Of a DNA stretch of 64,000 bases, positions 1-64,000 are shown piece by piece. Numbering within the stretch: position 1 is the stretch's first letter; every line of letters starts with the position of its first letter. The position numbers were made by a program, and so were the translations under genes. Origin of the DNA: a virus. Lineage: Duplodnaviria > Caudoviricetes. The notes under the pieces are model-generated. The model worked only from the letters and a program-made list of their open reading frames with translations, was not told where the DNA came from and searched no databases. The stretch spans positions 1-64,000 of the IMG/VR virus record IMGVR_UViG_3300028591_000072; one strand, given 5' to 3'.

Positions 1-404
1 CAAAAATATATGTCCTTGAGGATTTGAAAAAGATTAAGTATAAGACATCCCGAACAAATGAAGGCTTCAAAAAGACAAGGCACAACAACGCCTTTTCACA
101 AGTCCCCATTGCTGAATTTCGGGAGATATTGACCCATAAGGCAACACTTGCAGGAAAGCAAGTGGTATCGGTTTCTCCAACATGGACAAGTCAAATGGAT
201 TGCAGGACAGGAAAACGTGACGGTGAACGACATGGTTGCAGGTACTACTGCAATGACGGTATTGTGTTTGACGCAGATTGGAACGCAGCGGTCAACATTG
301 CACAACGTGCAAACCACCCGACCACGACCGTCTTGCCGATTGATGGTAAGATGCAAGCCCTGGTCGGCAAGCCTCAGTCAACAGGCTCAACGTCAATGGT
401 TTAA
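1..404 (+). CDS. tnpB: TnpB-family RNA-guided nuclease, C-terminal part (5' truncated by window edge)
   Basis: EDLK RuvC-II just before the called ORF, V.P.WTSQ.D, DADWNAAVNI (RuvC-III). Confidence 0.85.
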   Translation, partial: KIYVLEDLKKIKYKTSRTNEGFKKTRHNNAFSQVPIAEFREILTHKATLAGKQVVSVSPTWTSQMDCRTGKRDGERHGCRYYCNDGIVFDADWNAAVNIAQRANHPTTTVLPIDGKMQALVGKPQSTGSTSMV

Positions 405-450
405 ATGCCTATGACAAGCCCACGAATTCATTCGTTGGTGGTTGACTCAC
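360..450 (+). mobile_element. Right end / omegaRNA scaffold of IS200/605-superfamily element
   Basis: aagcccacgaattcattcgttggtggttgac hairpin after tnpB, similar to ends at ~14930-14958 and ~56700-56737. Confidence 0.65.
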
Positions 451-633
451 TAAAAGACGATAGTGAACTTGACAAAGAGTATTATGACAAATTGTGTAAG
501 TACAAGGACGAAATCTGTGGAATATCATACGATAAAATGATGTGGTCACTCACAAGGCCACTGACAATCGAAGAGTGGCTTACCGAAGAACAAATTGATT
601 TCTTAAAACTAAAATTCTAAATATTGTGATATT

Positions 634-1494
634 ATGTTTGAAAAATTAAGAAATATTTTCAAAAAGCGCAACGATGAGGTTGATGAATTCCACAGTTTGG
701 AGGAAGAAAAAAGGTTAGCAAAGGCTGTTGAAAAGAAAAAAGCCTATCAAGAAAGAAAGGATAAAATCCTTGCTTATCTAAAAGAATATGATATAGCAAT
801 AGAAGCTAAATCAAAAGAAATATATGAAGAAAAAAAGAAAGAAGTTGATGAAAAAAACTCTACTTGTCCGAGGTGTGGGTCTAAAAATGTTGTCCATAAA
901 GTAGTCAGGACCAAGGGAGAAATCCATGGAACAGGAAGTAGCGGCTCATATGGTTCTATTGGTGGCTCTTTATTGGGCTTCGCTGGTTCCGTTTCATCCT
1001 ATGGGCATTCATCTATTGATGGAGAAATTGACACTTTGCAAATCAATAGATGTAAAGACTGTGAAGAAGAATGGAATATTGAAGAATTAGACGATGACTA
1101 TGGCCGTGTTGACAGCGTTTTTTCAAATTATGATTCGTTTAAGCCTGGATTTTTATTCAGGAGAATAAAAGAATATTATGAAATGAAATACGACCCATAT
1201 GACATTAAAAACGAATGTAATTCTCTTGATGAAATGAGAGAAAAATTCTTCGAAAAATGTTCAAGTTCGCATTGTATTGAGGAATACAAAAAGTGCCCAA
1301 GATACATGATTGAATATGCAATATATAAAGGGTTCACTGAGCATTTTTATGGATTAGAAGATATGGATAAGAAATTATTCAATTATCATAAAGACGATGA
1401 CGAATTTTCATACACCATGACAGATGAAATGTGGGAAGTTGTTAAAAAAATGATTGGATGGAACGGAATTGAAAATAAAATTTATTTAGAATAA
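634..1494 (+). CDS. hypothetical protein with Zn-ribbon
   Basis: 286 aa; CPRC...CKDC. Confidence 0.75.
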   Translation: MFEKLRNIFKKRNDEVDEFHSLEEEKRLAKAVEKKKAYQERKDKILAYLKEYDIAIEAKSKEIYEEKKKEVDEKNSTCPRCGSKNVVHKVVRTKGEIHGTGSSGSYGSIGGSLLGFAGSVSSYGHSSIDGEIDTLQINRCKDCEEEWNIEELDDDYGRVDSVFSNYDSFKPGFLFRRIKEYYEMKYDPYDIKNECNSLDEMREKFFEKCSSSHCIEEYKKCPRYMIEYAIYKGFTEHFYGLEDMDKKLFNYHKDDDEFSYTMTDEMWEVVKKMIGWNGIENKIYLE

Positions 1495-1510
1495 TTAAAA
1501 ATTTTGAATT

Positions 1511-1783
1511 ATGGGTTTATGGCTTATTTATTGGGTATCAGTCGCTACTGATTTTTTATTGGCTTTTATATTTAAAAAGTTTTTTATTATTGATGGAAAA
1601 CCAATACCAAGATTTTTCATATTTATAATAATAGCAATTTCATTTATACCAATAATCGGAAGTATATTATCATTAATAATGCTTGTGCACTTGCTTTTTG
1701 TGATTCTAATTGGCGATGATAACATTAAACTAAATGAACATCCTTTTAAAAGCAAGAAAATTAACGACTTCTTTATTAAATAA
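1511..1783 (+). CDS. small membrane protein
   Basis: hydrophobic 90 aa; similar to 13639..13881. Confidence 0.7.
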   Translation: MGLWLIYWVSVATDFLLAFIFKKFFIIDGKPIPRFFIFIIIAISFIPIIGSILSLIMLVHLLFVILIGDDNIKLNEHPFKSKKINDFFIK

Positions 1784-1805
1784 TAAGGCAATTATATACA
1801 GTATG

Positions 1806-1840
1806 AAAAAAAAAGGTTCTGATAACAGGGCCTTTTTTTT
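1806..1840 (+). terminator. intrinsic terminator
   Basis: aggttctg-ataa-cagggcct followed by T-run. Confidence 0.7.
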
Positions 1841-1883
1841 GTTTTTATTCATATTTTTTGTATATTAACAAAAAACAAAATTA

Positions 1884-2405
1884 ATGTTTTATTATAAGGA
1901 AGTATTAGATGATGACATAAACAAATATTATGATATAATTTGGGACGATGAAAGAATTAGCATAACTAATCATCATAATAAAAAATATGATAGTATTAAG
2001 GGCATTACACAAAGTTCTACATATGTTGCGATTCTTTTTTCTGAGATTGAAGACTGTGAATACATAATTAAAAATTATTACTATTTAATATCACAGGACT
2101 ATTTAGGGTATTATAACCATTTAATATGTAATAACCATGAAATTAAAATTGTAGAGCCAACATCTGCAAGAAAAAAAATAGACTCGTTGCTTAAATGGGC
2201 AGAAAATAGAATTGAGTATTTAAGTGATTTAACACTTAATTTAAATGAAAGAAATAATGCTTGGGTTGATTATTTAAAATGTGGTCCAAAAGGCTTTTTA
2301 AATGATTTTATGCACGATTTATGTGAAAAAGAAGGTTTTGAAGATACTGACTATTATGATGAAGGAATAAGAATAATTAAACATTATAATTTAATTAAAT
2401 TATGA
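1884..2405 (+). CDS. hypothetical protein
   Basis: 173 aa ORF after TTTG..TTGTATATTAA promoter-like motif. Confidence 0.7.
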   Translation: MFYYKEVLDDDINKYYDIIWDDERISITNHHNKKYDSIKGITQSSTYVAILFSEIEDCEYIIKNYYYLISQDYLGYYNHLICNNHEIKIVEPTSARKKIDSLLKWAENRIEYLSDLTLNLNERNNAWVDYLKCGPKGFLNDFMHDLCEKEGFEDTDYYDEGIRIIKHYNLIKL

Positions 2406-2535
2406 GCAAAGAAAAAGAATGTAGAGATTGCTTCCATGCATATCATTGTCCAATGCCACAAGAAGGATATGACTTCAATCCTGACACATGCCCTTATAAT
2501 CCTGATAATGAAAACGGCTTCAAAAGAGTTGAAGA

Positions 2536-2874
2536 ATGGGAATTTTAAAAAAAATTGGTATGAAAGGATACAAGACAAGCCGTGACTATAAAAAATTAAA
2601 GGAACTTGTTGAAAAAGGCCAAGATGTTGTTTGTTTTATCACTTGGGATTTTGATAAGCGTAATGAAAAGCCACATGAACCAATGTGGACAACAGATGTC
2701 TGTTATTGCAGATATTTTCCAAATTCAAATCCAAGGTACATAAAATACAGTTTCATGTCAAGAGGAATGTGCTTTGATGATTATTGGCCAAGCATGGATG
2801 AAGGAAAATTTACTTTTGAAGACATTTGTGAAAGAAATAAACTTGAATTTATAATACCTAACGAATATTATTAA
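2536..2874 (+). CDS. hypothetical protein
   Basis: ORF in dense operon. Confidence 0.65.
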   Translation: MGILKKIGMKGYKTSRDYKKLKELVEKGQDVVCFITWDFDKRNEKPHEPMWTTDVCYCRYFPNSNPRYIKYSFMSRGMCFDDYWPSMDEGKFTFEDICERNKLEFIIPNEYY

Positions 2875-2878
2875 TGCT

Positions 2879-3592
2879 ATGGAGTACGAGACTTTTGAAG
2901 ATTTATATAGAGATAATGCAGCTCTAATAGAATACGAATTTAGGTCACGCTTTTTTGAAATGTTCAATAGAATATTAGAAAAAATTGATTGGTATCAAGA
3001 AAAAGAGCACGAGAATATTGATGGCGGTAATTGTTCATCTGAAAATGATTATTATAGAAAAAAAATAATAAATCTAGAAAGGATTTATAAGCCATTATAT
3101 AATTTTGTTTATGATTTGCCAGATGATATGTTGCTTGGTGATAGATTCCCTATGATAATGGCTGCTAAACACAGTTTTGTAGATGCTTCGCTTCCTACAG
3201 AAGACGAAATAAATCGTGAATATAGGGGAAAGCCTGAATGGAGAACAAAATTGCACCATCTTCAAGCCAAACAAATGGAGTTGGCTGAACTTCTTGAGGG
3301 TGTTATTGTATGGGCTTACAAACTTGGCTGTAAGGACTTTGAGAAAGAGCCAAAAGATGTTTATAGCGAACCAGAACATCTTGAGCCAAGAGAACTTCGT
3401 TTACGTAGATTACAAATGTATGCAAAAAACACTTGCTTTGCAAAAATGGTTGCTTCTTTGTATGACATGGGATATAGAAATGCACTTAAAGAAAATCCTG
3501 GTGACTTTAACAATGCAGCTAATAAAGGATTGGACACAGCAAAAAGTTTTTTTGACGAGGTAACGAAAAGACAAAATGAACGAGACAATTAA
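2879..3592 (+). CDS. hypothetical protein
   Basis: 237 aa ORF. Confidence 0.7.
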   Translation: MEYETFEDLYRDNAALIEYEFRSRFFEMFNRILEKIDWYQEKEHENIDGGNCSSENDYYRKKIINLERIYKPLYNFVYDLPDDMLLGDRFPMIMAAKHSFVDASLPTEDEINREYRGKPEWRTKLHHLQAKQMELAELLEGVIVWAYKLGCKDFEKEPKDVYSEPEHLEPRELRLRRLQMYAKNTCFAKMVASLYDMGYRNALKENPGDFNNAANKGLDTAKSFFDEVTKRQNERDN

Positions 3593-3859
3593 TAACTGGT
3601 ATGATGAAGATGGCTATTATCATTGCGAAAATTGTGATACTTGCCATTTCTATGATGGAGAAAATTGTTTAATGAAATGATAACTGAAATTAATACTTTG
3701 TTTATAAAAGAAGAAATCTGTGGAGAAACTTTTATATCGCCACATAATCTAAATCTTAATTTTGATTCACATTTAAGAAGGTATGAAGAACTTGAAAGCG
3801 AAGCAAAAGTAAATCGTATGCTGGAAAGATACGGATATAAAGGAACAATATTATAAATT

Positions 3860-4453
3860 ATGATTCTTGATGGATATATAAACCACTCTGGAGGAGCATT
3901 AGGGGCTGATACCTATTGGGGAGAAATAGGAGAAAAATATGGAGTCGTTTCCAACCATTATTATTATGGAGAAAAAACACCAAATGGAAACTATGAAATC
4001 TCCAAAGAAGACTATGAAGAAGGTAGAATAGAAGCTGCTAGGGCTGCAAATTTTAATTGGGGATACCAATACCAAACTATGAAAGACAATCGCCTTATAA
4101 GAAATTGGGCCCAAGTTAAATACTCTGACGCTATCTTTGCAATAGGACACCTTGTTAGACCAGGAGAAAAAATGTTCCCAAATCAGAAAAACGACACAAG
4201 GGTTGCCATAAATCCAGGAGTGCAAGGCGGAACTGGCTATGCCGTAGCAATGGCAATTCTTCACGGAAAGCCTGTATATGTGTTTGACCAAGAAAGAAAT
4301 AAGTGGTTTAAAAATATTGAAGGAAAATGGTCCGAATCAGATGTTCCTGTATTAACATACAATTTTGCGGGAATAGGAACACGTAATTTAAATGAAAATG
4401 GAAAAAAAGCCATAGAAGAAGTTTATTCAGCAACAATAGATAAAACCATTTAA
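3860..4453 (+). CDS. SLOG-superfamily (DprA/YpsA-like) nucleotide-binding protein
   Basis: HSGGALGAD, RN.AQV..SDAIFAI, GGTGYAV.MA...KPVYV. Confidence 0.7.
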   Translation: MILDGYINHSGGALGADTYWGEIGEKYGVVSNHYYYGEKTPNGNYEISKEDYEEGRIEAARAANFNWGYQYQTMKDNRLIRNWAQVKYSDAIFAIGHLVRPGEKMFPNQKNDTRVAINPGVQGGTGYAVAMAILHGKPVYVFDQERNKWFKNIEGKWSESDVPVLTYNFAGIGTRNLNENGKKAIEEVYSATIDKTI

Positions 4454-4550
4454 GAATTAAATGATGAATATAAACAGCAATTGGAAGAAGACAAAAAAGA
4501 ATGGCTTAAAGAACGAATGGCTGGAATAAATTTGTTGGATAAATAAACTT

Positions 4551-4568
4551 TGGCACGATTTTTGTATA
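4551..4568 (+). promoter_or_regulatory. sigma54-like -24/-12 motif (representative + strand copy; others at 6109, 7141, 8244, 10143, 13401)
   Basis: TGGCACGATTTTTGTATA ~35 nt upstream of ATG. Confidence 0.7.
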
Positions 4569-4600
4569 TAGAGTAGTCGCTAACTTAAAATTACATCATT

Positions 4601-5098
4601 ATGGAAAATAAACCTTATGCACACCTTAAAAAAATCGCAACCATAAGTTTGGTGGTTTCAATCATTCTGTTCTGTTTTGGATTGTTTGTAATCCCATTTA
4701 TAGGCATTTTGGCATCATTCTGCTTGTTCCTTTATGTAAGTTGGATTAAGACGGACAATAGAACAAAAAACGAATATAGAAATTTCTGCCTCACGAAAGA
4801 CATTCAATTTGGCACACCAATTGAAATGGTAGAAGAAATTATGGATTCTTATTTTCTTTTATCGGTTAATAAAAGCAAATCAGCCCCAAAAGAAAAGATT
4901 TGCAAAACCTGTGGAGGAAAAGTAGTAGATGGAGAATTTCAATATTGCCACAATAAATATGATGACAGCAGTGATGTTACAAGACTGAATTATTACAGTA
5001 AATATGGTACTCAATCATTCATATTCAAGCATGGAAAACTTGACAACGTTGAAACTGACCTTTTACCGTTAAACCAATTTTTAATTTTAAACTTTTAA
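4601..5098 (+). CDS. membrane-anchored Zn-finger protein (paralog of 7740..8237)
   Basis: two N-terminal TM segments, CxxCGG...YC. Confidence 0.7.
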   Translation: MENKPYAHLKKIATISLVVSIILFCFGLFVIPFIGILASFCLFLYVSWIKTDNRTKNEYRNFCLTKDIQFGTPIEMVEEIMDSYFLLSVNKSKSAPKEKICKTCGGKVVDGEFQYCHNKYDDSSDVTRLNYYSKYGTQSFIFKHGKLDNVETDLLPLNQFLILNF

Positions 5099-5102
5099 CA
5101 AA

Positions 5103-5549
5103 ATGAAAATAATAAGTTGTGCATTAGTAATAATTGACAAATACAGAAACATACTTGGTTGCCACGGAACAGGAAAACCAAATGAAAACGGATATGATTT
5201 TCCTAAAGGTTGTGCTGAAGAAGGTGAAAACCATTTAGACGCAGCTCTTAGGGAACTTATGGAAGAAACTGGTATTATTCTTTCAAAAAGCGAACCAATT
5301 ATTGACGCAGGAATCCATTATCATAATAAAAGAAAAGATATTCATATCTTTATTTATAGAATTAAGCAATTTCCTGATGTTAAAACACTTAATTGTACAT
5401 CATATTTTATTGATAGAAATGGAAAAGAAACCCTTGAAATGGATTCTTTCAAAATAATATCCAAAAATGAAAGAAAAGAACTATTCTATCACGGATTACA
5501 AAATAAATTTGAATTAATTGATAAAATAAATGAATCTTCCAATATGTGA
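5103..5549 (+). CDS. Nudix hydrolase
   Basis: Nudix box PKGCAEEGENHLDAALRELMEETG. Confidence 0.9.
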   Translation: MKIISCALVIIDKYRNILGCHGTGKPNENGYDFPKGCAEEGENHLDAALRELMEETGIILSKSEPIIDAGIHYHNKRKDIHIFIYRIKQFPDVKTLNCTSYFIDRNGKETLEMDSFKIISKNERKELFYHGLQNKFELIDKINESSNM

Positions 5550-5940
5550 ATTTCATCAAGGAGATTGGCTAATACCTTACGATAGCGACACGCCAGACCA
5601 AATATATTCCGTATCTTTTCAGGAAGAAATGGCAGGAATTTGGCCGATAATCCAATTCCGACACAATAGAAATGCATGGATATATCCAAGTTTTTGCACT
5701 CGTATAGAACTTACCGAGGAATTCTTTGGACACAACGGCTTTGAATACTCTCCGTTCTCATCAGGAAGCTATGACTACAAAGACGAAGATGGAAATAAAT
5801 TATCATTCACTAAAATAAATGGAAACAATTATTGGAATTGTTATTTTAATGATTTGCTTATTCCAGGAAATATAGAATATGTGGATGATGTACAAAGAAT
5901 GTTTATAACTTTTAAAATTAAAAAAAATTTTGTATTATGA
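5530..5940 (+). CDS. hypothetical phage protein
   Basis: 136 aa; IELTEEF..NGF and I.YV.DVQ motifs. Confidence 0.7.
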   Translation: MNLPICEFHQGDWLIPYDSDTPDQIYSVSFQEEMAGIWPIIQFRHNRNAWIYPSFCTRIELTEEFFGHNGFEYSPFSSGSYDYKDEDGNKLSFTKINGNNYWNCYFNDLLIPGNIEYVDDVQRMFITFKIKKNFVL

Positions 5941-6156
5941 TTATACAAATTTTACAAGTAATTTTATTGATAGCACAAATAGTTTTATGTGCTATTGGAC
6001 TCATTGGAAAGGCTAATGAAACAATGTCTGAAGAAAAAGCTAACGTTTGTCTTTATTCTTCATACGGATGCTGTATTTTAATATTGTTACTTGGATTGCT
6101 ATAAAGTTTGGCACGGTTTTTGTATATAAACAACAGGAACATTAAAATTAACTATT

Positions 6157-6765
6157 ATGATTACACTTGAAAACATCAAACATCTTAACGACTTACACAA
6201 TCTACCAAAAGACATTCATGTAAATAAGAATGTACTGTTGGATTATAGATTAACTGATAGTCTTAAAGCAACAGATAAAAATCCAAGAAACCGTGAATAT
6301 GACTTTGATGTTTTTCTGCCAAAGTACGGAATTAACCTACAGCGCCCTTATATGTGGGAACATTACCAACAGAGTGAGTTTATTTTCTCTATTCTGTTCG
6401 AGAAGCCTCTTGAGCCTGTTGTAATCGTTCAACACACGTTTAACTACGATGCCAGAAGCGAAAGCATCAACTATGTGATTGATGGTAAACAACGTCTTAT
6501 GACTATTCAGAAATTCCTTAGAAATGAATTCTCAATCAATATCAATGGACAAGACTGCTATTTCAGGGATTTTGATGATAAATTGCAATGGTTCTTTGAA
6601 TCAAGGGCAAATAGTATGACCGCATTGATTTATTATTCATATCCTGACGTTCCTGTTACTGATGATATGAAGATTTACCTGTTTAATTTCTACAATTTCT
6701 CAGGTACACCACAAACCGAGGAACATAAAAACAGACTACAAGCATTATTAAAAAAAGAACATTAA
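6157..6765 (+). CDS. DUF262 / ParB-Srx-like (GmrSD N-terminal type) domain protein
   Basis: LQRPYMW...Q..FI.SIL and VIDGKQRL. Confidence 0.8.
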   Translation: MITLENIKHLNDLHNLPKDIHVNKNVLLDYRLTDSLKATDKNPRNREYDFDVFLPKYGINLQRPYMWEHYQQSEFIFSILFEKPLEPVVIVQHTFNYDARSESINYVIDGKQRLMTIQKFLRNEFSININGQDCYFRDFDDKLQWFFESRANSMTALIYYSYPDVPVTDDMKIYLFNFYNFSGTPQTEEHKNRLQALLKKEH

Positions 6766-6777
6766 AATATTATTATT

Positions 6778-7032
6778 ATGAAAATTGAAATTGAAATCGA
6801 AGACAAGTATTTGAACGCTGTTGCTGCACAAATGGTTTTGGTTGCAGACTCAGAATATGAGGAAATGATTGCTGAGCAAGCAAAGAAAAAATGTATGGAA
6901 GATACAATTATCCTAAGTCCTGACAGTTTGGGCGATGACGCAAAACAATTACAATTGGGACTTGCAATGATGGCTATGGGCCAAGTTGCTGATGAAATCG
7001 AATACAACAAAAGAATGAGATTCATTTGTTAA
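6778..7032 (+). CDS. hypothetical protein
   Basis: 84 aa ORF. Confidence 0.6.
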   Translation: MKIEIEIEDKYLNAVAAQMVLVADSEYEEMIAEQAKKKCMEDTIILSPDSLGDDAKQLQLGLAMMAMGQVADEIEYNKRMRFIC

Positions 7033-7354
7033 ATGCAAACATTCTGATGCTAAAGATTCCAATGGGAGTTTACATGTAAAACACAAAATATACAAAAATT
7101 TTAAAGAAGAAACATTGTCTTATATGTATGATTAAAACTTTGGCACGGTTTTTGATAAGTAAATAATGTAATTTAAAATTTAAAAAGAAATATGAGAACT
7201 GAAGTTATTTTAACAATTATTACTTGGATTTTCCTTATCCTTGGATGGGTGTTTTTTAAGTTAACAATCTTGGCAATTGTTTTCTTCTTTATATCTATGG
7301 CCCTTTCTGGAATTAATTTACATATTATGTGCAAAAAAGAAAAAAATAATAAAA

Positions 7355-7687
7355 ATGGAAAAGAAATTTAAAAAAGGCGATATTGTATGCGTTTATTACG
7401 CCCACGGTGATAAGAAAGAAATCCATGAAACAGAAGTAATAAGTTCTGGCACAAAGTATATAACCACAAAATACGAACAACGCAACAAATTTGATGCAGA
7501 AAGTTTATGCTCAGATTGGGGTGGCTATTCATTGTTCAAAGGAACTAAAGAAGAATGTGAAACGTATATTTCTAAATTTGAAGACGCAAAAACAAAGTGC
7601 TGTGAAATACGTAGTTATTTTGAAGGACGAATTGATGATTTTGAGTTAGTAAATAAAGTATATGATTTAGTGTTTAACAAAAATTAA
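7355..7687 (+). CDS. hypothetical protein (start moved to MEKKFKKGD)
   Basis: A-rich ATG context at 7355. Confidence 0.65.
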   Translation: MEKKFKKGDIVCVYYAHGDKKEIHETEVISSGTKYITTKYEQRNKFDAESLCSDWGGYSLFKGTKEECETYISKFEDAKTKCCEIRSYFEGRIDDFELVNKVYDLVFNKN

Positions 7688-7739
7688 TTATAAAATAAAA
7701 TTAAGAAAATTATTTTAGTATTGGTCATTTTAATTAGAA

Positions 7740-8237
7740 ATGAATTATATACAAATGAAAAATCATAAAAACTATTATAAAATAAGTGTTATTAGCGCAT
7801 TCTTAATGCTTCTTTCGACAATATTTGAAATATATTTTTTATCTTTAATATTGTTTATTGTTGCACTTTTCACATTTGTTTATGGAAAATGGGCAGAAGC
7901 AGACAATAAAACAATTACTGAATATAGTAATTTTACAAATGCCAATGAAGAACTTGGAATGTGCATGAAAGAAATAAAAGACATTAATTCCAAATACCTA
8001 CCAATAAAAACAATAAATACAGCAACAGTTAACTCTTCAACATGCCAATGCTGTGGAAGTATAATGGTTAACGGAAAATGCCTTTATTGTGGAAATGAAC
8101 AATTTAATGACACAAATAGTGTTGTACTAATGTACAAAACAAAATTCGGAGAAAAAACTTTTACTTTTAAAGATGATATCCTTATTAACAAAAAATCATC
8201 TTTTAAACCATTAAAAAATTTTTTGATTTTGCAATAA
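7740..8237 (+). CDS. membrane-anchored Zn-finger protein (paralog of 4601..5098)
   Basis: TM pair, CQCCGS..GKCLYCG. Confidence 0.7.
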   Translation: MNYIQMKNHKNYYKISVISAFLMLLSTIFEIYFLSLILFIVALFTFVYGKWAEADNKTITEYSNFTNANEELGMCMKEIKDINSKYLPIKTINTATVNSSTCQCCGSIMVNGKCLYCGNEQFNDTNSVVLMYKTKFGEKTFTFKDDILINKKSSFKPLKNFLILQ

Positions 8238-8297
8238 TACCTTTGGCACGATTGTTGTATAGGTATTATTTTAACATACGAAAAAAAATTTCAAATT

Positions 8298-10088
8298 ATG
8301 AATTACAAAAAGAAATACGAAGAAGTTATTAAAAAGGCAAAGGAATACAATAAAAGATGGCAATGTATTCAGGCAACAGATTCGGAACTTGCATTAAAAG
8401 AATTAAAAGAAATCTTCCCAGAACTCAAAGAGTCCGAGGATGAGAGGATAAGAAAGTACATAATATGGCATTTGAAACATACGAGAACTTATCTCGATAA
8501 TTCCATTAATAACCATGTGGAAGAAGCAATCGCCTGGCTTGAAAAGCAAGGTGAACAAAACAATCTTTTAAACTTCAATGAAGCGGAAATGGAGAAAACT
8601 GATTTTGTCAGCGGACAATTCATCGAATGCAGAAAATCATTTAATGAGTTTAAAGAAGAGAATTCATATTGGTTAGAGTACATCGGTGATGACACTTACA
8701 TTGGTAGAAGTAACAATGTTCTCAACAAAAAGTTTCACATTACACCAAGACAATTATTCACTCTTTTCACTCATGAACACTGTCCAAAAGAAAATAATGT
8801 AAATGAAGAAACAAATACTCCAACAAACTACGGTAAGTATGTTGATAAATGCCTTAATGATGCAGCAAAACATTTCTTTTCAGAAGGAGAAGATAAATAT
8901 AATGTTGCAGATTTATTTTATGCTGGTGTAAAATGTGGACAATCTTTGCTTGAAAAGCAAGGTGAACAGAAACCTGTTATTTATATTCCCAAATTCCGTG
9001 TAGGTGATAAGCTGGTTAGCACAACGAATCCAAGGCTTACCTATGAGGTTTTAGAAGTAGGGCTCATCAATGAACTTGGCAATCCAGAATATAAAGTAGA
9101 AGTATTTACTGACGGAAAAGTCAAAAATCCTAGCAACATTTATAATATGGAATACTATAAGGTAGATGAATGGGCTAAACTGATTGAGCAGAAATCTGCC
9201 AATAAGGTTAAGCCAAAGTTTAATGTTGGCGATTGGATTGTACAAGAAAATATTGGAGTCTATAAAGTTATCGAAGTATGTGAATCTTGGTATGAAGTTG
9301 TTGATAATACGGATAAACATTATTCAATCAGCTTTGATAAAGAATATATGTGTCATCTTTGGACTATCCAAGATGCAAATGATGGCGATATACTTTCTGA
9401 AAGTAAAAGGGAAGTAATTCTTATATTTAGAGGAATTGGTAATACAAGATGGGATGATGTTATAGATTTTCATTGTTATTATGATTGCTATTTGGAAGAC
9501 TTTGGCATCCAAAAATATTTAGATTACTGGGGCAACGCAAAGGACAATCAATTAAAACCAGCAACCAAAGAACAGCGTGACATCTTATTCCAAAAGATGC
9601 GTGAAGCAAGTTATGAATGGGATTCAAAAAAGAAAGAGTTGAAGAAAATTGAGCAGAAATCTTCTTGGAGTGAAAAGATTAAAGGTCTTAATGAACTTGA
9701 GACATATATTCTTTCATTAGTTCCTGATAGGTCATTAAATGCAATTAAAATTGATACTAAAAATATTAGATACATAATCAATAAAGAACAGAAGCCTGCT
9801 TGGAACGAAGAGGATGAAAAACTTTATACTTCTGCATTATGGCACATAAAGAACTCTTGTGGTAATGGAGGTAAGGACAGTGGAGAATATGAAATCTATA
9901 ATTGGCTAAAATCCATCAAAGATAGATTTCAGCCACAACCAAAGCAAGAATGGAGTAAAGAAGATAGCGAAAGACTTCTTAGAATCCATCAATTCATTTG
10001 GGCCAATAGAAAAGGCGATACCGATGAAATCTATCAGCAAGAACAAGATGCAGATTGGCTAATGTCAATAATCCCACAGCCAAATTAG
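8298..10088 (+). CDS. modular repeat protein (LEKQGEQ / KPKF.VGDW / WTIQDA.DGD modules)
   Basis: 596 aa; modules shared with 10426..12327. Confidence 0.8.
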   Translation: MNYKKKYEEVIKKAKEYNKRWQCIQATDSELALKELKEIFPELKESEDERIRKYIIWHLKHTRTYLDNSINNHVEEAIAWLEKQGEQNNLLNFNEAEMEKTDFVSGQFIECRKSFNEFKEENSYWLEYIGDDTYIGRSNNVLNKKFHITPRQLFTLFTHEHCPKENNVNEETNTPTNYGKYVDKCLNDAAKHFFSEGEDKYNVADLFYAGVKCGQSLLEKQGEQKPVIYIPKFRVGDKLVSTTNPRLTYEVLEVGLINELGNPEYKVEVFTDGKVKNPSNIYNMEYYKVDEWAKLIEQKSANKVKPKFNVGDWIVQENIGVYKVIEVCESWYEVVDNTDKHYSISFDKEYMCHLWTIQDANDGDILSESKREVILIFRGIGNTRWDDVIDFHCYYDCYLEDFGIQKYLDYWGNAKDNQLKPATKEQRDILFQKMREASYEWDSKKKELKKIEQKSSWSEKIKGLNELETYILSLVPDRSLNAIKIDTKNIRYIINKEQKPAWNEEDEKLYTSALWHIKNSCGNGGKDSGEYEIYNWLKSIKDRFQPQPKQEWSKEDSERLLRIHQFIWANRKGDTDEIYQQEQDADWLMSIIPQPN

Positions 10089-10191
10089 TATCCGCAAACT
10101 CTTTGTATGATGATTTAAAAAAAATCTAATTGATTAATAGTTTGGCATAGTTTTTGCTATGTAAACAATGTAAATTTAAATTTAAATCGTT

Positions 10192-10386
10192 ATGAGTTGT
10201 ATTGAAGATTATCCTGTCATTGAACAAGCAATTGAATTTGGCGTAAGCCAATGGGGAAAGAAAGAAGCAATGGCCATACAAATTGCATATTATTGGATAC
10301 TTGGATGGCTTGCTGCAAAAGAAAACATTTCCGATTATGATAGAAATATTATTGAACAAGGTGTAAAAAACTATTATTTTATTTAA
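10192..10386 (+). CDS. hypothetical protein
   Basis: follows TGGCATAG motif at 10143. Confidence 0.6.
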   Translation: MSCIEDYPVIEQAIEFGVSQWGKKEAMAIQIAYYWILGWLAAKENISDYDRNIIEQGVKNYYFI

Positions 10387-10425
10387 AAAATTCAAAATTA
10401 AAGAAATTGTAAAATATTATTAATT

Positions 10426-12432
10426 ATGGATTACGAAACGAAATACAAAGAGGCTCTTGAAAGAGCAGAACAACAACTCTACATTGCAGAGTGCAATAAA
10501 GACGAAGGTAAAGTTTGGTATCTGAAGTACATGTTCCCTGAACTCCGAGAGAGCAAAGATGAAAGGATAAGAAAAGAAATTATTGCATATCTTGATGTAC
10601 AAGATGCAATATCTAATAGAAAAGACCAAGACTTTAAAAGTTGGATTGCTTGGCTTGAAAAGCAATGCAATATAGGTGAAGAGTCTTATGAAATTGCTGA
10701 AAATGAAAAGCGTGAATTTGTTGGAGATGGTTTTATCAAATGTTATGCTGATTTTCAAGATTTCAAAGAAGGAGAAACTTATTGGCTTGAATATGTTGGC
10801 AAAGATAATTATAACGTTAGAAGTGATAATCTTCTTGGTAAAACGTACCATATAACTCCTTGCCAATTATATACAATATTCAAGAAACAAACTTGGCTCG
10901 AAAAACAAGGTGAGAAAGGAACTGACCCAAGATATGAGTATCTCGAAGAACTACTTGCAGCCGATGACATCTACCAAATGGCAGTGAATGATGATATGGT
11001 TCAAGAAGCAAAGACTAAAGTCATAAATGCATTATCTAAACTTGAAATCTGTAAATTGTTGGGCCTTGAAAAGCAAGGCGAGCAGAACTTTACAGATGAA
11101 GTAAAGCCAAAGTTTAAGATTGGTGACTGGATTGTTTACGAAGGTTCAGGAACATATAAGGTTGTTGAGATACACAAAGGATGGTATATTGTAATTGATA
11201 GCAATGACAAACGTTGGTCAGTAATGTTTGGAGGAGAAAGTTCATACCATATATGGACCATTAACGATGCAAAAGATGGCGATATTCTCACAGTTGTAAC
11301 TGATAAAAGACCAAGACCATTTATTTTCAAGGGATTGTTAGACAAATTTCACCCAGCAAGCCCAGTGGCGTATTGTGGAATTGATTGTGGAGAGCACTTC
11401 ATTGTTAGCCCAGAAGATAGATGGTGGACTTCTGAAAAAGTAGAACCTGCAATCAAAAAAATTAGCGATTCATTGTTCCGAAGAATCCATGAAGAAGGAT
11501 ACGAATGGGACGGTAAGAATAAAAAGTTGATTGAAATTGAAAAACAAAGTGAACAGAAATCCACTGATGAGGTTAAACCAAAGTTTAAGGTTGGTGATTG
11601 GTGCATAGATAATGAAGATGGCACTATATTTCAAATATTGAAAGTATTAGATAATACTTACACATATAAGACAAATGAAGGCAAAGAATATTCTTGCTCA
11701 CATTACTCATTGGAAAATGATGCAAAACTTTGGTCTATCGAAGACGCAAAGGATGGTGATGTGCTTTTTCATTCGGATTCTGCTTCCAATGGCATTTTCA
11801 TATTTAAGGAAATAATTGATAGAGGATATGCAAAGGAAATAATATGTTATTGTGATTATGATTCTGAAGACCATTTTTGTTTAGGTGAACATCATACTTG
11901 TTGCTGGGCAGATGCTAAAATTCTTCATCTAGCAACAAAAGAACAGCGTGACATCTTATTCCAAAAGATGAAAGAAGCAGGTTATGAATGGGATGAGAAG
12001 AAAAAAGAGTTGAAGAAGATTGAGCAGAAGCATACTGAGTGGAGTGAAGAGGATGAAAAATTTTTAAACTATGCTATTAGTTTGACAGACGATGCACAAA
12101 TAAAGAATTTTCTAAAATCTCTCAAAGATAGAGTTATTCCTACTGAAAAACAAGAGTGGAGTGAAGAAGAAATAGATTTACTATTGTCAAATTTAGACAG
12201 AAACATAAAAGAATTTGTTACAACTGATGAATTTGAAAATGAAATCGGAGGACGCTATTGGGCAATTGCCAAACATGCATTTTTACTTGGTCTTGGATAC
12301 AGCCGAAATTGGAAGCCAAGTGATTAACAAATGGAAGCATTAAGTTGTATAGCATATAACTATGCCTTAATGGATAGAGGAACTGACGAAAAATTACAAT
12401 CACTCTATCATGACCTAAAAAAACTTATTTGA
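10426..12432 (+). CDS. modular repeat protein with apparent premature TAA at 12325-12327
   Basis: 633 aa to TAA; frame continues QMEAL...LQSLYHDLKKLI to TGA at 12430-12432. Confidence 0.75.
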
Positions 12433-12458
12433 TTATGTATAGTAAAAACTAAATAGTT

Positions 12459-13370
12459 ATGGAAAAGTTCTCATTAAATAAATGGCTTCAAGACAAGAGC
12501 CGTAAAGTAATTGATGACAATGGCTTCCCTGTGGAAATCATCAAATGGGATGCAAACGAAAATTATCCAGTGGTGCTTCTAGACCATAATGGAATTGCTT
12601 ATAATGTCTCAGTTGACGGAATGTATGATTCTGACCCAAATCACGGACTTTTCTTTGCGGACGAGGAAAAGCCAAATAAGATTCTTGATGAATTAAAATC
12701 ATATCTTGAAAAAACACCAAAAGAGCAAATTGAAAAAGATTGGCAAGAGATACGAAATTGCTATAATAAGTATTTTGCTGATAAATCTAACGAGGAAGAG
12801 AGGATGAATGAGTTTGAAACAAGGATTTACTACCTTATAAACTTCTTTGACCCAGATAATTATCCTTCTGTTAAAGAAGTAAAAGAAGAAGCAGAGATAC
12901 TTCTCGACTTGGCAAGAAATGTGACATATAATCCATATAAGGCAACTGTTGAATCTATCGCAAAAATGGTTGAAAAATACGAACCATATTGTAAATTCGA
13001 TATTGATAGTAACTTGACCGATTTTCTTAATAATGTGAAAATCAAATGCAAGGATGCAATGGAATACGATAAAATGTTCCCTCAGGAAGAATTCGTATCA
13101 AAAAAACAATACGAAGAAGACCTTGATAAAGCATATAAAAATGCCGATATCGTTCAATTTAACCGTGGAATGGACGAAATCCTTAATAACCCAAAAAGAT
13201 ATTTCCATGTAGGCGATACAATTAAACTTAAAAACTCTAATGCTGAACATACAATCACCTCAATCTTTAATGGAAAATATTATGGAGAAGGATGGAACCT
13301 TGACATAATTAAAGCCGCCGATGACTATGAACTTGTTGAAGATTGCAACGAAATGAAAATGACTCCATAA
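12459..13370 (+). CDS. hypothetical modular protein
   Basis: 303 aa; F.VGDTI module. Confidence 0.7.
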   Translation: MEKFSLNKWLQDKSRKVIDDNGFPVEIIKWDANENYPVVLLDHNGIAYNVSVDGMYDSDPNHGLFFADEEKPNKILDELKSYLEKTPKEQIEKDWQEIRNCYNKYFADKSNEEERMNEFETRIYYLINFFDPDNYPSVKEVKEEAEILLDLARNVTYNPYKATVESIAKMVEKYEPYCKFDIDSNLTDFLNNVKIKCKDAMEYDKMFPQEEFVSKKQYEEDLDKAYKNADIVQFNRGMDEILNNPKRYFHVGDTIKLKNSNAEHTITSIFNGKYYGEGWNLDIIKAADDYELVEDCNEMKMTP

Positions 13371-13638
13371 AAAAAGAATGGAACGTTTTACAAAAAAAAT
13401 TGGCATAGTTTTTGATAACGATAAAAGGTAATATTAATCTTCTAAAACAATGAATACAATTAGAATTACAGTAAAAACAATGATTGGAAATACCATAGAA
13501 AAAGATATTCCTCTCACAAACTCACTTAAAAAAGAACTTATCAATATCATCAAACCTATCGAATTAGATAAAAAAGGTAGAGTCACTGATATTATATTCG
13601 ATACATTATAAAATAATCATTAATTAAAATTTATTATT

Positions 13639-13881
13639 ATGTTATTATTCTGGAAAATTTATTTTATTTTCCTTGGAATCGCTATCTTCTTTTCGCTCTT
13701 CACAACTCTTTTTTTTACTGCTGATGACGGAACAAACATCCCTCTTGCATACATTCTACTTGCCATATTTGTTTGTGCAATACCTGGCGCTGGAATGCTT
13801 GCGACACTTATACTTGTAATTGGTATTATAGGTAGCGTCATAAATGCCGATTTGATACCAAGAAAATTCGATTCAAAATGA
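13639..13881 (+). CDS. small membrane protein
   Basis: hydrophobic 80 aa. Confidence 0.65.
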   Translation: MLLFWKIYFIFLGIAIFFSLFTTLFFTADDGTNIPLAYILLAIFVCAIPGAGMLATLILVIGIIGSVINADLIPRKFDSK

Positions 13882-14165
13882 AAATAACAATCCCTTCCTA
13901 TATAAAGAAAATACTCCAACGCTCACAACTACTTAATGAGCCATATAAAATCAAAATCTTTGGCAATAATAAAGTAGGAGGAGAAAAAGGATTTATCAAA
14001 GAAATCGAAAAACTAATAGATTGGTGTAAACGCTATTATGCAGAAGCCACTATAACAGAAAACGGAATGTGGTATACAAAATACCAAACAGCACAATCAG
14101 CATATAACCATAATCACCATAACTATTTTGTACTCGAAATCACTGACCTCGTTATTAATGTATGA
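13878..14165 (+). CDS. hypothetical protein
   Basis: ATGA overlap with previous gene. Confidence 0.65.
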   Translation: MKITIPSYIKKILQRSQLLNEPYKIKIFGNNKVGGEKGFIKEIEKLIDWCKRYYAEATITENGMWYTKYQTAQSAYNHNHHNYFVLEITDLVINV

Positions 14166-14676
14166 GAACAAAACGGACTCGTTAAATGATATAAAAATGA
14201 TATCACTTTAATATCATTTCTATACATATTTAATATCACTTTTTTTTGGCCTATTTCTGATTGTTAATTTTAATTGTAATTAATTAATTTTAAAGTAATT
14301 ATAATTTGTTGATAATCAGATGTGTATGAAACTCTGATAATGTGGGTGTTATTAAGTGGTAAAAAGTGGGAGTTTTTGGGGCTTTTTGTATAGGGGAAAA
14401 AGTGCCATTTTCGGGCATCAAGCAAAACGGCTTTTATGGGGAAAATTTTTGTAGAGGGGATTGGGGAATGATTTGGTGGAAAATTGTGGGAAAGATTGGT
14501 GATTTTAATTTGAATTTTTCTGTGTGGACCTTAGCGGAAAAGTGCCAATCCATTTGTGGCTTGTGACAATTTTAATTAAAATTTTAATTTAGAATCAAGA
14601 CAAATAAGGGCATAGGTCATAATTTAGATTCAATTTAAATAAGGCTTTTAAATAAAATTTAAATTCATTATCCAAT

Positions 14677-14958
14677 AACGGCGGGAAACCATTGACTTTA
14701 GTCAATTGATAAATAGCCGTTTCTTAACTTTTTTTTATTTACTTTTATGTAATTATAATTATAATTTTATAGTGTCGCAAGGCAACGGATACAGCTTCGC
14801 TGTACGGAATCAGTTTTTTTTCGACACTTGTGAAGCCATTGTCAACACCCACCTTCGCCTTTTGTGGCTTAGCGTGGCAGGGCACAGTCAATTGCCCGTA
14901 TGTGCGGAGGCTAATATCCAAAGTGCAAGCCACTTACTTTAGTAAGTGGTGTTTGACT
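14677..14958 (+). mobile_element. non-autonomous miniature IS200/605-family element retaining omegaRNA-like scaffold
   Basis: left end cgggaaaccattgactttagtcaattga resembles ~55415; right end aagccacttactttagtaagtggtgtttgac resembles ~416-445; no nuclease ORF. Confidence 0.6.
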
Positions 14959-15040
14959 CTAAATTAGGCATTTAGTGTATATGGTTTCAAAAAAAGTTAT
15001 TTGGTCAAAAAAAATATTTGGCTGAATAATTTTTTTGTTA

Positions 15041-15150
15041 ATTATAATTTTAATTTGTGTGATGGGTTTTAATTATAATTTTAATTATGCATATGGAGAT
15101 AGTAATTAAAATTTTAATTTAGATATGGGAGTGTATTATAATTTTAATTA
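15041..15150. repeat. four iterated ~31-bp AT-rich units (ATTAtAATTTTAATT..ATGG)
   Basis: units start at 15041, 15072, 15105, 15135. Confidence 0.6.
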
Positions 15151-15186
15151 AAATAAAAAAGGCCCCGAAGGGCCTGACAGATAATT

Positions 15187-15438
15187 TTAATTATCAATTT
15201 CGTTACATGAATCGTTTTCGTTTTTAGCATTTTCAGGAGGGTTATCTTCGGAGAATTTTCCAAAACCTTTTGCACGGTCAATAAGTCCAGCGCCTTGGAT
15301 TAAGAAGAAGATTGCTGCGAAGAATAGTAACAAGTTGAAGAGTGCTGAAGTGAAAGTCACTGTAGCTGCGAAGTAGAAGCAAACGATTGCTGCTACGAAA
15401 ATCAAGAAAGTAAATAAATCATTTAACAATTTCTTCAT
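15187..15438 (-). CDS. small two-TM membrane protein
   Basis: hydrophobic; ACTATTTAT upstream; hairpin terminator at 15160-15175. Confidence 0.7.
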   Translation of the reverse strand: MKKLLNDLFTFLIFVAAIVCFYFAATVTFTSALFNLLLFFAAIFFLIQGAGLIDRAKGFGKFSEDNPPENAKNENDSCNEIDN

Positions 15439-15509
15439 ACAAATTAAAATTAGGTAATAATAAATAGTTATAAATAATATTAAAATTATAATTATGATTA
15501 AATTTTTAT

Positions 15510-15655
15510 TGGTATGATGGAGTCTACTCTTCTAATCGCAAAATATGGAACGGAGTATACTCTCCTATTCGTGGATTGCGCACAGCCCCTGTGTAGCATT
15601 TAGCCATCCAATTGTTTAATATGTTAGGATTACTCCGGTGGTGATTTATTCATAA
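15510..15655 (-). ncRNA. candidate structured RNA, copy 1 (homolog at 22661-22765)
   Basis: shared GGCTAAATGCT..ACA.GGGCTGT..ATAGGAGAGTA.ACTCC directly downstream of a TGGCAC motif. Confidence 0.5.
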
Positions 15656-15711
15656 CACTACAATATAATACAAAAAGTGTGCCAAACTATACATTTGGAT
15701 AAGGAAATATG

Positions 15712-15725
15712 TACGCAATTGCGTA
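15712..15725. promoter_or_regulatory. palindromic operator-like site TACGCAATTGCGTA (copies at 18640, 19484, 21067, 23296, 27500, 31546, 35075)
   Basis: 14-bp palindrome recurring 8 times, almost all intergenic, followed by TATT/TAGT. Confidence 0.7.
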
Positions 15726-15785
15726 TATTATATAAAAAATGGGCCAAGATTGCTCTCGGCCCAAATTATAATTTTAATTTAAATT

Positions 15786-16310
15786 TTAATATTGATTCAT
15801 ATCAATTTTTTTGGCAAGTAATTTTAATTTCAATTCTTCTGCTTTCTTAAGATACCATTGTTCTTTGCTGAAGTCTTCAAGAAGTTTATTCTTCATGGCT
15901 TCAGGTGAATCGTTTTCGTTTGGTTTGGTTCCCATTCTCATACGATACTTGTATGCGGTCATCTTACACCAATCCATGGTAGCCTTTGTTCCCCAAATTT
16001 TTTCCATCATGTCTACGACTTCAACATCATAGTTATTGTAGTGTTTTGGGTGGTTAACCATTTCGTATTTGTCATTAGGGTCGAGTGGTCTCTTTCCATT
16101 TATTGCTTCGTTCACCTGTTCAACGAGGATTTCAGCTTTCGTCTTTTCCATGTTCTCCATCCTATCGATGATTGCCTTGCCCTTCTTGATGTTGATGTCC
16201 ATGAGCTCCTTCGTCATCTTATGAACTTCCTGAGTATCCTCCTGGATGTTTTCCTTCTTGCGTTTAATATTATTCTTCAATCTTTGTTCAAGTTCTGTTT
16301 CGTTAATCAT
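15786..16310 (-). CDS. DUF3310 (T7 gp1.7-like nucleotide kinase domain) protein
   Basis: MVNHPKHY...A.KY..R.G.K...ED..K..WYL. Confidence 0.8.
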   Translation of the reverse strand: MINETELEQRLKNNIKRKKENIQEDTQEVHKMTKELMDINIKKGKAIIDRMENMEKTKAEILVEQVNEAINGKRPLDPNDKYEMVNHPKHYNNYDVEVVDMMEKIWGTKATMDWCKMTAYKYRMRMGTKPNENDSPEAMKNKLLEDFSKEQWYLKKAEELKLKLLAKKIDMNQY

Positions 16311-16337
16311 ATGGTAATTATAATTTTAATTTTATTA

Positions 16338-16646
16338 TTAAAAATCGAAGTACGTATCTTTGCTAAGGATGGATTCAGTCTCCTGTGGCTGTTGTACAGA
16401 TTGATGTTTTGAGACAATATCAATATTTCTTGTTTCACAGCTAATTACGTATCTGTAGATATAAGCGTCAGGAGTCTCGTACTTGTATACGTACAGTTTA
16501 TTATAATCATCGTTACTACTATCATACAGCTTGTATACTTGTACTTCAGGGCTCTTCAAATCTACGGGCTCCACATTACAGCCACATTCACAGGATGTAA
16601 GGGCCATTGATACTGCTAAGACAAATGCAAATATTAATTTCTTCAT
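16338..16646 (-). CDS. putative lipoprotein
   Basis: MKKLIFAFVLAVSMALTSC lipobox. Confidence 0.7.
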   Translation of the reverse strand: MKKLIFAFVLAVSMALTSCECGCNVEPVDLKSPEVQVYKLYDSSNDDYNKLYVYKYETPDAYIYRYVISCETRNIDIVSKHQSVQQPQETESILSKDTYFDF

Positions 16647-16664
16647 AATATACAAAATTTTCAA

Positions 16665-17552
16665 TTAATGTTCAACTCTTTGATACATATTTTTTATTTT
16701 TTCTTCAGCAGAAGACTTAAGTTGCCTAACTCGTTCAGAGGTTAGCCCAAGTACCTCTCCGATTTCATTGTTCTTGCACGGACTGTAGTCTCCCAAGCCA
16801 TATGCCATTTTTATTATTTTGGACTCTCTTTCAGGGAGTTTTTCAATAATGGCCTGTAGCGTGTGTTTGGTCCCGTCTCGCTCAACCTGTATAGCATAAT
16901 CGTTTTCTACAGAAGCATATTCTGTGAATTTCTTTGAATTCTCAAAGATGTACGTATCGTCATCAACGTTATCAGTCGGGTCTTCAATTCTTTCAATTTT
17001 AGCACCGAAAATATCATTCCTGTCTAAAAGTTTAACGCCATATTGTTCTTCCAGGATTTTTTCTACTTCAAAGATATCTGGTTTACAACCATGGACCCGC
17101 ATGTATTCATTTTCTATCTCCTTTACCTTCGGAGTTATTCTTGCATTATTTGATGGGCGAACCAGCAAGTTCTCGTCTTTCAGGAAATGGTTTATGGCCC
17201 TACGAATATAGTACTGTGCATATGTCATAAACTTATTGTCCCTTTTGATGTTAAAATTGTCAAATGTTTCATACAGCCCAAGTGTTCCTACACTGACCAG
17301 TTCCAACGCCATTTCGCTGTTATTGTTAGCGTAACAGTTTGCAATACTGTAAATCAGGCCCTGATTTGCAATAGCAATCTTTTTCCTGATTTCAATACGG
17401 TCCGCTTCAGTAGATTCATTTGAGTAATATTTCTCAAGAAGTTTTGTTTCCTCTTCCTTTGTCAATTTGGCGCAATTTTCTTTTTTTAAATCGTTGAAAT
17501 AAAAGTTAACAAGACTATTCTTGGATTGATTCTTAATTTTTCTAATTTTCAT
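16665..17552 (-). CDS. phage-encoded sigma70-family RNA polymerase sigma factor
   Basis: region 2 (ANQGLIYSIA..Y, G.LGL, KF.TYA.YYIRRAI) and region 4 (EIGEVLGLTSERVRQL). Confidence 0.9.
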   Translation of the reverse strand: MKIRKIKNQSKNSLVNFYFNDLKKENCAKLTKEEETKLLEKYYSNESTEADRIEIRKKIAIANQGLIYSIANCYANNNSEMALELVSVGTLGLYETFDNFNIKRDNKFMTYAQYYIRRAINHFLKDENLLVRPSNNARITPKVKEIENEYMRVHGCKPDIFEVEKILEEQYGVKLLDRNDIFGAKIERIEDPTDNVDDDTYIFENSKKFTEYASVENDYAIQVERDGTKHTLQAIIEKLPERESKIIKMAYGLGDYSPCKNNEIGEVLGLTSERVRQLKSSAEEKIKNMYQRVEH

Positions 17553-18076
17553 ATGCTAAATTTTATTGATTATTATCAAATATCATGCCAAAATTATAAT
17601 TTCAATTTATTTTTTTATTTGATATAAAAATATATAATTGACATTACAATATTCAACAAAAACCATGCCAAACTTTTCAAAAACATAAAAAAAAGCACGG
17701 AATTTTGTAACTCCGTGCAAACAAACACACATTATGTCCACGTATTTAAAATAACGACTTGCTCTGGTCAAGAGGCCCGTGGCGACCTATGGGATGTTAT
17801 CGGTTGATACACTCCACCACTGCCTTAATTTTTTTGAAATAGAGGGAAAGACAGAAGACCTCTATAATAGCAGAAAGCGAGAAATACCCATGTATCATTT
17901 TTGCGCTGTATACTTTCCAAGGTTTCACGCCCAAGTCTCTGCGCTTGGTAAAGGGCTTAATGGTTAAGCCAAAACTTATTTGGCATCACCTGTGCTGAGG
18001 CTTGGAGAGAGCACTTTCTACTACTTTTAATAATTGCATTATATATCGTAATAGTTGCTGTACGCTTTCTTTAAAG

Positions 18077-18148
<72 letters not shown>

Positions 18149-18173
18149 TCAAGTATCAAAGAACGAATCCTTG

Positions 18174-18269
18174 TCTCAACTGTGGACTTGAACCACTGTG
18201 TTCCGGACTTACGTAACGCTAAGAGGTAATGAACCTGGCCCGGACGTTACACTCAAACCTGAGTTGAGC
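18174..18269 (-). ncRNA. tRNA-like RNA with atypical central region
   Basis: acceptor-like ctcaact/agttgag, T arm gtgg-ttcaagt-ccac, no canonical D arm. Confidence 0.5.
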
Positions 18270-18516
18270 CTGAGGTTTTGTTTAATGACAGGCCTACATA
18301 ACTGTCGGATTGTAAATAATTTCCAAAAAATATTAAATATAATTGCTTGCTTCACAGCAGTCTTATCATGAAGATTATTCTTTGTTCAAAATAATCAGAA
18401 AACTTTTAATGACAAACATATTTTTATATTATTTAATAGTTGCTGTTAGTTTTCTTTTTATATTATAAATATACAAATCATTTTTAAAAAAAACAAATTT
18501 AATTTTAGTTTTTTTG

Positions 18517-18589
18517 TGCTGATGCAGGGATTCGAACCCCGAACCTCGTGGATATAAGCCACCTGCGCTGACCGTTGCGCCACACCAGC
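18517..18589 (-). tRNA. tRNA-Ile(UAU)
   Basis: gtgg-ctTATat-ccac; cloverleaf. Confidence 0.85.
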
Positions 18590-18895
18590 AATTTAGATTT
18601 CAATTATATATCAATAATAATCAATCATTTCAAATACTGTACGCAATTGCGTATATTATTGGTTGTGTCAACCATTTCAATATTGTGGCTTTGTATTCGG
18701 TCATCAATATAGATATATGAAACAACACAGAGCGCTAAAATTCCAATTAAAATTAGAATTGCAATACCTGTTGATAATCTACTTCTGTTTTGTTCCATAG
18801 TTTAATTTTGATTTAAATTATAATGAGCGAATCTCACGCTCTTGATGTTACCTGTTTGATAAGGAGTTTGCAGGGACATCTAAACGCTCTCCTTG

Positions 18896-18980
18896 TAGCG
18901 GTGGTGGGACTCGAACCCACACGGGCGCAATGCCCAACAGATTTTAAGTCTGTCTCGGTTACCAATTACGACACACCGCC
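18896..18980 (-). tRNA. tRNA-Leu(UAA)
   Basis: acaga-ctTAAaa-tctgt; long variable arm. Confidence 0.9.
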
Positions 18981-19040
18981 ATTTCTCGGAATCTCAACAC
19001 ACGATGGTAGCGTTCCGAAAGCCTGTCGTGTGTCCTTTCG

Positions 19041-19115
19041 TGGGAACAGTAGGATTCGAACCTACGACCCTCTCGGTGTAAACGAGATGCGCTAAACCAA
19101 CTACGCTATGCTCCC
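19041..19115 (-). tRNA. tRNA-Val(UAC)
   Basis: tctcg-ttTACac-cgaga. Confidence 0.9.
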
Positions 19116-19204
19116 AAATCATAGAGATAGATGCCTTGCCAAGTCGTGAGTTGTAAATACCTTATAAAATGGTAATCCAACTAAGTTTCTCACTCTCTAT
19201 GTTG

Positions 19205-19278
19205 TGGTCTTGACAGGACTTGAACCTGTAACCTTGAAGGTATAAGCTTCCTGCGCTAACCAATTGCGCCACAAGACC
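19205..19278 (-). tRNA. tRNA-Ile(UAU), second copy
   Basis: gaag-ctTATac-cttc; acceptor ggtcttg/caagacc. Confidence 0.85.
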
Positions 19279-19284
19279 ATTTTG

Positions 19285-19355
19285 AGCAGTGTAACGGACT
19301 CGAACCGTCACTTTGACCTTGGAAGGGTCATGTGCTGCCATTACACCAACACTGC
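19285..19355 (-). tRNA. tRNA-Gly(UCC)
   Basis: tgacc-ctTCCaa-ggtca. Confidence 0.9.
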
Positions 19356-19499
19356 ATTGTCGGTTTTAAGGAGACCGAAAACTCTCTGCTGTTTTATTGG
19401 CAATATTGTTTAACTTAATATACAAATTTTAATTTAAAAAACAAATTATAATTAGTATTTTTTTTTTAATTTTATACAATAGGTACGCATTTGCGTATA

Positions 19500-19868
19500 T
19501 TATTGTATTTTTTTTGCTGCTCGTTTCGCTTTGATTGTATCTCCGTGTCCGAACAAGAAATAGAAGTTGTCAATGACATTGGCGATTGCTGGCCAGTCGT
19601 ATAGACCATTTGATGCTCCACCCGCCACAAGTCCAAATCCGGCTCCTATAAGATAATCAATCCAACCAAGGCCGAAAGTAAGTCCACCTGTTAGAACTGT
19701 CACAACGCCACAAATAACTGCTACAATCCACGAAATAATATGTTTTACATTTCCGTTTTGTACATTAAAAGCCGCATTGATTGCTCCAGTAATTACTGTT
19801 GTGCTTGCTATAATGGTTGGGATTACAATTAATAGTTGTTGCAGGATTGCTGTTACTGTAATTACCAT
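19500..19868 (-). CDS. holin-like membrane protein
   Basis: three TM segments, GLVAGGASNGLYD, basic C-terminus; ACTATTTAT upstream. Confidence 0.6.
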   Translation of the reverse strand: MVITVTAILQQLLIVIPTIIASTTVITGAINAAFNVQNGNVKHIISWIVAVICGVVTVLTGGLTFGLGWIDYLIGAGFGLVAGGASNGLYDWPAIANVIDNFYFLFGHGDTIKAKRAAKKIQ

Positions 19869-19936
19869 ACTATAAATTTATTAAGATTATTATTGTTATA
19901 ATAAATAAATAGTATGGAAATTTTATTTTTAATTAA

Positions 19937-20644
19937 TCAAATGATTGATTCAATTTTGTTAAGCCTGTAAGGAATTGTGTCAACTTCACTTTCGTATTCT
20001 GCGTTCAAGATAATCTTTTTATTGTTGCTTGTCAGTACAATTGATAATACATCTGAACTTACAATGTTCAATTCATTGACATTGGACTTTTCAATGATAT
20101 AGTTGATTCTATTTCCAAATACGGTTTTTGTACCGTTTTGTTCAAGTAACTCAAATTCATCCAATTCCGGAACATATAGCAAAACATCTTTTCCGTTTGA
20201 GAAAAACACTTTGTTAAGATTGTCCTTAAATGGCTTGTCGCCACACATATAACTGAATGAAATAAAAGAATTGTCTCTTTGTAAGACAGGAAGAAACACT
20301 TCATTTGTGCCTTTAAACACAATGAAATAAACATTTAATAAACATTCAAAACGAGCCGAAAAGATAGTAAATTCGTCATATTCAAAAACAATTTCGGGAA
20401 CACCCGAAACTTTATATGTACCATCAAGTCCCATTCTTTTAAGTACATCGTTTACTTTTTCTGAATAGTCAATGACCTCAGACACTTCAATATCTTTGCG
20501 CCAATCAGTCCAACCAACGATACCAAGATTCTCAAATTTTTCCTCGAAAATCTTAATTGCTTCTTCGGGTCTGTTTGCTTCGATTCCGTTTACAAAAATG
20601 TTTGCAAGGACTGTTCCTTCTACATTAAATTTCCTTTTCTTCAT
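19937..20644 (-). CDS. hypothetical early protein
   Basis: 235 aa; TGGCAC motif at 20699-20703. Confidence 0.7.
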   Translation of the reverse strand: MKKRKFNVEGTVLANIFVNGIEANRPEEAIKIFEEKFENLGIVGWTDWRKDIEVSEVIDYSEKVNDVLKRMGLDGTYKVSGVPEIVFEYDEFTIFSARFECLLNVYFIVFKGTNEVFLPVLQRDNSFISFSYMCGDKPFKDNLNKVFFSNGKDVLLYVPELDEFELLEQNGTKTVFGNRINYIIEKSNVNELNIVSSDVLSIVLTSNNKKIILNAEYESEVDTIPYRLNKIESII

Positions 20645-20705
20645 AGTTTATAGATTTCGTGTGTTTGTTAATTCAATTTTAATTATAATCAAAAAGTGTG
20701 CCAAA

Positions 20706-21038
20706 TTAGTCAAGTTGGATAAGTTTTTCATCCTTGATGATTCCGATTAGGTCGCTTTTCGTGCATTTGTATAGTGAACCTTTGTAGTATGGCATTGCAA
20801 AGATGATGATTGATTTTAAGTGGTCTTTCGTTTTCCTCAAAAGGAAATCGTATGACCCATGGATTTTGAACTTTCGGTATGTTTTATACCGATAATAGCC
20901 GTTATTAAAGAATTCATTGTAATACTTATTAGACTCTTTCAATGTTTTGCAGTAGTGACCATCGCTTATATAGTTGTATCCGTTCTGCTTAGCTGTTGGG
21001 TGAAAGATGTCACCACCAAATATATCTTTTTCTTTCAT
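20706..21038 (-). CDS. hypothetical protein
   Basis: 110 aa. Confidence 0.65.
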   Translation of the reverse strand: MKEKDIFGGDIFHPTAKQNGYNYISDGHYCKTLKESNKYYNEFFNNGYYRYKTYRKFKIHGSYDFLLRKTKDHLKSIIIFAMPYYKGSLYKCTKSDLIGIIKDEKLIQLD

Positions 21039-21350
21039 ATATTTATTTATTGTGATTTTCTAATGGTACGCATTTGCGTATATTATTAGTAAGAATATTC
21101 TCCAAGATGGTTCTTTTGCTTGCATTCGTCATAGAATGCTTGATAGGCTGTTTTATTTGTATAGAATCCATGTTCTTCATTGTCACGGAAATTATCATCG
21201 TCAAGTCTATCCCATGCAAGGCTGTTGTTACTGTGGCATGTGTATTATTTTCCACGATAGGTGATTTTTACCTCGTATGAGCAATAACCTTTTGAGCGGA
21301 TTACTCTCACTCTGTTTTTCAAGTCTTTCAGTGTCATAGTAATTTTAATT

Positions 21351-21887
21351 TTAAATCCAAGCAAATTGCCAATCAAGTTTCTTGAAAGTGTCTTTATTTT
21401 CGACATACTTTTCAAAATTTGGTTCTTCCTTGAAAAGAAGGTTTCGTTCTCCGTGCTTTGAAAGTCTTTTGATGGTCATAATGTTTGTGCCATCGTGGTG
21501 ATAACCATAGACAACGACATCACCATCCTCAAAAGCAACTTTGTAGTCATAATAGCTCCTTGAAGAGTTGAGGGCATCATTGATTGCTTCGGAAAGTGAA
21601 TCATAAATTTTCTCCACATATCCAATCTTATGGCCATTCCAAAGTCCAAGATTGAATGTAATCATATAATGGCCTTCTTCCGCTTTTGTGTACTTTAAAT
21701 TTCCAAAGAAGTCTTCATAATCAATTTGTGAAGATTCGTTGACCCAATCCCAATAATCATCGGAATCTTTGCCTTGTGGTTCCATTTCATTGTCTTTGCA
21801 CCATTCCACATAGTTTTCGTACTTGTAGAAATTGTCTGTTCCCGTAAGACTGCTTTCAATGAGGGTGAAGTTTTTCTTTTTGTTCAT
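21351..21887 (-). CDS. hypothetical early protein
   Basis: LGLWNG, HHDGTN motifs. Confidence 0.75.
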   Translation of the reverse strand: MNKKKNFTLIESSLTGTDNFYKYENYVEWCKDNEMEPQGKDSDDYWDWVNESSQIDYEDFFGNLKYTKAEEGHYMITFNLGLWNGHKIGYVEKIYDSLSEAINDALNSSRSYYDYKVAFEDGDVVVYGYHHDGTNIMTIKRLSKHGERNLLFKEEPNFEKYVENKDTFKKLDWQFAWI

Positions 21888-21921
21888 AGTGTGTGTTTTT
21901 ATTTGTTAGACATTGAAACTA

Positions 21922-21939
21922 TATGCAACAATCGTGCCA
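21922..21939 (-). promoter_or_regulatory. sigma54-like -24/-12 motif, perfect consensus (representative of ~40 - strand copies, 15.7-36.7 kb)
   Basis: TGGCACGATTGTTGCATA = GG-N10-GC. Confidence 0.75.
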
Positions 21940-21943
21940 AAAA

Positions 21944-22372
21944 TTAAAATTCCACATATCTATATCCATAAAATTCTTCTTTATTCCAATTATAAAGTTC
22001 ATTATACGGAATTCTATTGCTGAAGGCAATTTCGTGTTGTCTTATTGTCTTATAGTCACAATCGAGCATTTTTTCAACCTTTGCCTCAAAATTTTTATCA
22101 AGTGTTGGATTCTTGACAAAGTTGATTAAATCGGTTTTATTCGTGGCAATAAAGCATTTGTCGCCACTTGCAATTATAATTGGGAATTGAATAATATCTT
22201 TAATTACATTGTACTTGTAATAAAGATTATAGTGGTTTTCTCCAATCTTTGCACCCTCTAATTCAGCACCACTTAATCCATTGATTAAACCCAATCCCGA
22301 AGTGGAATAAGGATAATTGCTACAATTCCATCCAATTGCTTTTCTAAAATCTTTTCTTGAAATAGTTTCCAT
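21944..22372 (-). CDS. hypothetical early protein
   Basis: motif at 22417. Confidence 0.65.
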   Translation of the reverse strand: METISRKDFRKAIGWNCSNYPYSTSGLGLINGLSGAELEGAKIGENHYNLYYKYNVIKDIIQFPIIIASGDKCFIATNKTDLINFVKNPTLDKNFEAKVEKMLDCDYKTIRQHEIAFSNRIPYNELYNWNKEEFYGYRYVEF

Positions 22373-22660
22373 AGTGTGTTTGTTCAATTATGCATTTAAA
22401 TTATAGACAAGAATTGTGCCATTTTCAACTTTCAAATTGAATTTCTTCAATTTTTTTTCCAACATTTTCAATCATAAATTCAAATTCTTCACTTGATACT
22501 GAAGGACTCATCATCTCTTCAAATGTTGCATTTTCAAGTTCTAAATATCTATCTTTTGTCATTTTAATTTTAATTTAATTGTTCACTACAATATAGAGCA
22601 ACAATCGTGCCAAAGTAATAAAAAATAAAAGTTAATTTTTTTTATAATAAAAAAAATAAA

Positions 22661-22765
22661 AGGTAGGTTGGAGTTTACTCTCCTATCGTTGATGTACCGA
22701 CAGCCCTTGTGGAGCATTTAGCCCTCCATTTTAATTTTAATATGCAGGTGGAGCCTTATTCATAC
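22661..22765 (-). ncRNA. candidate structured RNA, copy 2
   Basis: homologous to 15510-15655. Confidence 0.5.
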
Positions 22766-22855
22766 GCCACAATATAAAACAATAATTGTGCCAAAGTACA
22801 AAAAAGGCGGCACAAAATTGCACCGCCAAAGGAAAATTTTTAGTGAGGCATTTCT

Positions 22856-23239
22856 TTAAATGCAGGGTAAGCCTCTATTTTCTTCAATGATAGGTTTGAG
22901 TTTCTTTGCAAGTTTTACGCTTGCTTCGTTCCTACCATCGTAATATTGTTTATCCGCCATTTTCTCAATGAATTGCACCACCATTCGCATAAACGATTGT
23001 TGCAGGGTAGGATGGTCATTTGCCATTGATTTCGCCAATTCTTCATATTGGAAGCCAAAATCATTGACCATTTTTTCCACTTGCTTACGGAAGAATTCGT
23101 GCCTATCGTTACACTCTTTGTAGGTAGCCCATTCATACTCGGTAAGCAATTCCTTAAATGCTTTTTTTTGTTCTTCAGACAAATTATCGGATTCAAGCAT
23201 TGATTGGATTTTTTCGCAAAGTTCGTTGTTTCTCTTCAT
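22856..23239 (-). CDS. hypothetical early protein
   Basis: HPTLQQ.FMR..YDGRNEAS. Confidence 0.7.
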   Translation of the reverse strand: MKRNNELCEKIQSMLESDNLSEEQKKAFKELLTEYEWATYKECNDRHEFFRKQVEKMVNDFGFQYEELAKSMANDHPTLQQSFMRMVVQFIEKMADKQYYDGRNEASVKLAKKLKPIIEENRGLPCI

Positions 23240-23653
23240 TTTTTTTAATTTTAATTGGTTATACATTTATGCTATTACAATAATTGTGCCAAAGGTACAA
23301 AACTGCGTATATTATTCGTAATTTTGTGGAGAAATTTTATTCTTCTTACGATTGTATGCTTTTTTGGATTTATGCACCCTGCTTGGGCGCAAACTCACAA
23401 TCTTTCCGTGAGTTTTAATTTCCATCTCTCGGTCAATTTGGCAAGCAACCTTAATTGAATTATATTTCTTTTTAGTTTTCATTTGATATGATTGTCAATT
23501 ACGGCTTGCGCCCCTTCCAATGTTTTTCTTTCGTAATCTTCAATGTTGCCATACCTATCCATAACATAGGCAATATAAGAATTCTCGTTGAATTTGTGGA
23601 TTTGGTTTCCACGATAAATAATTACTTCGGGCATGGTATTTAATTTTAATTGG

Positions 23654-23914
23654 TTAATACTCTCTCGTTGCATAGATATTTCCGTTCTTGTCACGAACTT
23701 GATACTCGGTAGGCTTGTATAAACCTTGAAGGATTCTCTTTGCTTCTTCCGCCCTATAAGCAATTTTAACGAAGGTGTTGATAATTCCATCCCAAGAATA
23801 GATAAATTCTGCTGCTTTCAATCTTTTGAATGAAATCGGACACATAGGATAGAATATTTTTTCGTTTTTCTCTCTTTTATAGATTGCAAGAAAAGATGTT
23901 ACTTGTTTGCTCAT
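23654..23914 (-). CDS. hypothetical early protein
   Basis: motif at 23961. Confidence 0.6.
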   Translation of the reverse strand: MSKQVTSFLAIYKREKNEKIFYPMCPISFKRLKAAEFIYSWDGIINTFVKIAYRAEEAKRILQGLYKPTEYQVRDKNGNIYATREY

Positions 23915-24295
23915 AGTGCGTTTGTTTTAATTGGTTATACTTCAATTATAGCAACAATCGTGCCGTTTTTCATTTTAATTTAATATTCACCACAATATAC
24001 CACAAAATCTATGCCAAAAATTATAATTTCAATGAAAAAATAAAAAATGCGCCACACTTTACAGCGAGGCGCACTACCAATTAAATAATAAACACCTATG
24101 AAATTTTCTCAATGTAGTCAGTTTCGGCATCCTTTTGGGAATCCACCCATTGAATTGCCTTTGTCAGTTCTTCGTACCTGTCACTTCCAATAGGTTCCAT
24201 TGCACGGAGGCAAGCGAGTTCGTTTTTGATATAATTTTTCATTTCTTTTAAATTTTAATTACACTACAATATAGTACAAATATCGTGCCAAAGTG

Positions 24296-24368
24296 TGCGC
24301 TCGGTGGGACTCGAACCCACGACTCCCACATTAAAAGTGTGGTACTCTACCTACTGAGTTACGGGCGC
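24296..24368 (-). tRNA. tRNA-Lys(UUU)
   Basis: ccaca-ctTTTaa-tgtgg. Confidence 0.9.
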
Positions 24369-24711
24369 ATTAAATATATTATAATTTTCTATTTGGGGGA
24401 TGCTCTTGCCATACTTGGACTTAGTTGACGAGGGTTTGTAACGGTTATCCGACCTTTATCCTATTAACCTCTACTTTCAATTGGGATTTTTATCACTATA
24501 AAATAATCACATAAAATATTCGGTAAAAATAATAATCTTTATTTTACGGCTGACCTCTAATGTTTTTCATATTTCCTAATTCTTATATATTAAACACCGA
24601 TTATCAAATTTATCAAATTATTATAATTGTTTGTTAGGGCTTATCTCTTGTTCTCATACTACTTATTCTTTAAATGTTCGTACTTATTACTTTACAAATA
24701 TCGTTCCAAAC

Positions 24712-25023
24712 TTAATCTTCAAGCAAAATAAATTTGCCATTTTTCAAACCTTCTCTGCGCTCTTTTGCATTATAGCCACACCACACGCCACACCATTTAG
24801 ATGTTGTTGTTGAATAGGTGTGATTTTCGGTAAGATAAAGTTGTCCGTTGATTCTTGCGCCAATAAATGTGTCATAAGATTGAAATACAGTGCCATTTTC
24901 AAACACAATTTCAACTTGATTTCTGACGGCATCCCCACTTTTACCATAAGGTGACTTGATAGGATTGACTTTGACAAAATTGCCAAGTTTTGCTTTGATT
25001 TCGGAGGTCTTTGCTTTTTTCAT
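24712..25023 (-). CDS. hypothetical early protein
   Basis: FQSY.T...YS.TTSK motif; motif at 25069. Confidence 0.7.
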   Translation of the reverse strand: MKKAKTSEIKAKLGNFVKVNPIKSPYGKSGDAVRNQVEIVFENGTVFQSYDTFIGARINGQLYLTENHTYSTTTSKWCGVWCGYNAKERREGLKNGKFILLED

Positions 25024-25076
25024 AGTGCGTTTAATTTATTGGTTATACTTTAATTATAGCAATAATCGTGCCAACG

Positions 25077-25289
25077 TTATTCTTCTTCTGAATCTTTTTT
25101 TGGGATTCCAAGATATTCAGCAATTATTTCAAGACTACTCCAATACAATTGCTCCAGATAGTCATTAGCCAGTCTGCTGGCAAGGTTCTCCATCGTTGAG
25201 TCTTCAACGTTTCTTGTGTCAAAGCCCACTATCTCTAAATCGTACCTTGATATCGAAGTGATAGGGAAATTTTCTTTTTTCGTTTCCAT
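25077..25289 (-). CDS. hypothetical early protein
   Basis: motif at 25341. Confidence 0.65.
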   Translation of the reverse strand: METKKENFPITSISRYDLEIVGFDTRNVEDSTMENLASRLANDYLEQLYWSSLEIIAEYLGIPKKDSEEE

Positions 25290-25347
25290 AATATTTAAAA
25301 TTTTATTGGTTAATGTCAGTATTATTACTTACAAATATCGTGCCAAA

Positions 25348-25737
25348 TCAATCGTCTCTTTCACGGATTTTTTCAATTATTTCAGTATCGGAATCGTAGA
25401 AGATACCATACTCATAATCAAAATAAATCCAAAGGGTTAAATCATCAAAGAAAGCGGAATTTGATTCAACATCGTTCCAATAGACATCAAAAAACATTTC
25501 ACAGGGCATAAGCGGATTTTTGTCATTTTCAAGATATTCTTTGTATCTTTGTTGAACATACCCCCAAAGATTCAAATAGTCTTTGAGTGTTTTTGGCATT
25601 GAATTAAACATACAAATAGAACCAAATTGGGCAATCAACCACTTATTTTTCTTGTTCTTTACCGCTTCAACGAGTGCTTCCATTTTCTCGGCAAAGATTT
25701 CAAAGTCACGAAATTGGTTAATCAGTTCAGTAGTCAT
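25348..25737 (-). CDS. hypothetical early protein
   Basis: motif at 25786. Confidence 0.65.
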   Translation of the reverse strand: MTTELINQFRDFEIFAEKMEALVEAVKNKKNKWLIAQFGSICMFNSMPKTLKDYLNLWGYVQQRYKEYLENDKNPLMPCEMFFDVYWNDVESNSAFFDDLTLWIYFDYEYGIFYDSDTEIIEKIRERDD

Positions 25738-26424
25738 AATGTGTGTGCTTTAATTGGTTAGACATTTTACTTATAGCAACAATCGTGCCAAAAATCAACC
25801 TTCGTAATAGAATTTTTTTTATTCCATAGTTTGTGCGTTTTAATGTTCAATTCAATTATAATCAAAAATCGTACCAATCTTCACCATTTATGGCAATTTT
25901 TACGAAATTTCAATGATTTAATTTGAATTTGACAATCTTTCGCAGTGAAACGAAGTCCACTTCAACATATCGTATTTGCTATTGGTTGTGTACTTCATCT
26001 CGTTGACACATTCTGCAACAAGTGTTGGAATTGTACCTTCAAGTCCGTTTGCGCTTAATTGTTCAAGAACATCAAGCATTGCTTCTTTGTAATCCATAAT
26101 GATAATTTTAATTGGTTATGTACTACAATAATATACAATAATCGTGCCAAACCCTACAGCAAGGGTGTGCAATTTAATGAAAGGAGTAAAGATTATTGCA
26201 CACCCAACCGCTAACGATATGAATAACTATGAATAATACTCAACACATTGTTTCGTTGATAAGCCTTTCAAGATGGTTTTCGTTTTCTGCAACCGCCAAC
26301 TTTTCAAGAAATTCATTGGCATAAGTTGACCCATCGGAAAGGACATCGGGAATGTATGGATTAATTAATCCGTGTTCGGCAAGTTTCTTTGCCTTTTCAA
26401 TGATTTCTGCTTTCTTCATTTGGT

Positions 26425-26766
26425 TTAAAATGTTACATTGATTGTGATTTCAATAATTGGGGATTCTTCCTGCAAATCTTGTTCGTTGAAAAGAACACGA
26501 TAGTTCTTTCCGTTACGCAGGTCTTTTGCAATAACGCAAAGATAGTCCTTGTAATCGTTAGGTGTGGTTTCAATCGTATCCACAAAAGGCTCAGTCATAA
26601 TAACCATTGGTGCGTGTTCGCATCCGTAAATATGACCTTTGCCATTGATTTCTTTGGAATATGACCCATCGGAAAGGATAATCTTTCTTCCGATAACTCC
26701 GTACTTTGGCACTTGTTGGGAACGCAGCAATCCAGCCCCAAAAACTAATTTGCTTCTTTCGGTCAT
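26425..26766 (-). CDS. hypothetical early protein
   Basis: motif at 26820. Confidence 0.65.
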   Translation of the reverse strand: MTERSKLVFGAGLLRSQQVPKYGVIGRKIILSDGSYSKEINGKGHIYGCEHAPMVIMTEPFVDTIETTPNDYKDYLCVIAKDLRNGKNYRVLFNEQDLQEESPIIEITINVTF

Positions 26767-26829
26767 AATGATTTGTATTTTTAATTGTTAAACTTCAATT
26801 TTAATTATATCAATAATCGTGCCAAATTA

Positions 26830-27162
26830 TTAGTATTTTTGGATTTTTTTTGTTCTAATCCACAAAGTAGGATGGATTTTTAAAATTTCATTATCACCTA
26901 CCCAACGATATGCAACCTTGAAAGGTAATCTGCAAATCCTTCTAAACTTGTACCTAACCCATCTATTTGGGCTATCATACCTCGCATCGGGGTCATTCAA
27001 AACCAAATCTTCGGTTGTTCTTTGCTTGTTACCATCCATATCGTAATCGTTGAATTGCGAATAGCAGCCATCGGTGTAACCGACAACAAGAATCAAATGC
27101 TTTCTTCCAAGCGAAAATACATTGTGTTGACAAGTATTATAATCTATTTCGATGACTTTCAT
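26830..27162 (-). CDS. hypothetical protein
   Basis: 110 aa. Confidence 0.6.
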   Translation of the reverse strand: MKVIEIDYNTCQHNVFSLGRKHLILVVGYTDGCYSQFNDYDMDGNKQRTTEDLVLNDPDARYDSPNRWVRYKFRRICRLPFKVAYRWVGDNEILKIHPTLWIRTKKIQKY

Positions 27163-27177
27163 TTTTCTTTTTGCTTT

Positions 27178-27441
27178 TTAGATTGATTTCCAAGTCTTTT
27201 CCATAAGTTCTGCAAGTTGTTGTTTCTTCAACGTCATGAGGTCAGCCTTCCAATATGTTTTTGCGTTAGGCCAAGGACTCAACATAAGAATGTCAAAACT
27301 AAGGAAAAGGCAATATCCGAGAAGTCCCCACCTTTCGTTTCGTAAATTGTAGTCAGAAACCACAACCTCCATATTGGGATGCTCTTTGAAGGTCTTTTCA
27401 ATTTCATTGACCATTTCTTGCTTTGTCATTTTGTGCGCCAT
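27178..27441 (-). CDS. hypothetical early protein
   Basis: motif at 27491. Confidence 0.65.
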   Translation of the reverse strand: MAHKMTKQEMVNEIEKTFKEHPNMEVVVSDYNLRNERWGLLGYCLFLSFDILMLSPWPNAKTYWKADLMTLKKQQLAELMEKTWKSI

Positions 27442-27538
27442 AGTTATTTATTTTTAATTGGTTAGACAACTATAATTTTATCAATAATTGTGCCAAATGT
27501 ACGCAATTGCGTATAGTTATACAAATATTATGTCAAAA

Positions 27539-27724
27539 TTACTTTTTGTCGCAATTTTCTTTAACAACATTTATCAATGCAGCAATACTGAAAAACAATG
27601 TTAAGAATAGCATAACAATAACAAAGATTGGCGCTTTTTGGGTAACCTGCCAAATTGTCAATAACAATGAACAAATGACCATTAATGCCACAATTATAAT
27701 TTCAATTACTTTAAGTAGTTTCAT
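27539..27724 (-). CDS. small two-TM protein
   Basis: hydrophobic; motif at 27774. Confidence 0.6.
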   Translation of the reverse strand: MKLLKVIEIIIVALMVICSLLLTIWQVTQKAPIFVIVMLFLTLFFSIAALINVVKENCDKK

Positions 27725-27770
27725 TTTTATTTGATTTTAGTTGGTTATACACTTCAATAATATACAAAAA

Positions 27771-28049
27771 TCATGCCAAAAGTGCTTTCAGTGCTGAAAT
27801 TGTTTCATTGAAAACCAAAGTTTTTTCCTCATCGGTCATTAGACGGAAAGCCTTTCCAAATTTGTACTTAGGATTATTGTCCATGTGTTCTAAACACAAA
27901 TAGTAGATAAATGGAGGATATTCCCTTTCCTTTTCCAATACATCGGAAAGTTGATTGTTCGCCATTTCTATTGCCTTGTCAAAGCAATTTTCATCATCAA
28001 CCAAATGATAATGCTTTACCAAATGAAACAAACTATCTATCGTAACCAT
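27771..28049 (-). CDS. hypothetical protein
   Basis: 3' end overlaps the TGGCATGA motif. Confidence 0.6.
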   Translation of the reverse strand: MVTIDSLFHLVKHYHLVDDENCFDKAIEMANNQLSDVLEKEREYPPFIYYLCLEHMDNNPKYKFGKAFRLMTDEEKTLVFNETISALKALLA

Positions 28050-28393
28050 CTATTTGGGATTTTAATTCATTGATTTCTTTCCTCAATTCATTATTTTCAT
28101 TTTGGCTTTTGTTTGATACATAAATGCAGGTAATTGCCATTGCAATAACGCACAAAAACAAAAAAGCGCATAAAATTTCCATAATCAAATCCCTTTCTTT
28201 TCAAATAATGGTTGTTTCTTCTCAACTCCATAGATAATACGAATGATGCTATCAAGCATTTCGCCCATATCTTCCAATGTATTCAAGTGAGTGCCTTCAA
28301 TCTCCTTTTTGATTGCCGCTATTTTTTGCGTGTCGTTCATAGTGCTTTGTGTTTAATTGTTCACTACAATATAGTGCAAAAACTATGCCAAAA

Positions 28394-28621
28394 TCATCTA
28401 ATCGTGGGAATATAATTCCATCCATAGACTTTTTTCCCGAAACTTGTAATTCTCACACGAAACTCCACAATATCCTTTTTATGCTCGTTTTCTTTCAGTT
28501 CCTTTTCAATGGCATTGTTTGCGGCAGTAATGCACTTCTTCACGTCCTTACGATAACCCTTGTAAGATACACAACCGCTATAATTACTTCCCTTTGTCAA
28601 TACTTTAATTTCGTAGGTCAT
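28394..28621 (-). CDS. hypothetical early protein
   Basis: motif at 28664. Confidence 0.6.
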   Translation of the reverse strand: MTYEIKVLTKGSNYSGCVSYKGYRKDVKKCITAANNAIEKELKENEHKKDIVEFRVRITSFGKKVYGWNYIPTIR

Positions 28622-28950
28622 TGCTTTGATTTATTTGTTCACTTCAATATAATACAACAATTGTGCCAAAGTGCTTATTTTGTTTCCATTTCGTCAATTG
28701 AGTGCTTTGCCTCTTCTATTGTTTTGTGCGTAGAAATCCATTTATCGGTCAAGTCGTATACCATCCAACGCATTTCGGGATAGCCGCACCAACAATAACG
28801 AAGTATGTGGTTTTTGTACTCTTTTGTCTTGGGTTCGTTTTTCATAGTTGTTTACTTTTTAATGATTACATTTGAATTACTTTCAAAAAGCGTGCCAAAA
28901 CCATAAAAAAATCGGAAACTTTCAATGAAAATAACCGATTTTACATATAA

Positions 28951-29664
28951 TTAAAATACTTCACCATTAAGCCATCTTGTGTGCCTTTCACTATAACATT
29001 GTGGCTTGGGATTGACAAATGCTTCCGTGAAACTAAATCTTGTCGGCTTTCTTTTTGAAATGTTGTTGCTTTTGTGCGTGTTCTTGTGCAAGTCGGTAAA
29101 ATACTCTTGACTTAAATCGTTAAACGTAACCCCGCCTTCAAATTCATAGTCAACCGACCCATCTTGCGTTATATATTTCGGCTTGTCATTTGGTGCTTTA
29201 ACCAAGAATGAATCTTGATTATACTTTTTGCAAAGATATAGCCCAAAATCATACAAGTCACCAAAATTAAGGTTATTTCCATTTCTATCCTTATTGTAGA
29301 TTATGAATGAACGCTCATAGACAATAGTCTCTTGTTCAGTCCCCAAGCTTTCCTTAAACCCGCCATAAGTAGGTGTATATGAAAATCCCGATTTTTTTAT
29401 ATCGTCAATTATTGATTTAATCCTTGTCTTGTTGATATGCGCCAACTTGTCATATTCATTTTTTGATTTTGTCGGGTCAATGCCAAAATCAGCACCACCC
29501 CTACAAGGGCTTACAACTATATATCCGTTGTCAGAATGTGTTGATATGATTCGTTTAATGTTGTTCTCATTAATCGAAACCAATTTACCACTATTATTCG
29601 TTTTCCTATATTCTTGCAGGAAATTGTTGACAACATTGCCTATTATTTCGTTTATTTTATTCAT
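28951..29664 (-). CDS. conserved hypothetical phage protein
   Basis: 237 aa; GGFKE..ERSF..KYNQDSFL. Confidence 0.75.
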   Translation of the reverse strand: MNKINEIIGNVVNNFLQEYRKTNNSGKLVSINENNIKRIISTHSDNGYIVVSPCRGGADFGIDPTKSKNEYDKLAHINKTRIKSIIDDIKKSGFSYTPTYGGFKESLGTEQETIVYERSFIIYNKDRNGNNLNFGDLYDFGLYLCKKYNQDSFLVKAPNDKPKYITQDGSVDYEFEGGVTFNDLSQEYFTDLHKNTHKSNNISKRKPTRFSFTEAFVNPKPQCYSERHTRWLNGEVF

Positions 29665-29782
29665 TTTTATTTGTTTTTGTTATATATATCAATTATAATC
29701 AAAAACCATGCCAAACCAATAAAAAAAAGTCGGAAACTTTTGAAAAATTTCCGACCAAAAACACAAAAGATATGAAACAACT

Positions 29783-30076
29783 TTATTCTTCGTGGAATGC
29801 CATCCAAACACAAAGCACCATATCAAAGTCCTTTGCATCGAATGTTTTGGCATAGATTAAGCCGCCATTTTCAAAGACAAATGCAATTTCGCCACCAATA
29901 TATGAAATGGCAATGACACCACAATGTCCTTCGTTCAAAGGCTCAAGTTCCTCTTTGTTTTCTTCAAAATGCACTTCAAGGTCAGTAATCATCATTTTTA
30001 CGGCAGCATTTTTGCGTTCAACAATGTCAGCGCAAAAATTACAAATCATTTCAAATGTTACTTTTGATTTAAACAT
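29783..30076 (-). CDS. hypothetical early protein
   Basis: variant motif at ~30124. Confidence 0.6.
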   Translation of the reverse strand: MFKSKVTFEMICNFCADIVERKNAAVKMMITDLEVHFEENKEELEPLNEGHCGVIAISYIGGEIAFVFENGGLIYAKTFDAKDFDMVLCVWMAFHEE

Positions 30077-30131
30077 GATTATTTTTTTTAATGGTTATAC
30101 ATTTTAATATCTTACAATAATTGTTCCAAAA

Positions 30132-30596
30132 TTAAAATGTAAAGTTCATTTTTTTAAACCAATTTTCAAATGCTACGGATGATGCTTCTTTGATTTCTTC
30201 TTCATTTTTAAAACCTGCATTAACTTTGATTGTTTGTGCGGCAATAGTTTTGCACCCAAAATTATCGTGACCTTCAATGTACTTTGTTCCCTTTGGAATT
30301 ATACAAGCAACAACAAGTTCGTCAGAGTATCGACTTTCACAAGCATCTCTTTCAAAAGCATAAGTGTGAATGACACCGCCAAAAATTGTATATTCGCCTT
30401 TTCCTTTTGTCGCTTCCAAATTGCCAAGCGCAGAAAACTCTTCTTTTCCCAATAGCACATCAATTGGTACGAATGTCCATTGGTAAGGTGTGCAAAATTT
30501 AATTTTATCACCATCGAAGAGGAAGGTTATTCTTTTGTAGCATTTAATATCTTCCTTTGCTACTTTCAATCTTTTTGTTTTAGCGAATAAGCACAT
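30132..30596 (-). CDS. MCL..DI.CYK family protein (paralogs 51014, 51497)
   Basis: MCL, AKEDIKCYK, G.IHTY, C.IPKGT.Y. Confidence 0.75.
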   Translation of the reverse strand: MCLFAKTKRLKVAKEDIKCYKRITFLFDGDKIKFCTPYQWTFVPIDVLLGKEEFSALGNLEATKGKGEYTIFGGVIHTYAFERDACESRYSDELVVACIIPKGTKYIEGHDNFGCKTIAAQTIKVNAGFKNEEEIKEASSVAFENWFKKMNFTF

Positions 30597-30644
30597 ATCT
30601 TTTTGTCTTAATTGTTCACTACAATATATGCAAATATCGTGCCA

Positions 30645-30878
30645 TTATGACAATAGCACGACATTTTTTAGTTCTTCTTTTTCGTAGTTTTCAATGTGGT
30701 CTTCATCCACAACCTTGTTCTTGCGGTGATATTCGCTCCAAGTGACATCGGCAATTTCAATGTTGTTAACTTCGCTTGCGCAGGTAGTTCCCCAATAATC
30801 GTGTGAGGGTTGGGCAATGCAAACTTCTGCTTCGCCATTTTCCATTTGCAATTGAGCAATCAATTCGTTTACTTTCAT
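30645..30878 (-). CDS. hypothetical early protein
   Basis: MKV.ELI..L N-terminus; motif at 30928. Confidence 0.65.
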   Translation of the reverse strand: MKVNELIAQLQMENGEAEVCIAQPSHDYWGTTCASEVNNIEIADVTWSEYHRKNKVVDEDHIENYEKEELKNVVLLS

Positions 30879-31156
30879 TGCTTATTGTTTTTAATTGGTT
30901 AGACATTTATTTACCTTACAATAATTGTGCCAAAATTACTTTTTATTGGGGCATTCTTTCACTTTTTTCAATTCGTTTCCACAATTCCAACAAACATAAT
31001 CATTCATGGAAACAATTCCGTGAATATAACTTATATAATTGATGTGCATCTTTCCAAGAAACATACAACCTTTTGATATGCACTCCGCCCTTGTCATAGT
31101 ATCATTAAATTGTTTTAATTACACTACAATATAACACAAATATCGTGCCATTTCAA

Positions 31157-31375
31157 TCAATCAAACTTATTTATCAATTTTCTTTTGAAATCATCGTAAG
31201 CGGTATAATATACCTCTTCGCTGCAACCTACTTCATTAAGTATTGAAGCAAATTTCCACAAAAGTTCTTGTTCGTGCCTCTTAATTTCCTCATCCTTTTG
31301 GGCAAGCGCCTTCATCACCGCCTCATAAGTTTCTTTTTTGTTTGAAACAACCTTTGCAATATCTTCGTTCTTCAT
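31157..31375 (-). CDS. hypothetical early protein
   Basis: motif at 31419. Confidence 0.6.
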   Translation of the reverse strand: MKNEDIAKVVSNKKETYEAVMKALAQKDEEIKRHEQELLWKFASILNEVGCSEEVYYTAYDDFKRKLINKFD

Positions 31376-31584
31376 ATTATTATAATTTTAATTACACTTC
31401 AATAATAAACAAATATCGTGCCAAACTAAACAAAAAGCGGCACAAAATTGCACCGCTTTTCTCCACTAAAAAACAAAAGACTATGAAAAACTCTACAAAT
31501 GTTCCGTTAGACCGTTCTTTGACTTCATTCTGTTATCGGTTTATGTACGCAACTGCGTATATTATTACAATAATCGTGCCAAAA

Positions 31585-31899
31585 TCACTTTTTCTCAAAC
31601 TTGACTCCGTTTCTTTTTTGAATGACTTTCACTTTGAAAAAATCAAGGACTGCAAATGGCACTTTGTACACTCGGATGCAATAATGCTTGTTCTTGCGAT
31701 GCTTTCCTCTCTTGTACACTTGAACAGTGTAAAACCAAGCGCAATTGTCTCTTAATGGAAACCTTGTTTGATATGCGCCATAGGTTCCATAACTATTTGC
31801 ACAAGGTGATAGTTGGAATGCGTGGTAAAGGTGATACATTGCATCCTTTTTAGTTCCCTTGCCTTCAAGAATACTATATGGTTTAAGTGTGAATTTCAT
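31585..31899 (-). CDS. hypothetical basic protein
   Basis: motif at 31944. Confidence 0.6.
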   Translation of the reverse strand: MKFTLKPYSILEGKGTKKDAMYHLYHAFQLSPCANSYGTYGAYQTRFPLRDNCAWFYTVQVYKRGKHRKNKHYCIRVYKVPFAVLDFFKVKVIQKRNGVKFEKK

Positions 31900-31951
31900 T
31901 GCTTATTATTTTACTTGTTCAATTTAATTATAATCAAATATCATGCCAAAC

Positions 31952-32377
31952 TTATTCGTTTGCGTTGATTTGTTCGGACAAACTTTCAATTGCAGTCCAA
32001 ACATTTTCCTCACCGCCAACAACCTCCATAAACTTCTCATACTCCCTACGGCAACTATTTTCAACTTGTTTCAGCAAAGATGATTCATCGTAGCATCCAC
32101 GAATTTCATCGTTAAGGTACATTGAAATATCGCCCAAAATGCAATCCAATGCGCCACGAAGTGCTTCCTCGTCCAACTTCTTCACGTTATGTGAAAAGTT
32201 CCAAGCAGAATCGTGGAAAGTTGTAGTCATTTTTCCGTGTTCGCTCCAAATCTTCAAATTAAACATATAGTGGGGCAAATTAAATTGTTTGATGCCCTTG
32301 CTTTCGCCCTTCATAGTTGCAGAAACATTGATAGTTCCGATGCCTTCAACTTCAAATTTAATAGTGGTATTTCTCAT
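31952..32377 (-). CDS. hypothetical early protein
   Basis: motif at 32423. Confidence 0.7.
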   Translation of the reverse strand: MRNTTIKFEVEGIGTINVSATMKGESKGIKQFNLPHYMFNLKIWSEHGKMTTTFHDSAWNFSHNVKKLDEEALRGALDCILGDISMYLNDEIRGCYDESSLLKQVENSCRREYEKFMEVVGGEENVWTAIESLSEQINANE

Positions 32378-32657
32378 TGCTTTGTGTTTTTATTGTTACA
32401 CTTGAATTATAATCAAATTCTATGCCAAACTATTAAAATTCTCCGACAAAATTATGATTCAAATCATAAACAAAAGTATGGGCAAAGCCATTTATTTTCT
32501 TCCAAAGTTCTGCGTTTTCTTTCAAATACTTCGCATTGTCAATGCTGCAAATTTGCGCACCCCCGAAACTACCCTTCACAGGTGTAAAGTAATAATATTC
32601 TTTCATTGCTTTTCGTTTTAGTGTTACACTATAATAGTAAGCAACAATCGTGCCAAA

Positions 32658-32873
32658 CTAATTAAAATGAATTAGAATATCATTAATTTTTGCACCAAAA
32701 ATTTCAATTTGCTCAGTAAGATACTCCCAAGAAAACAAATCATCGTCACCGAATCCGTATTTGTCACGGATATAATCCTCCTCATCGCCTTTGTATTTGG
32801 CTTCAATTTCGTTTTCATCGGCATTCTCAATGAATAACTGATGCTCTTTGTGGTCAATGATTGCAAGTAACAT
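32658..32873 (-). CDS. hypothetical early protein
   Basis: motif at 32920. Confidence 0.6.
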   Translation of the reverse strand: MLLAIIDHKEHQLFIENADENEIEAKYKGDEEDYIRDKYGFGDDDLFSWEYLTEQIEIFGAKINDILIHFN

Positions 32874-32928
32874 AATAATTTGAATTAAAGTTATACACTA
32901 CAATAATAGGCAAAAAGTGTGCCAAAAA

Positions 32929-33339
32929 TTACAATTTGGACACAATTTTTTCAATGAAAACCCAATCAATAGGTGTTTTATTTGTGTAAGCATACCCATT
33001 ACAATATGTTTTCTTTTCAAACTCAATGATTTTGCCCTTTGTATTATTAAGTTTCTCTTGTAGTAAAGATTTCCATTTCTTTACATCTTTGCCTTGCAGA
33101 TATTCAAGTACAACATTACCCGAAGCCGTCCAATCGTAGTAACTCGGATTCCACGGTTTTCCACAAAGTTCACTTGAATTTATGACAAAAATGTTTTTTG
33201 ATGCCCTCCTAATGTTATGCGGATTTTCTTTTGAAACTTCATTGATGGCTTCGGTTATTGCCAAAACTAATTTAGCCTCCAACTCCTTCAATTCGTTGGC
33301 AATATCGTCAAACCTTTTCAATATGTTTTTTACTTCCAT
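32929..33339 (-). CDS. hypothetical protein
   Basis: 136 aa. Confidence 0.65.
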   Translation of the reverse strand: MEVKNILKRFDDIANELKELEAKLVLAITEAINEVSKENPHNIRRASKNIFVINSSELCGKPWNPSYYDWTASGNVVLEYLQGKDVKKWKSLLQEKLNNTKGKIIEFEKKTYCNGYAYTNKTPIDWVFIEKIVSKL

Positions 33340-33351
33340 AATGATTTTAAT

Positions 33352-33657
33352 TTAATATCCAAAGGCTTTCAACATAGCACCAAAACTATCAAATTCTATA
33401 CCAAACTCATCGTGGGCTTGGTTGCTTCCGCAAGAGCATTTTACAACTTCTTCACCGCTTCCACACTCGCAGAGGTCAATTCCCCAATGATTAACGCAGT
33501 GGTTGCAGCAATAAGTTTTAGTAAGTCTTTTATATTTGCGCAGGTCAAGACCTATTTTCTTTGCAGTCTTTGGGTACATACTATTCGATGCACCATTATC
33601 AAAGTTAATTGTAATTGCTCCGCAAGCACACTTAAAATACGATTCAATGTTTGCCAT
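33352..33657 (-). CDS. Cys-rich hypothetical protein
   Basis: CACG, CCNHCVNHWGIDLCECG. Confidence 0.7.
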   Translation of the reverse strand: MANIESYFKCACGAITINFDNGASNSMYPKTAKKIGLDLRKYKRLTKTYCCNHCVNHWGIDLCECGSGEEVVKCSCGSNQAHDEFGIEFDSFGAMLKAFGY

Positions 33658-33791
33658 AGTTCTTTGCGTTTTAATTGTTCACTACAATATAAAGCAATAA
33701 TCGTGCCAAAATTCATGAAAAAAGAAAATCGTGAAAACTTTTTTTGTTCCCACGAAATTCAAATGTTCACTTTATTGTTTTGAAAGCCCTA

Positions 33792-34379
33792 TCAATGTAA
33801 TCCTATTGCCTTTTCCCAATCATAGGAATCAATTTGGGAAGGTCTGAAAAAGCCGTTCAAGCCCTTCAGTGCCTCGCCAAGTTTTTTCACTGCATTTTCA
33901 ACTTGCTCCTTATAGCGGTCATAGTTTTCGATGGCATCTTCCCACTTGCCAATTTGCTCGTTGCAAAGTTTTATTTGCTCGTTGCACTCATTTTCGGCAC
34001 CTTCGGCAACAATGCGCCCTTCCTCGTTGACAAATGCCTTCTTGCAGTTGTGGATGCTTGTGTGATAGATTTCCTTGTCGAAATATATCGTGCTTCCGTT
34101 GATTTGCGTGTCACGATTGAAAAGGTAAATCTTCAAAGTCTTATAACCCATATTGTAAGGGTCAGAGATGCCAATGTTAGCACCGATTTTGCACTCTTTC
34201 AAGCGGTTTTCAATCTCTGTTTGGAAACGCTTGTTGAAAACCTTGCCTTCCATTTTCTTTGCGCTTTCGGCAATGATTTGGAAAACGGCAATGATAGTTT
34301 TATATCCACCAATGATGGCGTTTCCGTACTTTACGAAATCTTCTTTCTTGCTGAATCTATTTGCAGTTGTGTTTAGCAT
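33792..34379 (-). CDS. hypothetical early protein
   Basis: GKVFNKRF; motif at 34425. Confidence 0.7.
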   Translation of the reverse strand: MLNTTANRFSKKEDFVKYGNAIIGGYKTIIAVFQIIAESAKKMEGKVFNKRFQTEIENRLKECKIGANIGISDPYNMGYKTLKIYLFNRDTQINGSTIYFDKEIYHTSIHNCKKAFVNEEGRIVAEGAENECNEQIKLCNEQIGKWEDAIENYDRYKEQVENAVKKLGEALKGLNGFFRPSQIDSYDWEKAIGLH

Positions 34380-34628
34380 AATTTTAATTTTTAATTGTTT
34401 GTACTTATTACCTTACAAATATCGTGCCAAACTATTCCTTCCACCATTCGGCAATCCAACTTCTTTTTGCACAAATTGGATATGTTTCCATTGCTTACTT
34501 TAAGGTTTTGCAGTGTGTATTGAATGAATAAAAACTACCTTTTAATCTAATGTGTACTTCCATAGTGTTTTTGTATTTGATTGTCCACTACAATTATATG
34601 CAAATTGTATGCCAAACTTGTTTTGAAA

Positions 34629-35018
34629 TCAAACAAATTTAGTAACCCATCCATTTTTATCCTTATAATAGTAATAGCCATCCCGAGACAAACAAGTTTT
34701 GTTTTTATTATACAAGTTGTTTTTTTTCAAAAACTCAACAAACCTATTATGGTATTCCTTAAATTTATTGTAATTAAGTTCAAGAATTGTATAGGCTTGC
34801 GTCCAACGATGTGACCTAACAATGTCATTCTGCAACCTTACAAAGTGTTCAAAAATCTCCGTAAGTTTTTCTCTATCCGCAAGTTTATCATCGTATTCCG
34901 CTATCTCAATCTCTGAAAGTTGCTCTACAACCGAAAGCCTAAATCTCCAATTCATTACTTTAATCATTGATTTTGCAGCATCGAATTGTTCAAGGTGTAT
35001 TTTTTGTAGTTCTGCCAT
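34629..35018 (-). CDS. hypothetical early protein
   Basis: 129 aa. Confidence 0.6.
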   Translation of the reverse strand: MAELQKIHLEQFDAAKSMIKVMNWRFRLSVVEQLSEIEIAEYDDKLADREKLTEIFEHFVRLQNDIVRSHRWTQAYTILELNYNKFKEYHNRFVEFLKKNNLYNKNKTCLSRDGYYYYKDKNGWVTKFV

Positions 35019-35145
35019 TATATAAAGTATTTAAATCATACACCACAATAATACACAAAAACCATACCAAAAATAACGCATTTGCGTATATTAAATAAAA
35101 AAAGCGGGATTTTTTGTCCCGCTTTTATTTTGCTGAGTTGTGAAC

Positions 35146-35739
35146 TTATCTTTCAGCCCATTGAAGATTATCAACTCTATTGTTGTGGTAGTCACCATCA
35201 ATGTGGATAATCATATAGACCTTTGGGTCTTTCGCTTCAAGGAAGGCATCGGCAACCATATACTTTACATCTGGACAAGTGTTGAGGGTCTTTCCGTTTA
35301 CCTTTGCATTCAAGTGGAATTGCATTGCGTTTCTCGTTGGGGCATCGTATCCCTCGCTGATACTGCAATTCATAGCATTGTTGACATCAATGGTTTTTAA
35401 CCTGCCAAAATTGCTGACTTCATAGAAACAGCCATAGTCAACTTCTCCGTCAAAATACCTTCCAACATTTTGGACAGGCTTCCATTCTTCACCTTCGCAC
35501 TTTGCCACCATTTCGGCAACTTTCTTGTTATTGGGAAGGACAATACTATTAAAGTAGTCCTGCACACCCATATTTGCAGGTTTGGAAAAAACGACCTTTT
35601 TCTTTGGCTGAAAAATAATCTTATTCCCAAACTCGACAAAATCGGTTACGCTTACACCAAACTTTGAGGCAACCATCTTTGCGGTTTGCCTCGCACTGAA
35701 TCCCGAAGGAATACAGAATGAATCGTTCTTCTTAATCAT
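35146..35739 (-). CDS. NUMOD4 / HNH endonuclease-like protein
   Basis: EEWKPV..YEVSNFGRL; HIDGD..NNRVDNLQW. Confidence 0.75.
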   Translation of the reverse strand: MIKKNDSFCIPSGFSARQTAKMVASKFGVSVTDFVEFGNKIIFQPKKKVVFSKPANMGVQDYFNSIVLPNNKKVAEMVAKCEGEEWKPVQNVGRYFDGEVDYGCFYEVSNFGRLKTIDVNNAMNCSISEGYDAPTRNAMQFHLNAKVNGKTLNTCPDVKYMVADAFLEAKDPKVYMIIHIDGDYHNNRVDNLQWAER

Positions 35740-36066
35740 TGCTTTGTAATTTAGGGTTAAACATTTAATGAACTACTTTCATATATGCAAATACTATGCC
35801 GAAATTTGAATTTTTTCAAATTATTTCCAAATCAACACCACAAGGAGATACATTTATAATGTAATTTAATGCTTCTTCATGTGTTTCAAACTCGGTTTTT
35901 ACATCGGCATCTTCCCATTTTACGAAGTCACCATCTTCATTTTTGTAGGCTATTGTGTACATTATATTTTGTGTTTTAAAATTACACTTCAATATATGCA
36001 AAAAACGTGCCGTTTTTTTCAAAAAAACACAAAAAAGGCGACATTTTTTTGCCGCCATTTTGATAA

Positions 36067-36516
36067 CTATTCTGACAATTTTCGTTGCAGGTCGCTTATA
36101 CGCTTGTAAAAACCTGCTGTGTGCATTGATTGTATTTTTAAATAGCAAGTGTCATAGTGGTGCATAAATTCATGCAACAATGTTTCTGAAAACACTTTTA
36201 TTGATATTGTTTGTTTGCGTATTGCAGTTGTGTTATAGATTGTAATTGTATTTAAAATAGGTTTGTAAAAACCAAAAGTTTTTGATTTTAATTTACCACT
36301 ATATCCCGTTGAATGAGGTTGTGGTGTGTTTGTAACAAGCACCGACACACTTGGAATGTGGAATTTGCCACAAAGGTAGTTTACCAATGCTTGCGCCAAT
36401 TTTTGCCTATTCCCATCCTGCAAAAGTTTTTGATATTCGGTTTTGCTAAACCTATTCAATGCAATCGTTTCAATTTTGTTTGACTTTTCGTAATCTTTTT
36501 CATTCGTGTTTTTCAT
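36067..36516 (-). CDS. small zincin-like metalloprotease
   Basis: TLLHEFMHH...H..GFY. Confidence 0.7.
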   Translation of the reverse strand: MKNTNEKDYEKSNKIETIALNRFSKTEYQKLLQDGNRQKLAQALVNYLCGKFHIPSVSVLVTNTPQPHSTGYSGKLKSKTFGFYKPILNTITIYNTTAIRKQTISIKVFSETLLHEFMHHYDTCYLKIQSMHTAGFYKRISDLQRKLSE

Positions 36517-36786
36517 GCCAATTGTATTTTAGTGTTACATTACAATGATAAACAAAAACCTTGCCAAAATTATAATTTGTAGAAAAATATTGACACTTTT
36601 TTAGTAAAAAAATCGTTTGGAAAATGCACAAAAACCAAACGAATATTTATAAAACCAAACTATTCGGACGAATAGCAATGCATTTTTTTAAAAAAGCAAA
36701 AACAAAATGATTATGTAATTACAATAACATACAATTCTAATGCCAAAATTGATTGATTTGAATTTTTACAACACAAAAAATGAGAA

Positions 36787-36999
36787 TTAGTCTTCATAAT
36801 CAAGCTTGGAAAGAACTAATTTAGCATTTAATGATTCAAGCGCATTTATACGGTTAGTTAAGTAATCACGCAAATCAGGAAGATACCTGTTATCAAAAGA
36901 CTTTACATTATCTCTTCGCTTAATAAGTTCGCTTCTTTCTCTTTGAACAAGAGTAAGAAGAATTAATTCTTCTTGAGTCGTAAGTTTTAAATCCTTCAT
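36787..36999 (-). CDS. hypothetical protein
   Basis: 70 aa; starts MKDLK like 37024..37275. Confidence 0.55.
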   Translation of the reverse strand: MKDLKLTTQEELILLTLVQRERSELIKRRDNVKSFDNRYLPDLRDYLTNRINALESLNAKLVLSKLDYED

Positions 37000-37023
37000 A
37001 AGTTTTAATGTTAAATTATAATT

Positions 37024-37275
37024 TTATTCGTTTACCTCTTTCAGAATTCCATCGGCCACCAACTCGTTGACAGTCGGAAAATCCACTTTCATATATTCGC
37101 TCGAAGTGATAGGATAGGCAATGCCGTTGACCATATCGAGCTTTGCGTCATAACTTGCACCTATATTGTAGAAGCATTCGCCATCAGCGGCTTCAAAGTG
37201 ACGGAACGCAGCGATTTCGTCCGAGCCTCTAACCTTTGTATTTATAATTTCCATGGTTTGTTTTAAATCCTTCAT
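37024..37275 (-). CDS. hypothetical protein
   Basis: 83 aa. Confidence 0.6.
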   Translation of the reverse strand: MKDLKQTMEIINTKVRGSDEIAAFRHFEAADGECFYNIGASYDAKLDMVNGIAYPITSSEYMKVDFPTVNELVADGILKEVNE

Positions 37276-37615
37276 AATCTTTAATAGTTAAACAATAGGT
37301 GAACTAACGCTTTATTATCAACAACCTTGCTAAAATTGTGCAATTATAATTTTTTTCAACATAAAAATTAATATTTGGTTTAAAGCCGTTTTTATTCGTT
37401 TTAAAAGACTTTTAATTGTAATGATATAAGATTAATATAATTATAATTGGCGGCATTGTGGGGCATATACGGGGGCATAACGGGCGTTATCCCTACGGCC
37501 CACTGACGAGCGGGCTTTTTTTATATATGGGTGCACAATTGCTTTTCAGAATTTTACCCAAAAATTTTCGTTTTTTTATAGGGGGGGGGTCTTTTTTTCA
37601 ATAGGTACTACTTTT

Positions 37616-38626
37616 TCAAAAAATTTTTTTCCCGGAATTTTTATCAAAATAATTATAAAGTTTATTATGTTTCCATAGCCAATGATAAACAGTAAAATTA
37701 TTAAGTCTTAACTCATTTTTTGTTTCATATTTTGTAACAACACTTAAAATAAAATCATCAGTATAGTTATTTTTTACGGCTAATATTTTGAATTTTGTAT
37801 TTGGAAAGCATTCTTTTTTTAAATTTAAATTAATCATTTTATTATACATAGTCCTATTTTTCCTATACATTTCTTCTTGATTTTTATATTTTTTTGCTTC
37901 TAAAATAACGTCTTCAACACTAATTTCTGTTTGTTTGGTATTACCTCCAAGGCTTCCGCATTTACATTTATTAATCAAAACATATCCATTATCTTTGTAA
38001 TAATTTGCCCAATATTGTTCTTTTTCTTTAGATTCAAGCCTTGTTAAATTTGTCTCAAGTATTTTAGGCTCAGGTATTTCGACATTATTTTCTTCTGAAT
38101 ATTTAAATACGCTATCTTTCTTTTTTTTATACCTATGTTGAACATCTCTTTTATGTAAACTAAAAGTTAATCCAACATAAACATGCTTATTAGGAAACTC
38201 GTAAACGTAAACGGTTTGTGTTCTTGAGTTACTTTCAATATCTTCAAGCCAAATATAATCATCAATCCACCTATTGGATTTAGATTTATAATACGCTTTT
38301 TTGTCAAATCTCCTAAAATCCATGCGTGTTTTATATTTCTTTGCGGTTTCAAGGCAAAACTCGTATGTGTATATTTGTTTTTTTTCATTGTAGCATTTCC
38401 AACACCCAACACTATTAAGATGATTTTTTGGCTTTTGATAAAATTCTCCATGCGCTGGACAAATTATGCACACACTTGTGTTTGAGTCAATATATTTTGT
38501 TTTACTATAATCATATTTGTCACCATGAATTTTTTTTGCCTTATCTATGAAAATTTTTGTTTTTTCTTCGCAAGATAAAGTGTGCTTTATTGTTTTTTTA
38601 CAAATTGGGCATTCTTGCCCTTGCAA
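37616..38626 (-). CDS. GIY-YIG homing endonuclease with DUF723-like Zn repeats (5' end damaged)
   Basis: KKIHGDKYDYSK..CPAHGEF; VYVYEF..VYVGLT..R..QH. Confidence 0.75.
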   Translation of the reverse strand: MQGQECPICKKTIKHTLSCEEKTKIFIDKAKKIHGDKYDYSKTKYIDSNTSVCIICPAHGEFYQKPKNHLNSVGCWKCYNEKKQIYTYEFCLETAKKYKTRMDFRRFDKKAYYKSKSNRWIDDYIWLEDIESNSRTQTVYVYEFPNKHVYVGLTFSLHKRDVQHRYKKKKDSVFKYSEENNVEIPEPKILETNLTRLESKEKEQYWANYYKDNGYVLINKCKCGSLGGNTKQTEISVEDVILEAKKYKNQEEMYRKNRTMYNKMINLNLKKECFPNTKFKILAVKNNYTDDFILSVVTKYETKNELRLNNFTVYHWLWKHNKLYNYFDKNSGKKIF

Positions 38627-38894
38627 ATGTTTATATGGCTCAATTTCAAACTCTCCATGTTCTTCACAAACTAATTTTATTGGTGTATGAGAATTTACAT
38701 AATTAATGGGAACTATATACTTGATGGCACAAAGTCAGTCTGAACAAAGTCATAATAGAGTATAACTTCTCTTTCTTGTTCAGATGTATAGCAATATGCG
38801 GTTTTCCAATCATTTGTTTTAATGTTTTGCCCAGCAATGTTTCCTAAATATTTCATTTTTCAGACTATTTATATATGATATTATTCGCAAAGAT

Positions 38895-39926
38895 ATGAAC
38901 ATTTCCGAAAACCATAACACATCTGTAGGAAAATACGGTGAGGAATTAACAAGACTCATGGAAAAAAATGGGATAATCCCAAAGTATCTATTGTCTTCAT
39001 GTAGATTTCATATGGAAAACAAAGTGCCTATAAAAACTCTTTCATTGTTGTTCAAACAATGGAATACTTATGTTATGAGGAACAATCCAATTGATGTGAA
39101 TACACTCACATATAATGAGTTTAGGGAAATGTTGAACAAATGCAAAAGAGATTTTGGCATTCCGAACAAAGTGTATGATGATGGACAAGTTTCAATTGGT
39201 GAAATACATTCTAATAAAGATATTGAACGATTTCCATTGAAAAACAATTTGTGTATTAAATACCCAAGGGAATATGCTAAATACATAAACCAAGGATTTA
39301 AGTTCTACATGATTGACAACGGGGATGAATCTGACTATGTTAGGTATGTCATATTGATGGTTGGGAGAAACGGAGAGAAGAGTTACTATGATTTAGATAA
39401 CTCACAATTAACTGAAAGAAGTGTAAACGTATTTCAGTCACACCTCACGCCAAATGCGTTGTCATTCATACAAAACATAAACACAGAAAATAACCAAGAA
39501 ATAAAAGAGAATAGAAATATGAATAAGAAACAAAAAATTAGAATCAACGAGAACCAATTAAGGAGAATCGTCACGGAATCCGTAAAAAGGGTATTAAATG
39601 AGATTGGGTATAATCAGTTTTCTGATGATGATTTTGGTGGTAGTGGTGACCCGTATGGGTTGGTTGATTCTGATATTGAGGAATCCAATGATTCGTTGGA
39701 TGGGTATTATGATACATTTAACAACATATCGGTCAGGATTGTGCATGACGGAAAGCCTAATGTTGCTGTTGCTGTATCCGCAAAGGGTAATGGAAACGGT
39801 AATGGACGTGTGGTATTCAGGGGTGTTGAAGCCCAAGAGATTCTTAATAAGATAAAATCTGGGGCTGAAGAGTATGGAAACATTAACATTTCAATGTACA
39901 GGAATCTTTACAAGTATGTACTATAA
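38895..39926 (+). CDS. putative virion-internal protein with INE motif
   Basis: KIRINENQLRRIVTESVKRVLNE; ACTATTTATA upstream. Confidence 0.65.
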   Translation: MNISENHNTSVGKYGEELTRLMEKNGIIPKYLLSSCRFHMENKVPIKTLSLLFKQWNTYVMRNNPIDVNTLTYNEFREMLNKCKRDFGIPNKVYDDGQVSIGEIHSNKDIERFPLKNNLCIKYPREYAKYINQGFKFYMIDNGDESDYVRYVILMVGRNGEKSYYDLDNSQLTERSVNVFQSHLTPNALSFIQNINTENNQEIKENRNMNKKQKIRINENQLRRIVTESVKRVLNEIGYNQFSDDDFGGSGDPYGLVDSDIEESNDSLDGYYDTFNNISVRIVHDGKPNVAVAVSAKGNGNGNGRVVFRGVEAQEILNKIKSGAEEYGNINISMYRNLYKYVL

Positions 39927-39947
39927 TATTTAAAATTTGTATTTTAT

Positions 39948-41105
39948 ATGGAAAAGAATTTTGTTCCAAATGTTCAGTGGATGTCTAAGAAGTATGACGA
40001 GATGAATGCCTGGTTGTTTAATGGAAAGTTGGGTAGGTGCATGTTTGACGTTTTCACGACAGGAAAGGGTTCTGGCGGAAATGTTCTTGGATGGTTTAAG
40101 ATAACGGGCCAAGGAATAAAGATTGATAGGAGGAATGGCAAGATGTTCCGTGACAATTATTTTGACAGGGAGTTTGTAAACCGTAACAATTTTGTTGCGT
40201 TATGCCAGCCAAAGATTGAACTGAATGGCAATTATCACGGAACCGAACATGGGTTTTTAAGCACGTTGGTGCATGAGATGTGCCATTATTACACATATAT
40301 GGAAGGATGGGCACCGAAGCAGGCTCATGGAAGAGAGTTTAGGGATATTGGTAGCGTTGTCGCTTCAAGGTCGAATGGAATGTTCACTGTACAGAGGATT
40401 GCCACGGCAGAACAAATGTCTGAACTTGAACTTAGCGATGAAATGAAAGCAAAGAGAGAAAAAAGGTTGGCCAACAAGAAAGCAGCAGTTAGTGCCGTTG
40501 TTGTTTTCAAGAATGATGGTGATGTTGAACTTACCATTACATCCAGCCAACCTGTCATTGATAAGATTAAAATGTATTATGAAAAATCAGGAGAAACCGT
40601 TGTAGTAAACAACAATTCGGACGTAATTGAATTTTTGTTTTCAAAAGGATATAAGAAGAATGTTCGCACATGGAGATATTGGAATCTTGAGGAAAAGCCT
40701 TGGCTTGATGAATTGAAAAATATGCTATTTGGGTTTGAGAATAATGCCGAAACTGACATTGATGGGCCTAAAAGTGAAGAAAATGTTGAGCCAAGTAAAA
40801 TATTCACAATAAAGACAAGTACGGGTACATTTGAATGTAATGCAGATTCAAAAGAACATTTAATAATTGCAATTAAACAACGTTTTCCAAAGATGAGTGA
40901 CGAGACAGTAGAAAAAGTTATAAACAACCCGGCAAATTACAAGGAAGCAACATCGTTCGTTAGGGAAGAAAGGAATATTCTGAAAGAGATACTTGATGAA
41001 TTCATTGAGAATGAAGGATTGAAAAACAACGGAATTGAAAACTGCGTTGAAATAAATCCTGATATGAATTTGGGTGAATATTCCCCATTAGAAATTAAAC
41101 AATAA
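39948..41105 (+). CDS. SprT-like metalloprotease
   Basis: N..LF.GKL, TLVHEMCHY, HG.EF. Confidence 0.8.
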   Translation: MEKNFVPNVQWMSKKYDEMNAWLFNGKLGRCMFDVFTTGKGSGGNVLGWFKITGQGIKIDRRNGKMFRDNYFDREFVNRNNFVALCQPKIELNGNYHGTEHGFLSTLVHEMCHYYTYMEGWAPKQAHGREFRDIGSVVASRSNGMFTVQRIATAEQMSELELSDEMKAKREKRLANKKAAVSAVVVFKNDGDVELTITSSQPVIDKIKMYYEKSGETVVVNNNSDVIEFLFSKGYKKNVRTWRYWNLEEKPWLDELKNMLFGFENNAETDIDGPKSEENVEPSKIFTIKTSTGTFECNADSKEHLIIAIKQRFPKMSDETVEKVINNPANYKEATSFVREERNILKEILDEFIENEGLKNNGIENCVEINPDMNLGEYSPLEIKQ

Positions 41106-41120
41106 TCAACAAATAAAATA

Positions 41121-41459
41121 ATGAACATGAAAGTAAGAATTAACGAACAGCATTTGTCAAAAATTGTGTCTGAATCTTTTAAAAAAATTATAGAAAATAC
41201 AAAACAAGAAGAAAATGGTTGGAGAATAAATCCTGAAACTAAAATGTGGGAAAAGGAAGAATTTCCATATAAAGGTCAACATGGAAATGATGGGTATGAA
41301 GATGTTGAAGTTTTTAACGTTTTAAATAATAATTTTGATGGGAATTGGCATGATATTCTTATGGCAAAACTTTATGATAAGAATGGGGAATGCCTTGGTA
41401 GATTAAGAGACATGCATTTTGTATATGATATTGGCAAAAACAGATTTGTTGGAATTTAA
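41121..41459 (+). CDS. INE-motif protein
   Basis: MKVRINEQHLSKIVSESFKKIIE. Confidence 0.65.
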   Translation: MNMKVRINEQHLSKIVSESFKKIIENTKQEENGWRINPETKMWEKEEFPYKGQHGNDGYEDVEVFNVLNNNFDGNWHDILMAKLYDKNGECLGRLRDMHFVYDIGKNRFVGI

Positions 41460-41512
41460 TTATTTAAATTAATGTTGCTATGAATTTACATACAAAAACT
41501 GTGCAAAATATT

Positions 41513-41544
41513 AAAAGGGCAACGAGTTATCGCTACCCATTTTC
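41513..41544. terminator. bidirectional terminator downstream of cas3 (near-copy at 54981-55010)
   Basis: aaagggcaacga-gtta-tcgctaccc-atttt. Confidence 0.6.
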
Positions 41545-41560
41545 GTTTAATTTGATAAAA

Positions 41561-44011
41561 TCAAATTTTATACAACCCAAGTTCTTTACTATAAGAATAT
41601 CCTTGTAGTAAGAATGGCCTATCGCTTCTGTTTGCCAATCCAACACATTTTTCTATGGTTGCATCGCCCCACTTCTTTATTCCATACACATATTTAAGTT
41701 CTTTATCCGTTGGGAAATTAAATCCTGTATTATTTGAAATCATAAAGTTATATCTTTCTTTGGACTCGATGCCGTTTGACTCTTCATCTAAGATATACGA
41801 ATCACATACGATTGGCTTCATATATTCACCACCGATTTTTGCTGTTACATATATATTATTGGAAGAACCACGATAAGACACTTCCTTTGACAAGCATTCA
41901 TAATCTTCGTTCACGAAAGAACTTCCACCTTTATATCTAATATTATAAAGTTCTTCTATGCTTGTTTTATAAAGTTTTGAAATGAAAAGTAAAAGTTGTT
42001 TTTCATTCTTTTTGTTGAACTCATTTCTTTCATTATACAATTCTGACTTTGTTATTTTAGTACCATCCATTGATGCAAGTCTGTCACACCATTTGCTTCT
42101 TAATTCATTATTGTATATACGATTTAAAAACCTATTATATTTTCTATTTGAATATAGAACAACGGTATAATTCACTTCGTCATATTCATTGAATCTTGAT
42201 GAACGTCCGCAACAAATTTGAACGGTACTTTCAGGTGTTGGTGTATAATGGATAATTGACATCGAAGAAATGTCAAGGCCAGTCCCAATAATAGGAGTAC
42301 CTATTACAGTTTTTTTGTCTTTTGATTCAAAAGTAGAATGCTTTCCATATAACTTATAAATCAATGATTCATTGTTATCTCTATCTTCTATTGAAAATCT
42401 TGCGTGTTCAAGAATAAAGTCACAGCCATTCTTTTTATGGGCAGTAAATAGGTTTTGTGCCAAATCAACTGTAGGTGCAATGGCAAAACAATTACAGTCA
42501 TTTTTTATTTCCAAGGATTCTGGAGTTTGGATTCTCTGTACATTAATATGAACCTTTGTATCACCACCATACACTTTAGATGGAATATATTCTGTTTTCC
42601 CACAGAATTTTTCGATTATGCCATTAAATCCACTTGCGCTTAAAAGCAACGTCTTTGCGTTAGTGTATTTGTTCCTTGCATAAAGCATATTAATGAAAGC
42701 GCCGAATATTGGTTCACCACAGAAGAATTCATGGTACTCATCAAAAATGATGTCACTAAAATAGCAATCCAAAAGGAAAGTTGACAATTCATTTCTTGAA
42801 TACCTGCTAAGGAATGTGTCAATGACAGAAACAACGATGTCACACTTTGAAACCGAATTTAATGGAATATTTGGCCCATCATTGAAATTGCACTTTTGAA
42901 TATCATTGCCATACATCAGGCACACTTTCACTTCATCGTTCATTCCCATTGTTTCCAATTCCGAAACAATTGAGCAGTAAGTTCCTTCAGCAATGATGGT
43001 TCTTGGAACAACCCACATCACCTTGCGACCAATTTCAAAATGGTACAACAAGCCAACAAGAGTTTTACCAAAGCCAGCAGAAGCGCCAACATCGCAAATG
43101 TTATGCTTGCTGTCTTTAATTTTATTCACAATACCACGCTGTTCCTGAAGTCTGCTTTCATCATAATGGCCCAAATCACACTTCTTGTTATAGGAGCTAA
43201 TTAAATGGTTTGTGAATATGCTTTTGATGTAATCACAATCCAAATTCAAGATTCTTTCATTATCAAATACCATTGAAGAAATGGCCCTGTCAGCATAGAC
43301 AATTAAAGCCCTGATGATTGCAAATTCCCAAGACTTATCCTGATACTTTTGTAGAGAACCCTGATAAGATGAGTTTTTCAATGGATTCAATAAAAAATTA
43401 TTAAGTGAATTGTCTGGTTCATTATAAACAAGTTCAGTTTCTATTTTAATTGGTGTTACCTCATCAATATCGCTAACATTATTCAAACAGAAATCTTTGT
43501 TAGTTGATACGCCAAATCCGAATTTTTCGTCAATATAAGACAGGCATTCGTTGTAAATTGACTTCATACTTTCAATACACTCGTTATCGCTAACAAGCAA
43601 ATCGCCAATAATGTCTGATGACTTTAATGAAAAATCGTCAATTACGGTGTGATGATACAAGATTGCAGAACGAATAGGTCTATACTTCGTTGTGCTAAGA
43701 GAACCAACAAATGAAGACGCAAATGCCCAAGAAATTGAATTGTGCCTGTAAAATCTGCAATTCTTTTTCAATGGATAAATTTCAATGCCCTCAGCATTGA
43801 TTCCTGAATTCTTGTTAATAATGTACTCTTGGAAATCTTTTGAGCACTTTCCAATGTCATGAAGTGCCGCCGCAATAGCAATTTTAGATAATAAATCGTT
43901 ATTTGTCTCTTTTAGGTTTTTTCTCGCCGTTTCTACAGCTAAATTGATAACCATCTTAGTGTGGTCAATTAAAGAAATTTTTGTTTCCCCATTAATTTTT
44001 GAAAATTTCAT
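41561..44011 (-). CDS. cas3: Cas3 HD nuclease-helicase (no Cas2 fusion)
   Basis: L.DH, LHDIGK, ILYHH, ADR; Walker A AGFGKT, DEYH, SAS, HARF, GLDIS, GR..R. Confidence 0.93.
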   Translation of the reverse strand: MKFSKINGETKISLIDHTKMVINLAVETARKNLKETNNDLLSKIAIAAALHDIGKCSKDFQEYIINKNSGINAEGIEIYPLKKNCRFYRHNSISWAFASSFVGSLSTTKYRPIRSAILYHHTVIDDFSLKSSDIIGDLLVSDNECIESMKSIYNECLSYIDEKFGFGVSTNKDFCLNNVSDIDEVTPIKIETELVYNEPDNSLNNFLLNPLKNSSYQGSLQKYQDKSWEFAIIRALIVYADRAISSMVFDNERILNLDCDYIKSIFTNHLISSYNKKCDLGHYDESRLQEQRGIVNKIKDSKHNICDVGASAGFGKTLVGLLYHFEIGRKVMWVVPRTIIAEGTYCSIVSELETMGMNDEVKVCLMYGNDIQKCNFNDGPNIPLNSVSKCDIVVSVIDTFLSRYSRNELSTFLLDCYFSDIIFDEYHEFFCGEPIFGAFINMLYARNKYTNAKTLLLSASGFNGIIEKFCGKTEYIPSKVYGGDTKVHINVQRIQTPESLEIKNDCNCFAIAPTVDLAQNLFTAHKKNGCDFILEHARFSIEDRDNNESLIYKLYGKHSTFESKDKKTVIGTPIIGTGLDISSMSIIHYTPTPESTVQICCGRSSRFNEYDEVNYTVVLYSNRKYNRFLNRIYNNELRSKWCDRLASMDGTKITKSELYNERNEFNKKNEKQLLLFISKLYKTSIEELYNIRYKGGSSFVNEDYECLSKEVSYRGSSNNIYVTAKIGGEYMKPIVCDSYILDEESNGIESKERYNFMISNNTGFNFPTDKELKYVYGIKKWGDATIEKCVGLANRSDRPFLLQGYSYSKELGLYKI

Positions 44012-44186
44012 TACTATAAAATTTTTTAATTTTATTTTTCGCCACCCGCCGTTAACTATGACTATGCAATATCAGTTGGGTAGCATCCTCTAATACTGCA
44101 TTTTGTTTAAATATATAATAAATTTTAGAAAAAAACAAATTCCTTTTTTGGGGAATAGTAAAAAATGTTTTTAATTAACAATTATA

Positions 44187-45471
44187 ATTATGATTCCATT
44201 TTGGATAATAGTAATAAAAGCACACATAACAGGATATTGCACGTCACCAACATTTTGATTCCGTTTTAGATGATAATACTAAACATTTTCAAGTAATCCT
44301 TCATTTTCCTGTGCTTTGTTATGATTCCATTTAAAAAAGATAGTTTTAAAAATGCACTAATTTTATGCTTTGTGTCATCGCTATTGTGATTCTATTTCAG
44401 ATAATAGTAATAAAACGTTCAATTTGAGTGAACTGTCCGATAATACCATTGTGATTCCATTTTCGAAATATAGTAATAAAAGTATCAACGCAACGCAAAC
44501 CAGTTCGTGCCATGTTGTGATTTCATTTAGAATGATGGTACTAAATAGTTATAGCCAAATCCATGGATGTGTAATTGTTGTTGTGATTCCATTTAGAAAA
44601 ATAATAATAAACAGTTCGTTTTGGATTTGAGCATCTGACCAACCGTTGCGATTCCCATTAGAAAAATAGTACTAAACATTAGCGTTCCATCTTTTTGAGT
44701 AAAGACGTTTGTTGTGATTCCCATTAGAAAAATAGTATTAAATAACAAAATCTATCGTGATGCTCGTTATCGGGAGTTATGATTCCATTTAGAATAATAG
44801 TACTAAACAGTATCTCAAGCAGTTCTTACTCCAAGAGCTCTGTTGTGATTCCCTTTAGAATAATAGTACTAAACAGTTTGGGGCGTAACAGAGTTATACT
44901 CAGCACCGTTGTGATTCCCTTTAGAATAATAGTACTAAACAGTCCCTTATCAGCAAACCTTTATATGTATTTAGTTGTGATTCCCTTTAGAATAATAGTA
45001 CTAAACAGTATTTATAGAATTTTTTCAAGGTTTCTTGGTGTTGTGATTCCCTTTAGAATAATAGTACTAAACAGTAATGGTTTGATGGCTGTGAAGTGCA
45101 TCATAGTTGTGATTCCCTTTAGAATAATAGTACTAAACAGTTCCATCTGTTAGACTTGTTACACCCATATTGTTGTGATTCCCTTTAGAATAATAGTACT
45201 AAACAGTAAAGCAAATTGATAAGATTTATGAAACATTGTTGTGATTCCCTTTAGAATAATAGTACTAAACAGTGTAGGCAACAGTAGTGTGTTTGACCCT
45301 CACGTTGTGATTCCCTTTAGAATAATAGTACTAAACAGTTATGGTCTTTATGATAAACTTCACAGCCATGTTGTGATTCCCTTTAGAATAATAGTACTAA
45401 ACAGTATTATTCACCTTATCAACAACAGCACCTACGTTGTGATTCCCTTTAGAATAATAGTACTAAACAGT
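44187..45471 (-). CRISPR. CRISPR array: 20 repeats (36 bp) / 19 spacers (29-30 bp)
   Basis: 10 identical GTTGTGATTCCCTTTAGAATAATAGTACTAAACAGT from 44842 to 45436 (period 66) plus 10 degenerate copies from 44187 to 44776. Confidence 0.97.
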
Positions 45472-45517
45472 GTATTCTTTATAATTAAATAATTCACAGT
45501 CAGTTATAAAAGAATTA

Positions 45518-46627
45518 TCAATGAATTTTTGCCCATTCTGATTCATAATCTTCCCAGCATACTTCGTTTTTTTCATCCTTAATACAAACAACTTCACAAA
45601 TTCCTCCATCAAGGAAAGTGCAAAATCCTTTTCCGTTGAGCAGAGATTCGTAAATTTTTTCATTGTAGATAGGAACGATTATTTGTCCATTAACAGAAAT
45701 TCTCTTTATTTTATCACCAATGTTATTACGAAGATATGTTTTTGTTATGGTTCCATCTATCCCATAGCCATTTTTAAGGTCTGTATTTGAACTAACTGTC
45801 GGATTACCGTATCTAAAGACGTTGTAAAACCAAGCAGATTGGTTTCCGCCTTTATCCCAAAGAGAAACCATTTCATCGTAAAACTTTCCAACTTTTTCAA
45901 TATATGATTCATCGGAAGACATATTATGAAGCAGGTGAACCATTTCTCCAAATGTATATGTTTTTCTAACATCATTTACATTAAGAATTTCGTTGAGAAA
46001 TGAAATGAATCTAACATAACCTGGATGATTTTCATTGTCGTTAAAAAGTCTCAGCAACATTGAAAAGTCATAAGTTCCCGGTGCTGAAACCTTTTCACCA
46101 TTTTCATCGAAATAGAATATTGTTTCGCCACCACGGTTGCTATTGATGGCGGACTTCCTTGATTGCATAAATTCACCGCCACAATTGTTCATTCCATTAT
46201 TAACAATACCGTAATACTCACCATCTTCACCAACAATCTGTTTGATAAATACATTATCAGGGTCAATTGGGGATTTAAGTTTATAGTAAGAATTCTTAGC
46301 CATTTCGTCACAGGCTTCGATACGCTTAACTGGAAAACCATTCGCTTTATTTGGCTTTGTTGGAACAGGTATTCCACCAATAAGAGAAATGAGCATATTA
46401 CTTAGTGTTGTATATGGAATTGGGTTACCAATGTCATGGCCTTTCTTTATGAACTTAATATCAACACCCTCGTCTTCTGAAATTTTCTTTATTACATCGC
46501 TTTTCTTGGCAATTTTAGGTATAAGATGCTCGTACATCATTCCACCATTTCTAAGCCTAAGAAGCATATATTTTTTAAATTCACTCATATAATCATAAAA
46601 TTTATGGTGTGGGCCGTTATTACCCAC
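45518..46627 (-). CDS. cas5: enlarged Cas5-like subunit (Cas5fv / I-F2-like)
   Basis: N-terminal strand + PIPYTTLSNML..LIG; C-terminal VNGQIIV..GKGFCTFLDGGICEV; 369 aa with central helical insert; between cas7 and array. Confidence 0.65.
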   Translation of the reverse strand: MGNNGPHHKFYDYMSEFKKYMLLRLRNGGMMYEHLIPKIAKKSDVIKKISEDEGVDIKFIKKGHDIGNPIPYTTLSNMLISLIGGIPVPTKPNKANGFPVKRIEACDEMAKNSYYKLKSPIDPDNVFIKQIVGEDGEYYGIVNNGMNNCGGEFMQSRKSAINSNRGGETIFYFDENGEKVSAPGTYDFSMLLRLFNDNENHPGYVRFISFLNEILNVNDVRKTYTFGEMVHLLHNMSSDESYIEKVGKFYDEMVSLWDKGGNQSAWFYNVFRYGNPTVSSNTDLKNGYGIDGTITKTYLRNNIGDKIKRISVNGQIIVPIYNEKIYESLLNGKGFCTFLDGGICEVVCIKDEKNEVCWEDYESEWAKIH

Positions 46628-46650
46628 ACCTTTATTATTTATTGTGCAAA

Positions 46651-47778
46651 TTATTCTACCACTTCTTCAGATGGATTATTTTTTCCGCTTCTACGTGCCT
46701 TTTTTTCAGACTTTTTGTCAGCAGCCACTAATTTAGCCGCCTCAGCAGCCTTTTTGCGTCCTTCCCATTCTTGGTGGTTTGAAGGTTCATAATATTGGCT
46801 AATTTCAAAAACAGGAAGTTCGTCAACCGATTTAAGTTCAATCCAGCCCTCTTCATCATTGATGATGTCGTTGCAAGAGTAAATCGGCTTATATTCAACT
46901 TTTACAGTGTGAGCAATCGCACCGTTTTTAACAATGTTGATGTCCAAAAGGCGGCCAGCCAATGTTTTAATAAGATAATTAACAAACTCATCATCCATTT
47001 TTGCGCCATATTCTCCATATGATTCACCATAAATTTCGTTGTTTGAAGAAAACACCCCAACAGTGTACGGAATCCTTCCATATGTCTTCACAAATGCTTT
47101 TTCAAGGTAGTTGCAACCTTCAATGTATGAAGAAGGCACAGCCAATCTGTCAAAGTATTTATCAAAAGAAAGGAACTGAGCCGTTTTCACATCGAAATAA
47201 GAATCGAAAACATATTTTGTTCTACCAGTGGTTTCCTTATAGAAAAGAGAAGTATCATTTCTGTCACCTGATTTGGTGAACATTTCCATGTAAATGACTG
47301 CGCCTTCGTCAATTGCATCAGTTAAGTTAAAGCAACTTTTCTTTCCGAATGACATGTTCTTATCTGCACACATATAGCCACGTGAATATCCAAGAGGATT
47401 TGCAATAAAGTTGCAAGCAGCAGCAGGGAAATTCCAAATCATTGGGTCAGCGTCACATGTTCCTCCAAAAATTGCGTGTCTGATGCAATTGTAGGAAATT
47501 TTAAGGTTGTACCCAAATTCAGGAACTTTCTTCTTTGCTTCATCAATGCTAACGCCATTTTCTTCGGCATATTTTTCAACAGCCTCAATGTATGCTTCGT
47601 GGCTTTGATGAAGCCCATAAAATTCTTTCTTTGCAAAAGTTTGGTTGTCATTAAATGCATTACCTGCACAATGTCCGTTAATAAAAAATTTTTGGTCAGT
47701 ACTATCATAATTAACAACACCATGGCCGTTAAGTGTAGTGCGGAATTTCACCGCCAAAATTTTATTATTTTTTTTCAT
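46651..47778 (-). CDS. cas7: Cas7fv-like (type I-F2) backbone subunit
   Basis: GHGVVN, IS.NCIRH, G..RGY, R..TS.F.K.T.G.T.Y, QF.S.DK.FDR, GE.G match Shewanella Cas7fv as recalled. Confidence 0.85.
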   Translation of the reverse strand: MKKNNKILAVKFRTTLNGHGVVNYDSTDQKFFINGHCAGNAFNDNQTFAKKEFYGLHQSHEAYIEAVEKYAEENGVSIDEAKKKVPEFGYNLKISYNCIRHAIFGGTCDADPMIWNFPAAACNFIANPLGYSRGYMCADKNMSFGKKSCFNLTDAIDEGAVIYMEMFTKSGDRNDTSLFYKETTGRTKYVFDSYFDVKTAQFLSFDKYFDRLAVPSSYIEGCNYLEKAFVKTYGRIPYTVGVFSSNNEIYGESYGEYGAKMDDEFVNYLIKTLAGRLLDINIVKNGAIAHTVKVEYKPIYSCNDIINDEEGWIELKSVDELPVFEISQYYEPSNHQEWEGRKKAAEAAKLVAADKKSEKKARRSGKNNPSEEVVE

Positions 47779-47804
47779 TTTTAAATTTTTATTATTACGT
47801 TTAA

Positions 47805-48503
47805 TTAATTATTTAGTTTTTTAGTTGTAGCAAACCCAAATCCACATCCAGTAGAGTTTCCAAAGCCAAGGTTAATAAGTTTTTCCCTTGCGGCCTTTTT
47901 ACCCTTAATAACAAGCATAATTGTTGATGATGGGGTGATACTTTGGTTTTCACATCCGAATTTCAATTTAACAAGTTTCTTTTTCCAATTCTCTTTGTGG
48001 AATGGCTGAAATTTAATTGTATTCACATCGCCTTCGGAAATACCATTATTGATTAATTTCTTTTTACTGTGTTCTAAAAGAATATTCAAGAAATCTTCAT
48101 CATTGAATGTAATTTCTTTGTTTGTTTTTGGGCTTTTAAGCCTTATGTTCGTAATTCTTACAACATCATATAATCTAGAAGTCTTATTTGCAATACATTC
48201 AAACCCGATAAACTGCATTGTTTGTAATTTAAGGTCTGTTTGTTCGGATAATCCGCAAAGAAAATCAGATAGAAATTCTTCATTGTCAGAAGAGACGCAA
48301 AAAAAGCCTCCATTTTTGAATTGAATCATATTTGTGCCTTTGTCATATTTTCCACCATGCATTGTTGAAACAGAGTATGGAGAAAATGAATCGTGCCATT
48401 TGTTGTTTTTTCCCAAAACGGTATGAACAAACCCGTTCACATAGTCATTTGTCGGCTTGTCAAACAATTCCGTATTAGGAGCAAAATTTAATTTAATAAT
48501 CAT
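47805..48503 (-). CDS. cas6: Cas6 crRNA-processing endoribonuclease (canonical, not Csy4/Cas6f-like)
   Basis: HD...YSVS; C-terminal G-loop LGFGNSTGCGFG. Confidence 0.9.
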   Translation of the reverse strand: MIIKLNFAPNTELFDKPTNDYVNGFVHTVLGKNNKWHDSFSPYSVSTMHGGKYDKGTNMIQFKNGGFFCVSSDNEEFLSDFLCGLSEQTDLKLQTMQFIGFECIANKTSRLYDVVRITNIRLKSPKTNKEITFNDEDFLNILLEHSKKKLINNGISEGDVNTIKFQPFHKENWKKKLVKLKFGCENQSITPSSTIMLVIKGKKAAREKLINLGFGNSTGCGFGFATTKKLNN

Positions 48504-48530
48504 ATTTCTTTAATTAACAATTATACAATA

Positions 48531-49322
48531 TTATTTTTTTATAATTTGTTTCTCATCAAAAACCGTGTCAAACTTTTCAAATTGTGTTTTTAAGACAAAA
48601 ATTTTTTCGTTTTTTTCTCCATTGTTTGAAGACATTCCATCTTGCATTTTCTTTTGGTATATTGGAATAAAGTCAGATGGGGCATTGTATTCACTAATCA
48701 TTAATATATGGCCATCATTTGCTGTTTTTCTGCACCAATTCCAAAATTCTTCATTGTCGAAGTTTATTTTATAACCTTTTGTATTACCATATGGAGGGTC
48801 ACAATATATAAATGCTTTTCCTTTTACATGGTCCATGATTGATTTGTAGTCACAGCAAATGAAGTCTGTGTTATTTATCTGTTTGAAACCGTTTATTTGC
48901 TTAACAGTGCCGCTATATGCTTCATATATATGGTTTTCGTTTTTATTTGGATTGTAATTTGCGTATCCATTCCACCAAGAGCCTCCATATGAACAAGCAC
49001 AACCCACATATCCTATTATGGAATCTTTATATCTACCTGTTTTGTTTTTGTAGTCTTCTTTTACATCATAATATTGTTCTTTGGCCAAATACTTAACAAA
49101 GGTCCACATATCTTCAGTAAAATTGCCATTCTTTACATCATTCCAAAACGCTATGACGTATTGGTTTGTGTCACATGTCAGTTTCTTGTTGAAATCAATT
49201 GCCGACAAACTGTTTGCGCCACCACAAAATGGTTCAATATATGTTGTGCATCCTTCAATACCCTTTGCGACAAGGCTATTGATTATTTTCGTCATTTTCT
49301 TTTTGCTTCCCTGGTATCTCAT
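48531..49322 (-). CDS. Dam/D12-class DNA adenine methyltransferase
   Basis: MRYQGSK, YIEPFCGG, YCDPPY, ISEY. Confidence 0.9.
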   Translation of the reverse strand: MRYQGSKKKMTKIINSLVAKGIEGCTTYIEPFCGGANSLSAIDFNKKLTCDTNQYVIAFWNDVKNGNFTEDMWTFVKYLAKEQYYDVKEDYKNKTGRYKDSIIGYVGCACSYGGSWWNGYANYNPNKNENHIYEAYSGTVKQINGFKQINNTDFICCDYKSIMDHVKGKAFIYCDPPYGNTKGYKINFDNEEFWNWCRKTANDGHILMISEYNAPSDFIPIYQKKMQDGMSSNNGEKNEKIFVLKTQFEKFDTVFDEKQIIKK

Positions 49323-50121
49323 AATTAAAGTCTTTAATGATGTTAAATTTTGGTTGGCCGTATTCGTTTATTAATTCATTTAATCTAAATTTTGTTTTTT
49401 TGTCTTTTTCAGCAATTAATACTTTTCCTGTTTTGTCTAATTCTTTTTTATTATATATGATATATTCAATGACTCCGTTTTTATCAATTTCATCTTGCAA
49501 TATTTTTTCTTTCCTCATTGCATTTAGCCTGTCTCTTAGTAGACTTTCATTTTCTTTTGCATAAAAGAAAAATGACTGAGGCTTAACTTGCATATACCTA
49601 ACATACGATGGGTCACTATGCTTTTTTATTATAAAGTCAATTCCAATTTCAGCATCAAGTTTCCCAACACATGGCTCAACAATAAAGTCATCTGAAGATT
49701 CCAATATGAACGAGACCATATACCTTTCCACAAAGTGCCCGTCATATGTTTCAGTTATTATATGATTAACCAAATCATCATAGCAGTCCTGTATTGTTAC
49801 ATTGGAATTTTTATCTTTTTTTATTATTGATTCATAATAACATTTTGCAAGATACTTCAATTGTTCGACACTTCTTCCAAAATTTTCATTACCTTTGTGA
49901 TTCTTATATGAAAACTCGTCATTATAATACGCTGTGTATTTGTTGAAAAAATCTTCAGGTGATGTCGGATGTAGTATTTTATAAAGATAAGAGCAATTTC
50001 CGACATATGGCCTTCCTGAAAATTTATTCCTGTATATTAGACTATATTTTTCGTTGAATTTCTTTTTTACCTTTTCATAATATTCTTTTTCTTTAAATGA
50101 ACAATCTATATTTATATCCAA
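49276..50121 (-). CDS. MjaI-like PD-(D/E)xK restriction endonuclease
   Basis: R..VG..S, II.ETYDG, D...GIDF...QVKP.SF; overlaps MTase start. Confidence 0.6.
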   Translation of the reverse strand: MDINIDCSFKEKEYYEKVKKKFNEKYSLIYRNKFSGRPYVGNCSYLYKILHPTSPEDFFNKYTAYYNDEFSYKNHKGNENFGRSVEQLKYLAKCYYESIIKKDKNSNVTIQDCYDDLVNHIITETYDGHFVERYMVSFILESSDDFIVEPCVGKLDAEIGIDFIIKKHSDPSYVRYMQVKPQSFFFYAKENESLLRDRLNAMRKEKILQDEIDKNGVIEYIIYNKKELDKTGKVLIAEKDKKTKFRLNELINEYGQPKFNIIKDFNYEIPGKQKENDENNQ

Positions 50122-50153
50122 ATTTATACATACTATACCGCTTTATTTTTTAC

Positions 50154-50447
50154 TCAATCATAAACAATCCAATAATTTTTGTATTGTTCAAATTCAGGAA
50201 GTCCTGCTTTAAGTCTTTCTTCTTTTGTTTCAGAATTTGCCAATTCAATTGCTTCATCTTCGTTTTCGGCAACACCTATATATGGGTTTTCATGGAAAAA
50301 TCTTTTAACAGGTGGGAAAACCTCAAATGCACGTGCCTCGTTATTAATTGCAGTTTTATGGCTTCTAAATAGTTCAAAACACTGTATTCCAAGTTCTTCT
50401 TTTATAAACTCACTTGCAATTTGTCTTCTTCTTGCTTCTTTTAACAT
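50154..50447 (-). CDS. hypothetical protein
   Basis: 97 aa. Confidence 0.6.
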   Translation of the reverse strand: MLKEARRRQIASEFIKEELGIQCFELFRSHKTAINNEARAFEVFPPVKRFFHENPYIGVAENEDEAIELANSETKEERLKAGLPEFEQYKNYWIVYD

Positions 50448-50557
50448 AATTTAAAAATTTTTAATTTAGTTGATGTGCTTGATTCGAACAAGTCTTCCAT
50501 GCGCTTTGATGTGCTACCCTTCCTAATCCATAGGATTTTCTTTTCGGCCAGCATTTC

Positions 50558-50860
50558 TTACACCACACCCCTGTTATTTTTCAAATTTTCTTTTAAATCT
50601 TTTTCGCATTTTAGTTTGTTTAGTCGTTCTATTGTGCTTTCTATATATTCTTTATTAAACTCATATATCAGTTTCATCGCTGATGCAGGTATGTCAAAAT
50701 TGCAGTATTTTATAGCATTGCCGAAAAATGTACTTGTCTCTCCAAACGACCCATGTACAACATTTGGCCTTTCATCCTCAATTGAGTCCTTGAAAAACCT
50801 ATTCAACTTTTCAAGTTCAGGAAGAACGTAATCTACATCATATTTGTTATTAAAGTCCAT
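50558..50860 (-). CDS. hypothetical protein
   Basis: 100 aa. Confidence 0.6.
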   Translation of the reverse strand: MDFNNKYDVDYVLPELEKLNRFFKDSIEDERPNVVHGSFGETSTFFGNAIKYCNFDIPASAMKLIYEFNKEYIESTIERLNKLKCEKDLKENLKNNRGVV

Positions 50861-51013
50861 TGTATTTAAAATTTTAATTGCCTTTCTTTTTACTTATTAA
50901 CCATTTTTCTTACTTTGTGGAGAAGTGTTTCCAATGGTTCAATCTTATCGTCTGCTTCGTCAATTTCACGAATGAGGTCCCTTAAATATTCTCTTTCTGA
51001 CTTATTCATGGTT

Positions 51014-51424
51014 TTATAATAATTTTTTAACAAACACTATTCTTTCTGAAGCGTATCCTGAAAGTAAATTACTGTCAAATCCATCATAATATTCAGTGCC
51101 AGTTGGTATCTTACACTCAAACAAATGGAAATATTTTCCAAATAGACTTTGATAATAATTGACTATTTCTTTCGCAACTATTTTAGATTGGTAAGTATGA
51201 ATGTACCCTTCAGAAATAATTCGGTAACCATAACTGTCTATTTTGATAGTCCTATCGCCCTCTCCAACATACGGGGAGAATCCATATACAATTTCTGACT
51301 TTATCGGATTTTCTTGGAATGGTGACTTATATGGATACCCTTCAAGTTTACATTCTTCAAGAATCTTATAACAGGATATATCTTCTTCTGCCACTTTTGG
51401 CGCACTGATTATATTTAAGCACAT
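51014..51424 (-). CDS. MCL..DI.CYK family protein
   Basis: paralog of 30132 and 51497. Confidence 0.75.
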   Translation of the reverse strand: MCLNIISAPKVAEEDISCYKILEECKLEGYPYKSPFQENPIKSEIVYGFSPYVGEGDRTIKIDSYGYRIISEGYIHTYQSKIVAKEIVNYYQSLFGKYFHLFECKIPTGTEYYDGFDSNLLSGYASERIVFVKKLL

Positions 51425-51496
51425 ATTATTCTTTATTTTTAATCAATTAAATTCATGTCGTTGAATGCTTCTTTATCTATCTTATCCAAATACTCA

Positions 51497-51997
51497 TCAA
51501 AAATGTATACCAGAAATCACGTCTATGTTCATCATTATTTGTTCATGGACATCAATCTTGATTTCTTTAATGAATTTTATTTTTTCAGAAGCGAAAGCCA
51601 CTTCATAAAAGTCATCTTCTCCTTCATAGTATTTTGCACCTTTTGGAATTTCGCATTCAAAAATACAGCAAACATATTTTGGATGAATAAATTCAATATG
51701 ATTTTTTAAATACCACGCACTTGTTAATGACTTATAAGTGTGTATGAATCCATTTCCAATAACATATTTGTTTGAAAATGCATCATACACACTTGTGTTG
51801 TCCGAGTTATAATCCATTCCTTTTATACTTTTTTCTCCATCAGCAAAAAACGGCGTTTTACCATCCACTACAATTTTTCGTATTGGAGTTTTTTGATATG
51901 GGGTCATAAATTCGCCATCACACAATAAAAGAACCTTATAGCATTTAATGTCATTTTCAGCAACAGAATATACAGATGTTTTCGTATTTAAGCACAT
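51497..51997 (-). CDS. MCL..DI.CYK family protein
   Basis: paralog of 30132 and 51014. Confidence 0.75.
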   Translation of the reverse strand: MCLNTKTSVYSVAENDIKCYKVLLLCDGEFMTPYQKTPIRKIVVDGKTPFFADGEKSIKGMDYNSDNTSVYDAFSNKYVIGNGFIHTYKSLTSAWYLKNHIEFIHPKYVCCIFECEIPKGAKYYEGEDDFYEVAFASEKIKFIKEIKIDVHEQIMMNIDVISGIHF

Positions 51998-51998
51998 A

Positions 51999-52238
51999 TT
52001 AAAATTCTAAATTTACATCATTAACAGGTTCATCGTTTTCAGTGTCTTCAACCTCTTCGATTCCTCCGTCATCCAAATCCCAGTATGTATATACATCGTT
52101 TTCTGTTATATACCTTTCGGCAATTTCAATTGCTTTTTCTTCTGAATTTTCAGTGTCAGGCACTTCAACAACAATTGATGTATGTGCCGAAAAATCAAGT
52201 CTATATTTAACTGTTTTCATAATTTTATTTTTTTTCAA
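51999..52238 (-). CDS. acidic hypothetical protein
   Basis: 79 aa. Confidence 0.6.
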   Translation of the reverse strand: MKKNKIMKTVKYRLDFSAHTSIVVEVPDTENSEEKAIEIAERYITENDVYTYWDLDDGGIEEVEDTENDEPVNDVNLEF

Positions 52239-52437
52239 CCATTAATATAATTTTATTACTATCATCGCCAAAGATTCTTCTTGAAATAACCTTGTATTCC
52301 TCTTCGATTTCGTTATAATCGCCAAAGTGCAATACAACAATATCGCCAACAATAGGGATAACGCCATCCCAATTTGGCCATTGTTTGATATATCCCCATC
52401 CTATTCCGTCTCTAAACTCTAATGTAAAATCTTTCAT
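52225..52437 (-). CDS. hypothetical protein
   Basis: IP.VGD.V; start moved to MKDFT. Confidence 0.6.
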   Translation of the reverse strand: MKDFTLEFRDGIGWGYIKQWPNWDGVIPIVGDIVVLHFGDYNEIEEEYKVISRRIFGDDSNKIILMVEKK

Positions 52438-52507
52438 TTTTCCTTTTTTAACAATTATACAAAATAATTTGTTAAATACCAAACTATTTATTGAAAAATA
52501 ATATTAT

Positions 52508-53290
52508 ATGAATAATAAAAAGAGGGTAAACGAAACCAAGACAAGGACGTTAAACGAAAGCGCAATAAGGAAAATAGTTTCAGAGACTTTAAGAAGACTT
52601 ATAAAAGAATATGGAGATGATGAATTGGGAGATGACTACGTTGACCATGATGAATGGCGTTCAGAAGAACCATCTGAAAACGAAGTAATGCAAATACTAC
52701 AGCAAATTCAAAAAAAATGTAATGAATGCGGTGCAACATTTAAAAACCTTGGAGAAAACGAGTTTGGGGTAATATCAAAAAATGGAAATTGCAGCGAAGT
52801 TGGAAATCTATTACAATATTTAGAACAAAATAGAATTATAAATAGAACCGGAGGCCATATATCAATAAATAATCCGTGGCATGTAAAATATAGAGTGATA
52901 AGCGGTATGAAATTAAATAAACCGTCAATAAATGAAATAGGTGATACGCCAAAAGGACAATATAAGTTGGGAAGACTTGACGCAAGATACATAAAAAAAA
53001 TGCTTAGGTCAAATGATGATGAAGAACAGCATAGATTACTAAAAAAAGCTGATGATATCAACGATTATGCCGAAAGTCAAATACATCCTGAAAAATATGA
53101 TGGAGTCGAAGACGAAGAAGAACTGTATTCATTACCAAAAGCATATAAGCTTGGATATAAAGACGAGCTTGGCGGGAAAACAGCGTCAGATAGACTACTT
53201 GATTTTTTCGGGTATGAGAACCGTGCCAATAATCCCGAAAAAGAATCTGAATTCAGAAAAAAACATCTTAAAGGCACAAGCATAGTATGA
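52508..53290 (+). CDS. INE-motif protein
   Basis: TLNESAIRKIVSETLRRLIKE; INEIGDT.KGQY.LG. Confidence 0.7.
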   Translation: MNNKKRVNETKTRTLNESAIRKIVSETLRRLIKEYGDDELGDDYVDHDEWRSEEPSENEVMQILQQIQKKCNECGATFKNLGENEFGVISKNGNCSEVGNLLQYLEQNRIINRTGGHISINNPWHVKYRVISGMKLNKPSINEIGDTPKGQYKLGRLDARYIKKMLRSNDDEEQHRLLKKADDINDYAESQIHPEKYDGVEDEEELYSLPKAYKLGYKDELGGKTASDRLLDFFGYENRANNPEKESEFRKKHLKGTSIV

Positions 53291-53334
53291 TTAAAAAAAC
53301 ATTAACTAAATAATAATTTTTAAATATTAAATAA

Positions 53335-54186
53335 ATGAAAGCTTTTTTTAATGCAATATTTAATTTTTTCAAAACATTGTTTGGTAAAAAGCCTGTTGTA
53401 GAAAACGCAACAAATAGCGAACCGATATCAAATGAAAATGACACGATAGTAAATAATGAAGTGCATAATGAGCCCAATAGTGAGCCAATTGATGAACCCA
53501 ATGAACCCATTGATGAGCCAAATCTTGGACAATCAGGAGAACCAACTTCAAATGATTGTAAGATGGTAATTTTGATTGATAATGGCCACGGAAATAACAC
53601 ACCAGGAAAGAAAAGCCCATATTCTTGCTATGGGGTAAAACCTGAAATTGAATTTTACGAATACAAATGGAATAGGGAAATTGCGACAGAAATCCATAAA
53701 AGACTTGTCGCTCTTGGATATGATGCAAGAATAATCGTACCTGAAATCATAGATATTTCATTAAAAGAAAGAGTTAATAGGGTCAATAAAATATGTACTG
53801 AAGTCGGTACACAAAATGTAATACTTCTTTCTGTACATGCAAATGCGGCAGGTAATGGAAAAGAATGGAAAACAGCAAGAGGATGGTGCGCATTTACGAC
53901 AAAAGGAACAACAAAAAGTGACACATTTGCAGAGTTTTTATATGACGAAGCAAAGAAAAACTTTGTAGGACACCAAATTAGAATGGATAAAACCGATGGC
54001 GACAGCGATTTGGAATCAAACTTTTATATAATCTATCATTCATATTGTACTGCTGTTCTTACCGAAAACTTTTTCTATGACAATGTTGAAGACGTAAAAT
54101 ATATATTGTCAGCAGAAGGCCGTGAAATGGTAATTAAAACACATGTTGATGGAATAATAAATTATTTAAATTCCTTAAAAAAATGA
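53335..54186 (+). CDS. N-acetylmuramoyl-L-alanine amidase (Amidase_3), probable endolysin
   Basis: ILIDNGHG, E..WN, SVHANA, LTENFF; EP-repeat linker. Confidence 0.9.
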   Translation: MKAFFNAIFNFFKTLFGKKPVVENATNSEPISNENDTIVNNEVHNEPNSEPIDEPNEPIDEPNLGQSGEPTSNDCKMVILIDNGHGNNTPGKKSPYSCYGVKPEIEFYEYKWNREIATEIHKRLVALGYDARIIVPEIIDISLKERVNRVNKICTEVGTQNVILLSVHANAAGNGKEWKTARGWCAFTTKGTTKSDTFAEFLYDEAKKNFVGHQIRMDKTDGDSDLESNFYIIYHSYCTAVLTENFFYDNVEDVKYILSAEGREMVIKTHVDGIINYLNSLKK

Positions 54187-54626
54187 TAGATGTTAATATA
54201 ATCAAAAAGGAAAGAAAAATGGCTGGTGAACTTGACGAACAAAAATTAATAAAAATTAACGAGAACGATATAATATCAATGGTCAAACGTGCTATTAATG
54301 AAGTTTCGTCAAAGAAAACAGCAATAAACAGGATATATAAAGCAACACACGATATAACAAATCACTTATATCGTGACGAAAATTGGCACGGAGTAACATT
54401 AGTTGTTGACGCAATTGAATCTCTTGGATATGAATGCGAAGTTACGGTTAAAGACGGTGGATATATGAAAAACGAAAGAGACCCATATGGACTTCCTTGG
54501 AAAGAATATCGCCTAACAATAACTACACCTGAGTGGTTTGAAATACATGGAACTCTTAATTGTCACGCAGCAGGAACAACTGAAGACCCGTTTGAAAGAT
54601 ATGACATGTCATTGGTTATATGGTAA
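54183..54626 (+). CDS. INE-motif protein
   Basis: IKINENDIISMVKRAINE. Confidence 0.7.
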   Translation: MIDVNIIKKERKMAGELDEQKLIKINENDIISMVKRAINEVSSKKTAINRIYKATHDITNHLYRDENWHGVTLVVDAIESLGYECEVTVKDGGYMKNERDPYGLPWKEYRLTITTPEWFEIHGTLNCHAAGTTEDPFERYDMSLVIW

Positions 54627-54653
54627 ACAATAAATTAAAAAGCAAAATATAAT

Positions 54654-54959
54654 ATGAAAAAGCAAGTATTAAAAATAAACGAAAGCCAATTAATGAATAT
54701 AATTGCAGAAGCAACGAAAAGAATTTTAAAAGAAGGAACATCTTTTAATGATAACATAAAAAAATGGCAATATTTAAAAGAAACAGCAGGAGACGAACAA
54801 ATGCTTGAATGTTTGTTTCAATGGGCTTCTTCAGACCAAATAGAGAAATGGCTTGAATGGTTTGATGAAGAAGGATATTTCGAAGGTTCTCCTTTCGAAG
54901 GAACTGAAGAAGAATTCAGCGATGAAGACGAATTAGAAGGTGATGGCGATTTATATTAA
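54654..54959 (+). CDS. INE-motif acidic protein
   Basis: LKINESQLMNIIAEATKRILKE. Confidence 0.7.
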   Translation: MKKQVLKINESQLMNIIAEATKRILKEGTSFNDNIKKWQYLKETAGDEQMLECLFQWASSDQIEKWLEWFDEEGYFEGSPFEGTEEEFSDEDELEGDGDLY

Positions 54960-55027
54960 AAAGTACATTCACAAAATAATAAAGGGTGACGAGTTATCGC
55001 CACCCTTTTTTAATAATAAGATTTAAT

Positions 55028-55378
55028 TCACTTTTTCTTTACGGTAATGATTAATTTACCGTTATTAATTTCAGCATCAAGAGTATCAGCATCTGCATTT
55101 TTAGGAAGATATTCCTTAACACTTACCATATGTTCGGAAGTCTCTTTCTTAATGTGATATTTAACTTCAACCATTCCATCTTTTTCAAGATTAATTTCAA
55201 CGTTGTCTGATGTTGAATTTACGTCAACATCCATTGAAAGTTCATAGTATCCGTCTTTTGATACAAAATTTGATGCATTGTTAAATAACGGTTTTCCAAA
55301 ATCAAAAGCATCGAAAAGTTTTGAAAAATCATTTTCAAAAGTAGTTAATGGGAAATAACCAAATAATCTTTCCAACAT
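55028..55378 (-). CDS. Hsp20/alpha-crystallin small heat-shock protein
   Basis: LP...D.DTLDA...NG.L.IT. Confidence 0.75.
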   Translation of the reverse strand: MLERLFGYFPLTTFENDFSKLFDAFDFGKPLFNNASNFVSKDGYYELSMDVDVNSTSDNVEINLEKDGMVEVKYHIKKETSEHMVSVKEYLPKNADADTLDAEINNGKLIITVKKK

Positions 55379-55409
55379 AGTACTATTATTTTATAAATTA
55401 TTATGATTT

Positions 55410-56737
55410 GTAATCGGGAAAACCCACTACTTTAGTGATGGGATGAAAGCGAACTCACCTTCTTTTTTGTAAATATACAATTTTTTTACAAAAAATCAAA
55501 ACTTTTTGTAAAAACAAACTATTTATATGTAGAATGAAGGAAATTTACAAATCATACAAATTCAGAATCTACCCGAATAAGGAACAACAAGTCGTCCTTG
55601 CCCGGTATTTTGGCTCTGTGTGTTTTGTGTATAACCATTTCCTTGCTGAACGGAAACGACAATACGAAGAAACAAATTCTTCGGATAATTACTACGCACA
55701 GGCGAAGGCGCTGACGGAGCTCAAGCACTCTGAAGAATTCTCGTGGCTATCCGAAATCAATTCCCAAACCCTACAGCACGCTCTTCGTCATCTTGAAACA
55801 GCATATGTCAATTTCTTCCGTGGAAATGCAAAGTTTCCATCATTTAAATCAAAGAAAGCCAAGAACAGTTTTACGGTTCCACAGCATTGTACAATATCAG
55901 GTAACAGAATCTATATTCCTAAGTTCAAAGAAGGCATTAAGGTAAGGGAACACCGAAAGGTTAATGGTATTGTAAAGAGTATGACAATTTCTTTGACACC
56001 GGACGGTAAATACTATGTTTCCATCCTATCAAAAGAAAATTGTGAAACTATAGGCAAAACCGGTAAGGTGGTAGGTATTGACTTGGGCTTGAAGGATTTC
56101 GTCATTACATCCGATGGAAGGAAGTATAAGAACCATCGTTACATAAAACAATATGAAAAAGAGTTAGCGACAGCACAAAAACATCTCTCTCGTAAACAAT
56201 ACGGCAGCAATTCCTATGAAAAACAAAGAAGAAAGGTTGCCAGGATACACGAGAAAATAGCCAACTGTCGTATGGACAATCAACACAAAGTTTCTCTTGA
56301 TTTAATCAGAAACTACGATGTTATCTGCTTAGAAGACTTAAACATCAAGGGAATGGTTAAGAACAGTCGCCTGGCAAAAGCAATCAACGATGCCTCATGG
56401 GGACAATTTGTTTCAATGCTTACCTATAAGGCAGAACTAAATGATAAACAGGTTGTTAAAATAGATAGGTGGTATCCTTCGAGTAAAACCTGCCACAATT
56501 GTGGGTGGGTTAATGAAGGCTTAAAACTATCAGACAGGCAATGGGATTGCCCTCATTGTGGCGAGGTGATAGACAGAGATGTTAATGCCGCTAAAAACAT
56601 CCTCTCAGAAGGATTAAGAAATATATCGGTGGGGCACACCGATTACACTGATGGAGGCATAGTAAGACTCAGCAATGAGCATCAGCCCGTGAAGTCAGGA
56701 AGAAGCCCACGATTTTAATTGTGGGAGTCTATGTCAC
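55410..56737 (+). mobile_element. IS1341/IS605-type tnpB-only element
   Basis: left hairpin aaacccactactttagtgatggg; right end aagcccacgattttaattgtgggag...TCAC. Confidence 0.75.
55534..56718 (+). CDS. tnpB: TnpB RNA-guided endonuclease
   Basis: YKFRIYP HTH; GIDLG, EDL, PSSKTC..CG..CPHCG, DRD.NAAKNI. Confidence 0.95.
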   Translation: MKEIYKSYKFRIYPNKEQQVVLARYFGSVCFVYNHFLAERKRQYEETNSSDNYYAQAKALTELKHSEEFSWLSEINSQTLQHALRHLETAYVNFFRGNAKFPSFKSKKAKNSFTVPQHCTISGNRIYIPKFKEGIKVREHRKVNGIVKSMTISLTPDGKYYVSILSKENCETIGKTGKVVGIDLGLKDFVITSDGRKYKNHRYIKQYEKELATAQKHLSRKQYGSNSYEKQRRKVARIHEKIANCRMDNQHKVSLDLIRNYDVICLEDLNIKGMVKNSRLAKAINDASWGQFVSMLTYKAELNDKQVVKIDRWYPSSKTCHNCGWVNEGLKLSDRQWDCPHCGEVIDRDVNAAKNILSEGLRNISVGHTDYTDGGIVRLSNEHQPVKSGRSPRF

Positions 56738-56952
56738 AGTCTTGTAACAATTCTACCCCTTGTAAGGTCATAAGGTGAAATTTCAACTTTCACCCTATCA
56801 CCTTCAAGTATTCTTATGTAGTTTTGCCTAATTTTTCCACTTATTACACAAAGTAATTCAATTCCAGTATCATCCAATTCAACTCTAAACATTGCATTTG
56901 GCAATGCTTGTATCACAATTCCTTCTTGTGTAATTAATCCTTGCTTAGACAT
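56734..56952 (-). CDS. infA: translation initiation factor IF-1
   Basis: [38 protein letters not shown]. Confidence 0.95.
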
Positions 56953-56957
56953 AAATA

Positions 56958-58073
56958 TTAGATAATTGATTTTTTAACCGTATCGTATCCCGCTTCTCCA
57001 TAATGGAAAATTTCAGCGAGTGTAATAGGCTTATTAAGTGTAGTTTCAATACCACGTTCCCTTAAAATTGCTTCAGCCTTAGGAACAGCCAATTCTTTAA
57101 ACTCATATTTTGACATTAATCTGCCTTTTCTCAAAAGTGCGCCATCAATATTCTTCATATCTTCATTGAAAGTACAGATAAATTTCATTCCAAGGTCATC
57201 AGAAAGCAATCCATCAGTCATATTAAGCAATAAAGATACTGCTGAAGCGCTTCCGCTTTCTTTCCTATCCCTGATTGCATTTTCGCAGTCTTCAAGAATG
57301 ATAACGTGGTTATTCAAAGTAATAAGGAAAGAGCCAAATGATGGTTCCCCTAAAAGCGTAATCATACTTGCAGGAACATATACAAACTTTCTGTTTGGAA
57401 ACAAATTAACAAGATGTTTAATATATGATGTCTTTCCTGTTCCTTTTTCTCCATGCAAAATAACAAGCCCACTCTTATCATCTTCAGCAATAAAATTACG
57501 GATTTTTTCATCTTCAGCCTCAAATCCGTCATTGTACAATTTATTAATATTGAAATTTTGGTAAACTTTGACCTTCCCCTTATCAAGATAATATCCTGAT
57601 GGACTACTACACAATCTCCAAATGTTGTTTTCCTCTCCCTCAGGTGCTATATAGAATTGAAGCACGGATTCAACAAATGATTGCAACTCGTCCAAATGCT
57701 TGTTGTCGAAAAGAACATAGGACTCTGTTACAGAAGTTTCAAATCTTGCATAAATGTTACTTTTATTAAGAATAATGCAAAATCCGAGATTTGTTTTATC
57801 TTCTTTGCTTCCTAAAACCGTAGTGAAATATGGAGTAAATTCAACATCCTCTTCTTTAGAAGTATGTTCCAATAAATAATTTGCTATTTTCTTTGTATCA
57901 AATTTATAATCTCCATTAGTTCTTGATTCATAATCAAAAAGATAGCATCCAGGGAAATAGCCATTTTTTGCATAAAATAAATTTTGTAATGAAATTCCGT
58001 CAACATCACCATATCTACTTGATTTATCAAATGGCAATTGAATGTTTTCAAATTTTTTAATTCCTTCAATCAT
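56958..58073 (-). CDS. AAA+ ATPase
   Basis: [28 protein letters not shown]. Confidence 0.85.
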
Positions 58074-58183
58074 AGATTTATTTAAATATTTTCATTTAAT
58101 ATACAAATATTATTTATTATTTCAAAATTTTTCAATATTAATTTTTGCATATAGTCCCATTTTAAAATATTATGAACTATAAA

Positions 58184-58402
58184 TCATATTGTATCCTTTC
58201 TTATGTACATTGTATTTTTTGTTTGGTCAAGTAGGCAACGACAACTTATTGGTAATTTAATTTGGTTATCAGATAAGATTTTTGTTGCCGAATTCCTTCC
58301 TGAAATTGCATTTGGCCGAAAAACGTGTTTATAATTCCATTTATCACCACCAATATAACAAGAGTAAAAATTATCTGTATATGCATATCCTTTCGATTTC
58401 AT
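58184..58402 (-). CDS. hypothetical protein
   Basis: ATGA-coupled. Confidence 0.55.
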   Translation of the reverse strand: MKSKGYAYTDNFYSCYIGGDKWNYKHVFRPNAISGRNSATKILSDNQIKLPISCRCLLDQTKNTMYIRKDTI

Positions 58403-58629
58403 ATTTTATATGTTTTTACGATATTTATTCCTTCAGATGAGTTTTTAATAAATATATTGTTATCCTCAAGGTATAATGTATTAATTATATGAGATGCACC
58501 GTTTTTGCTATAATCATAATAAGAGTCATAAGGTACTGTCCCAAATGTTGCGACAGTATCTTCATCATATATAAACAAACTATCATTGTCCGAATTTAAT
58601 TTTTTTGAACGTCTAATTGCCTTACTCAT
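58399..58629 (-). CDS. hypothetical protein
   Basis: coupled to helicase stop. Confidence 0.55.
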   Translation of the reverse strand: MSKAIRRSKKLNSDNDSLFIYDEDTVATFGTVPYDSYYDYSKNGASHIINTLYLEDNNIFIKNSSEGINIVKTYKI

Positions 58630-61114
58630 TTTTTATTTCCATTCTTATTTCTTCTAATTCTTTATATAGCATGTTTTTTTCAGAAAAAAACGTTTTTGGC
58701 CTTATTTCAGATTCTGAAACAAAATTTAAACTGTTTTTTGGCCTTGTACACATTACATATTGAAGATGTTTTTCTTCTTCTATTTCCCACTTTGCTTCTG
58801 CCAATTTACTTGGTATTAGAGATGGGCATATAATAAATACGTTGTCAGCCTCAAGCCCCTTTGCTCTGTGTATTGTTGATAATTGGATACCACCATCTTC
58901 TTCGTTTGAAAATATATCATTTATGAATTTTTCGACATCTTCCCTTGTTTCAACAGTTTTTGGGAAATTCTCTATTGTTTTGATATTATCAAGTAATGAA
59001 ATTATAATTGGATTTGTCATTGTTTCTTTTTTATCAAGTCCACTTTCCTCGGTAAAGAAATCCCACGTTGCTATAATTCTATGCTTTAGGCTATCAATAA
59101 TTTCTTTTGGTGTGTTACCATAAGAGCAATCAATTGCTGTTATCAATGATTTACCAAGTTCTTCACCTTTAAAGCACATCTTTTTCCCTTGTGAAACCCC
59201 TATCCTATAAAAATCCATTAAAGGTGATATATTTCTGCAAAGAACCATATCGCCATTTTTTATATCGTTTATGTACGTATCAAAATTAACTGACCCTTCA
59301 GGCGCATTTTCTCTTGCGTGAATATTGTTATCTGTATATCTTTTTGCGTATTCAATTATTTTAGTTCCGCACCTATAGTTGGTTGTTAAAGGAAATTCAA
59401 CGGAATCACGCCTGAATTGTGTGGTATCTTTTAAGTGCTCAAACGATTCAGAATCACTTCCACACCATGTGTTAATGCAATTGTGCGTCAAAATTCCATC
59501 AGCAACATAATTATGCCTTTTTTCCACTTCTATTGAATATACTTTCTTTTTTTCATTTAATATTTCAATATTGTTTATAACGCTATATGCACATTTATAA
59601 AATTTACAAATTTTATTACTTTTAGTTCTTTCTGAATAATTTTTTTCATCAAAATAATTAACAGACATTACAGAAGGTATTAAGTTACATGCTCTTATTT
59701 TAAACATGTGGTCTCTTGCATATTTTTGCTTATCCCCTTTAAACGTAAATGGGTAATTAATGTTCTTGTTAAAATAAGAAAGACATTTTAATGCTCTGTC
59801 AGTAATGTCACCAAGATATTTTTCATAATATTCTAAAACATCATCTTTTGTAAATTTACATTTATTACCACTTCTGTTCGGATTAAATATAATTTGTGGT
59901 ATTCCAAATTTTGCTGAAATAAACGATTCAAACATCATGGCATCTTTATTAGAATCTAATACGCATAAAATCCAAACTTCGTTACATTCTTCATATTTCA
60001 TTCTTATTTTAGCACCAAATCCTTCTTTTTCACTTTTAAACATTTTACTTTTCCCAATACGCCACATTCCACATTCGTTTTTCATTAAATAAACGACATA
60101 TTTTCCTTCACATTTTTTTCTATCAAATTTAGCATAACAAATATGATTTTCAGAATATTCGCTACAAAGCCCATTTTCTGTATATATTTTAAATGTCTTA
60201 TCAACAAATCTTTCAGATTTTCCAATAACCATGCATCCTTTATTGACTTTTGGCGATTTTTTATAATAAGTATAAACACCAGTTTCTGATTCGTTATAAG
60301 TCATTACCCTATCACCAACTTCAATATCTTCAATATTTTTTTCTTCATAATTTGTTAATAAAACTTTAGTTCCAGCTGGCTGACATTGGTCCCTGTCGCC
60401 AAAAGAAAACATTCTTGTTTCTCTCTTAAAGCATCTGCTTATAACGTCTTGTTGCGCAATTGAAGCATCTTGTGCCTCATCAAGCATTATAATATCTGAA
60501 CTATATATTTTTGTAAAATACCCGTATTGACTTGGAAACCATAACAAATCCTGAAAATCCACAACATCGGTTGTGTTGTATCCCCATTCAAGAACTTTAT
60601 TAACAAAAGCGCATTCATCAGCGACTAAAATCATGTTGTATTTCTTTTCGGCCAAACGCTTCAACTCCCTTTCTGACTTTTTAAGGTTATGACGTGCCTT
60701 GTTTAGTAATTCAAAAACATTTGACTTATAAATCATTTTTGAATTTCTTGCAAGTGAAAAATATGCTTCACTTCCAATTTCATCAATATTTTTATTAATG
60801 TAATTCCTATATTTGTTGTCATCAATGTTTGGATTAAATCCAAAATGCTCAACAAACATTCTATAAGCCAATCCGTGAATTGTATAGACTTTTATGTTTT
60901 TTTTGCCGCCAATTTTTTCAACTAATGTATCTCTTGTTGACCTATTATGTGCTAACAGCATAACCTTTTTATCTGGCTTTATCCTATTTGCACATTCGAC
61001 AAGCGTTGTTGTTTTTCCTGCACCAGCAACCGCCTGAACAATCATGTTTTGAATTCCATGTTCAGCAAAATCGAAAATTGCTTTTTGTTCGTCACTAAAA
61101 TTAAAATCAGGCAT
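58622..61114 (-). CDS. UvrD/Rep-like SF1 helicase containing an intein
   Basis: AVAGAGKT, DEAQD, GD..Q, NYRC, STIHRAKGLE, YV..TR. Confidence 0.9.
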   Translation of the reverse strand: MPDFNFSDEQKAIFDFAEHGIQNMIVQAVAGAGKTTTLVECANRIKPDKKVMLLAHNRSTRDTLVEKIGGKKNIKVYTIHGLAYRMFVEHFGFNPNIDDNKYRNYINKNIDEIGSEAYFSLARNSKMIYKSNVFELLNKARHNLKKSERELKRLAEKKYNMILVADECAFVNKVLEWGYNTTDVVDFQDLLWFPSQYGYFTKIYSSDIIMLDEAQDASIAQQDVISRCFKRETRMFSFGDRDQCQPAGTKVLLTNYEEKNIEDIEVGDRVMTYNESETGVYTYYKKSPKVNKGCMVIGKSERFVDKTFKIYTENGLCSEYSENHICYAKFDRKKCEGKYVVYLMKNECGMWRIGKSKMFKSEKEGFGAKIRMKYEECNEVWILCVLDSNKDAMMFESFISAKFGIPQIIFNPNRSGNKCKFTKDDVLEYYEKYLGDITDRALKCLSYFNKNINYPFTFKGDKQKYARDHMFKIRACNLIPSVMSVNYFDEKNYSERTKSNKICKFYKCAYSVINNIEILNEKKKVYSIEVEKRHNYVADGILTHNCINTWCGSDSESFEHLKDTTQFRRDSVEFPLTTNYRCGTKIIEYAKRYTDNNIHARENAPEGSVNFDTYINDIKNGDMVLCRNISPLMDFYRIGVSQGKKMCFKGEELGKSLITAIDCSYGNTPKEIIDSLKHRIIATWDFFTEESGLDKKETMTNPIIISLLDNIKTIENFPKTVETREDVEKFINDIFSNEEDGGIQLSTIHRAKGLEADNVFIICPSLIPSKLAEAKWEIEEEKHLQYVMCTRPKNSLNFVSESEIRPKTFFSEKNMLYKELEEIRMEIKNE
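59480..60385 (-). mobile_element. intein (~302 aa) in helicase motif III
   Basis: GDRDQ|CQPAGTKVLL...NYVADGILTHN|CIN. Confidence 0.9.
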
Positions 61115-61116
61115 TA

Positions 61117-61872
61117 TTAATCAAAATTTTTATATGTTCCGTTACTATTAAACAAATGTTTTGCAAAAGATTTATTATTATCTTCTTCTATTGTTTTATA
61201 ATTTCCATCAGCATCAATATATACATCGCCTTTTTTACTTGCGTAAAAATAATACATTTGTAGCATTAACGGATTTATTTCACCTTTATATGATATATAT
61301 GCATATCCGAAAAATATTGGGCCTGTTCTAGTTATTATCCAATCTTCCATGGCGTTTTTTTCATATTTATCAATTAAGCAATCAAGGCAAAATTTTAAAA
61401 ATGGATGTTTCTTTTTTGCAGCAAAAAAACAATTTGATATTGATGGATAATAATAATCAGTTGAGTTGCAAAAGATAAAATCAGCGTCAACATGTGACAA
61501 TTCAGAAAGCCCCCTATACACCTCGAAATCGGCATCAAAATAATATCCACCATACAAATATACGATATATAATCTTATAACATCAACATAAGCAGCGATT
61601 TCTTTCATTGATTCAGCAACTTCGAATATTTTTTTCCCATAATCATCAACAGATTCTTTAAGGAGTTGTATATTTTCATCACGCCATCCATAGATAGTCC
61701 AATCAAGTCCACTATAAGAAACCCAATCAAATATTTCTTTGTGGTAACATTCAGGAGGGTTTTCTCCTTTCCATATTACATGAATGTTTTTTTCAATTTC
61801 ATTTTTTTCAATTTCATTTAAATTTTCAGTTTCTCTTATTTTATATCTGTTTTTATTTCCTTGATATTTCAT
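61117..61872 (-). CDS. GT32/Och1-like DXD glycosyltransferase
   Basis: IHVIW, D.IRL..VY.YGG.Y.DAD, TGP. Confidence 0.85.
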   Translation of the reverse strand: MKYQGNKNRYKIRETENLNEIEKNEIEKNIHVIWKGENPPECYHKEIFDWVSYSGLDWTIYGWRDENIQLLKESVDDYGKKIFEVAESMKEIAAYVDVIRLYIVYLYGGYYFDADFEVYRGLSELSHVDADFIFCNSTDYYYPSISNCFFAAKKKHPFLKFCLDCLIDKYEKNAMEDWIITRTGPIFFGYAYISYKGEINPLMLQMYYFYASKKGDVYIDADGNYKTIEEDNNKSFAKHLFNSNGTYKNFD

Positions 61873-62073
61873 TATATAGCATTTTTTTTATTTAAATATA
61901 CAAAAAATATTTTTTTTTCAAAAGTTAATAATACTTATATTCATAAAAACATTTAGTATAGTGAGCCTATTTGATGTATGTTACCGAGGGCCGTTTACTC
62001 AAATAGTTTTCAGCGGGCATATGTCCCGCTTTTTTTATACCATAAACTATTTATACTTAAAGATTAAAATACA

Positions 62074-63000
62074 ATGGTTCCTGATTTAAATTGGATGAAA
62101 ACAAATTTTGAAGCCTTCAACAACAAATATTTTGAAGGGAAAATACCCATGCCAAGATTTAGTTATAATTGTCCTCCAGATTGTTTTGGACTTTATAACG
62201 CAGATGCACTATGTAATACATTTGGAACCAAAATCACAAAAATTAATAGTGCAGGCGAAATGTGCTTTACTAAAAAATATTCAAGAAAAGAGTTTGATGT
62301 ACAAACGACTTTGCTACATGAAATGATACATATGTACTGTGTAATGGTATTATGGCAAATGCCAACTCACGGAAGAACATTTCAATCAATAGCAAATAGA
62401 ATAAACGGAGACGGATGGAAAATCGCAGAACAAAATAATCTTACAGATGATGATGTACTAATTGATGGTAATGAAATTCCAGACATAAACGATGTTCAGC
62501 AGCAACAGCAAATTCAGAGACCACAATATGAAAACGAAATAAAACAACTGTATTTGAATATACAAAAAGCAGAAAATGCATTATCAAAACTTGAACAAAT
62601 GGCAAATATGAATGAGTGCAAAAGGCTTGTGATATCAGAAAAGCAAGAAAAACAATTAATAAAAGCACTAAGAGAAGAAGGAAACAAAAAACGTTCAATA
62701 GACCCATCAAAAGTTCTTCTATTAAAAAAGAAACTTGATGAAAAATTCATACCACTTGATTATGAAATAATGAAAGGCGGTGATGCCGAATGTATTAAAA
62801 TAGCAGGAAGATTAACACCAAAGACAAAACAAGTAATTGAAAAACTTTACGAGGAAGATTTGGCCGATTGGGCATCCGATGTTTGTAAAAATATGTTTTT
62901 AGACGAAAAAGATTGTGATGATTTTGCTAAACTTGTCGTTAATAGATGGTTAAATAATAAAATAAGTGTACATGGTATGCTTGATGTTAATTTTTATTAA
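62074..63000 (+). CDS. SprT-like metalloprotease
   Basis: FN.KYF.G, TLLHEMIH, HG..F. Confidence 0.8.
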   Translation: MVPDLNWMKTNFEAFNNKYFEGKIPMPRFSYNCPPDCFGLYNADALCNTFGTKITKINSAGEMCFTKKYSRKEFDVQTTLLHEMIHMYCVMVLWQMPTHGRTFQSIANRINGDGWKIAEQNNLTDDDVLIDGNEIPDINDVQQQQQIQRPQYENEIKQLYLNIQKAENALSKLEQMANMNECKRLVISEKQEKQLIKALREEGNKKRSIDPSKVLLLKKKLDEKFIPLDYEIMKGGDAECIKIAGRLTPKTKQVIEKLYEEDLADWASDVCKNMFLDEKDCDDFAKLVVNRWLNNKISVHGMLDVNFY

Positions 63001-63058
63001 AAAAACCGTTTGTAATATAAATAATTGATGGTAATTAACTATTTATATAAAAAAGCAT

Positions 63059-64000
63059 ATGGAAAATAGTATTATAATAGATTATAAAAATGGTTTATCA
63101 AGTATAAAGATATCAAAAAAATATAAAATTTCTAAAAAAAAGGTTCTGAATATTCTAAAAGAAAATAATATACAAACAAGAAAAACAAAAATAGAATTAA
63201 CACCTAGCCAAGAAAATAAAATAATAGAATTATATAGAAATAATGTTGAAAATGATATTATATGCAAAGAATTAAATGTGTGCGAAAGAAAAATTTATGA
63301 AACATTACTTAAATTTAATATTAAAAAGAAATCAAGAAATAAAATAACAGATGAAGAAAAAAATAAAATTTGTTCTGATTTTTTGAAAGGATTAACATTT
63401 AATGAAATTTTAAAAAAATATTCAATAAAAAATGAATGTACAATTTATTCAATTTTAAAAAATGGAGGAATAAAAACTAATAAAATCCCACATAATAAAA
63501 CACCTGAATTAATAAAAAACGAAATAATAAATAAATATATTAATGGTGAGAATATCTGTGAACTTCATGAAAAATATGGATTTGGAACAACAACAATTGC
63601 TAGGTGGATAAAAGAAAAAGGTGTAACAAGGACACTTTCTGACGCATTTACTCTTTCAGCAATAAAAGGAAGGAAACATTTTAGAGGAACGAACTTACCA
63701 TGGTACTCAACTAAAATGGATAAATGGTATGTAGCAGATTCAATTTGGGAGGCTGTCCGAATGGAACAATTAGATAATGACAATTCTGTATGCTTTTGGG
63801 AAAAATCAACAGATAGGATAAAATATAGCGATAAAAACGGAAAACAGCACTATTACATTCCAGATTTTAAAATAATATATACAAATAAAAAAATAGTTGT
63901 TGAAGAAATAAAGCCAAAAATATTAACGAAATTAGAATTAAATATTTTAAAATTTAATGCAGCAAAATTATTTTATAATAATAAAAATATTGAGTATAAA
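63059..64000 (+). CDS. HTH-repeat + TnsA-like PD-(D/E)xK endonuclease (runs off window)
   Basis: open frame from ATG at 63059 (MENSIIIDYKNG...); DS.WE, YYIPDF..VEEIKP. Confidence 0.75.
   Translation, partial: MENSIIIDYKNGLSSIKISKKYKISKKKVLNILKENNIQTRKTKIELTPSQENKIIELYRNNVENDIICKELNVCERKIYETLLKFNIKKKSRNKITDEEKNKICSDFLKGLTFNEILKKYSIKNECTIYSILKNGGIKTNKIPHNKTPELIKNEIINKYINGENICELHEKYGFGTTTIARWIKEKGVTRTLSDAFTLSAIKGRKHFRGTNLPWYSTKMDKWYVADSIWEAVRMEQLDNDNSVCFWEKSTDRIKYSDKNGKQHYYIPDFKIIYTNKKIVVEEIKPKILTKLELNILKFNAAKLFYNNKNIEYK

Follow-up and report, generated by a model that had tools for sequence, protein, structure and literature searches.

Sigma-54-type boxes before the small genes of an uncultured rumen jumbo phage and their probable reading by the host RpoN polymerase

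About 50 small genes of an uncultured rumen jumbo phage are each preceded by a copy of a sigma-54-type (-24/-12) motif. We propose that these boxes are promoters read by the sigma-54 (RpoN) holoenzyme of a Bacteroidota-like host and serve an early or accessory programme of the phage, a reading to which we give roughly two chances in three. Since neither sigma-54 nor its activator was found to be encoded by the phage, the programme probably runs by way of the host pathway through which Bacteroidota express their chaperone genes. The genes are called early solely from their gene content. An earlier note on this DNA had proposed an early programme built on host sigma-54, and this stands as the best inference given the consensus and spacing of the boxes, the lack of a detectable phage RNA polymerase or sigma-54, and a housekeeping sigmaA box that is not enriched.

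The motif, its spacing and its placement

The motif in the phage is aNTTTGGCAC(G/A)(A/G)TTnTTG[A/C/T]. Across 57 aligned sites the T is present in 95% and each base of GGCA in 100%, followed by C/T, G/A, A/G and T T T, and then by TTG, again in 100%. This fits TGGCACG-N4-TTG, with about 14 positions agreeing with the sigma-54 consensus and the -24/-12 spacing exact; as in sigma-54 promoters, the GG and TTG blocks stand one helical turn apart with an invariant gap. Between 1 and 38 kb, TGGCAY-N5-TTG occurs 43 times, and the same blocks separated by N4 or N6 do not occur at all. In the window (the whole 64,000-nucleotide stretch that was analysed), TGGCAC-N5-TTGC with up to two mismatches gave 95 matches against 39.6 +/- 6 in shuffled sequence, a number reached by 0 of 100 shuffles. 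The genome-wide motif check suggested in the earlier note was run as a PWM scan of the 302-kb genome with a threshold of 14 bits, and returned 63 sites of at least 14 bits on the two strands together, compared with 2 per strand in a Markov-shuffled genome. The sites are concentrated at 4.5-13.4 kb on the plus strand and at 15.7-36.7 kb on the minus strand, with smaller groups at 260-277 kb (+) and 295-298 kb (-).

All 45 boxes listed earlier (6 on the plus and 39 on the minus strand) were recovered, the minus-strand numbers of that list giving the position of TGCCA, which is 4 nt lower than that of the motif's first T. About five minus-strand boxes can be added to them (24708, 25876, 30128, 27535 and 35069), and perhaps one at 48570. 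A match at 4810 (+) falls within an ORF and is doubtful. In the list below, predicted boxes are promoter boxes of the TGGCAC-N5-TTGn type, bits are from the genome PWM scan, and ATG distances are in nt past the invariant G.

4551..4565, +, predicted box, 27.9 bits, ATG 36
6109..6123, +, predicted box, 28.1 bits, ATG 34, GmrSD_N-like gene
7141..7155, +, predicted box, 27.7 bits, ATG 37
8244..8258, +, predicted box, 25.1 bits, ATG 40, 596-aa ORF
10143..10157, +, predicted box, 24.7 bits, ATG 35
13401..13415, +, predicted box, 20.4 bits, ATG 35
15670..15684, -, predicted box, 25.2 bits, then a long conserved leader, with no ORF where one usually begins
16665..17552, -, sigma-70-family factor gene behind the motif, 295 aa, Sigma70_r2 + r4, phrog_351
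17576..17590, -, predicted box at the head of the sigma gene, 24.2 bits, ATG 24
17656..17670, -, second predicted box 5' of the sigma gene, right after terminator 17718-17695, PWM
20689..20703, -, predicted box, 24.0 bits, ATG 45
21925..21939, -, predicted box, perfect TGGCAC-N5-TTGC, pattern and PWM
22407..22421, -, predicted box, 17.7 bits
22598..22612, -, predicted box, perfect, pattern and PWM
22779..22793, -, predicted box immediately past terminator 22827-22806, PWM
23277..23291, -, predicted box, 23.3 bits
23951..23965, -, predicted box, CGGCAC variant, 15.6 bits
24002..24016, -, predicted box, 17.5 bits
24276..24290, -, predicted box right 3' of tRNA-Lys, 26.8 bits
24694..24708, -, predicted box, TGGAAC variant, newly listed, 19.2 bits
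25059..25073, -, predicted box, perfect, pattern and PWM
25331..25345, -, predicted box, 24.1 bits
25776..25790, -, predicted box, perfect, pattern and PWM
25862..25876, -, predicted box, TGGTAC variant, newly listed, 17.7 bits
26135..26149, -, predicted box, 25.1 bits
26810..26824, -, predicted box, 25.7 bits
27481..27495, -, predicted box, 22.4 bits
27764..27778, -, predicted box, 23.8 bits
28376..28390, -, predicted box, 24.0 bits
28654..28668, -, predicted box, 25.0 bits
28883..28897, -, predicted box, 24.3 bits
29699..29713, -, predicted box past terminator 29756-29728, PWM
30114..30128, -, predicted box, TGGAAC variant, newly listed, 16.7 bits
30630..30644, -, predicted box, perfect, pattern and PWM
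30918..30932, -, predicted box, 24.5 bits
31136..31150, -, predicted box, 19.2 bits
31409..31423, -, predicted box past terminator 31461-31432, PWM
31567..31581, -, predicted box, 26.2 bits
31934..31948, -, predicted box, 24.8 bits
32413..32427, -, predicted box, 19.6 bits
32641..32655, -, predicted box, perfect, pattern and PWM
32910..32924, -, predicted box, perfect, pattern and PWM
33694..33708, -, predicted box, perfect, past terminator 33755-33729, pattern and PWM
34415..34429, -, predicted box, 27.1 bits
34600..34614, -, predicted box, 18.9 bits
35055..35069, -, predicted box, TGGTAT variant, past terminator 35126-35100, newly listed, 14.8 bits
35787..35801, -, predicted box, CGGCAT variant, 17.1 bits
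35998..36012, -, predicted box, CGGCAC variant, past terminator 36056-36037, PWM
36552..36566, -, predicted box, TGGCAA variant, 20.1 bits
36731..36745, -, predicted box opening the minus-strand block, weakest of the earlier list, 14.2 bits
48556..48570, -, possible outlying box, uncertain, TGACAC variant within a CRISPR-Cas gene block, 20.2 bits, ATG 53

The boxes are intergenic and have the same orientation as the gene downstream, and the DNA 3' of the box is strongly A+T-rich. The earlier claim of co-orientation with an ATG shortly downstream agrees with the counts, since 36 of the 49 window sites have the ATG of an ORF of at least 25 aa 33-48 nt past the invariant G (mode 34-38 nt), whereas 200 trials with random positions averaged 6.2 such sites and never exceeded 14. 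Seven boxes directly follow intrinsic terminators (hairpin plus T). Besides ORFs, the motif also precedes tRNA and small-RNA genes; a tRNA-Met at genome position 264914 lies behind the box at 264887 and begins exactly 14 nt past its G, which is the distance of the mapped starts of groS, clpB and skp in Flavobacterium psychrophilum. This placement bears on whether the boxes might be non-productive decoys that absorb the host sigma-54 holoenzyme and silence the host stress response. Once the phage has replicated, its strong sites, about 60 in each genome copy, would exceed those of the host, the phage encodes no detected activator, and boxes in both orientations occur in some unrelated contigs, all of which would suit a decoy. 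Titration would have no need, however, of a layout in which every strong phage site is co-oriented with a gene or RNA at a set distance and many boxes follow terminators, and we consider such a role very improbable.

Host signals and the factor that reads the boxes

The phage start sites resemble those of Bacteroidota, with A at -3 and -12 to -14 and no Shine-Dalgarno; of 347 genes, 13 have a Shine-Dalgarno-like sequence, fewer than the 28 seen at random. The regions upstream of the same 347 genes show no enrichment of the Bacteroidota sigmaA box TAnnTTTG, 41 genes having a sense hit and 34 an antisense one, and when the motif is set against the full sigmaA box (-33 TTTG / -7 TAnnTTTG), 2 of the 57 sites carry a T where TA would begin. 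In F. psychrophilum, which has one rpoN, TSS-mapped sigma-54 (SM4) promoters precede groS, clpB, skp, lon, htpG, dnaK and grpE, and the remF promoter has been confirmed by mutagenesis (PMC9723704). Predicted sigma-54 promoters are enriched at chaperone gene families across Bacteroidota (PMC12316311). The phage PWM scored 22.1 bits on the F. psychrophilum skp promoter, 22.0 on htpG and 18.1 on remF.

The SM4 promoters of the F. psychrophilum chaperone and protein-quality-control genes (Guerin et al. 2021, PMC9723704) share with the phage boxes the TTGGCAY-N5-TTG core, an A, T or C but not G after TTG, A+T-rich DNA downstream, and short leaders without a Shine-Dalgarno, those of the phage being predicted. 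Their mapped start is 14-15 nt past the G, and the phage start would lie at a similar distance. In F. psychrophilum and other Bacteroidota, however, some 25-80 promoters are scattered over the chromosome at cellular stress and gliding genes, whereas the phage has about 60 tandem copies before phage ORFans, a phage sigma gene and tRNA or small-RNA genes, and its copies are much nearer a single consensus.

The phage record is about 302 kb and is rated 82% complete. The search for rpoN and GAFTGA-type activators that the earlier note had called for detected neither in the phage: there was no Sigma54_DBD or CBD domain among its genes, the sigma-54 families giving a signal in a Bacteroides thetaiotaomicron control, and no GAFTGA AAA+ activator (bEBP) in its genome. 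RNA polymerase beta or beta-prime domains and a T7-type polymerase were likewise not detected in the phage genes. Matches to PF00158 were rejected as an activator, being an intein-split ClpC-like chaperone, as was a single GSFTGA, which sits in a lectin-fold protein. Two sigma-70-family genes are present, one of them behind the motif. Because this sigma gene itself lies downstream of the motif, the programme must be started by a factor already present in the host; because the record is 82% complete, a phage factor could sit in the missing 18%.

A factor other than sigma-54 might read the boxes, either a phage sigma-70-family protein or a virion-delivered DNA-binding activator acting with host sigmaA in a geometry like that of a T4 MotA box plus a -10, the likeness to sigma-54 then being convergent. 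The two sigma genes would fit this, with homologues in all five motif-bearing relatives (the match in the relative G003 being weak and partial, at 32% over residues 5-130 with E 2.5e-9), as would the missing 18% of the genome, the lack of conservation of C at -12, and a TATAWT 1-3 nt past TTG, then GTAGTG, at about a quarter of the sites. TATAWT is, however, missing at many sites and variably spaced, and the -10-like element that a T4-type middle promoter would carry 11-13 bp past its box is not conserved. The rigid 11-bp distance between the two invariant blocks matches no known sigma-70-family promoter, and the 57 sites do not show the sigma-70-type -35/-10 arrangement (hexamers 16-18 bp apart, A at -11): if TTGGCA were the -35, the critical A at -11 would be there in only 15 of 57 and the invariant TTG would fall in the spacer. 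Furthermore, the 295-aa sigma gene behind the motif cannot start the programme, and the canonical motif both fills unrelated contigs and matches mapped host-type sigma-54 promoters. We hold a non-sigma-54 reader to be quite unlikely.

The base at -12 and activation

The base after TTG is A in 21, C in 15, T in 21 and G in 0 of the 57 sites. C at -12 is conserved in 96% of known sigma-54 promoters (PMC4551910), a level that the phage, with 26%, does not approach. The earlier remark that many copies have a non-consensus -12 was correct, C being present in only 15 of 57, but the relaxed activator dependence read from it does not follow, since the same A/T/C mix is found in TSS-mapped Bacteroidota chaperone-regulon promoters (of the 10 F. 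psychrophilum promoters read, 4 have A, 4 have T and 2 have C; PMC9723704). A non-C base at -12 is therefore not specific to the phage. The host sigma-54 holoenzyme might nevertheless bind and the DNA open without a classical host enhancer-binding protein, by activator-free firing or through remodelling by an injected or early phage protein of unknown family. Consistent with this, 74% of the sites lack the C 'lock', a non-consensus -12 has been linked to activator-independent transcription (PMC4551910), the DNA past the box (-11 to +1) is A+T-rich, no phage bEBP was found, and no shared upstream element occurs within 160 nt 5' of 53 sites that could be a common enhancer. Against it, in vivo bypass is infrequent and gives little transcript even when the cell carries bypass sigma-54 alleles (PMC4551910), the F. 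psychrophilum chaperone promoters share the -12 mix, and the relative G005 retains the canonical TTGC, with its C at -12, at 39 of 44 sites in an unchanged layout. We consider this unlikely, and it is doubtful that the rumen jumbo-phage clade starts infection on host sigma-54 polymerase without a classical activator, whether by self-melting promoters or by a virion-delivered non-AAA+ protein.

Under the preferred reading by host RpoN with its activator, host E-sigma54 would bind every TTTGGCAC-N5-TTG box after injection and a host enhancer-binding ATPase would open the complex, the likeliest being the one that drives the Bacteroidota chaperone and protein-quality-control regulon, whose basal activity is high. 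Transcripts would start about 14 nt past the invariant G, so that the leaders would be A-rich, lack a Shine-Dalgarno and measure about 20-25 nt, and most units would consist of one or few small genes, several of them split by intrinsic terminators. One unit would supply the phage sigma-70-family factor, and this together with the second phage sigma may move the core polymerase to later promoters, e.g. CTATTTAT before structural genes.

To our knowledge, sigma-54 is the only bacterial sigma unable to open DNA without an ATP-driven activator, and because of this requirement it is seen as a tightly gated, low-traffic route. If about 60 promoters, including that of the phage's own sigma factor, are placed on this route, then either the Bacteroidota sigma-54/chaperone-regulon pathway is a strong, always-available expression channel usable by a virus, or the phage circumvents the activator requirement. 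Either would be a new insight into transcription in a dominant gut and rumen phylum. The boxes would supply ready-made strong promoters for Bacteroidota genetics, and host proteotoxic-stress signalling would be a likely determinant of infection success. Were reading without a classical activator true, it would give the first case in nature of sigma-54 transcription at scale that is activator-independent or activated by a non-AAA+ protein.

Comparison with other promoters and phages

The Bacillus phage SPO1 sigma cascades and the early/middle/late programme of T4 also involve many small early genes with their own strong host-read promoters, and both begin on the host housekeeping sigma. A further likeness to the present phage would be that the early genes include a phage sigma which hands transcription on to later classes. 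The present phage, in contrast, shows no enrichment of the host housekeeping box and would start on sigma-54, which is enhancer-dependent.

Classical sigma-54 promoters (glnAp2, pspA, nifH), as compiled by Barrios et al. 1999 and presented in PMC4551910, have in common with the phage boxes GG at -25/-24, TTG at -15 to -13, the exact spacing and the G/A following TGGCAC. C at -12 is conserved in 96% of them and in 26% of the phage boxes. Classical promoters also have a cognate AAA+ activator and an enhancer upstream, neither of which was found for the phage. Among lytic phages, one sigma-54-like promoter has been assigned to host sigma-54 in Pseudomonas phage YuA (Ceyssens et al. 2008, in PMC10914365), and the earlier statement that such use was not known for lytic phages has to be amended to that extent. 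As summarised in that source, the YuA promoter is single, beside sigma-70-type and phage-specific ones, with no early-region regulon, and the statement holds for a whole early programme on sigma-54 promoters, of which the published phage studies consulted gave no example.

In each of five related jumbo-phage records the motif occurs 24-61 times, and its reversed pattern 1-3 times. No sigma-54 domain was detected in these five records, one of which is rated 100% complete, and four of the five have a homologue of the phage sigma, with identities of 32-58%. Unrelated viral contigs of 40-50% G+C also hold dense arrays of the canonical motif, with C at -12 in 21 of 21 sites in contig L069, and a shared host factor explains these arrays better than a lineage-specific phage factor. 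Since it recurs in related and unrelated uncultured phages, the design is not peculiar to one genome. Some of the unrelated contigs hold boxes in both orientations.

A rigid motif ahead of phage genes

The phage record is linear, 302,581 bp long and rated 82% complete, with a G+C content of about 32%, and the window is its first 64 kb. A 10-kb megablast query found no match in the phage collection, and an Rfam scan of the window returned nothing except tRNAs. Sequences matching TGGCAC-N5-TTGC with up to two mismatches numbered 95 in the window versus 39.6 +/- 6 in shuffles, and when the boxes described in the earlier note were read with their flanks, every one proved to be a copy of a single motif, aNTTTGGCAC(G/A)(A/G)TTnTTG. 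Across 57 aligned copies, GGCA and the final TTG were invariant and the T preceding GG was 95% conserved, while the gap read C/T, G/A, A/G and then a T-run. The spacing was rigid, with 43 copies of TGGCAY-N5-TTG between 1 and 38 kb and none with an N4 or N6 gap in that interval. Such a pair of rigid blocks, 11 bp apart, is characteristic of sigma-54 promoters. In a PWM scan of both strands of the whole genome, 63 sites scored at least 14 bits, where each strand of a Markov shuffle gave 2, and they were clustered:

4.5-13.4 kb, plus strand, motif cluster
15.7-36.7 kb, minus strand, motif cluster
260-277 kb, plus strand, motif cluster
295-298 kb, minus strand, motif cluster

Five boxes that the earlier note had not included carry one core substitution each (24708, 25876, 30128, 27535 and 35069). 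A further box is possible at 48570, and the site at 4810, being within an ORF, is doubtful.

The strong boxes are intergenic and oriented toward the next gene. Their proposed placement shortly before the start codon was borne out, as 36 of the 49 window sites had an ATG (ORF of at least 25 aa) 33-48 nt past the invariant G of TTG, compared with a random mean of 6.2; the mode of this distance was 34-38 nt. Seven boxes lie directly past a same-strand G+C hairpin and T-run, a terminator-then-promoter layout. The genes behind the boxes are mainly ORFans (median 99 aa), and those that could be named encode a GmrSD_N-like protein, a weakly SAM-lyase-like protein, an HNH protein and a 295-aa sigma-70-family factor. 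Since RNA genes outside the window are also headed by the motif, the signal must be transcriptional rather than translational. In the tRNA island, the 5' end of a tRNA-Met lies exactly 14 nt past the G of box 264887 (genome 264887-264985, equal to 4888-4986 of the downstream stretch L136), which is the predicted sigma-54 start site. This would mean a tRNA made without a 5' leader needing processing. The same 26-gene island holds a tmRNA-like gene found by ARAGORN (L136 8972-9286, genome ~268971-269285) with the tag GNENYAYAYAAA.

Candidate readers of the box

The earlier note had allowed for either a host or a phage sigma-54. The phage half of this proposal is not upheld, as neither an rpoN domain nor a GAFTGA activator was detected in the phage genome. 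The sigma-54 profiles PF04552 (DNA-binding) and PF04963 (core-binding) had no match there, and PF04552, the one profile run on five related jumbo phages (G001-G005), had none in those. Profiles for multisubunit or T7-type RNA polymerase (PF00623, PF00562 and PF00940) were also negative in the phage; of these, the PF00940 test is weak, as its control was silent too. The search for an enhancer-binding protein with PF00158 gave weak matches to two proteins that lack GAFTGA, one an intein-split ClpC-like Hsp100 and the other a further AAA protein, and the lone GSFTGA found by six-frame regex belongs to the C-terminus of a lectin-fold Laminin_G_3 protein.

The Hsp100 gene (genome 66449-70681, in stretches L011 and L012) is split by an intein-like insert. 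Close homologues of its product (65-96% identity) number over 100 on metagenome contigs that reach 384 kb, a sign that the related jumbo phages form a large clade. In a UvrD-type helicase (window 58622-61114, minus strand), approximately residues 245-545 are likewise taken up by an intein or Hint insertion.

The phage does encode two sigma-70-family factors:

window 16665-17552, sigma-70-family gene, 295 aa
genome 246802-247518, sigma-70-family gene, 238 aa

The 295-aa sigma cannot start the programme because two motif copies precede its gene. A sigmaA or sigma-70 factor of the host could be proposed instead, and a TATAWT-GTAGTG element does accompany about one quarter of the sites; its distance varies and it is frequently absent, making it too variable and patchy for a -10. 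Furthermore, the invariant TTG would fall within the spacer, the presumed -11 A is A in just 15 of 57 sites, and this reading was rejected on positional conservation. Upstream of phage genes the Bacteroidota housekeeping (sigmaA) box TAnnTTTG showed no enrichment (41 sense versus 34 antisense). With no polymerase or sigma-54 found in the phage, its sigma gene lying behind a box and TAnnTTTG not enriched, the box is therefore the sole promoter class that a host factor already in the cell could use.

Shine-Dalgarno sequences precede 13 of 347 phage genes versus 28 at random, and the translation starts favour A at position -3 and at positions -12 to -14, the pattern reported for Bacteroidota. The boxes are confirmed as real and promoter-like, and the best inference from sequence is that they would be host sigma-54 promoters of a putative Bacteroidota-like host. 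Among the searches for this host, TnpB recovered just two Spirochaetales MAG contigs (35-56% identity) from genome contigs, ClpC homologues were metagenome proteins only, mostly from related phages, the T9SS sorting-domain search was negative, and no phage DnaK, GroEL or DnaJ was found as a bridge to host loci.

The -12 base, relatives and unrelated phages

The base right after TTG was A in 21, C in 15, T in 21 and G in none of the 57 phage boxes, whereas C is kept in 96% of known sigma-54 promoters (Barrios et al. 1999, as quoted in PMC4551910). Activator-independent transcription has been associated with loss of this C (PMC4551910), and the earlier note had suggested such relaxed dependence here. 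In Flavobacterium psychrophilum, Guerin et al. 2021 (PMC9723704) defined a sigma-54 class, SM4, by 5'-end mapping; it drives groES-groEL, lon, dnaK, grpE-dnaJ, htpG, clpB and skp, and its remF promoter was confirmed by mutagenesis. Ten SM4 promoters from Table S2 of that paper (-50 to +10 around each start) have A at -12 in four cases (groS, clpB, skp, lon), T in four (htpG, remF and two others) and C in two, like the phage boxes, and start 14-15 nt past the TTG-equivalent G. The phage PWM scored skp at 22.1, htpG at 22.0, remF at 18.1, lon at 14.5 and groS at 11.6 bits, and a cross-phylum survey found predicted sigma-54 promoters enriched at Bacteroidota chaperone genes (PMC12316311). Therefore the phage motif resembles, down to the A/T/C mix after TTG, the sigma-54 promoters of the Bacteroidota proteostasis regulon.

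Since the SM4 promoters share this mix, the non-C base is no evidence for a phage-specific bypass of activation. The F. psychrophilum chaperone cluster has high basal expression (PMC9723704). K-mer enrichment from -160 to -4 of 53 boxes revealed no common upstream enhancer, only A/T runs from terminators. We would rank first a host activator that may work in solution or at sites lacking conservation, second phage promoters that may be self-opening, and third a phage protein of an unrecognised family that may serve.

The relatives carry the motif as well.

Copies of TTGGCAY-N5-TTG in related jumbo phages (reversed control in parentheses)
G001, 148 kb: 61 (1)
G002, 219 kb: 24 (2)
G003, 208 kb: 33 (1)
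G004, 363 kb, rated 100% complete: 26 (3)
G005, 217 kb, 45% G+C: 58 (3)

On a 148-kb IMG/VR contig that encodes a sigma of 58% identity, both the boxes and the leaders recur. The 295-aa sigma has a homologue in each of the five relatives (E <= 0.001), near full-length with 32-58% identity in four; the G003 match is weak, partial and looks closer to the 238-aa sigma. The -12 base was T in 23, A in 12 and C in 7 sites of G001, C in 39 of 44 in G005 and C in 14 of 22 in G004, and thus the motif spans canonical TTGC to TTGH inside one clade. The box-to-ATG distance is unchanged in these three.

When viral contigs were scanned for the pattern, dense arrays of canonical TGGCAY-N5-TTGC boxes also turned up in unrelated contigs with 40-50% G+C.

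Canonical boxes in unrelated viral contigs
L069 (IMGVR_UViG_3300049489_000321): 21 boxes in 6.5 kb, C at -12 in 21/21
L068: C at -12 in 12/12
L017: C at -12 in 10/12

These arrays run in both orientations, with some boxes overlapping or paired, whereas the phage here has one box per gene. Their occurrence across unrelated contigs would fit a common host factor better than a private phage factor.

This is a known kind of promoter in a new and surprising role. The apparent novelty for phages stands in part: no phage early programme built on sigma-54 was described in the literature searched, and phage YuA has a single sigma-54-like promoter according to PMC10914365. In a Pectobacterium phage, HHpred gives a weak indication of a sigma-54-like protein (PMC7693777).

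Probable later promoter classes and leader elements

Over the whole genome, CTATTTAT occurs upstream of 52 genes in sense versus 11 in antisense orientation, in sense 20-40 nt ahead of 37 starts, and marks genes other than those with boxes, largely structural. TTTGTATA precedes 26 genes versus 9. Both are probably later promoter classes read by the two phage sigma factors, and the TTTGTATAT class may be a further later-stage candidate for these sigmas beside CTATTTAT.

The leaders of about 20 boxes (e.g. 23965, 25073, 25790, 26149 and 27778) contain, after the predicted start and before the ATG, the element (T)AACCAATTAAAA, found also in G001 and G005; AATTAAA is present in 21 of 53 leaders. 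The element may act as a signal for translation or stability in a host without Shine-Dalgarno pairing. A conserved leader of ~50 nt (…TATTGTAGTGTTATGAATAAG.CACC…) follows three boxes, and may be a small RNA or regulatory leader; Rfam had no match for it:

window 15684, minus strand, box followed by the leader
window 22793, minus strand, box followed by the leader
12034 of L014 (sequence from a relative), plus strand, box followed by the leader

At the two window boxes the ATG lies 62-63 nt past the G, versus the usual 34-38. A 16-18-bp palindrome, (T)GTACGCAnnTGCGTAC(A), adjoins several boxes in the phage and a relative, as a possible operator, RNA hairpin or processing site:

window 18638-18655, palindrome
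window 19483-19498, palindrome
window 21066-21081, palindrome
upstream of box 27495, palindrome
downstream of box 31581, palindrome
L014 near 935, palindrome

Follow-up and report, generated by a model that had tools for sequence, protein, structure and literature searches.

A phage-borne I-F2-like CRISPR effector without adaptation genes carries an array and leader resembling those of Bacteroidota type II-C systems

In Flavobacterium columnare a type II-C module inserts spacers into a VI-B array in trans (Hoikkala et al., 2021; PMC8092290). The arrays of the two systems have the GTTGT leader-distal repeat end in common, turn the PAM-side end of the spacer toward the leader and are transcribed in opposite directions, and in other species VI-B repeats are shorter than those of II-C by about 11 bp (PMC8092290). 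The phage locus described here resembles these VI-B arrays in having no cas1 or cas2 in cis, 36-nt repeats, 30-nt spacers and GTTGT at the leader-distal end, and probably also in being transcribed from the leader, opposite to II-C, with the PAM-side spacer end toward the leader. It differs in its effector, a predicted class 1 DNA-targeting type I Cascade with Cas3 where the bacterial system has Cas13b, and in the position of the array on a phage, whereas the II-C donor of the bacterial case lies in the same chromosome as its recipient. Two further features link the phage array, but not the VI-B arrays of that study, to II-C: the AACAG end next to the leader, and the leader itself. Adaptation in trans has been shown experimentally for VI-B and the phage case is known from sequence only.

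The nearest relatives of the effector itself are found elsewhere. In canonical I-F2 systems Cas2 is fused to Cas3, the repeats measure 27 bp and the spacers 32 bp (PMC12956352). With the I-F2 (I-Fv) system of Shewanella putrefaciens CN-32 (PDB 5O6U, 5O7H, 9G44; PMC12956352) the phage locus shares a predicted Cascade without Cas8 or Cas11, a homologous Cas7 (a profile of the phage protein matches the Cas7 chains of 5o6u and 9g44 with E 3e-23), a large protein at the Cas5 position and its nearest Cas3 relative (PADLOC Cas3fv). It departs from the CN-32 system in having no Cas1, in the size of its repeats and spacers (36 and 30 nt versus 27 and 32), in the placing of the array between cas5 and cas3, and in its Cas6, whose profile matches place it with general Cas6 or Cas6b rather than Cas6f.

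CRISPR systems of huge phages almost all lack Cas1, Cas2 and Cas4, and some may use host Cas proteins if the repeats are alike (Al-Shayeb et al., 2020; PMC7162821). The present locus is likewise that of a huge phage and lacks Cas1, Cas2 and Cas4. That proposal concerned phages with host-type repeats but without interference and integration genes, whereas here a predicted full type I interference module stands beside a II-C-like leader-repeat, and the similarity of the leader is quantified. Vibrio phage ICP1 also encodes a compact I-F-related interference system but keeps Cas1 and Cas2/3, has 32-nt spacers and is self-sufficient in adaptation (PMC10161043). The reading that we favour for the present locus, at a probability of roughly 0.55, is that the Cas1-Cas2 of a host II-C system writes the spacers in trans, the opposite strand being the one read by the phage Cascade.

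The window analysed here is the first 64 kb (64,000 nucleotides) of a 302,581-bp IMG/VR virus record, and its minus strand carries an operon in the order cas6-cas7(I-F2-like)-cas5-like-array-cas3 (Table 1).

Table 1. Features of the CRISPR locus in the window, with the matches on which the assignments rest.
Feature	Coordinates	Strand	Description
Cas3 HD nuclease-helicase	41561..44011	-	PADLOC Cas3fv 1.6e-39, covering 116-853 of the 951 profile positions
Old, decaying half of the array	44187..44811	-	ten repeats, trailer end, adjoins cas3
Young block of the array	44842..45471	-	ten identical 36-nt repeats and nine 30-nt spacers
Leader	45472..45517	-	46 bp, from the stop codon of the cas5-like gene to the first (newest) repeat
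369-aa protein at the Cas5 position of an I-F2-like Cascade	45518..46627	-	position conserved in all related loci
Cas7 of the I-F2 (I-Fv) kind	46651..47778	-	NCBIfam Cas7fv 1.4e-22 (80 bits, under the curated cut-off of 200); PADLOC Cas7fv 2e-21
Cas6 endoribonuclease	47805..48503	-	Pfam Cas_Cas6_C; TIGR01877 9e-11; PADLOC Cas6b 7e-22

Judged by these neighbours, the array is part of a phage-borne, Cas8-less, I-F2-like type I effector (predicted Cas6, Cas7, Cas5-like protein and Cas3) without adaptation genes. The 369-aa protein has no match in Pfam, NCBIfam or PADLOC, and the profile of its family has none in the PDB. The phage Cas3 starts at the HD domain, and its residues 20-619 align with the Cas2-truncated Cas2-3f2 chain of 9g44 from chain residue 29 onward; by this alignment and the coverage of the Cas3fv profile, it lacks the Cas2 domain that serves adaptation in I-F systems. 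The absence of cas1 and cas2, which an earlier note on this DNA had assumed, was borne out in the whole 302-kb record (about 82% complete by CheckV), and cas4 and cas9 were likewise not found: the Pfam profiles of Cas1, Cas2 and Cas4 gave no match there, and tblastn with the Cas9, Cas1 and Cas2 of Bacteroides II-C gave chance matches only. An integrase of the phage's own, either a cas1-cas2 pair that the assembly missed or an enzyme not recognised as one, with the likeness to II-C a matter of convergence or shared ancestry, is an unlikely source of the spacers. The incompleteness of the record speaks for it, as do the small size of Cas2, which is easily missed, and the many phage genes of no known function; against it, beyond the empty searches and the truncated Cas3, the gene table of about 21 kb around the locus on a near-identical 290-kb contig has no such gene, and none of the related loci fetched has cas1 or cas2 beside the effector genes.

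The array consists of a pristine and a decaying half. In the young block the repeats start at 44842, 44908 and so on to 45436, at a period of exactly 66, and this block forms the high-coordinate end of the array, separated by 46 bp from the stop codon of the next minus-strand gene upstream. The repeats of the old half carry 2-10 substitutions each, rising with distance, at a period of 65-66 with spacers of 29-30 nt. The earlier note had given 36-bp repeats, spacers of 30 bp (29-30 in the old half), a plus-strand end AAACAGT and pristine repeats at that end, all of which are seen in the array; the repeats that it placed at 44842-45471 are there, and its span was too short by the ten further repeats at 44187-44811. 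A fuzzy search of the 302,581-bp genome found no further repeat copies elsewhere.

On the plus strand the repeat starts GTTGTGATT, and on the minus strand it ends ...GGAATCACAAC, of which the last 8 nt are AUCACAAC. The array is probably transcribed from the minus strand, as indicated by the flanking cas genes and by the invariant minus-strand 3' end across seven related arrays. This 3' end is the most conserved segment of the repeat in the family and the site of the would-be 8-nt Cas6 5' handle AUCACAAC, which is plausible on these grounds. The same handle had been proposed to follow a TTTAG/CTAAA hairpin. The terminal AUCACAAC stands and the hairpin exists, but it is weak (-4.2 kcal/mol, z = -0.6), with 53 of 200 shuffles folding equally well; only four of the seven family repeats are predicted to form it, an alignment fold did not recover it, and the hairpin is not established.

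No Rfam family matched the phage repeat, and neither the exact repeat nor the family pattern was present in IMG/VR. A scan of JGI metagenomes gave one related array (L137) and four chance matches. The phage family comes from gut and rumen metagenome samples, and the host signal in the genome fits Bacteroidota. A Shine-Dalgarno core at -20 to -5 precedes 8 of 186 long genes (4%; the control window likewise gave 4%), and A-rich stretches lie upstream of the 186 genes. Genes poor in Shine-Dalgarno motifs with A-rich upstream regions are typical of Bacteroidota. Two other approaches to the host gave nothing: comparison of a helicase-like open reading frame with cultured phages was uninformative, and 2020 bacterial spacers, from the fetched arrays among the matches listed, gave no match to the phage genome longer than 20 nt and so no host link.

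To place the repeat among bacterial ones, one genome per prokaryotic species was scanned for repeats starting GTTGTGATT with AACAG directly ahead of a spacer roughly 30 nt long, which gave at least 120 stretches, nearly all in Bacteroidota and their relatives. Among the matches listed, most repeats are of 46-47 nt and some of 36 nt, six loci with the latter having cas9-cas1-cas2, and the spacers are of 30 nt. Cas genes are in view in 65 of the listed loci, and in 63 of these cas9-cas1-cas2 is closely followed downstream by the array, GTTGTG stands on the strand opposite the cas genes and the AACAG end faces cas2. Of the complete arrays among these matches, 29 have their degenerate terminal repeat at the GTTGTG end and 2 have it at the other, which argues that the AACAG end is the variable end of II-C arrays; the phage arrays have the same polarity. 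What the phage shares with Bacteroidota II-C comprises the repeat ends (GTTGTGATT and AACAG followed by C or T), the 30-nt spacers, the variable AACAG end and the leader, whereas the adjacent cas9-cas1-cas2 and the tracrRNA anti-repeat of the bacterial loci have no counterpart, the former in the phage record and the latter near its array.

The likeness of the repeat is concentrated at its ends. The window repeat carries both II-C ends, in a comparison where the bacterial set had been chosen by those same ends (GTTGTGATT and AACAG). The first 11 nt, GTTGTGATTCC, are kept in six of the seven family repeats, the newest L005 repeats beginning ATTGTG instead, and the AACAG end is exact in four of the seven and one or two substitutions off in the others. 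Set against the best 36-nt bacterial repeats among the matches listed, the phage repeat is identical at 24-30 of 36 positions, mostly at the ends; the internal 21 nt are significantly similar to II-C in L137 (p = 0.003) and L003 (p = 0.023) only, the window giving p = 0.057. At 36 nt the phage repeat also differs from the 46-47 nt usual in Bacteroidota II-C.

One Bacteroides MAG shows how repeats of both lengths can occur together. It has a single cas1, of II-C, one 47-nt array and at least three arrays with a 36-nt derivative of the same repeat, one of them with 14 repeats and a II-C-like leader scoring 12.5 on the matrix described below; on C60 and C88 none of the neighbours examined beside the 36-nt arrays is a cas gene. 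This arrangement suggests that short-repeat satellite arrays are maintained by the 47-nt-repeat II-C module. A candidate cas13b between the orphan 36-nt arrays was rejected, the 1016-aa gene being a hybrid histidine kinase.

The leader was compared by means of a PWM built from the 46 nt after the AACAG end in 69 bacterial II-C loci among the matches listed, 46 nt being the length of the intergenic leader of the phage. The bacterial II-C leaders score 13.1 +/- 7.4 and the null, random 46-mers of the phage genome, -13.8 +/- 6.9. The window leader scores 11.6 (p = 1e-4 in both the random phage 46-mer and the shuffle comparison), with L005 at 10.8, L001 at 7.8, L007 at 5.9 and L003 at 2.7. Random 46-mers reach the scores of the phage leaders in a fraction of 1e-4 to 7e-3 for these five, which are mutually related and not independent; shuffling the leaders gives p from <1e-4 to 2.4e-3, and with column-permuted matrices 0-10 of 5000 trials give a score as high as the true one. 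The score is at its maximum at offset 0 of 25 offsets in every phage leader, both halves of the leader add to the signal, and the two kinds of control, trailer flanks of the phages and the leader of a type I-C array, remain at the null level. By this measure all five phage-family leaders are within the range of bacterial II-C leaders, and in the true register only, which is the strongest new evidence.

The signal of the matrix comes from the II-C loci with 47-nt repeats and not from the seven with 36-nt repeats. That the phage leaders resemble those of 47-nt-repeat II-C, yet stand before a 36-nt repeat, poses the puzzle of a 47-nt ruler copying 36 nt, as it does for VI-B (PMC8092290). The conserved positions of II-C leaders could serve transcription or tracrRNA expression and not integration.

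These comparisons bear on the earlier note in different ways. The resemblance of the repeat to those of Bacteroidota II-C, which it had drawn, was upheld against more than 100 fetched arrays, with spacer length and polarity matching as well. Geometry by itself is not diagnostic: a leader beside the cas operon with pristine repeats next to it, taken in the note as II-C-like, is normal for type I too. The note had further supposed that the repeat is recognised by the adaptation machinery in one orientation and processed by Cas6 in the other; since integration acts on double-stranded DNA, the contrast comes down to opposite directions of transcription, as for VI-B versus II-C (PMC8092290). Its interpretation is, overall, partly supported, every prediction that could be tested at the level of sequence having held.

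Under the favoured reading of writing by the host, the phage would infect a II-C-bearing member of the Bacteroidota, whose Cas1-Cas2 would insert 30-bp prespacers at the leader-proximal repeat and so duplicate the 36-bp repeat, with the host Cas9 probably picking the PAM during insertion. Transcription of the array would start at the cas5 side and follow the minus strand, against the direction in which II-C arrays are read, as synteny suggests; Cas6 would cleave 8 nt before each spacer to leave the 5' handle AUCACAAC, and Cascade, to judge by homology, would find DNA targets and recruit Cas3. Since the PAM-side end of the spacer faces the leader in II-C, spacers written in this way would carry the PAM at the 5'-handle side, which a type I Cascade needs. 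For the same reason a test of the PAM side (3' Cas9-type versus 5' type I), which the earlier note had recommended, cannot separate the models: with the PAM-side spacer end facing the leader, both sides coincide once the strand is flipped. A fuller version of this reading, which we put forward tentatively and at somewhat less than an even chance, is of a virus that outsources its immune memory across CRISPR classes: a lytic jumbo phage would keep a type I reader (Cascade and Cas3) and mimic the II-C leader-repeat of its host, the host Cas1-Cas2-Cas9 would write during infection, and the Cas5-like protein would have evolved to read the reverse complement of the PAM of the host Cas9.

The relatives of the locus give signs that the arrays grow. 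Proteins related to its Cas7 at 50-75% identity were found in metagenome contigs from gut and rumen, and the order cas6-cas7-cas5-like-array-cas3 is kept wherever the related contigs reach far enough, with the array between the cas5-like gene and cas3 in the four loci that extend to cas3 (L001, L003, L005 and the 290-kb contig). More distant relatives (L140-L143) are on contigs too short to reach arrays or adaptation genes. Elsewhere the Cas7 was not met: a back-translation scan of IMG/VR found none, and there was no match in GenBank phages or in 401 sampled Bacteroidota genomes. All seven readable arrays of the family have 36-nt repeats and mostly 30-nt spacers, with pristine repeats by the cas5-like gene and long degenerate tails toward cas3, tails like the old half of the window array being present in L001, L003, L005 and L137. 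On the cas strand the repeats of all family arrays end in GGAATCACAAC, except those of the newest L005 units, which end in T. Spacer sets differ in every relative. The ten leader-side repeats of the window are identical while its older repeats are individually mutated, and in L005 one variant repeat is common to the seven newest units only, both of which would follow if the leader-proximal repeat served as template at each addition. From these patterns we infer that growth at the leader end of the phage arrays is probably ongoing, with no adaptation genes in cis.

A 290,684-bp contig allows a closer comparison, its Cas7 and Cas3 proteins being 100% identical to those of the window. Identical Cas7 and Cas3 are recorded for ERZ27256846 and SRR8436538. 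The gap between cas5 and cas3 is 1176 bp there and 1506 bp here, by gene coordinates only, and the two gaps differ by exactly 5 x 66 bp. Over the leader-side units a spurious open frame runs to 127 codons in that contig and to 83 here, which indicates that the leader-side content of the two phages differs. The 330-bp difference could be a deletion rather than a gain.

The search for targets of the spacers was negative throughout, which, like the missing match between bacterial spacers and the phage, weighs against the favoured reading. The window array gave only chance matches to GenBank phages, with no protospacer and no PAM, and the L003, L001 and L005 arrays gave no match to them or AT-rich matches outside the spacers. 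A match of L005 to a crAss-like phage was rejected as a protospacer because it falls outside the spacers, between the array and cas3. The 24-nt cores of two of the three newest spacers are absent from IMG/VR, and the family spacers matched the phage genome and all fetched loci only through artefacts of a loose repeat pattern.

The array could be a relic of capture, in which a leader-repeat was once copied from an array derived from a host II-C system and the guides are now fixed, changing only by recombination or deletion, with the II-C features unused. We consider this improbable. A leader motif kept in register across phages whose Cas7 proteins are 50-75% identical and whose GC content runs from 32 to 50% argues against disuse, as does the different spacer set of each relative, and the identical leader-side repeat blocks together with the newest-unit variants of L005 are the footprint of repeated duplication at the leader end. 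In its favour, the orphan 36-nt arrays with II-C-type leaders in a Bacteroides genome are possible donors, a deletion would account for the 330-bp difference between the near-identical phages, and the absence of protospacers in the searches leaves no sign of recent targets.

That the array might also or instead be read in the GTTGTG direction, its RNAs pairing with the host tracrRNA as decoys or donors of guides for the host Cas9, is very improbable: although the repeat matches II-C repeats exactly over its first 9 nt, and again with CTTT at positions 12-15, no tracrRNA-like anti-repeat or inverted repeat copy was found beside the phage arrays (24 of the 69 bacterial II-C leaders among the matches listed have the repeat end inverted at about +62), the array is inside the type I operon in every relative, and the best conserved segment of the repeat is its minus-strand 3' end, as for a Cas6/Cascade handle.

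To our knowledge, adaptation in trans has been shown only between systems within one bacterial genome. Of the reading favoured here, the service of II-C to VI-B in trans is already known (PMC8092290), and what is new is a class 1 DNA-targeting phage effector as the client. The locus defines the DNA substrate of such a process, a 46-bp leader and a 36-bp repeat, and comes with a predicted relation between the PAM of the host Cas9 and that of the phage Cascade. Likeness of repeat and leader is suggested as a means to assign hosts to phages of this kind, and the compact four-gene effector with its 30-nt guides may have practical interest. For the many CRISPR systems of huge phages that lack adaptation genes, the locus offers a concrete, testable case of how spacers may be obtained: here a class 1 phage effector appears matched to class 2 (II-C) integration in repeat ends, spacer length, polarity and leader signature.

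The only cas1 gene of the Bacteroides MAG G001 belongs to its type II-C system, and the same MAG carries orphan arrays on two contigs, C60 and C88 (see table). The 36-nt repeat of these arrays corresponds to the MAG's own 47-nt II-C repeat from which 11 internal nucleotides are missing, while the spacers are of 30 nt and a II-C-like leader is present. No cas genes were found among the examined neighbours, which instead encode RuvC, a pullulanase and a hybrid histidine kinase. The orphan 36-nt arrays appear to be satellites of that II-C system.

Among bacterial II-C leaders (loci L009-L128), 24 of 69 contain an inverted copy of the repeat's final 12 nt (≤2 mismatches), at a median position of +62 from the last repeat and preceded by a conserved TTAGAAT/A-run. 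This copy at about +62 may represent the start of a tracrRNA anti-repeat or a leader-repeat hairpin; it is absent from the phage leaders.

Features of the window and of the Bacteroides MAG G001
Feature	Location	Strand	Remarks
Orphan array (L061)	G001 contig C60, 16035-16927		
Orphan arrays	G001 contig C88, 44526-44697 and 49230-49522		
Array trailer half	window 44187-44811		
SprT-like metalloprotease domain protein, 385 aa	window 39948-41105	+	just beyond cas3
Dam-class N6-adenine methyltransferase and overlapping 281-aa gene	window 48531-50121	minus	methyltransferase, Pfam 2.8e-22
ORF, 394 aa	window 55534-56718	+	equivalent position in near-identical contig annotated IS605 OrfB/TnpB

The trailer halves of the arrays in the window and in the related loci L001, L003, L005 and L137 are unusually long, with about 10 progressively decayed repeats that keep a 65-66-bp period, the old units being neither deleted nor homogenized. 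Directly upstream of cas6, and on its strand, lies the methyltransferase gene pair, whose 281-aa member weakly matches a type II restriction enzyme (PADLOC 1e-4); the two may form an R-M pair linked with the cas operon. The SprT-like protein is conserved beside the locus in the near-identical contig, whose gene table gives the OrfB/TnpB ORF a Cas12f1-like TNB domain. Across the complete phage record (G000), a Shine-Dalgarno motif is essentially absent upstream of genes (4%, the same as in the control), and positions -16 to -10 are 50-65% A.

The cas6-cas7-cas5-array module is common to the window and the phage-like contigs L002, L003 and L007, which range from 32% to 50% GC, and the II-C-like repeat ends are retained. 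The module has therefore spread among phages that differ considerably in composition, with these repeat ends kept.
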